Positions 1 through 64,000 of a DNA stretch of 64,000 bases are shown piece by piece; within the stretch, counting starts at the first letter, position 1, and each line of letters opens with the position of its first letter. Source of the DNA: Malacoraja senta (lineage: Eukaryota); contig CM075990.1 of the NCBI GenBank assembly GCA_038087875.1, positions 12,340,001-12,404,000 on the forward strand, given 5' to 3'. Made by a program: the position numbers and the translations under genes. The notes below the pieces were generated by a model that saw nothing but the letters and a program-made list of their open reading frames with translations, did no database searches and was not told the DNA's origin.

Positions 1-743
1 TTGGAGGATCAGCTTTACCATAAAAAGTATTACAAATTCTCAGTTATCAGAACGTGACAACTCTGACAGTTTGGCGAATGTTAGACAGTCCAAACTCCTG
101 TCAGTGGTCTTGAACTCCCAAACCTCTGGCTCTGAGGCAAGTCTAGATTTCCCCACACTGTGAAGAGAGACTCATTCAAAGATCACAGTGGTTGATAGCC
201 TCGGGCAGGTTAGGAATGAGCTCATTTATTCCTGTGGATATCTGCAGTCTCGACTCCTACACAGCGATGTCCCAGAGCTATGTGTTGTCCACAGTGAACA
301 AAAGACTGTTTGTAAACAAAGCAGGAATGAATCTTTGTAGGTTTTCCAATTATCATTTAATGAGGGGATGTTGCACAATTGTTTGAATAGAGCGTGTGGC
401 ATTTGTAACTTATACACCTGGTAGCATTGTCCATAATGAGTTCACATTGCCATTGAAGTAGCATTGAAGGTGTCATGCAGTCATGCAACTGAGATCTGAC
501 TAGTAAACTTTGAAAGTCCATGGGCTTTTGTTGCGACTTGGCCTATCACCAAAGCGAAATTCTAACTTTAAAATCTTGTGTTTGGTTTATCAATTATTGA
601 TTTTTCTTTTTTAATCTGCTGATGCTGGAAATCTGAAACAAAACCCCCAAAAAAACACTTGGGGAAACATTCAACAGGTCAGTCAGTTGGGCTTCTGATG
701 CAGATCTGAATACGGTGTCTACAGTTTAGTTTATTGTCACATG

Positions 744-935
744 TAGACAAAAGTGCTGGAGAAACTCAGCGGGGTGCAGCAGCATCTATGGAGCGAAGGA
801 AATAGGCAACGTTTCGGGCCCGAAACGTTGCCTATTTCCTTCGCTCCATAGATGATGCTGCTGCACCCGCTGAGTTTCTCCAGCACTTTTGTCTACCTTC
901 GATTTTCCAGCATCTGCAGTTCCTTCTTAAACACG
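744..935. mobile_element. Palindromic Penelope-derived terminal-repeat insertion
   Basis: About 75-bp near-perfect inverted repeat centred on tttcgggcccgaaa (about 812-825), followed by ccagcatctgcagttccttc. Confidence 0.75.
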
Positions 936-1013
936 TATGTCATGTGTACCGAGGTACAGTGAAAAGCTTTTGTTACGTGCTATCCAGTCAGCGGGAAGAC
1001 AATACATGATTAT

Positions 1014-1041
1014 CTGAAGAAGGGTCTCGACCCGAAACGTC
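1014..1041 (+). ncRNA. Minimal (type I) hammerhead-ribozyme-like motif in a Penelope-derived terminal repeat
   Basis: CTGAAGA-A-GGGTC(TC)GACCC-GAAA-CG-TC: CUGANGA box, stem II, GAAA box and GUC cleavage triplet, with ACGU as a palindromic stem III. The insert is flanked by the 13-bp duplication tacatgattatct (1003-1015 and 1107-1119). Confidence 0.7.
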
Positions 1042-2005
1042 ACCCGTTCCTTCTCTCCAGAGATGCTGCCTGACCCGCTGAGTTACTCCAGCTTTTTGCG
1101 TTTATCTACATGATTATCTTTCTCCTGTTTCTCTTGTCACAAGTCCTCTCTGATCTGCTAGCTATTTCCAACATTTTCTATTATTTATTTTGTGCCATTT
1201 TATATTAACTAAGAAAAACAAAGTTAACATTTCAGATCAAAGACTCGTCTTCAATCAATTCTTCTGTCGTCCCCAACGAGGGCTGGACCTCTGTCTCAAG
1301 CCCCTCCACCCTCTCCAGCTATGCTCCTTCATGGTTTAGTGGGTGCTGGAGCGGGGTTTCATTGTCAGATGGCACAGCTGGGTAATCTCCACGACTTTGC
1401 ATAATTAACTGTTTACAGCAACTTACCACTTTATTGGTTCGTAATTTGAAAGTATGTTTTCAAACGAAAATATGCCTGAGATGATTGCTTGAGATTAACC
1501 CAGGCACTGGCAGCTGGCAAAAGGAAATGTCAGCTGTCCATTTGACACTGCATGCAGCGACTGGAACATTCATTTCTTCGGGGAAATTACGTCTTTTCTC
1601 AGTGGCTCTGCTATCTCGTAGATTCATACAGTATGGGAAATGTCCTTCGGCCCATTGAGTCAATAGACAATAGACAATATGTGCAGGAGTAGGCCATTTG
1701 GCCCTTCGAGCCAGCACCGCCATTCAATGTGATTATGGCTGACCATCCCCAATCAGTACCCCGTTCCTGCCTTCATCCCCATATCCCCATGACTCCGCTA
1801 TTTTTAAGAGCCCTATCTAGCTCTCTCTTGAAAGCATCCAGAGAACCTGCCTCCACCGCCCTCTGAGGCAGAGAATTCCACAGACTCACCACTCTCTGTG
1901 AGAAAAAGTGTTTCCTCCTCTCCGTTCTAAATGGCTTACTCCTTATTCTTGAAGTCCATGGGTGGAGAGATGTAGACTGGTCCTGGTCACGAGAGTCCCA
2001 AGGCA

Positions 2006-2305
2006 GGGCGGCACGGTGGCACAGAGGTAGAGTTGCTGCCTTACAGCGCCAGAGACACGAGTTCGATCCTGACCACGGGTGCTGTATGTACGGAGTTTGT
2101 ACCTTCACTCTGCCACTGCGTGGGTTTTCTCCGGGTGCTCCGGTTTCCACCCGCACTCCGAAGACGTACGGGTTTGTATGTTAATTGACTTGTGTAAATT
2201 GTCCCCAGTGTAGTATTAGTGTACGGTGTGATCGATGGTCGGCGCAGACTCGGTGGGCCAAAGGGCCTGTTTCCACGTTGCATCACTAAAGTCTAAAAGT
2301 CTAAA
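2006..2305 (+). mobile_element. tRNA-derived V-SINE (HE1-like)
   Basis: Box A tggcacagaggtagag and box B gttcgatcc. V-domain gggttttctccgggtgctccggtttc. CR1-like tail gggcctgtttcc. Confidence 0.8.
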
Positions 2306-2551
2306 GTGTGTGTGTCAACTAACATGCACCAATTCTCACTAATCCTACGTTATTCCAATATCATTCTTAACTCCCCTCATCCTTTCACTCACCCCATGCT
2401 AGGGGCATGTTTAGCAGCCAATTAATTCAGCGACCTGCATGCCTGCTTTGGTTGGTGTCAGGATTATTCACATTTTTCATATGGCCACCCTCCCAGATCT
2501 GATAAGCTGAACAAAATGATAGCCCTCATCCAAAATGAGCACGGGATTTAT

Positions 2552-2998
2552 GTCATAAGTGATAGGAGCAGAATTAGGCTATTCGGCCCTTCAAGTCTAC
2601 TCCGCCATTCATTCATAGCTGATCTATCTCTCCCTCCAAACCCCATTCACCTGCCTTCTCCCCATAACCCCGACACCCGTACTAATCAAGAAACTATCTA
2701 TCTCTGCCTTATAAATATCCATTGACTTGGCCTCCACAGCCTTCTGTGGCAAAAAAATTCCACAGTTCACCACCCTCTGACTAAAGAAATTGCTCCTCAT
2801 CTCCTTCCTAAAGGAACGTCCTTTAATTCTGAGGCTATGACCTCTGGTCCTAGACTCCCCCACTAGTGGAAACATCTGCTCCTCATCCACTCTATCCAGG
2901 CCTTTTCATTATTCGGCAAGTTTCAATGAGGTTCCTCCCCTCATCCTTGTAAACTCCAGCGAGTACAGGCCCAGTGCTGCCGAACGCTCACCATATGT
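2552..2998 (-). mobile_element. CR1-clade LINE 3' fragment
   Basis: MFPLVGESRTRGHSLRIKG...FFSQRVVN peptide (ORF 2624-2890). Similar fragments at about 1659-1950, 4249-4670, 6080-6475, 8136-8403, 10116-10465, 13440-13835, 43823-44135 and 62065-62420. Confidence 0.8.
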
Positions 2999-4885
2999 TG
3001 TTGTGGCTTTACCTGCTTTTGCATTTCAACAAGTCTTGACAAGGCTGCCACAGTGGGCAGACTGTGTGGAATCACATGAGACTAACAACTCCAGCGATCT
3101 GTTTCAGAGAGATGCAGCCCTACACTGACTTTTGTTTAACCTTTTTAAATATTTACATTAAACGGCATTGACTGCCACAAGTTTTAAATAAAATGTACCA
3201 AATGTTGTTGAATATATAATATACAGTCTGAAAGCATCACCATTGTACTTGAAATGCAATTGCATTTAAAAAATAGAAAGGTATGGATGATTAATTTGAC
3301 TCATAAACCAGGTAATAGAGAGCTGCAGATGTTAGTTGTAATTTGTAACTCCTTGATTGCTGGAGTAACATAGAAACATAGAAAATACGTGCAGGAAGAG
3401 GCAGCACCGCCATTCATTGTGATCATGGCTGATCGTCCCCAATCAATAACCCGTGCCTGCCTTCTCCCCATATCCCTTGATTCCACTAGTCACAAGGAGT
3501 TGTCTCCTTGTTTTGTATGTGGAGAGAGGGTGTAAGTCCATAGCTCCCTGAGATTGGAAATACAGGTGAAATAGAGTATTCATATTGGAGCTTTATACAT
3601 TCTTGGTTAGGCTGCACTTGGAATATTGTCCTAATTTATATACTGCAATAACCCAACATTTAAATTGGAACTTAATGCTTGTCCCATTCTAATTATGCCC
3701 ACAAGTATTAGCCCTACTGAAATTAAACACATATGTAAGATTTAAAATATTGTATTGTTTATGGTGCTGGGGAGAACTGGAAACAATTTCCTCTCCGGTT
3801 ATGCTTAGCAAAGTAATAAGCTTGCTTATGAGAAAAGGACTACCTATTTATTACAGAGAGAAAATCTTCCACAGTGGGCACCTTTCATCCTCTGCAGGGT
3901 ATCTTACCAATACATCCTTTGCAAGTTTAATGCTCCGTTATTTGGCATTGATGAATTCCAGAGCCATCACTTCCAACCGACAACAGCTGACGAAATAGCA
4001 AATTGTGATGGGGATGCCTGGCTGTGCTTGTCAGCAGCTTTCAGACCAAGTGATGAAAATCTTGTCAGCTGAGAAAGTGTGTAAATAGCTTTAGCTCTGC
4101 TGATGCACCTGCCCCCCTGGGTACAGATGGATGGGATAACACCATCTCAGAGCAGTGCAACGGAAAGTTTATTGAAAGTGAGAAAATGCTGCGAGTAAAA
4201 TAAATGCCAAATGGGACAAACATTGTATTGCAAAATATGAAATTACTCCATAGAAACATAGAAACATGGAAAATAGGTGCAGGAGGACACCATTCGGCCC
4301 TTCGAGCCAGCACCGCCATTCATTGTCATCATGGCTGATCGTCCCCTATCAATAACCCGTGCCTGCCTTCTCCCCATATCCCTTGACTCCACTAGCCCCC
4401 AGAGCTCTATCTAACTCTCTCTTAAATCCATCCAGTGATTTGGCCTCCACTGCCCTCTGTGGCAGGGAATTCTACAAATTCACAACTCTCTGGGTGAAAT
4501 AGTTTTTTCTCACCTCAGTCTTAAATGGCCTCCCCTATATTCTAAGACTGTGGCCCCTGGTTCTGGACTCGCCCAACATTGGGAACATTTTCCCTGCATC
4601 TAGCTTGTCCAGTCCTTTTATAACCGTATATGTTTCTATAAGATCCCCCCTCATCCGTCTAAACTCCAGTGACTCATGATATAAAGTGGCACAGACTGTC
4701 GTGTACAAACATGTTCTCTGGATCTAGCACAACCTGAAGGTAAGGATGATAATGTTTGAATTCATGATGTCGTCAGAACTGGGAGCCAGTGTTAATGAGC
4801 TTTGGGATGAGAGGTGAACAAGACTTGGAGTGAGTCCAACAGTGAGCAGCAAAGCCTTGGGAGAAACTAACATGAATTAGTGATA

Positions 4886-5095
4886 GGAAGGAACTGCAGA
4901 TGTTGGTTCAAATCGAGGATAGACACAAAATGCTGGAGTAACTCAGGGAGGGCAGGAAACATCGCTGGAGAGAAGGAATTGGTGTCTGAAAGGAATTCAG
5001 TCTGAAGAAGGGTCTCAACCTGAAACATCACCCATTCCTCCTCTCCAGAGATGCTGCCTGTCCCGCTGAGTTACTCCAGCATTTTGTGTCTATCT
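4886..5095. mobile_element. Head-to-head Penelope-derived insertion with a 14-bp TSD
   Basis: atgaattagtgata at 4872-4885 and 5096-5109. Inverted arms with an internal degenerate CTGAAGA..GAAACATC. Confidence 0.75.
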
Positions 5096-6502
5096 ATGAA
5101 TTAGTGATATGGGTGACCCACTTGATAATTCTCATTGTATGTGTTTCTTGTTGTTTGCTTTAAGAATCCAATTGTCACATCCATGATCCAAAAAGAGGAA
5201 AATTCTTTGATTTAGATTAGTTTAGAGATACGGCCCGAAAAAACAGGCCCTTCAGCCCACTGAGTCCGCGCCGACCAGCGATCCCCACACACTAACACCA
5301 TCCTACACACACTAGGAACAATTTACAATTATACCAAGCCAATTAACCTACAAACCTGTATGTCCTTGGACTGTGGGAGGGAACTGGAGATCCCGGAGTT
5401 TAGTTTAGAGATACAGCACAAAAACAGGCCCTTCAGCCCACTGAGTCCGCGCTGACCATCGATCACCCTTTCACACTAGATCTCTGTTATCCCTCTCTCC
5501 CATCCCACACCCTACACCAAGGGCAATTTACAGTGGCCAATTAGTCTACAAACCTGTACGGCTTTGGGATGTGGGAGGAAACTGGAGCACCCGGAGGATA
5601 TTCACGCGTTCACTGGGAGAACGTGCAAACTCCATGCAGACACCACCCGAGGTCAGGATTGAACCCAGCTCTTTGGTGCTTCGAGGCAACAGCTGCGCTA
5701 ACGTGCCACCCAGTTGTGATTGAATTGTGCAAATCAGGGAAAGAAATTAATTAATGTGTTCACATCATGTAAGCTAGTTAACAAACCCAGCAGCCATTAA
5801 ATAATGTGAGGTTTACTGCTGATGTGCTTGTCTCTCTAATTATCTACACCCCAACCTTTTAAACACATTTATAGACAGCTTCCAGAAGCCTTGTTAGGTG
5901 ATGTTTGCTGGATAACTCTCAAAGCATTGCAACAATCCCCATTTGTAGCATTGCCTGAGTCTGTGTCTAAGTGTGTGGAAGGATCAATCACGGAAGGCAC
6001 TGCAGGAGACCCTCTGGCCCATGTTGTGTTTGACAACTCTACGGAAGCAACTTTGGCTGAAGGTGAAAGCTGTTACTGAAAGGAGGACCTCATTGGAACC
6101 TACCGAATAGTAAAATGCCGGGAGAGCATGGATGTGGAGAGGATGTTCCCACTAGTGGGAGAGTCCAGGACCAGAGGCCATAGCCTCAGAATCAAAGGAC
6201 GTTCCTTTTAGAAGGAGATGAGGAGGAGTTTCTTTAGTCAGAGGGTGGTGAATCTGTGGAATTTATTGCCACAGAAGGCTGTGGAGGCCACGTCAATGGA
6301 TATTTTTAAGGCAGAGATCGATAGTTTCTTGATTAGTCCAGGTGTCAGGGGTTGTGGGGAGAAGGCAGGAGAATGGGGCATGGAGGGAGAGATAGATCAG
6401 CCATGATTAAATGGAGGAGTAGACTTGATTGGCCGAATGGCCTAATTCTGCTCCAATCACTTGTGACCTTATGAACTAATATATTCTTATCTCTGCTCTT
6501 AG

Positions 6503-6575
6503 GATGAAAATGACAATTCTCCAACTTTTAGCCAACCCTCCTATGTCATGGCAGTCTCTGAAAACATAATCGCAG
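6503..6575 (+). CDS. CDH23: Cadherin-23 internal exon (approx. human exon 19), 73 bp, phase 0-1
   Basis: ag at 6501-6502 and gtgag at 6576. Translates DENDNSPTFSQPSYVMAVSENIIA(G), with the cadherin DXNDN calcium motif. Confidence 0.93.
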
Positions 6576-7302
6576 GTGAGACCGGTGAACTATCAGCAGT
6601 TCAGCTTCAGTCCATGGAAGGGTCCTGTCCTGAAACGCCGCCTATCCATGTTCTCCAGGGATTCTGCCTGACCCGCTGTTACTCCAACATAGTGTGTATT
6701 TATTTTGTAAACCAGCATCTGCAGCCCATTCTTTAACAGTTCTGGTCTTGCCCGATTAGCTGGGAGCACCTAGCCATTCCACGGAGAATATCGTTGACCT
6801 TTTATTGAGCCATTTATTGTTGACCTTGGAGGACATGGGCAACGTATCTTTGGTTTGGTGAGGTAAAGTGAGGCTGGTTACATGATCTGCCTGAATATTG
6901 TACAGGTGTAACAGTGTGGGATTCACTGCAGTGGATCCATGACAATCTTGTTTCCATACTCTATGTTTTTTTCTTCCATTTGCCTCCCCATGGTCATTGA
7001 GCGGATGGGGGTAGATGGGATGGGAAGGGAAGTGATTGATGCAACAGCAGCAGTCCAGTAATCAAGAGTGTCAGGTTTGACTTCTCCAATACTTGGCTAT
7101 TTCCTATTGACACAGGGAACTTCAGATGCTGGTTTACAAAATAAGTCACAGTGCTGGAGTAACTAAGTGGGTCAGGCAGCATGTTCTCTAGAGATACTGC
7201 CTGACCCACTGAATTACTCCACCACTTTGTGCTTTTTCTTGCCTATTCCCTGTATTTTGTTCCTTTATCCTTTTGTGACCGCAGTCTGTTTCTCTATCAC
7301 AG

Positions 7303-7419
7303 GAGCGACCGTATTGTTTGCCACGGCGTCTGATTTGGACCAGTCTCGGGAGTACGGGCAGGAGTCAATAATCTACTCTTTAGAGGGATCCTCGCAGTTT
7401 CGTATCAACACTCGCTCAG
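7303..7419 (+). CDS. CDH23: Cadherin-23 internal exon (approx. exon 20), 117 bp, phase 1-1
   Basis: Pyrimidine tract with cag acceptor and gtaga donor. (G)ATVLFATASDLDQSREYGQESIIYSLEGSSQFRINTRS(G); SREYGQESIIYSLEGS is characteristic of CDH23. Confidence 0.95.
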
Positions 7420-7647
7420 GTAGACTGTTTGCCTCTTAGGGGGAATTGACCAATCTGTCTCAATTTAATTGCGCAGTCATTCACAAGCAGGATTGATGAT
7501 TTCACCTAAGAAATAGTCAAGGGATCAGCTGAAGGACAAGTCAGAGCCTTAATGTAAATGGAAGGATTTCTCTCTTTTTTGATTTCACGAAACCGCTTTC
7601 ATTGAATATTGAAGAACTCGTAATCATTTTACAGATTCTACCACTAA

Positions 7648-7841
7648 AGGGCCTGTCCCACTTGGGTGTCATTTGCGCGTAGCGCAGATGGTGCGCGAAG
7701 ATTTTGTACATCCCAAAATCCTGGGGCGTGGCGCGCGATCGCGCGTCACTGCCTACGTCACCACGCACCATGCGCGCATCATGACGCGTAAATGATGTCG
7801 CGTAAATTACGCGTAAATGACGCCCAAGTGGGACAGGCCCT
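7648..7841. mobile_element. PIF/Harbinger-type MITE
   Basis: TIRs agggcctgtcccacttgg / ccaagtgggacaggccct. TAA and TTA flanks. Confidence 0.75.
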
Positions 7842-9013
7842 TTACAAACCTAGCAATGATAATACAATTACCTTGTTCAATAAAGAAAGCAACTGTTTGA
7901 TACTAATGAGTGAATGGGCTGTGCGAGGACTGCTGGGAGATGGCACTGTGGGTGCAGGGCATGCAGAGCCATGTACGCCTTATCTGTTTTGGTTTGTTTA
8001 AAGCCGAATTTCGTTTCCCAAGGCTGGCCACAGGGTTTCCACTTGTAATAACTCTTCCTCCTGGATTCCTAGCCAGAAGGCAGGTGGAGGCAAAAAAAAA
8101 AAAAATCAAACATGACAGTGATTCACAAGGCAAGTACTTTCATATAGAGGGAGTTGGGTATATGGAATGAGCTGCCAGAGGAGGTAGTTGTGGCAGAAAC
8201 TATAACAATATTTAAAAGCTATTTGTTCAGGTGCATGGATAGGGAAGGTTTGAAGAGATGCATAGAATAGAGTCATACAGCAGGGAAACTGGCACTGTGG
8301 CCCAACTTGCCAAATGCCGGCAGGTGAGTAGCATAGATGGGGCATCTTGGTTGACATGGGCAAGTTGGGCTGAAAGGCTGGTTCCCGTGCTCTTTGACTC
8401 TATGAAAGAAAAACCTGGATTCCATGCTCGATTCCAATTACTTTTCCAAATCAATCATAAGGCAATTTAATTACTAATCCATCTCCACTTGAGCTGTTAA
8501 ATGGGAGGGTTTTCCCACTGTGTTGGGGATGTCTAAAGCAGTCGCGTTGTGCTGTGATTTTTGCAACGGGGTGGAGAGATCTACTCGGGTGTAAAATGAC
8601 ACACCACCTGAGCCCAGTGGCTTGAAGTGGTCTGAACCTTCTCAAACCTGAAAAGTCTCAGTCATTGTGATAAACAAATAAAAACATACAATTGATCTGT
8701 TTGAGGATGAAGCATTTAATAATTGATCGAGAACAAAGAATGTTTGCAGTGGTACTGAACAAATCCTCCTGGGATAAGCCAGCAAGCCTGGCCTGGCTTG
8801 ACTCGACCCGAAATGTTTTTTGCAGAATTTGCAATTGACCCAAACCTGACACATACAGTTGAGATCTAGTGGACTTGAGTTTGAGTGTTTGTGTGAATTT
8901 ACTAAAGGCAAGAAGGGTAGTTGATCCGTAATTGGCCTTGGGTTGTCCATATATATATATATATCCTATATATAGATGATCTTTAAACTTCATGGTCTTT
9001 AAAGGAAAGATTG

Positions 9014-9325
9014 GTGTGGCATGGTGGCGCAGCGGTAGAGTAGCTGTCCTACAGCACCAGACACCCGGGTTCGATCCTGACTACGGGTGCTTGTCTGTAC
9101 GGAGTTTGTACATTCTCCCCATGACCTGCGTGGGTTTTCTCTGGAATCTTCCCCTTTCCTCCCACACTCCAAAGACGTAGAGGCTTGTAGGCTAATTGGC
9201 TTGGTATATGTGTAAATTGTCCCTACTGTGTGCAGGATATTATTAGTGTGCGGGGATCGTTGGTCAGCGCGAACTCAGTGGGCTGTTGGATCTGTTTCCG
9301 CACTGTATCTCTAAACTAAACAAAA
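9014..9325 (+). mobile_element. tRNA-derived V-SINE (HE1-like)
   Basis: tggcgcagcggtagag, gggttcgatcc, V-domain and ctgtatctctaaactaaa tail. Confidence 0.8.
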
Positions 9326-9553
9326 CACAAACCATGCATATCAAGATACACTTGATGTAAAACAAAGGGGAAGGCATCGGCCATTCAGTCCCTTGAGCAT
9401 GATCTTGAAATCAATTAGATCTTGACTCATCTGTATCTCTTGCCCTATTTCCATTATCCCTTGGACAAGACACATGGTTATTATTTGTAATTAATGCATT
9501 GACTTTATAACTGCCATTGTGCGATTATAACGATCCTGTCCATTTTCTTGCAG

Positions 9554-9666
9554 GGGAAATAACCACAACTTCACTGCTGGACAGAGAGACCAAATTTGAG
9601 TACATCTTGATAGTCCGAGCAGTAGATGGCGGAGTGGCAAACAACCAGAAGACAGGGATAGCCACA
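9554..9666 (+). CDS. CDH23: Cadherin-23 internal exon (approx. exon 21), 113 bp, phase 1-0
   Basis: ttttcttgcag acceptor and gtgagt donor. (G)EITTTSLLDRETKFEYILIVRAVDGGVANNQKTGIAT, with the LDRE motif. Confidence 0.95.
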
Positions 9667-12046
9667 GTGAGTGATGTTGCCATACCAACCCGCCGGCAGA
9701 ACACAGGTCTTGTGATGGGTGTCTCCCCTGATACAGATCTCTTCGCAGAGCTAATGGCCGCGTTTGTTCCACTGTCAGCTCCTGGCGGACAAACCTCATT
9801 TAGCTGACAGCAACTTCAAAAGCCAGCAGTGAGGATTGGGGCATTGACCGAGTCTTCGCTGCGGGCGGGCTTTGTCACACTGACATGTTTCCACTCAAAT
9901 GCTTGTACCTCCGGAGGTGCCAGTGTTTAAACTATAGCACACCGACGGCACGTAGGACATAGCACATCAGGCGGCACCCGGGTCTCTGGCCTTACAGTGC
10001 CAGAGACCCAGGTCAATCCTGACCACGGGTGCTGTCTGTACGGAGTTTGTACGTTCTCCCCGTGACCCGCATGGGTTTTGTCTGAGATCTTCGGTTTCCT
10101 CCCACACTCCAAAGATATAATCATAACCATAACCATAACCATAACAGCACGGAAACAGGCCATCTCGGCCCTTCAAGTCCATGCCGAACATTTAAAAAAA
10201 AAAAAAATTAAATTAAAAATAAATACTTCCCCCTAGTCCCATCTACCTGCACTCAGACCATAACCCTCCATTCCTTTCCCGTCCATATACCCATCCAATC
10301 TATTTTTAAAGGATAACATCGAACCTGCCTCCACCACTGGAAGCTCATTCCACACAGCTACCACTCTCTGAGTAAAGAAGTTCCCCCTAATGTTACCCCT
10401 AAACTTCTGTCCCTTAATTCTCAAGTCATGTCCCCTTGTTTGAATCTTCCCTACTCTCAATGGGATGTACTGGCTTGTAGGTTAATTGGCTTGGTATAAA
10501 TGTCAATTGTCCCTAGGGTGTGTAGGATAGTGTTAATGAACTGTGATCACAGGTTGGTGTGGACTCGGTTGACCGATGGGCCTGTTTCTACGCTGTATCT
10601 CTAAACTAAACACCCCTTTCAGCATGTTTCAAAGAGTTGTACACTAAGTAGTGTCGCCCCAATATTCTTGGCATCCTGACTGTGCATAGAAAGCTCCCAC
10701 AAACAACAGCGACAATGATCACTGACAACAATAATAATCAGACATTTTTGTATTGAAGTAGGTAGAAGGATAAATATTGGTCATAATGTTGGGAAAACTC
10801 CCCTGCTATTCTTCAAAATAGTGTCATGGACACTTTGACATCTACCATGGTCAGATTAGATGTCTTTAGTTTAGTTTAGATATATAGCGCGGAAGCAGTC
10901 CCTTTGGCTCACCAAGTCAACGCGACCAGCGATCACCTCATATACTTGCATTATCATATACACTAGGGTCAACATACAATCTTTACTGAAGCCAATTAAC
11001 CTACAAACCAAAATGTCCTTGGAACTAACTCAGAAAGATTCTTATTTATACTGCTGCATTCCTAATTCTAAGCTATAGTGCATGGAATGTGATGCATCTC
11101 TTACTTGAGTTCTTTCCAAGGAAACTTTCCAAGGGCATTTTGTTTGCATAAGCAGACTAGGCAGCTTTATTAAAGCATCCTTTTTACAATCCATCAGTTG
11201 CTGGTTGGAGTTATTGATGTCTCCCTAAGTATAGCCCTATAACTCAGTGTAATTCTGCAGGGCACTGGTGAGACTGCACCTGGAGCACTGCGTAATGTTT
11301 TAGGAAGGATATCCTTGTGGTGCAGAGAAGGTTCCGCAGGTTGATTTATGGGATGAAGGGGGTCGATGTTCAGCAGGTTGGATGACAACTCATTGGAAAT
11401 CAGAACAAAAGGTGATCTTTGTGAAACATGTAGAGAGTTTTCCAAAATGGATGATTTCATTTTAGTTCCTGCCTGGATAATGAGGCTAATGAGAATGGTA
11501 TGAGAGTTGGCATTGGCTAGTTGGGACCAATGGCTCCCAAGGGTGTCAGGGGTTTAAGGGGAGAAGGCAGGAAAATGGGGTTGAGGGGGAAATATAGATC
11601 AGCCATGATTGAATGGCGGAGTAGACTCGATGGGCCAAATGGCCCAATTCTTCTCCTAGACTTCTGAACTTTTAAGACATAGGAAACTATGATAAGCATT
11701 GGGTATTGTTACAGAATAAGGGCTCGTCCATTTCACTTGGAGATGATGAGAAATGACCTCTCTCAGTGGGTTGTTTCCATGCTGTATCTCTAAACTAAAC
11801 ATAACTTGTACCTTACTGCGACTATTGGGCAAGTGTCTGGTGTCAATGGGAGTTTATTTTAAATTGGCATAGCATCGACAAGTCCAGGGTCCAGTCAAGT
11901 CCAATACACGAATCTCCAAGAAAAATTCCTCTAATGTCACACTTTGCTTGAAATCTGTGTAGTTATAAAGCTACAGGAACTAAGATTGTCATTGTTTTGG
12001 TCCTGGTACTTATGACAATTAAACACGCGTGATGCTTCAACCAAAC

Positions 12047-12357
12047 GTCACGGTGGCGCAGCGGCAGAGTTGCTGCCTTACAGCGAATGCAGCGCCGGAG
12101 ACCCGGGTTCGATCCCGACTACAGGGTGTTGTCTGTATGGAGTTTGGACATTCTCCCTTGACCTGCGTGGGGTTTCTCCGAGTTCTTTGGTTTCCTCCCA
12201 CATCTCCAAAGATGTACAGGTTTGTAGGGTTAATTGGCTTGGTTAATGTAAAAAAAGATTGTCCCTAGTGGGTATAGGATGGTGTTAATGTGCGGGGATT
12301 GCTGGTCGGTGCGGACCCGGTGGGCCGAAGGGCCTGTTTCCGCGCTGTATCTCTAAA
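12047..12357 (+). mobile_element. tRNA-derived V-SINE (HE1-like); same subfamily as 58103-58398
   Basis: Full A/B boxes, V-domain and tail. Diagnostic cagcgaatgcagcgccggagacc shared with the copy at about 58136. Confidence 0.85.
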
Positions 12358-14064
12358 CCCAATTTATTCCATCGATCCTCACCGCAAAAGTGTAGTTTAT
12401 TGTTAATGTCACGTGTGTCGAGGTGCAATGAAAAGCTGTTTTGTCGTTTGCTGTCCAGTCAAAGAAAAGACCTTTACGTGACTACAATCCAGCTTTCCAC
12501 TGTGTACGGGGACAGGCTAAAGGTGATTAGTTTAGAGTCATATTCCCCATCCGTCTTAGCTTTAAAAAAACACAATCAATGATTCTGCCTGATCATTCTC
12601 TGTTCCGTGCCCGACACCACAATGCCTCTCCCAGCTTTTATCTTTGTCCATGCTGATAAAGGAATTGTCAGCAGACCTGTGCCATCGACCAAAAGCAATT
12701 GCAGTATTTCCCAACTCAGTCTGTCCGCCTTCAGTCTTTTGTTCACAGTTTGCAGACTGTTTTGCTTCAGCTGATGAGCAAGATAACTTTCCCATTCTCT
12801 CTCCACCGCTGGACGAAGGCCAGGACTGAAAATCACCGGACTTTGGCACGTGATCAGTTGCGAGCTTAGACTCAATCCATCCATCCATCCTGTCATTCGG
12901 CATGGAACCCCCGCAGCCGTTTCTTGCTCCTGCCTTGGTTGCTCTGCTGGAGAGATTTTCAGCATAGATAGTGCCTGGCCCATTCATATTTGTTCTTGCA
13001 AAGACTAAAGCAGGTTTTTGACCATTGTCGGGATAATGATCACAGCAATTGTTAAGGACTTGCGTTCCTTGGATAAGGAAAGATAACCTGCTGACCATTC
13101 CGGGAGAGAATGCAAGGCTTTGGACAAAGAGTGCACCCGATTTCTGTTATGTGTGCCCTGCCATGTTGAGCACGGCCATTGGCTTTTTCCTATGCAGTAC
13201 TGTTCTTTGTGGGCGACAGCACCCATAGTCTGGATCGCACCCGGGGCTCTGGCATGGTGAGGAAACAACTCTGCAGCTGCACCATTGTGCTCCTCTAGTG
13301 TTGGAGCAATTCAGCGTGTCAGGCAGCATCTGTAGAGGGAATAGATCACCTCTCTATTCCCTCCAGCGATGCTGCCTGACCCATTGAATTCCTTCAGCAC
13401 TTTGTGTTTCACATCAAAGAAGGTGTTGGTTGAGGAATGAATGTCACCAATGCAGAGGTATGGTTAGTATATAAAATAATATAAAATCGCGAGGGCAATA
13501 GATGGGGTGAAAGCACTGTGTCTTTTAACTAGGGAGGGGATTCAAAAACAAGAGTAGATAAATTTAAGGTGAGAGGAACGATATTTAGCATAAAAATATG
13601 GAGCAACTTTGTTACCCAGAAGTTGGTGGGTATATGGAATGAGCTGCCAGGGGAGGTAGTTGAGGCAGATGCTATAACAATATTTATAAGACACTTAGAC
13701 ATGTACATGGACAGAAAAGGTTGGAAAGGGTATGGGCCACATGCAGACAAATAGGACGAGCTTTGAAGGGGCATATTGGTCAGCATGGATGTGTTGGGCC
13801 GAAGGGTCTTCTACCACATTGGATGACTCTATGACATGACCAGGCAGCAGAGTTTTGGATGATCCCAAGTGTATGGAGAGTAAGTCGGGGCACTGAGCCA
13901 GAGTCAGTGTTTAAAGGGAATAAAACAGCTGAGTCATGGGATGCAGTGGTCAAAGGTGATTGTACAGTCCACAACCCACGTTGGGGCCAAATATGAGACC
14001 TAGATTACAAACTGATTAGCCTATTTTTAGAGTTGCCAGAGGGAGGGATATATGGAGGTGCTTG

Positions 14065-15442
14065 AATCAATCAATCAATCTTTATTGTCATCTTGCCAGC
14101 AACCGTTGTACAGTGCAAAATGAAAAGACGTTTCCCAGGGAATACCGGAGCATCGCACATGAAATTTAAAACATTTCACATATAATAACACTAAAAGCAA
14201 TCCAGTCCCTGATGGAACAGTATAAATAGTTAAAAAGTAGGTAAAACAACAACGTTAAAATACAGTAAAACCAATCATAAACATGTCCGGGGTGGCTGAT
14301 TTGAGTGGCCAGTGCCAGTTATTGAAGTGGCCAGTGCCAGTTATTATAGTGTCCGTGCCAAGCCGCAGAATCAGGTGACTGTGAGTACAGAGTGGCTGTT
14401 TAGCAGCCTCACAGCATATGGCAGGAAGCTGTTTAGCAGTCTTGTAGTCCGGGCTTTGATGCTGCGATATCTCTTGCCTGATGGCAGGAGATCCAGGTGT
14501 ATGTGGAGGGGGTGCAGTTTGTCCTTAGCAATTCTCTGAGCTTTTTTCAGACAGCGGCTCTGGAACAGTTCTTGTACCGAGGGTAGGGAGACGCCAATGA
14601 TCCTCTCTGCTCCCCTCACTACCCTCTGCAGAGCCTTCCTGTCCAAGCAGTTGCAGGTGGAGTACCACGTATTTATGCAGTACGTGAGTACAGACTCCAC
14701 CGTACCCCTGTAGAAAGTCCTGAGGATGTTGTTGGGGAGTGAGGCCTGTTTTAGTTTCCTCAGGAAGTGCAGTCGCTGATGGGCCCGTTTGACGGTCCCA
14801 GTGGTGTTCCTGGACCAGGTGAGGCTGTCTGTAATTTGCACCCCGAGGAACTTTATGCTCTCCACTCTCTCCACTGTGGCGCCACTGATGTTGAGGGGTG
14901 TATGCTTTGGCTGCGCCCTCCTGAAGTCGACAACCATCTCCTTTGTTTTGTCGACATTTAATTCTAGATTATTTTTGCCGCACCAGTCCACTAGTTGTTT
15001 TACTTCCTCCCTGTACATTGATTCATCATCTCCGCTGATGAGTCCCACCACTGTTGTGTCATCCGCGAATTTTATGATCTTATTGTCCCTGAATCTGGCA
15101 GCACAGTCATGTGTGAGCAATGTGAACAACAGCGGGCTGAGCACACAGCCTTGAGGGGAGCCGGTGCTCAGCGTGATCGAGCCTGACGTGTTCTTGCCAA
15201 CACGGACTGACTGCGGTCTCTCTGCCAGAAAGTCCAAGATCCAGTGACACAGGGTGGTGTTGAGGCCCAGCAGGGTTAGTTTCTCCACAAGTCTCTGTGG
15301 GATGATGGTGTTAAACGCTGAGCTGAAGTCAATGTACAGGATTCTGGCGTATGTGTTTTTGTTTTCCAGATGCGTGAGTACTGTGTGCAGCGTGGTAGAG
15401 ATGGCATCCTCTGTAGAACGGTTGGGGCGATAGGCAAACTGA
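14065..15442 (-). mobile_element. 5'-truncated Rex1/Babar-clade LINE with an uninterrupted RT reading frame
   Basis: Open frame from [14 protein letters not shown] through [38 protein letters not shown] and [10 protein letters not shown] to the stop at 14371. 3' aataaa(gatt)n tail at about 14065-14086. Confidence 0.92.
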
Positions 15443-15763
15443 AGGCCTGGAAGTTAAGGTCTAGGCCTAACCTTTTTGATCATGGCCCAGAAAATAAAGG
15501 CTTTTTCTCTCTATTCCAACCCACAAATTGCCTTTCCCTCTCTTCATTTACTTCAGTTCCATCATTTCACTTGATTTGAGGCTACTTAAATCAACAGCAA
15601 ATGTTATTGTTTTGAAAGGGGTTCCTGGCTGATAAATTCCACCTAAGTAACAGTTCAAATGAGAGTAGCATTATTCATTCTGAAGGATTTACATGGTGAA
15701 GAAATTGTCTCCTTCCAGTAGCTAATAATTTGATAATATAAGGCATTTTCTGCATTGTTTCAG

Positions 15764-15871
15764 GTGAACATAACTCTGCTTGACATTAATGACAATCGCC
15801 CAGTTTGGAAGGATGAGCCATACTTGGTCAACGTGGTTGAAATGTCACCAGTTGACACAGATGTCATAACT
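15764..15871 (+). CDS. CDH23: Cadherin-23 internal exon (approx. exon 22), 108 bp, phase 0-0
   Basis: tttcag acceptor and gtaagt donor. VNITLLDINDNRPVWKDEPYLVNVVEMSPVDTDVIT. Confidence 0.95.
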
Positions 15872-16013
15872 GTAAGTATTGTATTATTACTGCTTCAAAT
15901 ATCTGAACCTGCACATCAGATTAAACCAGAAAATGTTTTACATACTCGGGAGATGTGTGGAGAGAGAAGTGATCTTTCACTTGTTCTTTTTCTCTCTCTG
16001 TCTCACTCTCCCC

Positions 16014-16057
<44 letters not shown>

Positions 16058-16072
16058 ATACACACACACACA
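16014..16072. repeat. Compound (CT)n(TA)n(CA)n microsatellite
   Basis: Seen directly. Confidence 0.9.
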
Positions 16073-16489
16073 TTATCTCTCTTATCTCTGCTTGCTTTGT
16101 TGTTATCTTGTCCTAGCTAACAATGATCTTTTCCTTGATCTTCACCCTCTTTGATGTCTGATTCTCACACCTTAGACTTCTTTATCTCTTTATCTCCTGA
16201 AGGGTCTCGACCCAAAATGTCACCCATTCCATCTCTCCAGAGTAGCTGCCTGTCCCGCTGAGTTACTCCACCCATGGCCCTCGCTAGCTCACTCTCTCCT
16301 TCCCCCTAACTCCATGATTGAAGTCAGTATGTGATGGCATGTGCATTTCTCTCAGTATCACACTTTGTCAACTGGTTTGCCTTATATACATGAGATGAAA
16401 TAGGGCAGGAAATATGTGATCGAAGGTACACAAAAATGCTGGAGAAACTCAGCGGGTCCAGCAGCATCTATGGAGCGAAGGAAATAGGT

Positions 16490-16517
16490 AACGTTTCGGG
16501 CTGAAACCCTTCTTCAG
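16490..16517 (-). ncRNA. Hammerhead-like motif (GUU variant) in a short Penelope-derived insertion
   Basis: Minus strand CTGAAGAAGGGTTTCAGCCCGAAACGTT. 10-bp TSD atgtgatcga (16414-16423 and 16518-16527). Confidence 0.6.
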
Positions 16518-16917
16518 ATGTGATCGATTTGGACAGAGTGTAGAGCAAATTTGCAATGATGATGCCCAAGCTAAACTATTATAACTAGCTAGCGAGATTG
16601 TCGAGGCTTACTTTTTTCTTGCAGGACAGTAATGTGAAGGATGATTCCATGGAGCTGCCTAAATGGGTCTAGTCTTTAATTAACATATGCATTGGACATG
16701 CACCAGAACAATTACATTCTTACTTGCTGCAGCTGTACAAACACATTAAGCACAACAACAATATGATTTTTGCATTAATTATAAGTTATTCTAAGTAAAC
16801 TAAACCCCAATAATGTAAAACATCCAAGGACACAGAGGAGCCAAGGAAGTGCAATGTCAGTAATGGGCCGCTGTGAGGTAGGGTTAAGGTTCGGGTTGTC
16901 CAGGCTGTTTCACAAGC

Positions 16918-17365
16918 CTGTAGGAAGGAACTGCAGATGCTGGTTTACACCGAAGATGGACACAAATTGCTGGAGTAACTCAGCGGGACAGGCAGCATCT
17001 CTGGAGAGAAGGAATGGGTGACGTTTCAGGTTGAGACCCTTCTTCGGACTGAGAGTCAGGGGAAAGGGAAACAAGAGATATCGGCAGCAATATCGAGAGA
17101 TATAGAACAAACAAATGAAAGATATATTCAATAAAGTAGCTGGCGAGCAGAAGGAATCACAGAGGGGGAACAGCGAGAGAGGGTGGTGCAGAACTCTCAT
17201 CGGAGAGAGAAGGATAATTACTTCAAAGTAGGCATACCTTGAGGAGATTTTGCAGTGGAGGAATGTGTAGGAAGGAACTGCAGATGCTGGTTTACACTGA
17301 AGATAGACACAAAAGTAACTCGGTGAGTCAGGCAGCATCTCTGGAGAGAAGGAATGGGTGACGTC
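16918..17365 (-). mobile_element. Penelope-derived element with directly repeated terminal units
   Basis: gtaggaaggaactgcagatgctggtttacac...ggaatgggtgacgt occurs at about 16920 and again at about 17267. Confidence 0.7.
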
Positions 17366-18700
17366 TCTGATTGATGTTTATTGATAAAAAATCAGTAGAG
17401 ATAAGGAAAAATGTTTCCACCTGAAGAGTAATGGTGGTCTAGGATTTGCTGCTTGATAGGGTGATGGAGGCAGGAACCCACATCGCTTCTAAACAGCAAG
17501 GAAAGACTCTTGAACATTTGTAACCGGCAAGACTACAAAGTGAGGGCGAGGAAGATGGGATTCGCTTCAATAGATCTTGTTTTGTCCACCATAGGCACGA
17601 TGAATAGATGGTGTCCTACTGCGTCATGAGTTTCTACACCTCAATAACAATGAATTAAAACTGCACACAGGTCATTCACAGTAGCACGTTACTGGTGAGC
17701 TCCTGCCATGATTCTCCGCAGAGTAGCAGTCACCCATTTCATTCACTGAACCAATGCATGTGCTTACTTTTGAGCGATGAGGTGATTGATTATTAAGTGT
17801 TAAGTACTTGAGTGGAATAGAGAGCTAACTTAGCTTATCTTCTTTCAAAAGGCATTGACAACATTTATTGCACTGTAGTTCATCAGACTTGATGCTTGTT
17901 ACAAGATGGATGTTTTAGAATTGCCATTTGAGTATTAATGTGAATGCAGGGTAGGTTTAATATAAATGCTCTTCCTGACTTCCGAGTATTTAAATGAATG
18001 ATCGGGTGACACCGTGCTTTGATGATATACTCACTGCAAAAGTGTCCTTGTTGTACAGACCAAAAATAATTGAACAATTAAATATCACAACGCATCTGTG
18101 ATTATATTCATATTGGCGTCTGTGGAATCAGCTCCATGAATCTTCACGTTCTCAAGCCGAAACAATTAAATAGAGAATTGGCAGAGCCTTGCGCATAAAC
18201 CCATAACAAAGTGAGTTGATAATTGAGGGAGTGCGAGGATTAGTTATGACAGCTAAATTTCTAGGCAATGTTTCTTGGAGAGAATCACACAGTGACTACA
18301 TTTGACAGGATAGTGGAATGATTTTTTTGTTGTTGCTACCTTGTTGCTTTGTTCATAGAGCTGATAAGCAAAGCTGTTAAGTAGCTGTTTTATCTGTGAT
18401 TTAAACTTTGGCTGAAAGGCAGACACATTTGTTTTCTTCCTTATCATGTGTCGCGACAGCCTTAACACTAATCATGCATTTTGAAATGTAATTGTAGATA
18501 TGTCAACTAATGGAGCAACCATTTTGCAATGAATCAGTCCGAGAGAGAAGAAGATGAATTGCTCTTCATCTATTTCTCTTTTGGTGTTGTTTTTGGTAAG
18601 GTGCTACACCATGGAGCCACTGCCTCTTTGCTCCATTGACCCAAGTTCAATTCTGACTTCTGGTGCTCTTTGTGTAGAATTTGCATATTCTCCATGTGAC

Positions 18701-19050
18701 CAAAGATCCTATAGCGAGCAAGATAGTCCACTCGACGAAAAAGACATAGTACGGCCATGGGCAGATTCATGGGTAATTTTCGGCCCCATTTCCGTAACCG
18801 GCTTCCGTCTCCGCACCAAAGATCCCATAGGATACTAGTGCGGAGACGGAAGCTGGTTACGGAAACATCCTCGTAAAAATAAAAGTTATTTGGGAAAACT
18901 GTCCCCCCCGCAACGTTGATTACACTGCAAGTCGGGTCGGGTTACTGAAATGGATGAAAAAAAGGTCCACGTTCCGCTCCGTTGTGTACTACACGTCAGC
19001 CCATTGCATTTAGAAGGAGTGCTCTATCTTGCTCTGCTATAGGATCTTTG
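18701..19050. mobile_element. Non-autonomous DNA transposon with ~26-bp TIRs and an 8-bp TSD (P-superfamily or hAT)
   Basis: caaagatcctatagc(a)gagcaagatag TIRs. Flanks catgtgac and cctgtgac (7/8 match). Inserted in a SINE V-domain. Confidence 0.8.
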
Positions 19051-21454
19051 CCTGTGACTACATGGGTTTCCCCCAAGTGTCCTAAAAAATGTGCAGGTTG
19101 GTAGGTTGATTGTCCAATGTAAATGAATGGTAGACACAAAAAGCTGGAGTAACTTAGCGGGACAGGCAGCATCTCTGGAGAAAAGGAATAGGTGACTTGT
19201 CAATGAAGGGTCGAAACCCTTCTTCAGACTGAGAGTCAGGGGAAAGGAGAACAAGAGATGTAGATGGTGATGTAGAGAGATATAGAACAAATGAATGAAA
19301 GATATGCAAAAAAGTAGGGATGATAAAGGAAACAGGCCACTGTTTGCTGTGCGCAAGGTGAGAACGGTCCAGACAATGAGGCTGTTAGGGTCAATGTAAA
19401 TGAATGGTTCCTGGTGTAAATAAATGGTAGTCAAAAGGCGAATTAATGGGAATGTGGAGAGAATACAATGGGATGGATATTGGAATCGTGTGAAGCAGTG
19501 GCTAATGGTCCACATGGATTCAGTGGGGCCTGTTTCACTGCCGTATGTTTCGGTAACTAAGAATATTGCTCTGAGCATCCAATTAAACATCTGAATGAAT
19601 GGACATTGACTCTGACAACTTGCAAATTAAATTATATGCAAGTCCTACTTACACCTACAACATTCAGGCCCAACCACAATGTTTGTAACATGCCTTCATA
19701 GTAGAACTGGTCAAAAAGTAAGTGTAGGAATAGATTAGAAACATAGAAAATAGGTGAAGGAGTAGGCCACATCCTACATAGCTGTACAATAACTTCTCCT
19801 TTCCATTCTTTGCTATGAAGTTATTACGACATAGTTGCTTCCAAAGAGACCTTATATTATGTAAAATCGTGTTGTAAAAACAATCATGTCAGTGGGGGAA
19901 AAGGGGGTTAGGGGCAAGAGAGTTTCAGACTAGCAATAACAATGTTAATTTTCATGCACTATATTCAAAACAGAAATATTTTAATAGCACAAGTTTATGT
20001 TGGTTACTGCTAGCTAAATATAGTAGTACTAGGGCCCCCTCGGTCATGACTGACCATGGGTGATGCATCCTGGTCGGATGCAAGCATGGACGGTGTCATA
20101 TGGAGGACAGGCTATTGCCCATGCAGCACGTCCCCCCTCTCCACGTCGCTGATCGATCCAAAGGAACAGCAGGGCCGTTACAGTTTGGCACCAGTGCCGT
20201 CGCAGGAGCTGCCAGAGCGAGGTTGTAGACAACGACGAACTGCCTTAGGGTCTCCGACCCCGGATTTTCTTGAGGTTTACTCCAGGAGCATTTTCCATGA
20301 CTGGATACGGCCACAAGGCAGTGGAGGTTTTAAATCAGAGTTTTCCCTCTCCTAGATCCCGTGCAGGTCTATAGCACCTGCCCACTGCCCAGAAATATAC
20401 TAAAGGCTATATGTGGCATTGTTTAGTAGAGTATAATTACACAAGTGTCAGAAAAATCAACTGCATATCTATTTTAATGGCCACACAGTGAAACTCACAA
20501 CCTGTATTCTTAAGGGTCAATGGTGCCTAATTACTGCAGGGAGGTTACTTGGAAACTGTTTTTGTTTCTCAACAAAGACTTGTATTTGTCCAAGCAGCAT
20601 TTTTTACTGCTTGTCAATTGCCAAAGTGACCTTTCTTGTTCTTTGTCAAAAATTGTGCTATAACCAGATTGACCCACTCACAGCGAATAGTCTTCTCGAA
20701 TACATCAACAGCCTTGTATCTAATCATCGCAATGTAGCAGAACAACCTACACTTATTATACTTGAATTCTCAGGGACACCCAGCCTCTCCTGTACCCCAC
20801 TGTATTCTGTAGTTTCTCATCAATTAAGCAATATTCTGCTTTTGATTTAATGATTTCTAACTTTTGCCTTCAATTCTCTCCACAGTTTCTGCTCCCCTTT
20901 TCTCCTTCCCTGATTACCTCCCGTCCCACCCACATCCTTCCAAAACCTTGGTGCTGTCGTGATCCTGAATCTTGGCTCCTGAACAACTTTGTCATGAAGG
21001 AACAATAGGTTGAAAATACAGCTTTTATTGCTTTCTTTAAATGTCAGTGAATACTGGCAGTCTAACAAGTTACTTTGAACCTGACGTGCATTCATAAAAA
21101 GCTGTTTTTTTTATTATTGAGCCACCATCTGTCCTAATTTACCATTTTGTTCCCATCTTCTACTGTGTACTTCAATTATATCTTCTATTTTTATTCTCTG
21201 TCTCCTTATTAAACCTAATTTTCAGTCTTAAGTTTTCTCTCTCTCTCTCTCTCTCCCAAACCCTCTTGCCTCTCTCCCCAGTCACTAATCTAGTGTCACG
21301 TATGTGGCTAAGTACTCCTGGCCAGCAGGTATTTAAGCATGATTCTGATTACCTTAATCTCTTTCTATTCTTTATATCATCTACAATCCCCTCGGGGTAT
21401 CTGCAGACCTCAGGCCTCAAATATCTTTAGTCCTGCAAGGTATCTTGGACTTTA

Positions 21455-23068
21455 GATTCAAGAGATTCAAGATTCAAGAGAGTTTATTGTCATGTGTCCC
21501 AGATAGGACAATGAAATTCTTGCTTTACTTTCAGCACATAGAAACATGGAAAATAGGTGCAGGAGTAGGCCATTCGGCCCTTCGAGCCTGCACCGCCATT
21601 CAATATGATCATGGCTGATCATCCAACTCAGTATCCCGTACCTGCCTTCTCTCCATACCCCCTGATCCCCTTTAGCCACAAGGTCCACATCTAACTCCCT
21701 CTTAAATATAGCCAATGAACTGGCCTCAACTACCTTCTGTGGCAGAGAATTCCACAGATTCACCACTCTCTGTGTGAAAAATGTTTTTCTCATCTCGGTC
21801 CTAAAAGACTTCCCTCTTATCCTTAAACTGTGACCCCTTGTTCTGGACTTCACCAACATCGGGAACAATCTTCCTGCATCTAGCCTGTCCAACCCCTTAA
21901 GAATTTTGTAAGTTTCTATAAGATCCCCCCTCAATCTTCTAAATTCTAGCGAGTACAAGCCGAGTCTATCCAGTCTTCATATGAAAGTCCTGCCATCCCA
22001 GGAATCAGTCTGGTGAACCTTCTCTGTACTCCTTCTATGGCAAGAATGTTTTTCCTCAGATTAGGAGACCAAAACTGTACGCAATACTCCAGGTGTGGTC
22101 TCACCAAGGCCCTGTACAACTGCAGTAGAACCTCCCTGCTCTTATACTCAAATCCTTTTGCTATGAATGCTAACATACCATTTGCTTTCTTCACTGCCTG
22201 CTGTACCTGCATGCCTACTTTCAATGACTGGTGTACCATGACACCCAGGTCTCGTTGCATCTCCCCTTTTCCTAATCGGCCACCATTCAGATAATAGTCT
22301 ACTTTCCTGTTTTTGCCACCAAAGTGGATAACCTCACATTTATCCACATTATACTGCATCTGCCATGCATTTGCCCACTCACCCAACCTATCCAAGTCAC
22401 CTTGCAGCCTCCTAGCATCCTCCTCACAACTAACACTGCCCCCCAGCTTAGTGTCATCCGCAAACTTGGAGATGTTACATTCAATTCCCTCGTCCAAATC
22501 ATTAATATATATTGTAAATAGCTTGGGTCCCAGCACTGAGCCTTGCGGTACCCCACTAGTCACTGCCTGCCATTGTGAAAAGGACCCGTTTACTCCTACT
22601 CTTTGCACAACAGAATATTGTAGGCATAAATAATACAGAACAGATCAGTGTGTCCATACACCATTGAATATATATATATATATACACACATAAATATACA
22701 TATAAAGTGCAGTAGGCTAATTAAAGTTCAGATTTTGTTTGAGTTGAGTTTAATAGTCTGATGGCTGTGGGGAAGTAGCTATTCCTGAACCTGGTTGTTG
22801 CCGATTTCAGGCTCCTGTACCTTCTACCTGAAGGCAGCGGAGAGATGTGTTCATGGCCAGGATAGTGTGGGTCCTTGATGATGCTGCCAGCCTTTTTGAG
22901 GCAGCGACTGTGGTAAATCCCTTCGATGATAGGGAGGTCAGAGTCGATGATGGACTGAGCAGTGTTTACAACTTTTTGCAGTCTTTTCCGCTCCTGGGCG
23001 CACATCGTGCCGAACCAAGCCACGATGCAACCTGTCAGCATGCTCTCTACTGTGCACCTGTGGAAGTT
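21455..23068 (-). mobile_element. Rex1/Babar-like LINE 3' fragment (21455-21538 plus 22605-23068), split by the CR1 insertion
   Basis: LTGCIVAWFG...LPSGRRYRSLKSATTRFRNSYFP (ORF 22721-23041). (cttgaat)n tail and aataaa at about 21455-21490. Confidence 0.8.
21539..22604 (-). mobile_element. 5'-truncated CR1-clade LINE (RT C-terminal half, frameshifted), nested in the 3' UTR of a Rex1-like element
   Basis: GVPQGSVLGP, KFADDTKLGG, LVRPHLEYCVQFWSP, RRLRGDLIETYKI and RTRGHSL. (ttctatgt)-type tail. gcaca repeated at both ends. Confidence 0.9.
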
Positions 23069-23104
23069 AGACTACTGGCAGCTAAGTTCTTGAGCTCTGG
23101 AATT

Positions 23105-23468
23105 CCTTGCCCATCGGACAAGAGGTACAGAAGCGTGAAAACACATACTTCTAGATTCAGGGACAGATACTTCTAGATTCTAGAGTTTCTTCCCAGGTGT
23201 TATCAGGCAAGTGAACCATCAACCTGCCTGATGACAGCCAACTAGAGAATGATCCTGAGCTCCCATCTCCCTCATTGAAGACCTTTGGATTATCTTTAAT
23301 TGGACCACTAGACTTTATCTTGCGCTAAACACTATATCCTTTATCCTGTATCTGTACGCTGTGAATGACTTGATTATGATCATGCAGTCTTTTTTCTGAC
23401 TGGATAGCATGCAACCAAAAGATGTCCGTGGTACCTCAGTACACATGACAATAATAAACTAAACTAAA
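23105..23468 (+). mobile_element. Rex1-like LINE 3' fragment
   Basis: PSDKRYRSVKTHTSRFRD, then gacaataataaactaaactaaa tail. Confidence 0.65.
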
Positions 23469-23688
23469 GTCTCCTTGCCTGTCTTTGCTGCTTCAAACTG
23501 CTCCTTAAAACCCACCTTCTTGACCAACCTATTGGAAATTGGCCTCGGCCTTTTCTTGTGTTGCTCGCTCTCAAATCTTATCTGTGAGTCTCACTGGGGC
23601 ATTTTCCTTGGTGAAAGGTTACCCACCTTGTATCTACTGTTGCTGAGAGAAATAAAGAATAACAAGGCCAATTGTATCCCTTCCACAG

Positions 23689-23878
23689 GTGTCGGCCTAT
23701 GACCCAGACCTGGCTGAGAATGGCTCTGTGGTGTACACCATCAGCCCTCCAAACCCATTCTATCGAATAAGCAGAACCACGGGGAAGATTCGAACTTCAG
23801 GAGCCGTGTTGGACCGAGAGAATAAAGATGCCAGGGATGCAGAAATGATGAGAAAAATCGTCATTTCAGCCACGGACC
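23689..23878 (+). CDS. CDH23: Cadherin-23 internal exon (approx. exon 23), 190 bp, phase 0-1
   Basis: ttccacag acceptor and gtgagt donor. VSAYDPDLAENGSVVYTISPPNPFYRISRTTGKIRTSGAVLDRENKDARDAEMMRKIVISATD. Confidence 0.95.
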
Positions 23879-24965
23879 GTGAGTAACAAAGAAGCTCATT
23901 AAGCAATTAAGACGTCATGTTGCACTTTGCTACATGTGCCTTCCAATAGTCACTTATAGTATTTTATGTCCAATTACTATCGCAATGTTTAGACAGGTAC
24001 ATGGATAGGACAGGTTTAGAGGGATATGGGCCAAATGGAGGTAGTTGGGACCCTGTAAAGATGGGACATGTTGGCCGGTATGGGCAAGTTGGGCTGAAGG
24101 TCCTGTTTCCATGCTGGAGGACTATGACTCTATAATCTGGTAACTTTTACTCACCACATGACCTGGCCATGTGTGTTCCAGCCATGTGTGTTCAGATCAC
24201 GTGAAGAATGGTTTATATAATGTTGAAGCTGTGTAAGAAAATCGGGCAACATTGTTTTAACTCTCTCCCTGAGTGACTCGCGCAGATGTTTTCACTAAAT
24301 AAACCTTAAGCTTACACAACATAGGAAAATGGTTGGGATAAACGATCAAGAGTTGGTGGCTAGAGATATTGCCTGGAAGATAGACACAAAAAGCTGGAGT
24401 AACTCGGGAAAGTGGGCAGGCAACATCTCTGGAGAGAAGGAATGGGTGACGTTTCTCATCATTTCTTGACCGACTCCTTGTCTTCAGAGATGCTGCCTGT
24501 CTCGTCTCCTGTCTGGTATGCTTCAGTCGATCTTCAGTTTAAACCAGCATCTGCAGTTCCTTCTTACACATATGGTCTGGAAGATGCTGGGAATAGCGAC
24601 AATCTGAGATGCTAGTCATGTGGAATCTGAAAGTCTTCACCAATAGCAGTGTGGGATTGCAAAACAGTGTGGGATTGCAAAATCCACAGATGTGATCCAC
24701 CATGGGATTTCTCCAGGTGCTTCGGTTTCATCCCAGGTCCCAAAGACTAGCAGGTTTGTAGGTTAATTGGTTCCTGTAAATTACCCCTAATGTGTAGGAT
24801 AGAACTGGTGTACAGGCAATCGTTGGTCAGCATGAACTTGATGGACCGAAGGGCCTGTTTCTGCGCTGTATCTCTAAAACCGTGCTCTTAATACTGATGT
24901 GTTTATAGTAATAATAATCCCATATTTGTGAAAACGTTTGTGCTGGATAAGGAACTGTTTATCTC

Positions 24966-25067
24966 TAACTAGAGTCTGAAGAAGGGTTTTGGCTCGAAAC
25001 GTTGCCTATTTCCTTCGCTCCATAGATGCTGCTGCACCCGCTGAGTTTCTCCAGCACTTTTGTCTAC
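24966..25067 (+). mobile_element. About 100-bp Penelope-derived insertion with an 11-bp TSD and a hammerhead-like core
   Basis: ctgtttatctc at 24955-24965 and 25068-25078. CTGAAGA at 24976 and GAAACGTT. Confidence 0.75.
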
Positions 25068-26886
25068 CTGTTTATCTCCAACCATGGATTCTGGTGCATG
25101 GTGACTGACCAGTTGAACTAATTTGTTTCAAACCTTTGGTATTTGAGCCTTTACTTCCAGCATTCCAGAGAACCATGTTGCTTGATACTCATGGGCCCCT
25201 TCCTTTTCCTAAATGTAATCCACATTTTATTTCACAGCCATCTTATAGACTTGAATTATTTTGTGTTCAGTTCATTCATTCCACGATAATCCCTCAAACA
25301 TTTCCCTTGAACGAGGGAAGCCTTGGAACACAGGAGGCTTTGAGGCAGAGGTCAGGAGTAGAGAAGTTCCTCAGTCCTTTCCTGGGTGGCTGCATTGTCA
25401 GAGGTCCATCAGTGAAGTGAAAGTTCACACCAAGATCTCTCACATGGATGAGGAAGAGCCTCTGACAATTGGAAAAAGACCAAGGGAGATTCCCCTTCAT
25501 TATTTATTATTTATTCCTCAGCCGACACCACTGAAAGATTGGTTCTCTGGGCAGAATCATTTTGAATAGTGCAACCTGGCAGTGCACAAATTGGAAGCAT
25601 GATTTGCTTGTGCATCCATGGCTGCAGAGATGCATTGACAGCATGACTTAGAAAGTGTCATGGAAGATATTTCCTTCAGTATTTGCAGAGTGTGATGATT
25701 ATAATCAAGGAAGGACAGTTCCCATCTGCTAATCAATATGGTCTTGTTCTATAAATGCCTGGCCGTCCACTCAGACCCTGAGGAGGGGAAGTATGCAGGT
25801 ATTGATGTAATCAGAAAAGTATAACATACAGCGCCACTATACCAGCTGATCAAAGTCCTTTCCTTTACTCCTATACCTGATCTAAAACCGGAGTTGCTAC
25901 ATTTGAGTACTGTCACAACTCAGCAAGATCAGCTCCTTGTTTGCATCGGTGAACTAGTGTATTATTTTTTCTCTTTTCACTCTGGGCTTTCTGCCTGTCT
26001 GTCGATCGTCCAGTTGCCATTCCCTCCCAGCTTTACAGTGCTGCTGACTCCCCGCTAATGGGAGAACTTGTGATGTCGCTAGCTTGATTTGCCATTATTT
26101 GGATTCCTCTCTCCTCCCTTGGTGTTAGTCTGTGTTGCAGCTGGTCCTGTAATTGGGCAAGCGCACTCCATGAACCATCATCCTTACAGAGCTAAAAAAA
26201 TAAATAAAATATAGCAGAGAATGTCTACAAATACAGGAGCTTAGGCTACGAATCCCCAGCACCAACTCTGCACAGTTAGTAACCTGATCCCTTATGTGCC
26301 TTGCTTGCTGACTATGCATTTATTAGCATTAATCACAAAAGTGGGGCACTATCGACACCTGATTAGAGGAAATCATTTTTAATGAACAAAATTTGACTTT
26401 TATCTTATGACTTCTGCGATTCAGTCGATACTCGGAGTGTCCAACAAAGGGACTCCCATGGTGGCGTACTCATGGGAGTGTGTGTGTGTGTACATATCAG
26501 CTCCCTCTACAGAAAGGAGCGGCTCAATCCCAGTCCATGGCTATATTTATACTCGCTCACAGAAGGTTCTCAATCTCCTTCACCCAACCCCATCAACATG
26601 TACTTCCAATTCCCAATCCAATTCTTTCAAGCATCACCAAAACTCTCTCCCAATGTTTTTATTCACAGCCTCAATGGTTTTGATTTTGTTAATCCCAGCC
26701 CATGACATTCCTGAATTTATTTATTCTACCAATAGTGTGAACATCACCTATCCATGTTCCCCAGACATTGTCCACAGTTATTCCAGTATTTTGTGTTTCT
26801 TTTGTAAACCAGCATCTGCATTTCCTTGTTTGCACATCTGCCTGTTGAAAGATTGTACATGCGTCACTTTAAATAGCTGTTATACG

Positions 26887-26941
<55 letters not shown>

Positions 26942-26956
26942 AAACACACACACACA

Positions 26957-27033
<77 letters not shown>

Positions 27034-27035
27034 AA

Positions 27036-27131
<96 letters not shown>

Positions 27132-27144
27132 ACACACCACAAAC

Positions 27145-27179
<35 letters not shown>

Positions 27180-27226
27180 CATACACACACACACACACAT
27201 ACACACACACCACAAACACACACACC

Positions 27227-27314
<88 letters not shown>

Positions 27315-27319
27315 ACACA

Positions 27320-27413
<94 letters not shown>

Positions 27414-27459
27414 ACACACACACATACACACACACATACACATATATATATATATATAT
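26887..27459. repeat. Long imperfect (CA)n microsatellite (~570 bp) ending in (TA)n
   Basis: Seen directly. Confidence 0.98.
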
Positions 27460-27883
27460 CAAAGCAGACATTTAGATCTTCAATAGCCCTGCAAAAGCCT
27501 TGCATGAAGGGCTCGGACTGATCTTGCTTCCCTGGCTCTTTACAAGATATTTATGTGCACATAGCAGCTGTTTAAAAATAGCTTGCTCTTTGTAGTATTG
27601 GTGTTCAACAGATGTAATAATGTGTTGAAGATAGACTCGAAATGCTGGAGTAACTCAGCGGGGTCAGGCAGCATCTCTGGAGAAAAGGAGGTGGATGAAG
27701 TTTCGGGGTCGAGACCCTTCTTCAGGCCAGCAATAATATGCTGATCGTGGTCCATTTCCAATGAAAATAGCAGGGCTCAGCTAAATTACAGCTCCCATCG
27801 CCCCAAGCCTCCGTTCACGAGCTCAGACTGTTTAAATGCAGCCGGTAAGCATGGTGTCCTGATCCATGTTATTTCCATTGCAG

Positions 27884-28026
27884 AGGGAAGGCCAGCTCTC
27901 CAAGCCAGCAGCACCGTTGTTTCAGTCAACCTCTTGGATCTCAATGACAACGACCCGACTTTCCAAAATTTACCATTTACCGCTGAAGTGGGAGAAGGTC
28001 TACCCATAACCTCGTCCATTTTCCAG
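27884..28026 (+). CDS. CDH23: Cadherin-23 internal exon (approx. exon 24), 143 bp, phase 1-0
   Basis: ttccattgcag acceptor and gtagc donor. (Q)GRPALQASSTVVSVNLLDLNDNDPTFQNLPFTAEVGEGLPITSSIFQ. Confidence 0.93.
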
Positions 28027-28156
28027 GTAGCTTTTTTGGACCTGCGTGCAAAGCTGCCTCCACTTTACAACGTGGAGCGCGTGTTTCTTCCCCTGCTTCA
28101 GAGGGGAAAGCGAGAGGGGCGGACATTTCTCTAGTGACTGGGGTGGACTGGGCTAA

Positions 28157-28466
28157 AGGGGCTGTCCCACTGTACGAGGTCATTCAAGAGCTCTCACGAG
28201 TAAAAAAAAAAAATCTAACTCGTGGTAAGCACGTAGAATGTACGTAGCTGGTACGTCGGAGCTCGGGGACGTCCCTTAGCGGCTCGTAACACTAACGGCA
28301 GGTACTCGGGAAGCTCGTGAAGACTCGTGAAGATTTTTCAACATGTTGAAAAATGTCCACGAGAGCCCCGAGTACCTATGGGCGACTATTACCGTAATTC
28401 TCCGAGTTCGAATCAAGGGAAACTCGGGAGAACTCTTGAATTAGCTCGTACATTGGGACAGCCCCT
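28157..28466. mobile_element. PIF/Harbinger-type MITE
   Basis: TIRs aggggctgtccca / tgggacagcccct with a TAA TSD. Same family, in inverted orientation, at 58532-58850. Confidence 0.85.
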
Positions 28467-29185
28467 TAAGTCTTTCCTTGATGTTTGATTAAAACCACAG
28501 TCAAACCACACTAAGCCCAGTTCTGAATAAATTAAATGTTAATCTATTGAAGGCCGGGAATGCAGCACTAGTTTAGAAACACTTGTATACTTAGTGTGAT
28601 GCACTTGCCCTTGCCACAGTTGAATAATTTATAGGAAACATCGTGGTCCTGTTACTGTACTCAACGTCCATATGTCTGGATCAACTGCTTGGATGCCTGA
28701 ATTAGTGATTACACTACAGTTGCTGGCAAACTCAAATTCAATTAATTCTATCCAGGGTTAAATGCAGCTTCTGGTGGTAAACCATATGGTTGTAAAAATC
28801 ATCTGGTTCACAAAGCCAGTGAAGATTCTTACCTGAACTGACCCACACATGACCCTGCCCCTTGAACTGGCCGTGCAAGCCCATCGGTTCAATACAACAG
28901 TTAGAAATGGCCAATAAATCTCGTCATTCCCAGCCAAATCCGTAGCTGGGAACGAATGAATGAATATGGAAGAAATAGCTTCTGTCACCTTTACATCTTC
29001 TGACATTGATGTTTTATGGATTCCTCTCAAGGCGGGAGAGAAATATCCCAATTCCCAATTCTTAGTTCCCATTCGCCATCTGTGAGAAAGCTCCTTGCTT
29101 GCGCACCAGTGACCTTCATCAGTTTTTCCACATTTTGTTTCTGTTCAGTTTACTTCAACACGATGCTGCTTTACTCCGCCCACAG

Positions 29186-29405
29186 GTATCGGTGCTGGAT
29201 CCAGACGAAGGTTTGAACGGATTGGTCACGTACTCAATGCAAGTGGGCATGCCCCGATTGGACTTTGTGTTAAACTCCAGCTCGGGCGTGATCACCTCCA
29301 CGGTGGTGCTGGACCGAGAGAGGATAGGCGAGTATTACCTCCGGTTGATAGCCAGTGATGGAGGAGCAGTGCCAAGGAGTTCCACCAGCACCCTGACTGT
29401 AAGAG
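29186..29405 (+). CDS. CDH23: Cadherin-23 internal exon (approx. exon 25), 220 bp, phase 0-1
   Basis: cacag acceptor and gtaag donor. VSVLDPDEGLNGLVTYSMQVGMPRLDFVLNSSSGVITSTVVLDRERIGEYYLRLIASDGGAVPRSSTSTLTVR. Confidence 0.95.
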
Positions 29406-29721
29406 GTAAGCAGCAACAGTGCTGGGCATCCTGCATGAATGTGTCCACTCTAAACACTGCAACATCTCTGCTCCACATTGAAGGCTTAGGTCAGGACATG
29501 TGAAGGAAAGTTCTCTGCTTGCCTGGGTGAGTGCAGCTCCAACGCCCAAGAAGCTCAAATCTTTCCAGCCCACTTGATTATCACCCCATCCACTACCTAT
29601 ACAGGACCTATACAGTGAATGGCAGGGCATCTGGGCAGTGTTGTAGAGCAGAGGGGTATCGGAGTGCAGGTACCTGGTTTTCATTGAAAGTGGCATCACA
29701 GGTAGACAGGGTGGTTAAGAA

Positions 29722-29898
29722 GTTTTTAAGAATGAACTGCAGATGCTGGAAAATCGAAGGTAGACAAAAGTGCTGGAGAAACTCAGCGGGTGCAGCAGCA
29801 TCTATGGAGCGAAGGAAATAGCCGAAAACGTTGCCTATTTCCTTCGCTCCATAGATGCTGCTGCACCCGCTGAGTTTCTCCAGCACTTTTGTCTACCT
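29722..29898. mobile_element. Palindromic Penelope-derived insertion with a 14-bp TSD
   Basis: agggtggttaagaa at 29708-29721 and 29899-29912. Inverted arms ggtagacaaaagtgctggagaaactcagcgggtgcagc. Confidence 0.78.
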
Positions 29899-30246
29899 AG
29901 GGTGGTTAAGAACATTGTTTCAGCACATTGACCTTCAACAGCCAGAGTTTTGAGTGTACAATGTGTAGGAAGGAACTGCAGATGCTGCTTTACACCAAAT
30001 GTTGGAGGAACTCAGCGGGACAGGCAGCATCTCTGGCGAAAAGGAATAGGTGACATTTTGGGTCGAGACGCTTCTTCAGACTGTGTGACTGTGCACTCTC
30101 ATGCTTCTAACTTTTTATACATAGGGGGGAGGTTTCGGCAGCGGGGCTTTCGAATTCCAAAAAAGCCATTCACGCCTGGTTAATAGTGAATTTGTTCTGC
30201 TGAGTTCTCATTTTGGAACACGGGCGGGCCTTGGTTGTTCTTTCAG

Positions 30247-30400
30247 TGCTGGACATGAATGACGAGACTCCGACCTTCCACCCAGCTGCTCACCGCATCT
30301 CCCTGCTGGAGGACGTGCCCAGGGATTATGTGGTCGTTCACCTCAACTGTACCCGATGCAGACGCTGGTCTGAACGCTGAGCTCAGTTACTTCATCACAG
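30247..30400 (+). CDS. CDH23: Cadherin-23 internal exon (approx. exon 26). 154 bp as assembled, with an apparent +1 C insertion at 30352-30354
   Basis: tttcag acceptor and gtgagt donor. (V)LDMNDETPTFHPAAHRISLLEDVPRDYVVVHLNCT, then the frame shifts to DADAGLNAELSYFIT(G). Removing one C restores 153 bp and a continuous frame. Confidence 0.9.
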
Positions 30401-31529
30401 GTGAGTGTCTGGCAAAACCAACAAAGCTGAGGTTTAGCCACAGAGCAATGCCCAGAAAATCGTTGTCCTGTCTTGCAACATCCATGTCCGCACCATTGTT
30501 TGCCAGCACACCAGTTTTAATCAACATCTTTAAATGAACATGGACAGGTACATTGAGAGGAAAAGTTTTGATGGATATGGACCGCAGGCAGGCAGGCAGG
30601 TGGTGTAGAGGTGACACCTGGAATAGATGGGGTAAATATACAGTATTTTACCCAGAGTAGTGGAATCTAAGAATCAAAGGACAGGTTTAAGGTGATGGGG
30701 GAGATTTAAGAGGAAACTGAAGGCCATAATTTTCTTGTCATGGAGTGTAATTCAAAGAAAGCCAATTCTCACTCACCTACACTTCTGTAGATGGGACATG
30801 TTGGCAGGTGTGGGCAATTTCCACGCTGTACGAGTCTATGACTCTATAACAGTGGGATAAAACTAAGCGGACCTAAATTTAGATTAAAGGCCAGCGTAGT
30901 AACCAGGCACATATGAAGATGATTTATTTGTACATGAGTGAAGAGACTAGCAGGTTACGTTCCTGAAAATCTTTCAACAATGGTTTTCATTTTGACGTCT
31001 TACTACCATTGAAAGCATATTGACTTGAATTCATTGCCCTGCCCCTCCCTTCAAAATTGATGCCTGCCCTGCCGGCTACAGATATAATGCATCATAAGGT
31101 CATATGGGATAGGAGTAGAATTAGGCCATTCGGCCCATCAAGTCTACTCCGCCATTCAATCATAGCTGATCCATCTCTCCCTCCTAACCCCATTTCCTGC
31201 CTTCTCCCCAAAATCTCACTTTGTTGCCTGATAAACACCTATGGTTGTTTTCTGAATATAATTTGGTTACTGGTGTTAATTTAAACAAATGACTGCACTT
31301 CAAAAGTAATCCAATGTTTGCTGAAGATTTTGTTTTGTAAAATTGAATGCATGTTTCCTGAATTGCTATCATCCATTAAACATAGCCTGGTGCATGCTAC
31401 GCGTATATTCACAGTGGTACGTAGTTGTAACTTCACAAAGAGCCAGAGGTCACGAACATTGAAGGAGACGGCACTAGAGAAGATAGAATGGGCCGAGGTC
31501 TCCAGGATTAACTCCAATAGATTTACAGT

Positions 31530-31843
31530 AGTTTAGTTTAGTTTGGAGATCCAACGGAGAAACAGGCCCTCCGGCCCACCGAGTCCACACCGACCAGCGA
31601 TCCCTTCACACTAACACCATCCTACACACACTAGGGACAATTTACATTTATACCAAGCCAATTAACCTGCAAACCTGTACGTCTTTGGAGTGTGGGAGGA
31701 AACCGAAGATCTCGGAGAAAACCCACGCAGGTCACGGGGAGAACGTACAAGCTCCGTACAGACAGCGCCCGTAGTCAGGATCGAACCCGGGTCTCTGGCG
31801 CTGCAAGCACTGTAAGGCAGCAGCTCTACCGCTGCGCCACCGT
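31530..31843 (-). mobile_element. tRNA-derived V-SINE (HE1-like)
   Basis: Full-length reverse complement of the same SINE consensus. Confidence 0.85.
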
Positions 31844-34132
31844 TGTAAGCCATATTAGTAACATTTAAAACATAAAATAGAAGAAAAAAACCCCACAGAA
31901 ACAGGCCCTTTGGGCCACAATGTCTGTGCCGAACATAATGACAAGCTAAACTAATCCCATCTCCCTGCATGCAATCATTAGTCCTCAGTCCCCTGCATAT
32001 CCATGTGCCTATCAAAAAAGCCTCTTCAATGTCACTGCACGCCACTGTTTTCCCCAATAACTGAATAAGCATCCAGTTGCTTTGTGAACATTTTGTGTGG
32101 AATTAACTGTGGAATACATATTCCTCTGGAGCTTCTGTCAATATGTGATCCCTGGTCCCATTTGGCAGAAGAAACAGCTTCTCCACTTACTTCCTCATGC
32201 CTAATATTTTTAATGTCTCTCCTGCCAGCCTTCCTCTTCTCCAACTACAATCATTGCATCTCCAGGTTCACCACACAACTGAAGCTCTTCATCATTGTTG
32301 TCACCTACATAAAGCTCCCCAGAATGTTCTATTCTTCTGAAAGTGTAATGCGAAAAGGATTATTATGACTTATTCCTTTTTGTATTAGTGCCCTCATTTA
32401 CAAAGCCAAGCATAACATGAACTTTCTCAACCAGTATAAACCTACACTGACTCCTTCAGGCTGTTGAATATGAATGGTTCCTCTGGCCCTGAATTCCCAC
32501 ATGCTCTGTTCATAATAGAACATAGAACACTACAGCCCAACAACAGGCCTTAACCCCACAATGTCTGTGCTTAACACGATACCAAGAGCAACTCACATCT
32601 GCCTGCACATAATCCATATTCCTCCATTCCCTGCAGAGCCACATGCCTAACCAAAAGTCTCTTAAATGCTGCTAACATTGGCTTCCACCGCCATCCTCGG
32701 GTACACTTTCCAGGCACCCATCACCCTCTGTTTAAGAATCAAAATACTTGCCCCACACATCTCCTTTAAACCGTTACCCGTTTACCTTAAACTTTGCCCT
32801 CTGGTATTTGGCATTTCCATCCTGGGGAAAACGTTCTAACTGTTTACCCTACCTCTGCCTCTCTCAATTTTATAAAGTTCCATCAGATCTCCCATCAACC
32901 TCCGGTATTCCAGAGAAAACATTCCAAGTCTGTCCCACCTCTCCTTGTAGTAACAGTCATCCGGCTATTAAACACAACAGCAAATAAGCTCTGAACTGCA
33001 ACAGACTTATTATTATTGCACTATATATGTGTATTTATTGAGTATGTGTGAATGTGTATATACACTCACTGAACTTGTTTCCTTCTCCCGTTGTGTACTA
33101 TGTTTACATATTCTGTTGTGCTGCAGAATTTCATTGTCCTATCTGGGACATAGGACAATAAAACACTCTTGACTCTTAATATACCCACTAATCCGCGCAG
33201 CCTTCTGGTCAACCTCCTCTGCCCCCTTTTCACATCCTTCCTGATTTGGGGCAATCAGAAATGCACGTTAGATTCTGGCTTTGCCATGAAGTCACCTGTG
33301 AATAATTCCCATTCCTCGAGCTAATGAAGCAATTCGGATCTGGCTGTTACATGGCAAGAAGCCATCCATGGCCCATCACAAAGCTAGACAACGTCTATCC
33401 ACCTGCCCTTGGCATTACCTATGCAAAGTCCTCCTCCGTCAAAGTCCTGGGTGACCACCATTGACCAGCACCCCGATTAGATTGACCACATCACTTCTAA
33501 AGTTAGAACCATCAGTTGGTTATCCCGCAGTGAATGGCTCACCTCCTAACGCTCCAGAGCCTTTCTCCAAGTCGGGAGCACGGTGAAGAGTGTCAGGGGT
33601 TATGGGGAGAAGGCAGGCGGATGGGGTTGAGAGGGGAAGATAGATCAGCCATGATTGAATGGAGGAGCAGACTTGATGGGCCGAATGGCCTAATTCTGCT
33701 CCTATAACTTTCCACTTGTCTGCGTGAATGTAGGCAAGCGATACCATCAGGACAAAGCAGCTCGCTCAGTTTGTACCTTGTCCACCATGCTAATCATTCT
33801 TTCCTTCCACCATTGGCACACAGTGGTTGCTGTGTGGACACATTCGACATTCTGCATTCCAAATAAATGAAGAGTTCAGTGGCCTTCCCTGCTATATTAT
33901 TCTACGATGATGTGGGGCTGATTTTTAATGTCCACGTTGGATTTAACTGGAGCTCCAATGGGGGACTGTGTACAAATGCTCTGAGTGTTCTCATGTGAAG
34001 CAAGCAGCATCAACTCTCCATCTCTTCCTTTACAGTGCAGGAAATGAGACCTGTCCTGTTTAATCTGTCAAATTTGTGGCCTCAAGATAACACATCCATC
34101 TCACACAAAAAATAATGCAAAGTTATCTTCAG

Positions 34133-34246
34133 GTGGAAACAACGATGGAAAATTCAGCGTTGGCTTTCGAGATGGAATTGTCAGAACTGTGGTGAACCTG
34201 GACAGAGAGACTCAAGTTTCTTACACACTGATTTTGGAAGCTATCG
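34133..34246 (+). CDS. CDH23: Cadherin-23 internal exon (approx. exon 27), 114 bp, phase 1-1
   Basis: cttcag acceptor and gtgag donor. (G)GNNDGKFSVGFRDGIVRTVVNLDRETQVSYTLILEAI(D). Not in the ORF track; read directly from the sequence. Confidence 0.94.
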
Positions 34247-34429
34247 GTGAGGAGCTAAGCTGAGCCATTACAAATGGACGTACAGTATTTCGGTTGTTTT
34301 AAAGAGATCAAAATATGGAATCTCAGTCTGTCTTTCTCCAGTTTTGATTGTCCTTGGTTATAATTGCTGTGTCAGTGGTGATGGAACCTTCTGCTATCAA
34401 GGCCCTTTTGCCTGGCATTTCCATCATAA

Positions 34430-34431
<2 letters not shown>

Positions 34432-34519
<88 letters not shown>
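34432..34519. repeat. (CT)n microsatellite
   Basis: Seen directly. Confidence 0.97.
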
Positions 34520-34521
<2 letters not shown>

Positions 34522-34545
34522 ACCTCTCACTATAATCCTCAAATC

Positions 34546-35224
34546 CAAGAGCGGAACTCGCTATCAAAACATGGAGGGGACGGGGGACACAATGTTTTGG
34601 CGGCCACGCGCGCATGCGCACACTCACACACGCGCGCGAGGTTCAATCCAGCGCTAAATGCAGCTCAACTCTGCCTGTCTTCACCGGGTTAACTACAGCC
34701 CTGCCTGGACTGACGGGATACCAGCGCTGCTTCTCCCCGCTGGCCATATTTCCCGCAAGTCCAGGAAGGGTTGTAAGCTCACCTGGCGGGACAGGCAGAG
34801 TTAGCTGGGTTTAGCGCTGTTTCTCTGCGCTGGCCCGTCTGATTCCCGACCAAAGATCCTATAGCGGAGGATCTTTGCTGCCGACCTCTCTGGCCACTCG
34901 GGTGGGGACAGGACAGCGCCGGAGACCCGGCCGGGATCGATCCTGCTGCGGATGAAGTGCAGGTCTATGCCACGTCTCCCTCCTCCAATCGCCGCGCTCT
35001 ATCCTCAGTCCCACCACCCCCCCCACTCCTTCCCTCCTCCAATCATCATGCTGAATCATGTCCCGCCTCCATTGCCTGCTGACCAACGTCTCTCTCCTCC
35101 AATCGGCGCCCTCGATCACCGGATTTTAAAATCCGGATTACAAAAACTTGGGGGGGATGTCCCCCACCTCTCAAAACATGGAGGGGACGTGTCCCCTCTG
35201 GCCCCCCCGGGTTTTCCGCCCCTG
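34546..35224. mobile_element. Non-autonomous hAT-type DNA transposon
   Basis: Perfect 8-bp TSD ctcaaatc (34538-34545 and 35225-35232). Imperfect TIRs caagagcggaa / ttccgcccctg. Confidence 0.85.
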
Positions 35225-36447
35225 CTCAAATCCTAACGGTTTGGTCACCTGTCAAAATCCTTGAATGATTTAATTACGCAAACGCTTCTGAGACTTATTA
35301 CTACTTAAATATTAAAAGATTCCATTGGACTACAAGAGATCTTCTGACTGTTCTGATCAATACCTGTTTCTCCTAAAGCAAATTAGCAGGTAATTTACTG
35401 CTGTTTGCAGCAGCTTCCTCTTTGCTGCTGTAACAGTGACCCAATTCAAATCATTTGTGGCTACTCAAAGTTACAAAGGACATGGTGCACTTTTGGCTTT
35501 TTACCTTGATTGCCATTGGCAATTTTATTTTAAGTTTGCAGAACCTTTGATCAATGTTCAGCTAGAGCTCTAATACCTGTTCTTATGTGTTCCCTTGCAC
35601 TTAATATTTCAATATCAATTCCCATGCTTGCCGTGTCATTTCTGTTCCTCCCCAGTGTCCCATTCTACATTACCTTGGTCATCGCCCCCTTTGATCTGTG
35701 TTTTCACTCATTCCCCTTCCATATCTCTATCTCCCTCTCTCCTGACTCTCAGTCTGAAGAATAATCTCAACCCGAAACGTCACCGGTTCCTTCCCTCCTG
35801 AGATGCTGCAGGTACCGCTGAGCTACTCCAGCATTTTGTGAGCATCTTCCCATTGTAAATGAATGATGGTGGTGCCAAAAGGCAAAGTGATTAATGGGAA
35901 CCTGCGCACAGAGTTACTTTAGAACGGAGTTCAAAATAGCATTGAATGCATGCCTTATGTTGACCCCACAGCGTCCAACCACAGTAGTTGGGAACAGGCC
36001 AAACATTGGAGTCGGCTCATGCCTGCCCAGTCCATCCCCCTGCCCGATTCAGGCCAACCCACCCAGCATCACACATCTGAGACTTGTAGCCAGGTCATGG
36101 TGAAGGAAGGAAAACCCACCAACGCTCATGTCTGGGTAGACTCAAGCTCACATGTGCACTCCCAGAGAAAATATTAGAGTAAGGTGGAGGAAGGTTAGTT
36201 AACTGGATAGCTCAAGACTGCAGGCCAATGCAACACATCTCTCCGGAAGACTTGGTGGTAACCGAGTGCCCTGTTGTGCTGCTCATGCCATGAAGTGTTT
36301 CACAACCAATGCAGCACTTTTGAAATGTAATACAAAGGATCTGTAGATGCTTGTTTATAGCAAAGATAGACATAAAATGTTGGAGTAGCTCACACAGCAT
36401 ATCTGGAGAAATTGGATAGGTAACATTTCGGGTTGGGACCCTTCTAT

Positions 36448-36475
36448 CTGAAGAAGGGTCTCGACCCGAAACGTC
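36448..36475 (+). ncRNA. Hammerhead-like motif with an intact core (duplicate at 40450-40477)
   Basis: CTGAAGAAGGGTCTCGACCCGAAACGTC, preceded by an inverted partial copy. Confidence 0.65.
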
Positions 36476-36803
36476 ACTTATCCACGTTCTCCAGAGATGC
36501 TGCCTGTCCCGCTGAGTTACTCCAGCACTTTGTGTCCATCTACAGCACGTTTGAAGTTGTTGCCACTGCAAAGAAATGAGTAACTTGAATTTCTCCAGCA
36601 CCTTTCATGTCCCAATGAACCACTTTACATCCCTGCAGTAATGTAGCACAACAAGGTCCCAGAAACACAATGTAATAATGACCAGGGAATCCTACTTGAT
36701 GACTTTTAGTTTAGTTTCAGTTTAGAGACGCATTGTGGAAACGGGCCCACCGAGTCCGTGCCGACCAGCGATCACTGCACACTAACATTATTGTACACAC
36801 ACT

Positions 36804-37795
36804 TGTCCTCCGGGGGCGCTGTTTAGGCAGCAGCCATGTCAGCAGTGCGTCCGTTTTTTCAATTTTTTTTATTTTTAGTATGTTTTAAAGTGTGTGTTTA
36901 ATGTTTCTTTGGGTGTCTCGTGTGGGGGGTGGTGTGGGGGGTAAGGGGGAAACCGCTTCGGTCGCCTCCTCCATGGAGAGGCGACTTTTTCCAGGTCGCC
37001 TCCCCCGTGGCCTAACATCAAGGATCGGCGCGGCTTTCCCGGAGACGTGCCCGGCGCGGCCTTTCCCGGAGACGTGCCCGGGGCTTCAGCGGCGGGCGCA
37101 GCGTGGACTCTCGGCGTGGAGCGGGTGAACCCTCGCTGGAGGGGAGCGCTCCGTTTCGCTGGCCCGGGGCAGCCGGCAGCCTGAAGTCGCAGCCTGAAGC
37201 CGCGGTCTGCAGAGCTCCAGCTGGTGCGGCGTCTACAGCCCGGGATCCCTCGTGGGGGACCCGGGGGAAGAAGAAGCCATCATTGCCGGCCCGCGGCCAA
37301 CTTCTACCGCGGGGCCGGCATGGACTTACCATCACCCTGGAGGGGAACTTCGACCGCCGGCCCTGCAGTCTACGGTGCTTCTGGCTGCGGCGGGGACTTT
37401 AAATCTTGACCGCCGGCCGGAGGCCTACAACAATCTAAAGCCGCGGTCTCCGGTGAGGAAGAGCCGATCCTGGACTGACTTGGACTCTGGTCCTGTCCAC
37501 GGAGGGGAAATGGAGGAGGATTGGCCACATTTTTGTGCCTTCCACCACAGTGATGAATGCTGTGGTGGATGTTTGTGTTACATTTTGTGTGTTCTTTATT
37601 ATTGTATCGCTGCTGACAACCCAATCCTTGCTGGGTCACTGCTCGTGCGGTCGACCGGTCGGTGCAGAGAGTAGCTTTGAATGTTTGTCTTTCGTTACGT
37701 TGTTTGTGTCCCTTCTTTTTTTTTAAGCTACTGTAATGCGCCCTTTTAAATTGCCCCTTGGGGATGAATAAAGTGCTTGATTGATTGATTGATTG
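36804..37795 (+). mobile_element. GC-rich non-autonomous retroposon (~992 bp) with a Rex1/Babar-like 3' end
   Basis: Absent from copy 2. Flanked by ACACT (36799-36803 and 37796-37800). Ends ccccttggggatgaataaagtgct(tgat)n. Interrupts a V-SINE. Confidence 0.85.
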
Positions 37796-39554
37796 ACACT
37801 AGGGACAATTTACAATTTTACCAAGCCAATTAGCCTACAAACCAGTACATCTTTGGAGTGTTGAAGGAAACCGGAGCACCTGGAGAAAACCCACGCGGTC
37901 ACAGGGAGAACGTACAAACTCCATTCAACGCTGCACCCGTAGTCAGGATCGAACCCTTGATCTCTGCAGCAGTAAGGCAGCACTCTACCACTATGCCACC
38001 GTACCGACATGGTCAGACAGATAAATATAGTTGTACTATCAACTTCTAGCTCTTCTTCAAAATGATTCCTTGCGATCTGTAGGCAGGCAGAACCTTATTT
38101 TTAATTCTGAACTGAAAGATAGCTTCTCAAGTATCAAGTTTCCTTTATTGTCATTCATTGTCATTCAGACCTTTCGGTCTGAACGAAATTGTGATGCCTG
38201 CAGTCATACACAGAACCAATAATAACAAAACATACAATAAACACAAATTAAACATCCACCACAGTGAGTTCACCAAGCACACCCTCACTGTGATGGAGGC
38301 AAAGTCTTAGTCTCCGTCTCTTCCCTCCTTGTTCTCCCTCTGCGCTGAGGCGATCGATCCAGGCCGAAGATGCCGCCCTCCAGTCCAGCGGACCTCTGCA
38401 GTGCCAGCATTGAGACGGTTAACCTTGTAAAGACCTGGTGTGGGACTTGAACCCACCACCTTATCACTCAAGGCGACAATAGACAATAGACCATAGAATG
38501 GGCAATGAGAATGCATCAGGCAGAGAGGTCAATTAAAGATTGAGAACCGACACCTCAGCATTTCAGGATTGGCGCATGATTTGAAAATACTTGAGAAAAC
38601 AGTGACTCATTTTCTTTCATTCGAGGCTTTAAGTAAGAATGAGCCTAACTTTATTCAGCGTTGTCAGAAGTCGGGAATGGAAGCGAGGAAGGTTATTTGA
38701 ATTGATGACAGCCTTAGATTATCAAACCAAGGGCTGATCTGATCTGACATGTATTCTCTTCCGCTGAGTGCTTTCATCCTTCCAAATTAAGTCAGATTTA
38801 TTTTTTCTATTATTATCTTTGACGTTTATTATTAATAAAAAATCAGTGTTGTCATAATGACCCATCAGGGAACAGAATAGTTTTTAGCAAGGAAATTATT
38901 TTTTTTAAGTTTGTGTCTTGCACAAGTTAAGTTTGATTTTGGCTACGTTTCTGATCAATTGTGGGCTTGGCAATAATCAGTCAAATGCCGGCCATCACTT
39001 CTTCCTGGCTGTACAGTTTGAACCCTTTGTGCTTAGTTTAATTCTGGTCACGGATGCACATTGAAGGGATTGGATCAGGCAGACTGCACAGGGAAGAGTC
39101 ATGAGGACGGACAAGTATCATTTAGACCCTTCGTGATCGCGTGACATTCTTCATGACCTTTGGAAACTCCTTGTAAACTTGTAAATGAAGCAAAACCCTT
39201 AACTGTTCCAAATTAATCCATGCCACGCGGATTTAGTGAAGGGGTTCACGGCTGTAAGTTCAGGAGGTTGTCCTGCAACATGGCAACAGATTCCTTGAGG
39301 GGTCAGGGGTGGGGGGGGGGGGGGGTTGGAATTAAATACCAACTCTGCTGGAATTGTGTCAGAAATAGTTACAGACTGAGATGGGGGCATTCTGGGTTGA
39401 GGTGTAGAATCAAAGAACTGCCGATGCAGGTTTATACCAAAGATAGACACAACGTGCCCCTGCTTTCAGTCTGAAGAAGGGTCTCGACCCGAAATGTAGA
39501 GTCTGAAGAAGGGTCTCGACCCAAAAAGTCAACCATTCCTTTCCAGAGAGGCTG

Positions 39555-39754
39555 NNNNNNNNNNNNNNNNNNNNNNNNNNNNNNNNNNNNNNNNNNNNNN
39601 NNNNNNNNNNNNNNNNNNNNNNNNNNNNNNNNNNNNNNNNNNNNNNNNNNNNNNNNNNNNNNNNNNNNNNNNNNNNNNNNNNNNNNNNNNNNNNNNNNNN
39701 NNNNNNNNNNNNNNNNNNNNNNNNNNNNNNNNNNNNNNNNNNNNNNNNNNNNNN
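39555..39754. other. Assembly gap (200 N)
   Basis: Exactly 200 N, a round placeholder length typical of scaffold joins. Confidence 0.99.
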
Positions 39755-42700
39755 GTCTGAGAATAATCTCAACCCGAAACGTCACCGGTTCCTTCCCTCC
39801 TGAGATGCTGCAGGTACCGCTGAGCTACTCCAGCATTTTGTGAGCATCTTCCCATTGTAAATGAATGATGGTGGTGCCAAAAGGCAAAGTGATTAATGGG
39901 AACCTGCGCACAGAGTTACTTTAGAACGGAGTTCAAAATAGCATTGAATGCATGCCTTATGTTGACCCCACAGCGTCCAACCACAGTAGTTGGGAACAGG
40001 CCAAAACATTGGAGTCGGCTCATGCCTGCCCAGTCCATCCCCCTGCCCGATTCAGGCCAACCCACCCAGCATCACACATCTGAGACTTGTAGCCAGGTCA
40101 TGGTGAAGGAAGGAAAACCCACCAACGCTCATGTCTGGGTAGACTCAAGCTCACATGTGCACTCCAGAGAAAATATTAGAGTAAGGTGGAGGAAGGTTAG
40201 TTAACTGGATAGCTCAAGACTGCAGGCCAATGCAACACATCTCTCCGGAAGACTTGGTGGTAACTGAGTGCCCTGTTGTGCTGCTCATGCCATGAAGTGT
40301 TTCACAACCAATGCAGCACTTTTGAAATGTAATACAAAGGATCTGTAGATGCTTGTTTATAGCAAAGATAGACATAAAATGTTGGAGTAGCTCACACAGC
40401 ATATCTGGAGAAAATGGATAGGTAACATTTCGGGTTGGGACCCTTCTATCTGAAGAAGGGTCTCGACCCGAAACGTCACTTATCCACGTTCTCCAGAGAT
40501 GCTGCCTGTCCCGCTGAGTTACTCCAGCACTTTGTGTGCATCTACAGCACGTTTGAAGTTGTTGCCACTGCAAAGAAATGAGTAACTTGAATTTCTGTAG
40601 CACCTTTCATGTCCCAATGTAGCACAATGAAATAATGACTGCAGTAATGTAGCACAACAAGGTCCCAGAAACACAATGAAATAATGACCAGGGAATCCTT
40701 CTTGATGACTAGAGATGCATTGTGGAAACAGGCCCACCGGCCCTCCGAGTCCGTGCCGACCAGCGATCACTGCACACTAACATTATTGTACACACACTAG
40801 GGACAAATTTACAATTTACCAAGCCAATTAGCCTAACAACCAGTACATCTTTGGAGTGTTGAAGGAAACCGGAGCACCTGGAGAAAACCACGCGGTCACA
40901 GGGAGAACGTACAAACTCCATTCAACGCAGCACCCGTGGTCAGGATCGAACCCTTGATCTCTGCAGCAGTAAGGCAGCACTCTACCGCTATGCCACCGTA
41001 CCGACATGGTCAGACAGATAAATATAGTTGTACTATCAACTTCTGGCTCTTCTTCAAAATGATTCCTTGCGATCTGTAGGCAGGCAGAACCTTATTTTTA
41101 ATTCTGAACTGAAAGATAGCTTCTCAAGTATCAAGTTTCCTTTATTGTCATTCAGACCGTTCGGTCTGAACGAAATTGTGATGCCTGCAGTCATACACAG
41201 AACCAATAATAACAAAACATACAATAAACACAAATTAAACATCCACCACAGTGAGTTCACCAAGCACACCCTCACTGTGATGGAGGCAAAGTCTTAGTCT
41301 CCGTCTCTTCCCTCCTTGTTCTCCCTCTGCGCTGAGGCGATCGATCCAGGCCGAAGATGCCGCCTCCAGTCCAGCCGGACCTCTGCAGTGCCAGCATTGA
41401 GACGGTTAACCTTGTAAAGACCTGGTGTGGGGCTTGAACCCACCACCTTATGACTCAAGGCGACAATAGACAATAGACCATAGAATGGGCAATGAGAATG
41501 CATCAGGCAGAGAGGTCAATTAAAGATTGAGAACCGACACCTCAGCATTTCAGGATTGGCGCATGATTTGAAAATACTTGAGAAAATAGTGACTCATTTT
41601 CTTTCATTCGAAGCTTTAAGTAAGAATGAGCCTAACTTTATTCAGCGTTGTCAGAAGTCGGGAATGGAAGCGAGGAAGGTTATTTGAATTGATGACAGCC
41701 TTAGATTATCAAACCAAGGCTGATCTGATCTGACATGTATTCTCTTCTGCTGAGTGCTTTCATCCTTCCAAATTAAGTCAGATTTATTTTCCTATTATTA
41801 TCTTTGACGTTTATTATTAATAAAAAATCAGTGTTGTCATAATGACCCATCAGGGAACAGAATAGTTTTTAGCAAGGAAATTATTTTTTTTAAGTTTGTG
41901 TCTTGCACAAGTTAAGTTTGATTTTGGCTACGTTTCTGATCAATTGTGGGCTTGGCAATAATCAGTCAAATGCCGGCCATCACTTCTTCCTGGCTGTACA
42001 GTTGGAACCCTTTGTGCTTAGTTTAATTCTGGTCACGGATGCACATTGAAGGGGATTGGATCAGGCAGACTGCACAGGGAAGAGTCATGAGGACGGACAA
42101 GTATCATTTAGACCCTTCGTGATCGCGTGACATTCTTCATGACCTTTGGAAACTCCTTGTAAACTTGTAAATGAAGCAAAACCTTAACTGTCCAAATTAA
42201 TCCATGCCACGCGGATTTAGTGAAGGGGGTTCACGCCTGTAAATTCAGGGAGGTTGTCCTGCAACATGGCAACAGATTCCTTGAGGGGTCAGGGGTGGGG
42301 GGGGGGGGTTGGAATTAAATACCAACTCTGCTGGAATTGTGTCAGAAATAGTTACAGACTGAGATGGGGGCATTCTGGGTGAGGGTAGAATCAAAGAACT
42401 GCCGATGCAGGTTTATACCAAAGATAGACACAACGTGCCCCTGCTTTCAGTCTGAAGAAGGGTCTCGACCCAAAATGTAGAGTCTGAAGAAGGGTCTCGA
42501 CCCAAAAAGTCAACCATTCCTTTCCAGAGAGGCTGTCTGTCCCGCTGAGTTGCTCCAGCATTTTGTGTCTATCTTCGATTTAAAACCAGCATCTGCATTT
42601 CCTTCAGTACACATTCAGACCTGAGATGTCACCTTTCCTTTTTTCTCTCCAGAGATGCTGCTAAGTTACACCAACACTTTTTTGTTTAAGAAAGAACTGC

Positions 42701-44344
42701 AGATGCTGGAAAAATCGAAGGTAGACAAAAATGCTGAAGAAGGGTCTCGACCCAAAACGTGGCCTGCTCATTCTCTCCATAAATGCTGCCTCCCCCGCTG
42801 AGTTACTCCAGCATTTTTGTCTACCGTCCACACTTTATGTTCATCTTTGCTATTCCGGGTTGCAATGGGAGAAATAGATCAGATAACAAACACATTCACT
42901 CTTCCTGTTGTGATTTACAAAATCATTTCTTCATGTAACTCTTTGAAGAGAGATATTCAGAATTAACGGAGAGTAAATCTACTTGAAATAAAATAAGTTT
43001 TAACCCACAAGTGTTACTGCCAGCAGTATAACTATCTTGAAATGCTGTGTGTTTGTTTGTGACAGCATTCATTTCCCTCAAGAACGCATTGCTGCATTGA
43101 TCAGCGTGACTATGCCTGTCCTCAAAAGCCTGCTGTAGTGAGAAATGCATTGGAGGCTTTTCAGTGTCTAAAATAGGGGATTCAGCCTATCAAATCGATA
43201 GCGGTGTCTATCTCAACCCGAAACGTCACCCATTCCTTCTCTCCAGAGATGCTGCCTGTCCCGCTGAGTTACTCCAGCATTTTGTGTCTATCAGCGGTAT
43301 CTATCTCCGTGCTTTGTTATCCATTCCTTCTTTCCTCTCCACTTCATTCAATGTTCATTTCTTGAGCAAAATTTATTTTGACGAGGTTTCTGCCTCAGCA
43401 ATAATTTAGCTAAGAATTACTCACTGCATTCACACTCAGTGAGTTTTAGCACATTTTAGATACGGTTTCTTGTAATTAAATCATTATTGTTTGGTCTTGT
43501 TGCTGCTGCCGTGACTGAACCTTCCTGATTCATTTAGAATGGATCTACTTCTGTTCATTGTTAATTCTTGCAGTAGTTCCCTCCCGAGCAGTGGTTTCTA
43601 AAGAGGGCTATGGCATTACCTGGGGGGGGGGGGGACTTTAATAGCACATAACAATATTATTTCACTTATTTATGAACAACTAATGATGAACAGATACCAG
43701 AACCAAACATAGTCAGTCAATGAGAAAACAAAAATGTACAAATCCAGAATCAACAAATTTACCCCCTGGGTATGCGAAATTTACCCCCTGGATGTAAATT
43801 TACCTCAGGTTGGGAACCCTTGCACTAGTGGGAGAGTCTCAAACCAGAGGCTGTAGCCTCAGAATAAAAGAGTGTATCTTTAGAAAGGAGATGGAGGAAT
43901 TTCTTTCGTCAGTGGGTGGTGAATCTGTGGAATTCATTGCCACAGACAGTTGTCGAAGTCAAGTCATTGGGTATTTTCTTGTCGGAGATTGACAGAGTGT
44001 TGATCAGTACGGGTGTCAGGAGTTATGGGGAGAAGGCAGGGGAAGGGTTGAGCAGGAAAGGTAAATCAGCCATGATTGAATGGCGGAATCGACTTGATGG
44101 GCTGAATGGCCTACATCTGCACCTATGACTCATGGATTTATGAGGAGAGGTGAAGGCGAGAGAGCAGTCAGTATGCACTTGATTGCTCTGCCGTGCACTC
44201 TACTGACCTCTCTAAACACGCACTCCTTTGCTAAATGGTATTTCATGAAACTTCTCAAAGTTGAGAAACTGGTGACACATCATGATGCCCATCCATCGCA
44301 TTGCGAATTGACGGAACAGTGAGGTAGTTACTAAATGTGTCTAG

Positions 44345-44640
44345 AGCTTAGAGATACAGCACCAAAACAGGCCCTTCGGCCCACCAAGTCTGCGCCGACC
44401 AGCGATCCCCGTCCGCCAACACTATCCTACACATACTAGGGACAATTTACAATTATGCCAAGCCAATTAACCTACAAACCTGTACGTCTTTGAAGTGTGG
44501 GAGGAAACTGGAGCTGCCGGAGACGACCCACGCAGGTCACGGGGAGAAAGTACAAACTCCGTACAGATAAGCACCCGTAGTCAGGATCGAACCTGGGTCT
44601 CTGGCGCTGTAAGGCAGCAACTCTACTGCTGTGCCACCAT
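44345..44640 (-). mobile_element. tRNA-derived V-SINE (HE1-like)
   Basis: Full-length reverse-complement copy. Further copies at about 5211-5710 (-), 9989-10610 (+, split by CR1), 51751-52053 (-), 55553-55782 (+), 58103-58398 (+), 61125-61310 (+) and 62560-62858 (+). Confidence 0.85.
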
Positions 44641-44899
44641 TCTGGTATCTAAAACTCTAGCTAAATGAGTATCAGTATCAGAAAAGCTGGTATCATGGGA
44701 TGAAGCTCATTAATTTTGTTAAATTAATTAAACTAAAAAGTAGTAATTGGACTTTGAATAAATGTGCAATTAATTGTTCCTGTTTTGAATTTTATTGTGT
44801 CATTGTCTTCCATAGTGAGTTGTGCAAATCGCTGTTCTGAATAATGCTTTTTATTGGGCAGGGGAGGGGACACGGGGGGGTGAGTTTATGGAGCCAAAG

Positions 44900-45490
44900 G
44901 GTGGCCCAAAATAGGTTCCAGGGAGAGCTGGGTGACCTGAGTAGAGAACTGGCTTCATGGAAGGAAGCACAAGAGAGATGGTGGAAGATTGTTTTTCCAG
45001 ACTGGAGGCTTGGGATTAATGGTGTGCTTCAGAGATCGGTGCTATTTGTTTATATCAACGATTTGGATGAGAATGTACATGGCATGATTAGTAAGTTTGC
45101 AGATGACACCAAAGCGGGTGGTATCGTAGAGAGGGAAGATGGCCATCAAAAGTTACAGCAGGATCTTGATCAGCTGAGCAAGTGGGCTGAGGATTGGTTG
45201 ATAGATTTAATGCAGATAAGTGCCAAGTGCTGCATTTTCAGAACTCGATTCAGGACAGGACCTGAGGGGCGACTTTTTCACACAGAATGTAGTGGGTTTG
45301 TGGAACGAGCTGCCAGAGGAGGTAGTTGAGGCTGGTACTATAACGACATTTAAGACATTTGGACAGGTAGGTGGATAGGAAAAGTTTAGAGGGATAGGGG
45401 GCAAATGCAGGCGGATGGAACTGGCATAGATGGGGCATCTTGGGCAAGTTGGGCCGAAGGGGTTGTTTTTGTACTGTATGAATCTACAGT
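44900..45490 (+). mobile_element. Degenerate, internally deleted CR1 LINE fragment
   Basis: VYINDLDENVHGMISKFADDTKAGG..LQQDLDQLSKWAE joined to a CR1 3' end. Confidence 0.75.
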
Positions 45491-46338
45491 CTGTCTATAA
45501 TATCCTGTTGATTCTCATCATTATTGCACTGCGGAACATGGTAGCAAGATAACTTTCTCAAAGCTCATTAACTATCTGTGTCTGTAATATTGGCGGGTAG
45601 AATTCTAATCTATTTTACTTCCCTGGTAAATAATCCCCATCTACTCCGCTTTAATTTTCCCAAGTGCATTCCTGCTGAGGTGAGGAAGTAAATGGCTGCT
45701 TTAGATTTGGGAATATCGAAAGGTGCAGGAATGAGTGGATGTTCACAAAGTTCACAAACTTTCAATGATACCATGTAGATGGTCTGGAGTCTGTATTTTC
45801 TTTATGGCAGAGGAAAAATTGGCGATACATTTGTAAAGAGATCATTTCGAAACTTGCAATGGAAAGAGTCAGGGAAAGAAAAGCACAATTTGAGTTGGTG
45901 AAAATATGTGAGGAAATCTGCTCCGCCCATAACAAATAATTGCAGAGTTGTGGGTGCAGCCCTGCATAAACCGGCTTTCACCACCCCCCCACCCCCCCCG
46001 CTCACCCCATCATCTCCATCTATATTTCACGCTGTCATGAGAAAACAGCCAAAATTATCAAGGACCACTTGCACCCACTTGTACCATCAGACTTGGGTAC
46101 AACTTCTTCCCCATTGTTATTACACTACTGAACATAAGGGTGTAGTCCCGTTCTTCCAACCTACCTTGTTGAGCCCTCGCACATATTTTTATCTACACTT
46201 TCCCCCCCCTACCTGTTGTACATGTGTTACGGTTTGATTGTACTCGTGCATGGTAAGACGTTACTGGATAGTGTGTGTTGAACAAAGTTATTCATTGTTA
46301 CAGGAGACAATCATAAACCGTTACCAATCTTCACACAG

Positions 46339-46487
46339 ATAATGGTCCCGCTGGAGGCAGAAGGACGGGGACGGCCACTGTGTACGTCACGGTGATGGAT
46401 GTCAATGACAACCGCCCCATCTTCCTGCAGAACACCTACGAGGCCAGTGTCCCTGAGAACATCACGGAGTCCACTAGCGTGCTGCGG
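46339..46487 (+). CDS. CDH23: Cadherin-23 internal exon (approx. exon 28), 149 bp, phase 1-0
   Basis: cacacag acceptor and gtgagt donor. (D)NGPAGGRRTGTATVYVTVMDVNDNRPIFLQNTYEASVPENITESTSVLR. Confidence 0.94.
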
Positions 46488-46554
46488 GTGAGTTAGACTG
46501 AAGCCTGTTACCTGCAGAATCGGAGATGAAATCCAGTTCATAAAGGAACAAGAC

Positions 46555-46926
46555 CAGGGGTGGGGAACCTTTCCATGTTGGAAGGCCGCATTAAGTTAGC
46601 TGTAATCTAATAAGGCCGCATCCAAGAAACTTCAATTAGATACACTTCAAAATGTACATTATTTTGTTAAAATAGCCCCCATGACTGACTAACGTTTTAA
46701 TTGTGGCCATCAGTCGGGGAGGATTATTTCGTTGAATCTTCTTTTACTCTTTGGTATTTTAAATACGTTCATTTTAAGATTAAAATAAAAATAATAAAAG
46801 ATGATCAAAAACATATTAATAATAATAAAAAGATTTGTTCTACAAAATTTGGATTCATTCAAAAGGCCGCACTTAATGGCCTAGAAGGCCACATGTGGCC
46901 AAAAGGCCGCAGGTTCCCCACCCCTG
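46555..46926. mobile_element. hAT (Charlie-like) MITE 67 bp downstream of a CDH23 exon
   Basis: TIRs caggggtggggaacct / aggttccccacccctg. 8-bp flanks aacaagac and aacaagtt (6/8 match). Repeated aggccgca motifs. Confidence 0.8.
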
Positions 46927-46950
46927 AACAAGTTGTTTGTGTGTGTGATA

Positions 46951-47145
46951 TGGGCCTGTCCCACTTAGGTGATTTGTTTGGGCGACTACAGGCGACTGCC
47001 GCAAAATTTTCAACATGTTGACAATTTTTCGGCGACAGTGGCGACAATTTTTGCTGTCGTAGGTTGTCGCCAGGTGTGATAGGTAAATTCCATTAAAACT
47101 AGTCCCTGGCAGTCACCTAAAGAGTCGCCTAGTGGGACAGGCCCT
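46951..47145. mobile_element. Harbinger-type MITE
   Basis: gggcctgtcccact ... agtgggacaggccc TIRs. Confidence 0.7.
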
Positions 47146-47605
47146 TTCGGCATCATGGTCAGTGATGACACGATGGGCTGAAGGGCCAGTCCCTGTGCTC
47201 TACTGTTCTGTGTTCTAGGGCATTTATCCCTAAAAGTTCTGACCAATATTTATCCCTCATTCATTGGTCATCAGATCATTACGTTGAACCAGCATTGCCT
47301 TCGTGTTTGTGGAAACTTGCTCTGCATAAATTAGCTGCCATGTATTCTACATTCTATCAGATCTTTGTTGACAGTGCGACACAGTGGTGCAGCGGTAGAG
47401 TTGCTGCCTCACAACGCCAGGGACCCGGGTTCGATCCTGACTACGGGTGCTGTCTGTACGTGCTCCCTATGACCGCGTGGGTTGGCACCGGGTGCTCCGG
47501 TTTCCACCCACACTACAAAGACATACAAGTTTGTAGATTAATTGGCTTCGGCAAAATTATGAAATTATCCCTGGTGTGTAGGTTAGCATTAGCGTTCAGG
47601 GTGGA

Positions 47606-49969
47606 CAGAGCCGGATTTACCACTAGGCTTCATAGGCTGAAGCCTAGGGCCTCAAAATCTAGGGGGGGCCTCCGGCCAGGGCAGGACACCTGCCGTTCAA
47701 CTCTGAACGAACCCCCCTCTCTATCTCTCTCTCTGTCACTCTCCGTCTCCGCCCACCATCCGTATTCAGCACCCATATTCAGGATCAATTCCGGGTCTCT
47801 GGCAATTTTAGGCAGCAACTTTATGGCCACTGTACTGCCCCATAGTCTTGAACTGAATTAAAACATACAGTAGCTGTAAAGGGGGCCATAGAGTCACTTG
47901 GAGATTTAACACTGAAAATGGATATTTTCATTTTTTTAGTAACCAAAGTTATCAACGTATAATTTTTTGTGTGTTGGAAAACAAAATATAGTGGCACAGC
48001 TGGTAGACTTGCTGCCTCACACGCCAGAGATCTGTGTTCGATCCTGTCCTCGGGCACTGTCTGTGTTGAATTTGCAAATTCTCCCTGCAAGCGTGGGGGT
48101 TTCCTCCCACATCCCAAAGACGCATTGACTTTGCAGGTTAACTTGTCTCTGTAAAATTGCCCCTAATGTGTAGGGAGTGGGTGAGGAAAGTGGGATAACA
48201 GAACGTGTGAATGGGTAGACAAAAATGCTGGAGAAACTCAGTGGGTGAGGCCGCATCTATGGAGCGAAGGAATTAGGCGAGACCCTTCTTCAGACTGATG
48301 TGAGGGTGGGGGGGACGGGAAGAAAAAAGGAAGAGGCGGAGACAGTGGGCTGAGGGAGAGCTGGGAAGGGGAGGAGAAAGCAGGGCCTGAAATTGGAGAA
48401 GTCAATGGTCATACCGCTGGGGTGTAGGACAGAAAGGTCGGATTCGGAATGGGAGGGGGAGTTGGAGTGCTGAGCCACCGGGAGATCAGGTTGGTTATTG
48501 CGAACCGAGCAGAGGTGTTGGGCGAAGCGATCGCCAAGCCTACGCTTGGTCTCACCGATGTAGAACAGCTGACACCTAGAGCAGCGGATGCAATAGATGA
48601 GGTTGGAGGAGCTGCTGGTGAACCTCTGCCGCACCTGGAAAGACTGCTTGGGTCCTTGAATGGAGTCAAGGGGGGAGGTAAAGCGACAAGTGTAACATTT
48701 CCTGCAGTTGCAAGGGAAAGTGTCAGGAGAGAGGGTGGTTTGGGTGGGAAGGGACGAATTGACCAGGGAGTTACGGAGGGAGCGGTCTCTGCGGAAAGCC
48801 GAAAGGGGAGGAGATGGGAAGATGTGGCCAGTGGTGGGATCCCGTTGATAGACAAAAAAGCTGGAGAAAATCAGCGGGTGCAGCAGCATCTATGGAGCGA
48901 AGGAATAGGCGACGTTTTGGGTCGAGACCCTTCTTCAGATTGATGTTGGGGGGGGGGACACGAAAAAGAAAGGAAGAGGCGGAGACAGTAGGCTGTGGGA
49001 GAGCTGGGAATGGGAGGGGAAGGAGAAAGCAAGGACTACCTGAAATTAGAGAAGCCAATGCTCATGCCGCTGGGGTGTAAACTACCCAAGCAAATATGAG
49101 GTGCTGCTCCTCCAATATGGGGTGGGACTCACTCTGGCCATGGAGGAGGCCCAGGACAGAAAGTTTGGATTCGGAATAGGAGGGGGAGTTAAAGTGTTGA
49201 GCCACCGGGAGAACAGGTTGGTTATTGCGAACTGAGTGGAGGTGTAGTGCGAAGCGATCGCCAAGCTTGCGCTTGGTCTCACCGAGGTTGATCATACGCT
49301 GAATAATCCAACCACATTTTTGTTTGAAAGAAATAATAGAAATTGCATTCATTGCAACGTGTAAAAAGAGTTGAGCTACTACTGTATTATAATTTTGCTG
49401 CATGTCATTGTGGTATATATCATGTCTTGATTGGTGAATATGTTTAGTTTGTGACTTTATTTGAAGCAGAAATAATATGTGAATGCTTCATTGAGCATAA
49501 TTCCGACTGATAACTATGCACTTGGTCCGAGCACATTATCGCACGCATCATGTAAGCCGTCTTAAATGACTTAACAACTTAAAAAGCTGCCAAGGTTGCC
49601 CAGCCAACAGAGAAAAAAATTAAGTGAGAGCCCTGCAAGGTGTATAATATTTTTGACACTGTCATAGGCCTTTCTTACATATGTTGTCACAACGCACTGT
49701 AGTCTCTAAACAACCCTTCAGTAATTTTCCTTGCCCTCCATTTCAGAATAGTAGTGTTTTAAGCCGATAACTCGACACTAGCACTGGCAATAAATAAATA
49801 AATAAATAAATAAGCGCAGCTTTCCAGCCGCTTATCTCATTGGCCACGCTCGGCTGCAAATCGGTGTCAATCTGGTGGACCATCTTCCTCTAGTCGTGGG
49901 GGTCGGGGATTGGGAGGGGCCTCACAAGTGGAACAGCCTAGGGCCTCTCTTCATCTAAATCCGGCCCTG
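47606..49969. mobile_element. hAT-like non-autonomous transposon splitting a V-SINE and hosting nested SINE and Penelope insertions
   Basis: TIRs cagagccggattta / taaatccggccctg. Subterminal agcctagggcctc at both ends. The SINE resumes after 49969. TSD not clear. Confidence 0.7.
48216..49290 (-). mobile_element. Penelope-like element remnant: GIY-YIG endonuclease fragments plus a partially tandem-repeated 3' end (pseudo-LTR)
   Basis: TFPCNCRKCYTC...NLIYCIRCSRCQLFYIGETKRRLGDRFAQH (ORF 48290-48889). A second unit GETKRKLGDRFALH (49062-49403). Both lead into the ctgaagaagggtctcgaccc terminal repeat. Confidence 0.85.
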
Positions 49970-50321
49970 ATGTTGATCGCTGGTCAGCGCGGACCCGGTG
50001 GGCCGCAGGGCCTGTTTCCGCGCTGTATCTCTAAAGTCTGAAAAGACTGCAGAGTGCTTTGAGAAGCATTGACAATGTGATAAGTGCTGAAGAAATGTGC
50101 AGATTAGGTTGGAATTATCAATCAAAACAAAGCAGAAATAGATCGAGGCTTCAGTGGTGATCAAAATCATTGATAGATGGGACAGGTCTATTTCTTTCCC
50201 CTTGCTGATGCTTCACCTTGAAGTTGTGAAATGTTTTCATCGAGACATCCACTCCCTCAGCAGGTTGAGATGTTGATGCAGCCTTGCAAAAACATTGGTA
50301 AATTCCTTTACAAATAATTAA

Positions 50322-50854
50322 AGGGCCTGTCCCACTTGGCCGTCATTCGCGCGCCATTTACACGACCTGCTAGCGTGTGGGTGGCGCGTGGGTAGCACGG
50401 GACGGGCGCATGGAGTGGTGCGGAGGAGTGTGGAGTTCGTCCTGAACGAAACCTGTCGCGTAACTGACGGCCAAAGTGGGACAGGCCCATGACACTGGCG
50501 CGGCGCAACGTCTCACCTCCAACAGCAGCAGAAGCAGGCAAACGATCGCCGAGCTCGGCCTGGGGCTCACGGCCGTTGCGGATCCGGATCCGCCCCACTC
50601 CTACTCCCAGAGCGGGGCCAAGATGATTGGAGATAGACACAAAATGCTGAAGTAACTCAGCGGGACCACCAGCATCTCTGGAGTGAAGGAATGGATGATG
50701 TTTCGGGTCGAGACGTCACCCATTGCTTCTCTCCAGAGATGCTGCTGGTCCCGTGCTCCAGACAGCTGTGCGGACGCATGATGACGCGCGCGACCGTCGT
50801 GCATCGGTCACTACCGGCCTGTCGCGTAAATGAAGGCCAAGTGGGACAGGCCCT
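50322..50854. mobile_element. Harbinger-type MITE carrying a nested palindromic Penelope-derived insertion (about 50632-50755)
   Basis: TIRs agggcctgtcccacttggcc / ggccaagtgggacaggccct, plus an extra internal TIR copy at about 50475-50488. Confidence 0.7.
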
Positions 50855-53716
50855 TGACACTTCAAAGCTTCAGGTTGAATAATGGTTGTAGAACCACTTC
50901 CCGTCAGGAGCAGAATAACCTTCTCCATTCTCCGACAGTCCACTTTCAGATTTTTACTGTTCTATTTTGATGGACTTAGTATGTTCTTTTTCCATTCAAT
51001 GTCGATCATTGGGAATTCAGTGTCGACCAAACAAGTGCATTGATCCTTTACCCAATTCAGTTGGTCTGCTGAATGTGATTAATTTCTGCCAACGTGTGAA
51101 ATGTTTGCTCTGCATGTTAGATCTGGCCACTGCTCAGTGGCTGCCTGTTGAAATGTTTAAGCAGACAATATTTAGTGTACAGTCGGTCGTGGCCAGTATC
51201 AGACAAGCAAATAAGCTTGTGCCCTGCACATCTAATTCCTAACACCTGCAGAAAGGCAGCAAAATCTGGGTTGGAGGAGATAGATAACCCAGCAGGCAAG
51301 ACCTGTGGGGCCTTGAGTGGAAAATATAGACACAAGGAACTACAGACATCCAGTTTGTGAGTAGGGAGGAACTGTTGGTGTACACAGAAGATAAACACAA
51401 AATGCTGGAGTAACTCAGCGGGACAGGCAGCATCTCTGGAGGAATAGGTGACGTTTCGGATCGAGTCTGAAGAAAGGTCTCGACCCGAAACATCACCCAT
51501 TCCTTTTCTCCAGAAGTGCTGCCTGACCCGCTGAGTTAGTCAAGCTTTCTGTGTCTGACTTCCCTTTAACTGTAGTTCTCCAGCTCTGGTAATATCCTTG
51601 CACCCTCTCTCTTGTTGCCTTGTCCTGGTCAGTGCATTGATGAGCAATATAAACAGTACCCAAGTTGTGGCCTAACTAATGTTCTCTTCTAATTAATATG
51701 GTTGAAGTATTATTGTTTCAGACCCAACAATGGGGCTTCAAGAGGTGACGAATTTAGTTTATTTCTGAGATACAGCGCGGCAACAGGCCCTTCATCCCAC
51801 CAGGTCCACACCGACCACGATCCCCGCACACCAACACTGTCCTACAAACACTAGGGACAATTTACAATTATACCAAGCCAATTAAACTACACACCTGTAC
51901 GTCTTTGGAGTGTGGGAGGAAACCGGAGCACTCGGAGAAAACCCACGCAGGTCACGGGGAGAACGTACAAACTCCGTACAGACAGCACCCGTAGTCGGGA
52001 TCGAGCCCGGGGTCTCTGCCGCTGTAAGGCAGCAACTCTACCGCTGCGCCACCCTCTAAGTTGGCCAGGCTATAATTGCAGTACAGCACAGAGGGAGCGT
52101 TGCAATGGCAGAGACGCCATGAAGATCAGGAAGTGAAGGCTTCCATGGAACTGGTTAAAAAAAGAGCTGGTCCTTGGTCCTGTGCCCACTACACTTTGCT
52201 TAACAAACATGCCTAAAACATTCTAATTGGTCGTTCATTTGACTTTAAGCCTTTATTGTGTACAAAATGTTCAGCTTAATGACATTGATCTACTTAATGG
52301 TCCCTGTAAGACTTCAAAGTAATTACATTTATGCAAAGTGCTTTGAGACTCTTGAGACCAGCAGATGAATTGCAATGGAAGTAAAAATGTTTTTCTCCTT
52401 TAACTAAATGAACTGGAGTAGACTAATGTTAATGTGATATTTACCATAGTGAGAAAATATGTACATGCATGCACATATTTCCCAAGTAAGTCCTTTGTAC
52501 TCCCCCTTCCCAGTTCTCCGACCAGTCTGACTGTCCCCCTGATTTCATTTTATTGCTGTATGCATCATCGTCAATCTTCCCCGAGCTAACAATGATCTAT
52601 TCTATGTTTTCCTTGACTTTTGTCCCCTTTGATGTCTCATTTTCACACCTTACCCTTCCATATCTCTGTGTCTCCCTCTCCCCTGACTCTCAGTCTGAAG
52701 AAGGGTCTCGACCCAAAACGTCACGCGTTCCTTCTATCCAGAGACACTGCCTGACCCGCCGAGTTACTCCAGCATTTTGTGTCACCCTTTAAGACTTCAG
52801 TGAGGATCCTTCCAGCAATGTAGTCGAAGTGTTTGGAGCGCAAGTCTTTCACTCACTAGCTACTTTTTGTCATGCATCGTAATGTTGACAGTCTTCTTGC
52901 AGTAGAATCAATTCGACACAGTTAAATGATTACTGGTGGTACCGCATCCTGACTCCAATGTTGTTTCAAATGTTCTGACACTCGGCAACCTACCTTTACC
53001 AGAAATCACGATCATTTAAATTTTTAAGACATGGTCATGACTCTGGATTAGTGTACTCAAAATGTGATTGAAGTAGTCATCTTGCACTTATTCCCTGGAG
53101 GTACTGACTCAGTCCTCCGCTAGTTTTGTTAATTCCTTCTGTGGAATATTTTGTTCCACCTAATTCACGGCTTGTGCTGTTTCTGATGATATGCACTGCG
53201 GCGTTTCCTCGGATTAAAAACACCCAGGGGAAAAAAAAGACACAGGATCATAAGTTGCAGGAAGTGCGCAGCTTGTTTTAGCATAACCTCCACAGACCCT
53301 GCCCAAAATATTTGTTATTAATAGAATAAACGGCGCTGCACGGGGGCGCAGCGGTAGAGCTACTGCCTTACAGCGCCACAGACCCGGATTCGATCCTGAC
53401 TACGGGTGCTGTTTGTACGGAGTTTGCACGTTCACCCTGAAGTCTGAAGAAGGGTTTTGACCCGAAATGTCACCCATTCCTTCTCTCCAGAGATGCTGCC
53501 TGTCCTGCTGAGTTACTCCAGCGTTTTGTATCTACCTTTGATTTAAACCAGCATCTGCAGTTCTTTCCAAAGCATCTGCTGTTCCTTCATACACCTAACC
53601 ATTCCAAGAAGTCTTTCCATGGCAAGTACATGCCTTCCTATAAAAGGTGCTTAAACACAGTTGCTCCTGAAACAAACACTTCTTCTTCTTGCGTATGGCT
53701 TGCACAGCCTAAAGTT

Positions 53717-53785
53717 TTTTTTAAATATTTTAAAAAAATATATTTTTATTTTATTAGAAGTAAGTACAATTGTATACAATCATAT
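53717..53785 (-). mobile_element. 69-bp extreme 3' L1-like fragment
   Basis: 17-bp TSD ttgcacagcctaaagtt (53700-53716 and 53786-53802). Shares tttattagaagta with the 54910 element. Confidence 0.75.
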
Positions 53786-54909
53786 TTGCACAGCCTAAAG
53801 TTGTAGAACAACTTGTTCTATTTGATCTTATTTGATTGTGCACGCCGGGTTGATTGCATTCGTGGAAACAGGGCAGACCACATGAAGGTTGCAATCTCCC
53901 GCCCCACACAAACACTCATCTTGTCGAACATTAAAGATCCCCCCATCTGCTATTTGCAATTCTCTATTCTCAATTCAGTTTCCTTTGCCCCAAGCTGCTC
54001 TTTTATGGTGAACAAGTTAGATTCTTGTCCCTGGATAAGATAACGTTGTTGGCGTATTATAAAGGCAGTCAATAAGGTAAACCTGGGAAACATGTGACCA
54101 TTGTGGGGAAAGATCCAAACTCTTCATATAATTATCAGAAATAAATGCAACAGTGAATGTTAGCAAGCATCCTTTACCCAGCGAGGGTGGAATTCTCTAC
54201 CACTTCACGTAACGTGGTGTTGAAAGTTCTTGTAGGTAAGCACGTCGATATGCAGAGAATGGAGGGATATGGAGCATGTACAGGCAGATGCGATTAGTTG
54301 ATCTCGGCATCATGTTCGACAGAGACATTGTGGGCCTGAGGGCTTGTTACTGTGTTGTACTGATCTATGGTCTCTGCTTCATGCAACAGTCTCGTGACTG
54401 ACTACAGCATCTTAGAAACTTCTGCTCTCGAGCATCATTGGAAAGGTCACCCTTTCGTAAATGATACTTGGAAGAGAGAGGAGTGCGGAATCTGCGAACT
54501 GCATTGTGACCCTGACTTCGCTCAACAGAATCTTGGAGATTATTTGTCTTTGCTGCCCTAATAGGTTGGTGTTTTATAAACTATTTCTATTAACCTGCGT
54601 GCCATTGATTCACCCCTTGTGTGTGCTGCAGCACAGATCGACATTCCACTTACCGACCCAGAGTTTAAGGGACAGTTCAACAAACATTTCCCCTCGGATT
54701 TTCAATCGGAAATTGTCTGTAAACTTGCAAAAGGACCGTGTCGTGAACCGGCATCGAGGAGGTGCGGGTAAATTGATCAGAAAGACCCGCACATTTGTGA
54801 ACGAAGCCTCTGTTGACACAGCAGCAAGAAGCAAACCAGGGCTGCCCAGGAGTGTAGTGAGGCCACCTACTGCACACTGATGATGAAACGGGTTGATCGA
54901 CTCAGCCTT

Positions 54910-55509
54910 TTTTTTTTATTTTTTTTTTTAATTTTTTTTTTTTTTTTTAAATTTATTAGAAGTACATTACATTACAACCGCATACATTAGTACTCGTCAT
55001 TTATATCTTCTTACAATTAATGTACTCCATTTATTTTTTATACTAGAAAAGGAAAAGATTTGAAAGAAAGAAGAAAGTGAAGGAAAAAGTGAAAGTGTAG
55101 AAAATGTGACAACAAAAAAGGACGAAGACCCTATAAGAGCAAAATTAAAAACAAAAGAAAAAGAGTTAAGAAATAGGCCCTAGAAAAGAAAGAGAAAGAG
55201 AAAGAGGAAAAAGAGAGAAACAAATATTTTTATGAGCATTACGCAAATGGGACATACCAACTCTTCAACTATCATCCCCCCTTACCTGACCTCAAATTTT
55301 TTTTTTAAGGTACCTTTGCACCCTATATTTGTAATAATTCTATAAATGCAGACCACGTCAGGTGGAAGTGATCTGGTTTACCTGCCAGGAGGAGTCTTAT
55401 CTCTTCAAGGTGTAATGTTTCAAACATATTTGAAATCCACATATTTATAGTTGGTATTGGAGCCTTCTTCCAAAATTTTAGAATTAGCTTTTTTCCAGTT
55501 ATTAACCCA
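54910..55509 (-). mobile_element. 5'-truncated L1-clade LINE (ORF2 C-terminus, 3' UTR and poly-A)
   Basis: 15-bp TSD gatcgactcagcctt (54895-54909 and 55510-55524). Poly-T on +. GKKLILKFWKK-P-INMWISNMFETLHLEEIR...F..TWSAF resembles the ORF2 end of fish L1. Confidence 0.85.
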
Positions 55510-56503
55510 GATCGACTCAGCCTTGTTAAAACCAATTCAGTATTTAGGGGTAGCCAAGCAGCGCAGCGGCAGAGTCGCTGCCTTACAGCCCCACACACCC
55601 GGGTTCGATCCTGACAACCACGGACGCTGTCTGTACAGAGTTTGTGCGTTCTCCTGTGACCACGTGGGTTTTCTCCGGGTGCTCCGGTTTCCTCCCACAT
55701 TCCAAAGACATGAATGTTTGTAGGTTAATTGGCTGCTGTATGTAAATTGTCCCTAATCTGTAGAATAGAATTGGTGTATACCCTGAATTTGTGTTACCAT
55801 GTACTGCAGCACATCATGAGTTGAGAGCCACTGTTTGCGTCTCTTCCTATGAATGTCAATGGAAATAAAAATCAGGAGAGACGAAAATCAGCAAATTGAA
55901 GGGGAAAAGATTTACTCGGAGTCTGAGGAGTAACTTTTTTACACAAAGGGTGGTGGGTGTGTGGAACAAGCTGCCAGAGGTAGTTGAGGCAGGGACTATC
56001 CAACATTTAAGGAACAGTTAGACAGGTACCTGGATAGGACACTGTGTAAGAAGGAACTGCAGATGCTGATTTAAACCAAAGATAGACATGAAAAGGCTGG
56101 AGTAACTCAGCGGGACAGGCAGTATCTCAGGAGAGAAGGAATAGGTGACATTTTGGGTCGAGAAGGGTCTGAAGAAGGATCTCGACCCAAAGCATCACGC
56201 ATTGCTTCTCTCCAGAGAAGCTGCCTGTCCCGCTGAGTTACTCCAGCTTTTTGGATAGGACAGGTTTGGAGGGAAATGGACCAAACGCGGGCAGATCGGA
56301 ATAGTGTAGCTGGGACATGTTGGCTGGTGTAGGCAAGTTGGGCCAAAGGATCTGTTTCCACGCTGTATCACTCTATGACAGGCAGGTAACCTGCGGCATG
56401 TATGAAACAGCCGCTGAGAGTGAAATTGGTCCCTTTTTTACACAAAGAGTGATACGTGCCTGGAACACGCTGCCAGAGGTGGCGGTGGAGGAGGAAACGA
56501 AAG

Positions 56504-56539
56504 AGGTCTGAAGAATGGTCTAGACCCGAAACGTCACCT
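56504..56539 (+). ncRNA. Hammerhead-like motif with a potential 4-bp stem I (AGGT/ACCT)
   Basis: AGGT-CTGAAGA-AT-GGTC(TA)GACC-C-GAAACGTC-ACCT. Confidence 0.6.
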
Positions 56540-58531
56540 ATTCCATATCTCCAGAGATGCTGCCTGACCCGCTGAGTTACTCCAGCACTTTGTGTCAATG
56601 TTGTGCGGCGTTTACAAGGCTTTTAGAGAGGCACGTGGATATACAGGGCATGGAGGAATTGCGGCAGGCAGAGGAGATTAGCTTAACTTGGCATCATGTT
56701 GAGTACATAAATTGTGGGCTGATGGGTATGTACCCATACTGTCCTGTTGTATGTCTTGTTAGCCCACGTCAATCCTGAAGAAGCGCCGAAAAGTGACAAT
56801 TGGACTCACGGCCCGGTTATTGCCCAGATATGTATCCAGATCGCTTCAGAGAGTGACGTGGTTTGACTTGTATTTACCTTGCATGACCAGCTATCGATAA
56901 TCACATTCCCATTGCCATTTTGACTTTGAGTGTAAGCAATTTTCACTGCCATTTAAAATTGCTCCAGGTACCTTTTGTTGGCTGTCAGTTGAGATTATAT
57001 GCTTCCGTTCTTATTTCTCCCTCAAATCCGACCTTCAGGACACTGACTCATTTCAATTCACGTTTAAATGCAGCACATGGCTGGAGTTCAGCTGCTGAAC
57101 AATCTGCCCCTTGGGGTTCCCTCAGCAATACTTACTCCCCCCCCCCCCCCAGATTACAGGGTGCTGAATCACTACTCGCCCTCTGCACCTCCCATCTCAC
57201 ACACACACACGGACTCTACACCCACCTCCACACTTTACCTTCCCACACCCCCCCCCCCCAATCCTTAAAGCCCATCACAAGATCTTACCCCATCCACCTC
57301 CAGCCATCCATCTTTCCATATACAGGTGCATAGATAGGATTGAGTCACAGAGTCATACAGTGTGGAAATAGGCCCTTCGGCCCAACTTGCCCACACCAAA
57401 CCAACATGCCCCATCTACACAAATCCCACCTGCCTGCAGGCACAAAATCCTGGAGTAACTCAGCGGATCAGGCAGCATTTCTCGAGGAAAGCAACAGGTG
57501 ATGCTTCGGGTCAGGCCCAAAATGTCACCTATTCCTTTTCTCCAGCGATGCTGCCTGACCTGCTGAGTTAATCCAGCCTTTTGTGTCCGTCTTCGGTTTA
57601 AACCAGCATCTGCAGTTCCTCGCTACACATCCCACCTGCCCTCTAAACCTGTCCTATCCATGTACCTGTCTAAATGTTACAATAGTCCCTGCCTCAACTA
57701 CCTCCTCTGGCAGGTTGTTCCATACACCCACCAACCTTTGTTGCAAAATATACCCCTCAGATTCCTATTCAATCTTTTCCCCTTCACCTGAAATGAGTGT
57801 CGGAATATTTTTCACGGGGCAGATCTAAAGGGCACATGTCTAATGTGCGAGGAGAAACTTAAAGGAGATCTGACGGGTATGTTTATTCACACTGAGGATG
57901 GTGAATATTGGGAACGAGAAAATGATAAAATTACTTCATGTAAACATTGTTCAGACAAGTACTTGGAAAGGCATCGAGGGAATGAGAAGGAACTGCAGAT
58001 GCTGGTTCATGCCAAAGATAAGACACAAAATGCTGGAATAACTCACCGGGTCAGACAGCATCTCTGGAACAAATGGATGGGTGACATTTCAGATCGGGAC
58101 GGAACGGTGGTGCAGCGGTAGAGTTGCTGCCTTACAGCGAATGCAGCGCCGGAGACCCAGGTTCGATCCCGACTACGGGTGCTGTCTGTACAGAGCTTGT
58201 ACGTTCTCCCCGTGACCTGCGTGGGTTTTCTCCGAGATCTACGGTTTCCTCCCAAACTCCAAAGACGTACAGTTATGTAGGTTAATTGGTGTGGTAAATG
58301 TAAAAATTGTCCCTAGTGGGTAATAGGATAGTGTTAATGTGCGGGGATCGCTGGTCGGCGCGGACCCGGTGAGCTGAAAGGGCACTGTATCTCGAAACTT
58401 CAGACTGCATTCCAAGGAAGGGTCTCGACCCGAAACGTCACCCGTTCCTTCTCTCCAGAGAGCTGCCTGTCCCGCTGAGTTACTCCAGCTTTTTGTGCCT
58501 ATCTTTTGTATTCGGAGGAATGTACGCGTAA

Positions 58532-58850
58532 AGGGCCTGTCCCACTGTACGAGCTAATTCAAGAGTTCGCCCGAGTTTCCCCTGATTCGAACTCGGAGAA
58601 TTACGGTAATAGCCGCTCGTAGGTACTCATGGCTCTCGTGGACATTTTTCAACATGTTGAAAAATCTTCATGAGTCCTCACGAGCTTACCGCGTTTCCCG
58701 AGTACCTGCCGTTAGCGTTACGAGCTGCTAAGAGACGTCCCGAGCTCCGATGTAGCCGCTACGTACATTCTACGTGCTTACCACGAGATTGATTTTTTTT
58801 TTTTTACCTGGGAGAGCTCTTGAATTACCTCGTACAGTGGGACAGCCCCT
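58532..58850. mobile_element. PIF/Harbinger-type MITE (inverted paralogue of 28157-28466)
   Basis: Same TIRs, TAA TSD, and an internal sequence reverse-complementary to the 28157 copy. Confidence 0.85.
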
Positions 58851-60332
58851 TAAAGTGGGCGTGGGATTAATGTAGATAGGCATAACAGTCAGCATGGATA
58901 AAGTTGGGAGGAAATGTTTCTTATGATTCAATTAACTTTCCTCCCCATTTTATTTTACTGGACTGACAGTAGTATTTCAATGGAAATAGTTGTTGAAGTA
59001 TTAGTATGGAATTTGTACCAGGTATGTACGCCCACCACACACAGCTCAAAGGGACAGTTGAAATTCCACCTCCCCATCACGACAAAGAGAATATTCAATT
59101 TCTCCCCGGGTGCTTGTGTGATTCTGTGTCTGGGATTATGGTTCAGTCATTTATGAAGGCCAACTAATTGGATTTCAGAAGTGTGGTTTGTAAAAAGGGA
59201 TTAGTATCCACAAGATAATTGAACAGTTACCTGTCGTTGAGGGGGATGGTTGTCTTGGTTGAGTGAGTACTACTAAATGATGGGTAAATTATGCATGGTC
59301 TTTACAGCCATTGAAAGCTGGATCGTTGCCTGTCGTTTAGGACATATTGTGCTTATTATCGTAGCAAAGTGTAGATTTCACAGCACTGTCGCGGAAGAAA
59401 AAGACCTTTTTCCTGTAATAATCCATCCATTTGAAACATGCCTGGAGTGTTATTTTGGATTTTGTGTATACGTCAGTTTTATCCTCATTAATGGATCCAG
59501 CTCATGTGTTCCTCCACTCCGTGTGGAGGAAGTTCCTGGGACATCTTAAATTTTACATTTTGTAGGGAAAAGGTAAGTAAGGGCAACCGGCATTGGTTCT
59601 GTGGCTTTTGGTTCAGTGATTGAAGCCTCTCCCCTCCACCCCTCCCCTCCTCCCCCTCTCCCCATCTAAAGGACCCGCCCCGCCACCGCCCCACCTCTGG
59701 AATCCCCTCCCCAACCTCTGGGACCATCCACCTCTGGAACCCACTCCCATATCACCCACTGAACCCCCCCCCCCCCCCACCCTTCCCTCTGGAACCCCTC
59801 CTCTTTCCCCAGAATATAGTAAACCTATGGAATTATTTCCCACAAAAGCAGTGGAAGCCAGGTCATTAAATATATATTAACGGAGGAAGGTGATCATGCA
59901 GTGTGGGATAAATATGGCAACAAGGGGAATGAAGCGGATGATCATCTAGAAGGGTGCAATCGGCCTGAGGGGCCCATTGGCCTATGTCTGCTTTTTGCTG
60001 TGTTTCTATGATGTATTCATCCAATTAAACCATAGCTCGGAGGCAATGAATTACATCCGATAGCGAATACTGTCTGGTGTTTCTACATCCTCCCACTCAT
60101 TGTGTCCAAGTGTGAAAGATAACCATAGATTATCGCATTGGAGCTGACGTGTTGTTCTTTGGATGATATTGTTTACTGCACAGCATGAAACATGCTCAGT
60201 ATTACCTAATGCACTCTCCAAAGGCTAATGAACGATGACATTTTTTCCCCGCTGATATTGATTACAGCAGTAGTTAATCTTTTATGACTTTTAATCCCTG
60301 GTTCTTATCACCAAACAAGTCCGTGCACAAGT

Positions 60333-60338
60333 TTTATT
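60333..60338 (-). terminator. Candidate AATAAA polyadenylation signal just after the C10orf105 stop
   Basis: tttatt on + at 60333-60338, 12 nt past the stop codon. Motif only. Confidence 0.3.
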
Positions 60339-60350
60339 GCTGCTGAACCT

Positions 60351-60758
60351 TTACATTTTTGTCGACTCCGCAAGGTCTGAGTCATTCTGGTCCACTTGGC
60401 ACTGAGATGCAGGAGTAGGTTGACGTTGGACGAGGGATCGATTCCGCCTGAAGCTGTTTATCGAGTGCCTCAAGGAACCCAAACGTTTCCACAGTTTTAA
60501 CCGGGGCTCGCTGGCATCCTCGGCGTGGTGGGGCATGCACTCGTAGGGGCCGTAGCGGGAGCTGTCCAGCCCAGCGGGATTGCACAAGGCCACGAAACTG
60601 ACGCACGTGGCCAAGAGAAGGAAGATGGATACCACGGCTATGATGGTTGGCAAAGGGTCTGCTGTGCCGGTCGGCGGTTCGACCCCCCCCTGGGCTTCTG
60701 TGGTTGTCAGAAGAAGTTTAAGCAATACAGTTGTCCCATTTTTGGTCTCTGACGTCAT
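60351..60758 (-). CDS. C10orf105: Uncharacterised single-pass membrane protein C10orf105 orthologue (135 aa), nested antisense in a CDH23 intron
   Basis: Complete ATG-to-TAA ORF. Motifs DPLP..I....IFLLLATC, ECMPHH, SEP.L.LWKRLGSLR and C-terminal ESTKM match my recollection of human C10orf105, which also lies inside CDH23. Splice acceptor (ttttatttacaatccaaatag) 5 nt upstream of the ATG. Confidence 0.92.
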   Translation of the reverse strand: MTSETKNGTTVLLKLLLTTTEAQGGVEPPTGTADPLPTIIAVVSIFLLLATCVSFVALCNPAGLDSSRYGPYECMPHHAEDASEPRLKLWKRLGSLRHSINSFRRNRSLVQRQPTPASQCQVDQNDSDLAESTKM

Positions 60759-60763
60759 TGTTC

Positions 60764-60790
60764 CTATTTGGATTGTAAATAAAAAGACCA
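60764..60790 (-). promoter_or_regulatory. Putative splice acceptor for the C10orf105 coding exon (exon starts at 60763, -5 relative to ATG)
   Basis: The minus strand reads ggtctttttatttacaatccaaatag|gaacaATG. Confidence 0.65.
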
Positions 60791-63700
60791 GTTAATTTCT
60801 TTGACACTTATCTGAGAAAATGCAGTGCAGTCCAATCTTGTTGAAACATATTTTGCCAGGAGGAGTGTATTACATGTCCATCGGAGGCGAGGGAAGCAAG
60901 GTTCAGCCAGGAATGGGTACAGATTGGATGAGCCATCTTAATGCTCCCAACCCATTAGTTTGAGCTATAGGTACAATTGTGAGCTTGCAAAATAAAGAAG
61001 GTTCTCCCAACTGCGCAGTCACAAGCAAATATTATTTTTCAAGTCAACCCCCCTGGTGGGTCTATAGTTTAATGGCATCTGGAGGACCTACAGGGAATGA
61101 AGGCAGAGAAGATTAGTTTAACATAGATCAGCGGTTGAATTGCTGCCTTACAGCATCATGGACCCGGGTTTGATCCTGACAACAGGTACTGTCTGTGTGG
61201 AGTTTGTACGTTCTCACCGAGACCGTATGGGATTTCTCTGGGTGCTCTGGTTTCCTCCCACACTCCAAAGACGTGCGGGTTTGTGGGTTGACTGACTTCG
61301 GTAAATTTGGATGGATGATGACTTTGATTGGGATCCTCCATCAGATTGGAAGGCCCTGACCCATTTCCCCCCACAGATGCTGCTTGACCCACTCAGCTCC
61401 CCAAGCAGCTTGTTCTTTGCTGAAGTATAAGATGTGGTGCTCAGGTATTCTTTCAACCTTCTCTTGTCATGGAACTTACAACTACATTTCGACAGCGATT
61501 GATCACATTTTTCCTCATTTAATCACAAAAGCATATTTGCAACAAAAAGACAAGAAAATCAGATATAAATATATCCCAACAAATGTTGGGAACATTGAAA
61601 CATTTACCTCACAATGTTGATTGTCAAATACCTGTGGAATTCCGAAGCTAGTTTTCTTCAAGGCATCAATTGGGGATAAATATCACCGCTTGCTGTGAAT
61701 TTGTCAACTTGCCCTTCAAACAATTCTTTCTTCAGCACCAAGACGGCAATATCTCTTCCAGTGTACAACTATTTCCATTTTATTAGCATCATAATGTGTA
61801 TTTTGGAAGTAATTCCCTAAAAAAAAGGAAAATGGACCCGTATATTAAACAATACATTTATGAACCATTACATTCAAGAAAAGAATGTCATTGTCCTATC
61901 TGGGACACATGACAATAAACTCTCTTGACTTGAAAAAAAAACTTGCTTGACTTAATATTAAATCTTATAAATAAGGAACTGCAGATGCTGGCTTATAAAG
62001 AGAGACACAAAGTACTGGAGTAACTCAGCAGGTCAGGCAGCATCCCTGGAGGAATGGATAGGTCATAGAGTGAAATAGTGTGGAAACAGGGCCTTCGTCC
62101 CAACTTGCCCACACCGGCCAACATGTCCCAGCTACACTAGTCCAACCTGCCTGCGCTTGGTCCATATCTCTCCAAACCTGTCCTATCCATGTACCTGTCT
62201 AACTTTTTCTTAAACGTTGGGATAGTCCCAGCCTCAACTACCTCCTCTAGCAGAATGTTCCATACACCCACCACCCTTTGTGTGAAAAAGTTACCCCTCA
62301 GATTCCTTTTAAATCTTTTCCCCTTCACCTTGAACCTATGTCCTCTGGTCCTCGATTGCCCTACTCTGGGCAAGAGATCCTGTGCATCTACCCGATCTAT
62401 TCCTCTCATGATTTCATACATGATTTTCGGTGATGTCGATAGGGGTCCAAAGAAAATTCCCGACCCGAAACGTCACCTGTCCGTGTTCTCCAGGCATGCT
62501 GCTGGAATTGCTCCTGCACTTTGTGTCTTTGAAACTAAATCTTATTTAATCATTGGGTGGCCTGGTGGTGTTGCGGTAGAATTGCTGCCTTACAACGCCA
62601 GAATTTGATGCTGACTACAGTGCTGTCTGTACGGAGTTTGTACGTTCTCCACGTGGCCTGTGTGGATTTTCTCCGGGAGCTCCAGTTTCCTCCCACCCTC
62701 CAAAGATGTGCAGCTTTGTAGGTTAATTGGCTTCAGTAAAATCGTAAATTGTCCCTAGTGTGTATAGGATAGTGTTGGTGTGCGGGAATCAGTGGTCGGT
62801 GCAGACTCGGTGGGCCGATGGGCCCGTTTCTGCGCTGAATCACTAAATTAACTAAACATCAAGAAAATGTTAATTCTTGGTCAAATCAGGGATGGAATGG
62901 AACATTGTTATAAATGTAACCTGGTTCTGGCCTATTGTAGACACATTAAATGGGGGAGAGAAATTAAAGTAGTGCTGAGTTGCAAAGCTGTGTTGATGTT
63001 TGTACTGTTTGTACTGTTAGTTACATGGCAACTAACAAAAAGTGTTCCCACTACATTAACAGTTTTGCTGATGTACCGTAGCCTGCGGAATCTCATCCTA
63101 TTGCTGCTGTAAACATTCCCAGCCCTTTTGGAATCGTGCAATAATAATTGCAGAAGGCCATTCGATCCTTACATCTGTCAAAGATAAATCCGTGTAGTCC
63201 TCTCCCCGTTCATTCTCACAGCCCTGCATTTTGTTTATTTTTGGGAATCTATCTGATTTCCATTTGAAAGCTACTATGGAATCTGATCCCACTGCCCCTT
63301 CAGGTAGTATATTGGAAAACACAGCTCAGTACATAAATACATTCTGGGAGAACCTCTTTTAACAAGCACGTACAGGATGCACCAAATGATAAAATCATGT
63401 CATCAATTTTCTCTGGTTCAATGAATTAGCTTTAATCTGTTGCCTTCCAATTACAGAATGGCCTGCTATTGGATGCACTTTCTTGTTATTGAAAACCTGT
63501 GCTGAATCTCTTAATCATTTTCTCTCTCTGAATGGCCCGAGCACTTCCAGTCAGTCCATATACCGTAAGTTAGAGGGCTGTAGGGGAAAAATACACAGGC
63601 TACAGTTTTAGCTGCTAGTGAAAGATCAACGGAAATTTTTGTTACCTTTTCACTCACATGATCACTCCAGTAGTCAGCGTTTGATCCTCAATATGTTCTT

Positions 63701-64000
63701 CGTAACGTGGCCAGGATCATGTTAGCATCAGACGCCTGAAACATAGATAAAAGTCATTTGTACGCTCAAAAAGCAAGGGTCACGTGTATAAATGTGCGTC
63801 AGAGCAGAAAAACTCTGCCGTGCTTTCAGAAAGTTTTATATTTAGACAAGTTCTTATTGAATTATTTAAGGGCAAGTTGACAAATTTAAAGCAATTGGTG
63901 TTTTTATCACCTTTGCGCTAAACCCAAGTGATTCATGCCTTTTCTACAGCATGTGACCGAAATCAGTGTAAACTGTGTGTTGGTTCATATAACCATTATA

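Follow-up and report, generated by a model that had tools for sequence, protein, structure and literature searches.

Short Penelope-like element insertions carrying minimal hammerhead motifs in the skate Malacoraja senta share a 5'-end hotspot and may be leader cDNAs

The window, a 64,000-nucleotide stretch of contig CM075990.1 of the Malacoraja senta genome, contains ten mapped exons of CDH23, all on the + strand; one of these is 85% identical to catshark cadherin-23. All copies of the short repeat described here fall within this gene, as an earlier note on the sequence had proposed in placing them in CDH23 introns with some in the sense orientation, and there was no strand bias among the copies in CDH23 (27 on + versus 21 on -, p=0.47). 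Positions 39755-42535 duplicate 35752-39554 at 96-97.5% identity across an N gap; this block is probably an assembly artefact and the copies at 40450 and 42452 are therefore not independent of those at 36448 and 39471. The principal features are:

6503..46487, + strand: CDH23 exon span, with 10 exons mapped in the window and further exons outside on both sides
742..898, no single strand: two stubs in head-to-head inverted arrangement, with the junction inside stem II
1003..1119, + strand: solo pseudo-LTR (pLTR) stub with intact core; 13-bp target site duplication (TSD) at 1003/1107, its end overlapping the CTGAAGA box
4872..5109, + strand: stub with an upstream inverted arm carrying the tail; 14-bp TSD
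16414..16527, - strand: solo stub with intact core, starting at position -1; 10-bp TSD
24955..25078, + strand: solo stub starting at -3 after seven extra bases, the last a G; 11-bp TSD
29708..29912, no single strand: inverted pair without CTGAAGA box; 14-bp TSD
36364..36540, + strand: inverted pair whose + arm retains an intact core, with a duplicate at 40367-40541
42449..42574, + strand: restart tandem (unit to +26, G, full stub from -3); duplicated at 39468-39555
48215..49292, - strand: partial tandem of two 5'-truncated Neptune-type Penelope-like element (PLE) ends, with CxxC linker, GIY-YIG and 3' UTR
51390..51559, + strand: inverted pair, + arm starting at -3 after G
52500..52784, + strand: longer copy whose pyrimidine-rich 3' UTR belongs to a different PLE lineage (B1)
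56082..56253, no single strand: inverted pair with tail arm
56506..56599, + strand: solo stub that retains both boxes and ACGT but has a broken first stem II pair

A profile of the ~95-nt module common to these copies gave 53 matches in the window (48 without the duplicate 39755-42535) and none in five Markov-shuffled windows. Genome-wide, an exact 31-mer of the module (0..+30) occurs 13,276 times and extrapolation gives ~780,000 module matches, in keeping with the very high copy number first suspected. The motif was found at every place where the earlier note had listed it, and both boxes and the ACGT are present at 1014, 16517(-), 24976, 36448, 40450 and 56508; even so, the first stem II pair of the 56508 copy is broken. 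Boxes, stem II, ACGT and cut triplet are all kept in 5 of the 26 core-spanning window copies (4 without the duplicate), and intact cores make up 51 of 258 copies sampled from the genome. All five of the TSDs noted previously were confirmed at 10-14 bp; for the copy at 29708/29899 the TSD stood while the CTGAAGA box did not, the insertion being an inverted pair that lacks it. Similarly, the GIY-YIG remnant said to be capped by the motif is indeed so capped and Penelope-like (48215-49292(-); Pfam E 1.6e-4, just below the curated cut-off), with both of its hammerheads, at 48941 and 48296, damaged.

By its sequence, the motif is the published minimal hammerhead of PLEs. As the link between this ribozyme and Penelope elements is already in print, what had been noticed is a known class in another vertebrate. 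In the 258 sampled copies the CUGANGA and GAAA boxes are the majority bases, the palindrome is ACGT, G-C is the commonest pair at 10.1-11.1 and an extra nucleotide between 9 and 10.1 is A in 95%; the NUH cut triplet is GUC, or GUU in the youngest family. These features uphold the initial reading as a minimal hammerhead. The extra A had been entered as a caveat against that reading, and is instead typical of the class as described in PMC4209133, whose members share the CUGANGA/GAAA boxes, the extra nucleotide, G10.1-C11.1 and a palindrome for helix III, and likewise lie in both pLTRs, mostly dispersed singly or as nearby opposite-strand pairs. The skate copies differ in having a helix II of 4 bp plus a tetraloop and a helix I of 1-2 bp, compared with 7-8 and 4-5 bp in Schistosoma (PMC4209133); helix I in the class is 4-5 bp, or 2 bp in D. 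virilis. Their number is far above the 4,000-9,000 given for coelacanth and Xenopus by a different counting method (PMC4209133).

Whether such cores would cut is another matter. Helix I had 1-2 contiguous bp in 7/7 folds, stem II probability ranged from 0.00 to 0.62 (about 0 in the youngest family) and the ACGU duplex was predicted at -3.1 kcal/mol; monomer folds of window copies were no better than shuffles in 5/6 (z -0.2 to 1.0). With stem I at 1-2 bp in these models, hammerhead cleavage appears doubtful. None of the 20 matches at E<=5 from an Rfam scan of the window was a hammerhead. Stem II changes within the genome's own family were one-sided (U-A to U-G, 40 versus 19 of 258), with no two-sided covariation in the 258 sampled copies. 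Of 46 distinct interiors seen among unrelated metagenome matches to the motif class, 42 form the first free pair, using several kinds of base pair; this pattern supports the motif class and not the Malacoraja senta family. Selection on the core after insertion was considered and rejected, with non-CpG differences at 121/2,274 core versus 286/5,057 flank bases (p=0.58). CpG decay has turned the G of GAAA into A in 63/248 copies. With weak or no cutting predicted and neutral decay once inserted, an effect of the stubs on CDH23 pre-mRNA is unlikely.

The parent can be assigned as an autonomous Neptune-type PLE with a unit of ~4 kb and the motif in both pLTRs. Among 16 fetched loci the RT-EN region was 99.4-100% identical throughout; 15 carry YIDD, C-x4-C-x2-C and YIGET in that order and five have a complete pLTR-ORF-pLTR structure. 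The frame encoding reverse transcriptase (RT) and GIY-YIG varies between copies from 1,224 to 1,302 codons, and shark and ray relatives of the protein carry RVT_1 and GIY-YIG. The module is found in both pLTRs of loci L221-L224 and L226, which bears out the suggested connection to a Penelope terminal repeat; in intact ~4-kb elements it lies 163 nt before the first ATG and ~120 nt after the stop. For each type of upstream sequence, one or more long copies continue into GIY-YIG coding sequence. The tiny copies are pLTR stubs derived from six or more coding PLE lineages. Partial tandems, inverted 5' copies and an optional 30-40-nt tail are all present, as in Neptune PLEs (Craig et al., 2021, PMC8557442), which also share a single frame of RT, CX2-5CxxC linker and C-terminal GIY-YIG; the skate element is assigned to Neptune by the linker motif alone and its frame is long (1,224-1,302 codons). 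A metagenome search with a shark PLE protein gave 74 candidates, none of which was confirmed.

Local alignments against 16-22 natural copies taken as references set the copy boundaries, which are uncertain by a few bases; end counts include both arms of inverted pairs (188/457). Of 259 copies reaching the 5' edge of the ribozyme, 141 stop at -5..0 (0.12 per nt), against a background of 0.005-0.009 per nt at +16..+45 and -41..-290; this ~20-fold hotspot lies at an initiator-like TCAGT, a sequence mostly absent from invertebrate examples of the motif. Genome counts fall from 17,712 (+4..+30) to 13,276 (0..+30) and 6,050 (-4..+30), so that survival over equal 4-nt steps is 75% to 0 and then 46% to -4. 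TSDs, 9-15 bp across copies, directly abut the hotspot stubs. The DNA upstream of hotspot copies does not resemble PLE sequence, being pyrimidine-rich in 1/75 of them versus 64/67 long copies. The 3' ends occupy two sites, +90..100 and +129..132, both of which recur in contigs of four other sequencing runs. Non-inverted short copies carry the tail in 21/61 and 22/55 cases versus 9/54 long copies (p=0.035 and 0.010), a difference that may reflect family mix.

The base preceding AGT genome-wide was G in 777 cases, A in 584 and T in 467, i.e. 42.5% G versus 28-33% expected. At restart junctions, counted by hand, the corresponding numbers were G 26, A 5 and T 3 in one set (among the matches listed, the first 100 of 579) and G 27, A 15 and T 13 in another (among the first 100 of 491 listed); G also preceded ATCAGT at no fewer than 7 restart junctions among the first 100 of the 579. 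At plain flank junctions G was only modestly enriched, with 6 G, 6 A and 2 T in a random non-inverted sample and G in 39/100 of the matches listed for the young family. An exact TSD+G+AGT was found in only 1/30 young loci, nine of which join by microhomology without G, and some extra G's can derive from an inverted partner arm. What is new here is the 5'-end hotspot at the module edge and the untemplated G that often precedes stubs starting there. No account of a PLE end hotspot, capped end, template jump, strong-stop DNA or strand transfer, and nothing relevant on Penelope-like or Neptune elements in sharks or skates, was found in the literature searched, Repbase and subscription journals being outside the search; the accessible parts of PMC4209133 report no end hotspot for PLE minimal hammerheads, single motifs being described there as 'probably related to truncated PLEs' (Cervera & de la Pena, 2014).

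The piling of starts at one spot with an extra G is likely explained by stubs that copy the front end of a capped mRNA completely, and the commonest stubs, of ~100-135 bases, are probably complete cDNAs running from an internal RT start in the pLTR to the predicted capped 5' end. Transcription by Pol II would begin at the initiator-like TCA(+1)GT, putting the predicted cap three bases upstream of the CUGAAGA box; the element's protein would nick the target and prime at either of two internal sites. With priming in the 5' pLTR, synthesis would reach the cap within ~100-135 nt and run off, in many cases with a C placed opposite the cap, which would account for the extra G; the resulting cDNA would then be joined in, fold into an inverted pair or restart on its template. 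Ordinary 5'-truncated copies would arise when priming took place in the 3' pLTR. The hammerhead would stay uncut in templates, with weak or no cutting predicted unless a partner copy or protein assisted, and its decay after insertion would be neutral. Retroviral minus-strand strong-stop DNA is likewise a short first cDNA, begun internally and finished at the capped end; by comparison, the skate stubs are proposed to be primed by the nicked target and inserted as such, without a tRNA primer. Untemplated 5' G in L1 and SVA has been attributed to cap copying (PMC3287187, PMC11702581), and two internal RT starts explain the PLE tail (PMC11167929).

The same stubs could instead be ordinary 5'-truncated copies primed from the 3' pLTR, with RT stalling at the 5' edge of the module, whether at an RNA fold, a bound protein or a complex on the splice site, and adding untemplated bases. 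Truncation at the 5' end is the rule for PLEs (PMC8557442), the stop hazard rises already from +15 inward, all five full-length units extend upstream (by 33-2,443 nt, none starting at -3) and, in the folded 137-nt module plus tail, base-pairing between the GAAGAAGG box and the end of the tail closes a domain at about -3 (z -2.0). The hotspot, however, holds with and without the tail and in both sequence types (19/45, 63/117), and a stall predicts neither G specifically nor G before three purine starts (-6, -3, -2), so that we regard stalling as unlikely. It is far less probable that the stubs derive from spliced RNA, in which an intron would end at the CAG on the 5' side of the hammerhead, or from RNA that the ribozyme had cut. 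All six upstream types do end in a pyrimidine tract plus CAG, and a joint skipping 152 nt to the hammerhead edge was found in contigs of four runs; this join, however, has only ten matches genome-wide, with unlike junctions, on which ground a spliced-exon origin was rejected, and no common exon lies between TSD and stub. Nor do 5' ends heap at +28, with 11/402 at +26..30 and hence no pile at the ribozyme cut site; the listed restart junctions (the first 100 of 579 and of 491) run continuously from +11 to +43 with no edge at +27, and ribozyme-cut templates were rejected on the absence of both heap and edge.

It had also been suggested that the copies form a separate, retrozyme-like non-autonomous family. 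Solo stubs would then be the masters, as in SINEs or retrozymes, with their own transcription start and mobilisation in trans by the PLE protein. Short copies do tend to have short nearest neighbours (0.84 versus 0.65 with shuffled labels, p=0.012), pLTR sequences are enough to mobilise DNA in trans (PMC3846280) and a pLTR origin has been argued for retrozymes (10.64898/2026.07.22.740005); the same capped RNA could come from any copy that retains TCAGT, and the extra G is thus compatible with this arrangement. Against it, over +31..+87 short young copies match the intact element's pLTR exactly in 21/30 cases and within two mismatches in 28/30, and no private upstream body was evident, since hotspot copies gave 12 similar pairs, mostly local duplicates or passengers in another repeat. 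The core, moreover, decays at the flank rate without two-sided stem II covariation in the family. The ten tandem rows in the window included no tandem array of the unit and no two or more consecutive complete-hammerhead units of the retrozyme kind, and the stubs, matching coding pLTRs, do not constitute a non-coding unit separate from the autonomous element. Genome-wide, the tandem analysis covered short restart duplications. A distinct family was thus not borne out, and solo stubs as masters seem to us a little less likely still than stalling. Animal non-LTR retrozymes share the type I hammerhead, the link to PLE pLTRs and dispersed monomers, yet are defined by tandem units of 150-450 bp, by hammerheads that are canonical or complete and by circular RNAs (PMC7229834; 10.64898/2026.07.22.740005), whereas the skate stubs are solo, TSD-flanked and identical to coding pLTRs, with a minimal core.

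A close parallel to the skate element is the Anolis Poseidon element PAc (Frangieh et al., 2024, PMC11167929), which likewise has two internal RT starts, an optional 30-40-nt tail and a hammerhead upstream of the RT starts; there, uncut RNA is the template and no RNA ends lie at the cut site, a situation to which we liken that of the skate. Unlike PAc, the skate element has its ATG at +163, behind the RT starts, and a protein with the Neptune CxxC linker. As far as its accessible text goes, the PAc work is silent on a capped end or short run-off insertions. Drosophila Penelope has its start site 46 bp upstream of an intron ending at helix I (PMC2377424, PMC4209133). The pyrimidine tract plus CAG in the skate pLTR also resembles a 3' splice site.

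More tentatively, we suggest that internal priming in PLEs sheds a strong-stop-like by-product, and that most of the dispersed minimal hammerheads in this genome, which number in the hundreds of thousands, are cap-to-primer leader cDNAs; these would map a vertebrate PLE transcription start to the base. For CDH23 itself the copies resemble neutral intronic debris. The genome harbours a very young intact PLE family that offers natural material for studying those steps of PLE transposition still to be resolved, and the end statistics bear on the abundance of lone copies, the promoter site of the pLTR and the role of a hammerhead at the front of an mRNA. If the proposal is true, the ribozyme lies within the opening 31 nt of the mRNA and a cut there would decap it, and the run-off end could jump to a 3' pLTR, building partial tandems.

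The whole window lies inside CDH23, with the exons on the + strand, as the earlier note had placed it, and the hammerhead-like motif was present at every place for which it had been reported; all five TSDs claimed for short copies were also recovered. A profile built on 29 natural copies of the module, the ~95-nt hammerhead-bearing repeat of the terminal repeat (pLTR) of a Penelope-like element (PLE), found 53 modules in the window and none in five shuffled windows. The high copy number proposed for the family was borne out: an exact 31-mer had 13,276 matches across the 1.94-Gb genome, against none for its reversed control, and 479 module matches in 1,198,400 bases (120 evenly placed 10-kb stretches) extrapolate to ~780,000 modules, arms of inverted pairs being counted separately. 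Some reported copies are not independent because of a 2.8-kb duplication spanning an N gap; window 35752-39554 recurs at 39755-42535 with 96-97.5% identity, either side of 200 Ns, a duplication that is probably an assembly artefact. The CDH23 exon at window 30234-30402 aligns in two frames with a break at 30353/30355, and the same holds for an exon lying 17.9 kb beyond the window's upstream edge; both probably reflect single-base assembly errors. Other features of the CDH23 introns were:

60351-60791, - strand: single open DUF5527 frame, nested antisense (E 5e-48)
14371-15453, - strand: other LINE reverse-transcriptase frame remnant
21467-22644, - strand: other LINE reverse-transcriptase frame remnant

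We take the DUF5527 frame to be the C10orf105 orthologue. Elsewhere, the locus L061:1526-4539 (- strand) carries frames that resemble those of a DIRS-type RT/RNase H element.

The link between the motif and a GIY-YIG-coding PLE remnant held; the partial tandem at 48215-49292 (-) encodes both GIY-YIG and a C-x4-C-x2-C linker. This remnant is a passenger within a larger repeat (window 47606-49969) whose ends are short inverted sequences, probably a non-autonomous DNA transposon by which the PLE fragment was amplified; the repeat recurs with the same insert at 85-95% identity (e.g. L052, L056-L058 and L063). Ray and shark relatives have RT upstream, which points to a skate or ray as the likely host, and a genome search with that RT gave many identical matches within long frames. 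All 16 loci fetched were 99.4-100% identical across 1,356 bp, and the family has therefore moved very recently. Five are pLTR-ORF-pLTR units (3,918-4,152 bp) in which each pLTR carries the module, placing the motif in a Penelope terminal repeat as predicted, and the first ATG lies at +163 (numbering from the C of CTGAAGA as 0). These loci (L221-L236; G000, e.g. C8:47635900-47645800) represent a very young autonomous family with a GUU cut triplet and open frames of 1,224-1,302 codons, the length varying from copy to copy. The module is common to six upstream sequence types, whose long copies extend into the GIY-YIG frame in 13/19, 8/9, 2/16, 4/8, 1/6 and 2/16 cases, counts lowered by the many that are too short to do so. 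Copies end 3' in clusters at +90..100 and +129..132, identically in contigs from four other sequencing runs, in agreement with the Anolis PLE, which has a tail and two internal sites of RT initiation (PMC11167929). An inverted arm lies upstream in 188 of the 457 modules analysed (the 479 sampled less 16 unalignable and 6 at locus edges), a known PLE trait according to the available text of two sources (PMC8557442; PMC3846280).

The motif is almost certainly a PLE minimal hammerhead, motif class and retroelement class both being already known. By sequence it fits the minimal type I form as characterised in PMC4209133: the two boxes are there, an additional nucleotide separates 9 from 10.1, G10.1-C11.1 is present, and helix III is replaced by a palindrome. 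The claimed hammerhead core thus stands as this class, and the extra nucleotide after position 9, previously a caveat, is one of its listed features. Self-complementary interiors in 42 of 46 distinct sequences (81 matches) from unrelated metagenome contigs with the pattern support the motif class as such; within this genome, stem II variation is one-sided only. Stem I is 1-2 bp, and stem II is predicted to be absent from the monomer fold of the youngest family. Published minimal hammerheads showed no cleavage in monomeric form and weak cleavage when dimeric (PMC4209133), and the Anolis hammerhead requires the element's protein for cutting and is dispensable for insertion (PMC11167929). Cleavage activity of the skate motif would probably be low. 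In one intact unit (L223:3464-3600) module and tail fold as a closed domain, the CUGAAGAAGG box pairing with the tail end (z -2.0), and this modelled domain could be a protein-binding structure that holds the ribozyme off.

Copies extending to position 0 frequently stop there: 141/259 end at -5..0 (76/176 among non-inverted copies), a rate of 0.12 per base; at +16..+45, and again beyond -40 on the upstream side, the rate is 0.005-0.009. Genome counts agree, with 75% of copies surviving the step from +4 to 0 and 46% that from 0 to -4. Upstream of hotspot copies lies flank rather than some other PLE family, and TSDs adjoin the start of the stubs, the short pLTR-only copies. No heap of 5' ends was seen at the predicted cut between +27 and +28 (11/402, the background rate). 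All lineages here have (T/C)CAGT at the hotspot, which we take to be initiator-like. An Inr-like TCACT is noted for a rotifer pLTR in the accessible part of PMC3846280.

At the element's C position, the base preceding AGT was G in 777 copies genome-wide, A in 584 and T in 467, G exceeding the expected 28-33%. The templated bases are known at restarts, in which a partial copy of the unit is followed by a stub. Among the first 100 of 579 such matches listed, G preceded AGT in 26/34 non-C rows (p 3e-7, hand count; at most three G's possibly templated), and among the first 100 of 491 in 27/55 (p 0.011, hand count); the two lists share a few rows.

The earlier note had read the short copies as a separate, retrozyme-like non-autonomous family. 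The tests run here do not support this: the window holds no tandem array of the unit, short young copies are identical to the intact pLTR at 21/30 loci, cores show the same decay rate as their flanks (p=0.58), 51/258 being intact, and the copies within CDH23 have no strand bias. Against our reading, short copies have short nearest neighbours above chance (p=0.012), which could reflect family mix or some stub-derived amplification. A spliced origin of the stubs is unlikely, as only 10 joins, unlike one another, were found. The simplest reading of hotspot and extra G, towards which we lean, is that reverse transcription would be primed at an internal site of the 5' pLTR and cDNA synthesis would run off a capped RNA end at -3; an extra 5' G marks cap copying in L1 and SVA, in the available text of PMC3287187 and PMC11702581. 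Several observations count against such run-off: G is only weakly enriched at plain flank junctions, none of the five full-length units begins at -3, and Drosophila Penelope differs in having its start at a more upstream position and an intron whose end falls here (PMC4209133; PMC2377424). The stub-end hotspot with its extra G appears to be new, no description having been found in the literature searched, and offers an account of lone PLE hammerheads that is concrete and open to test.
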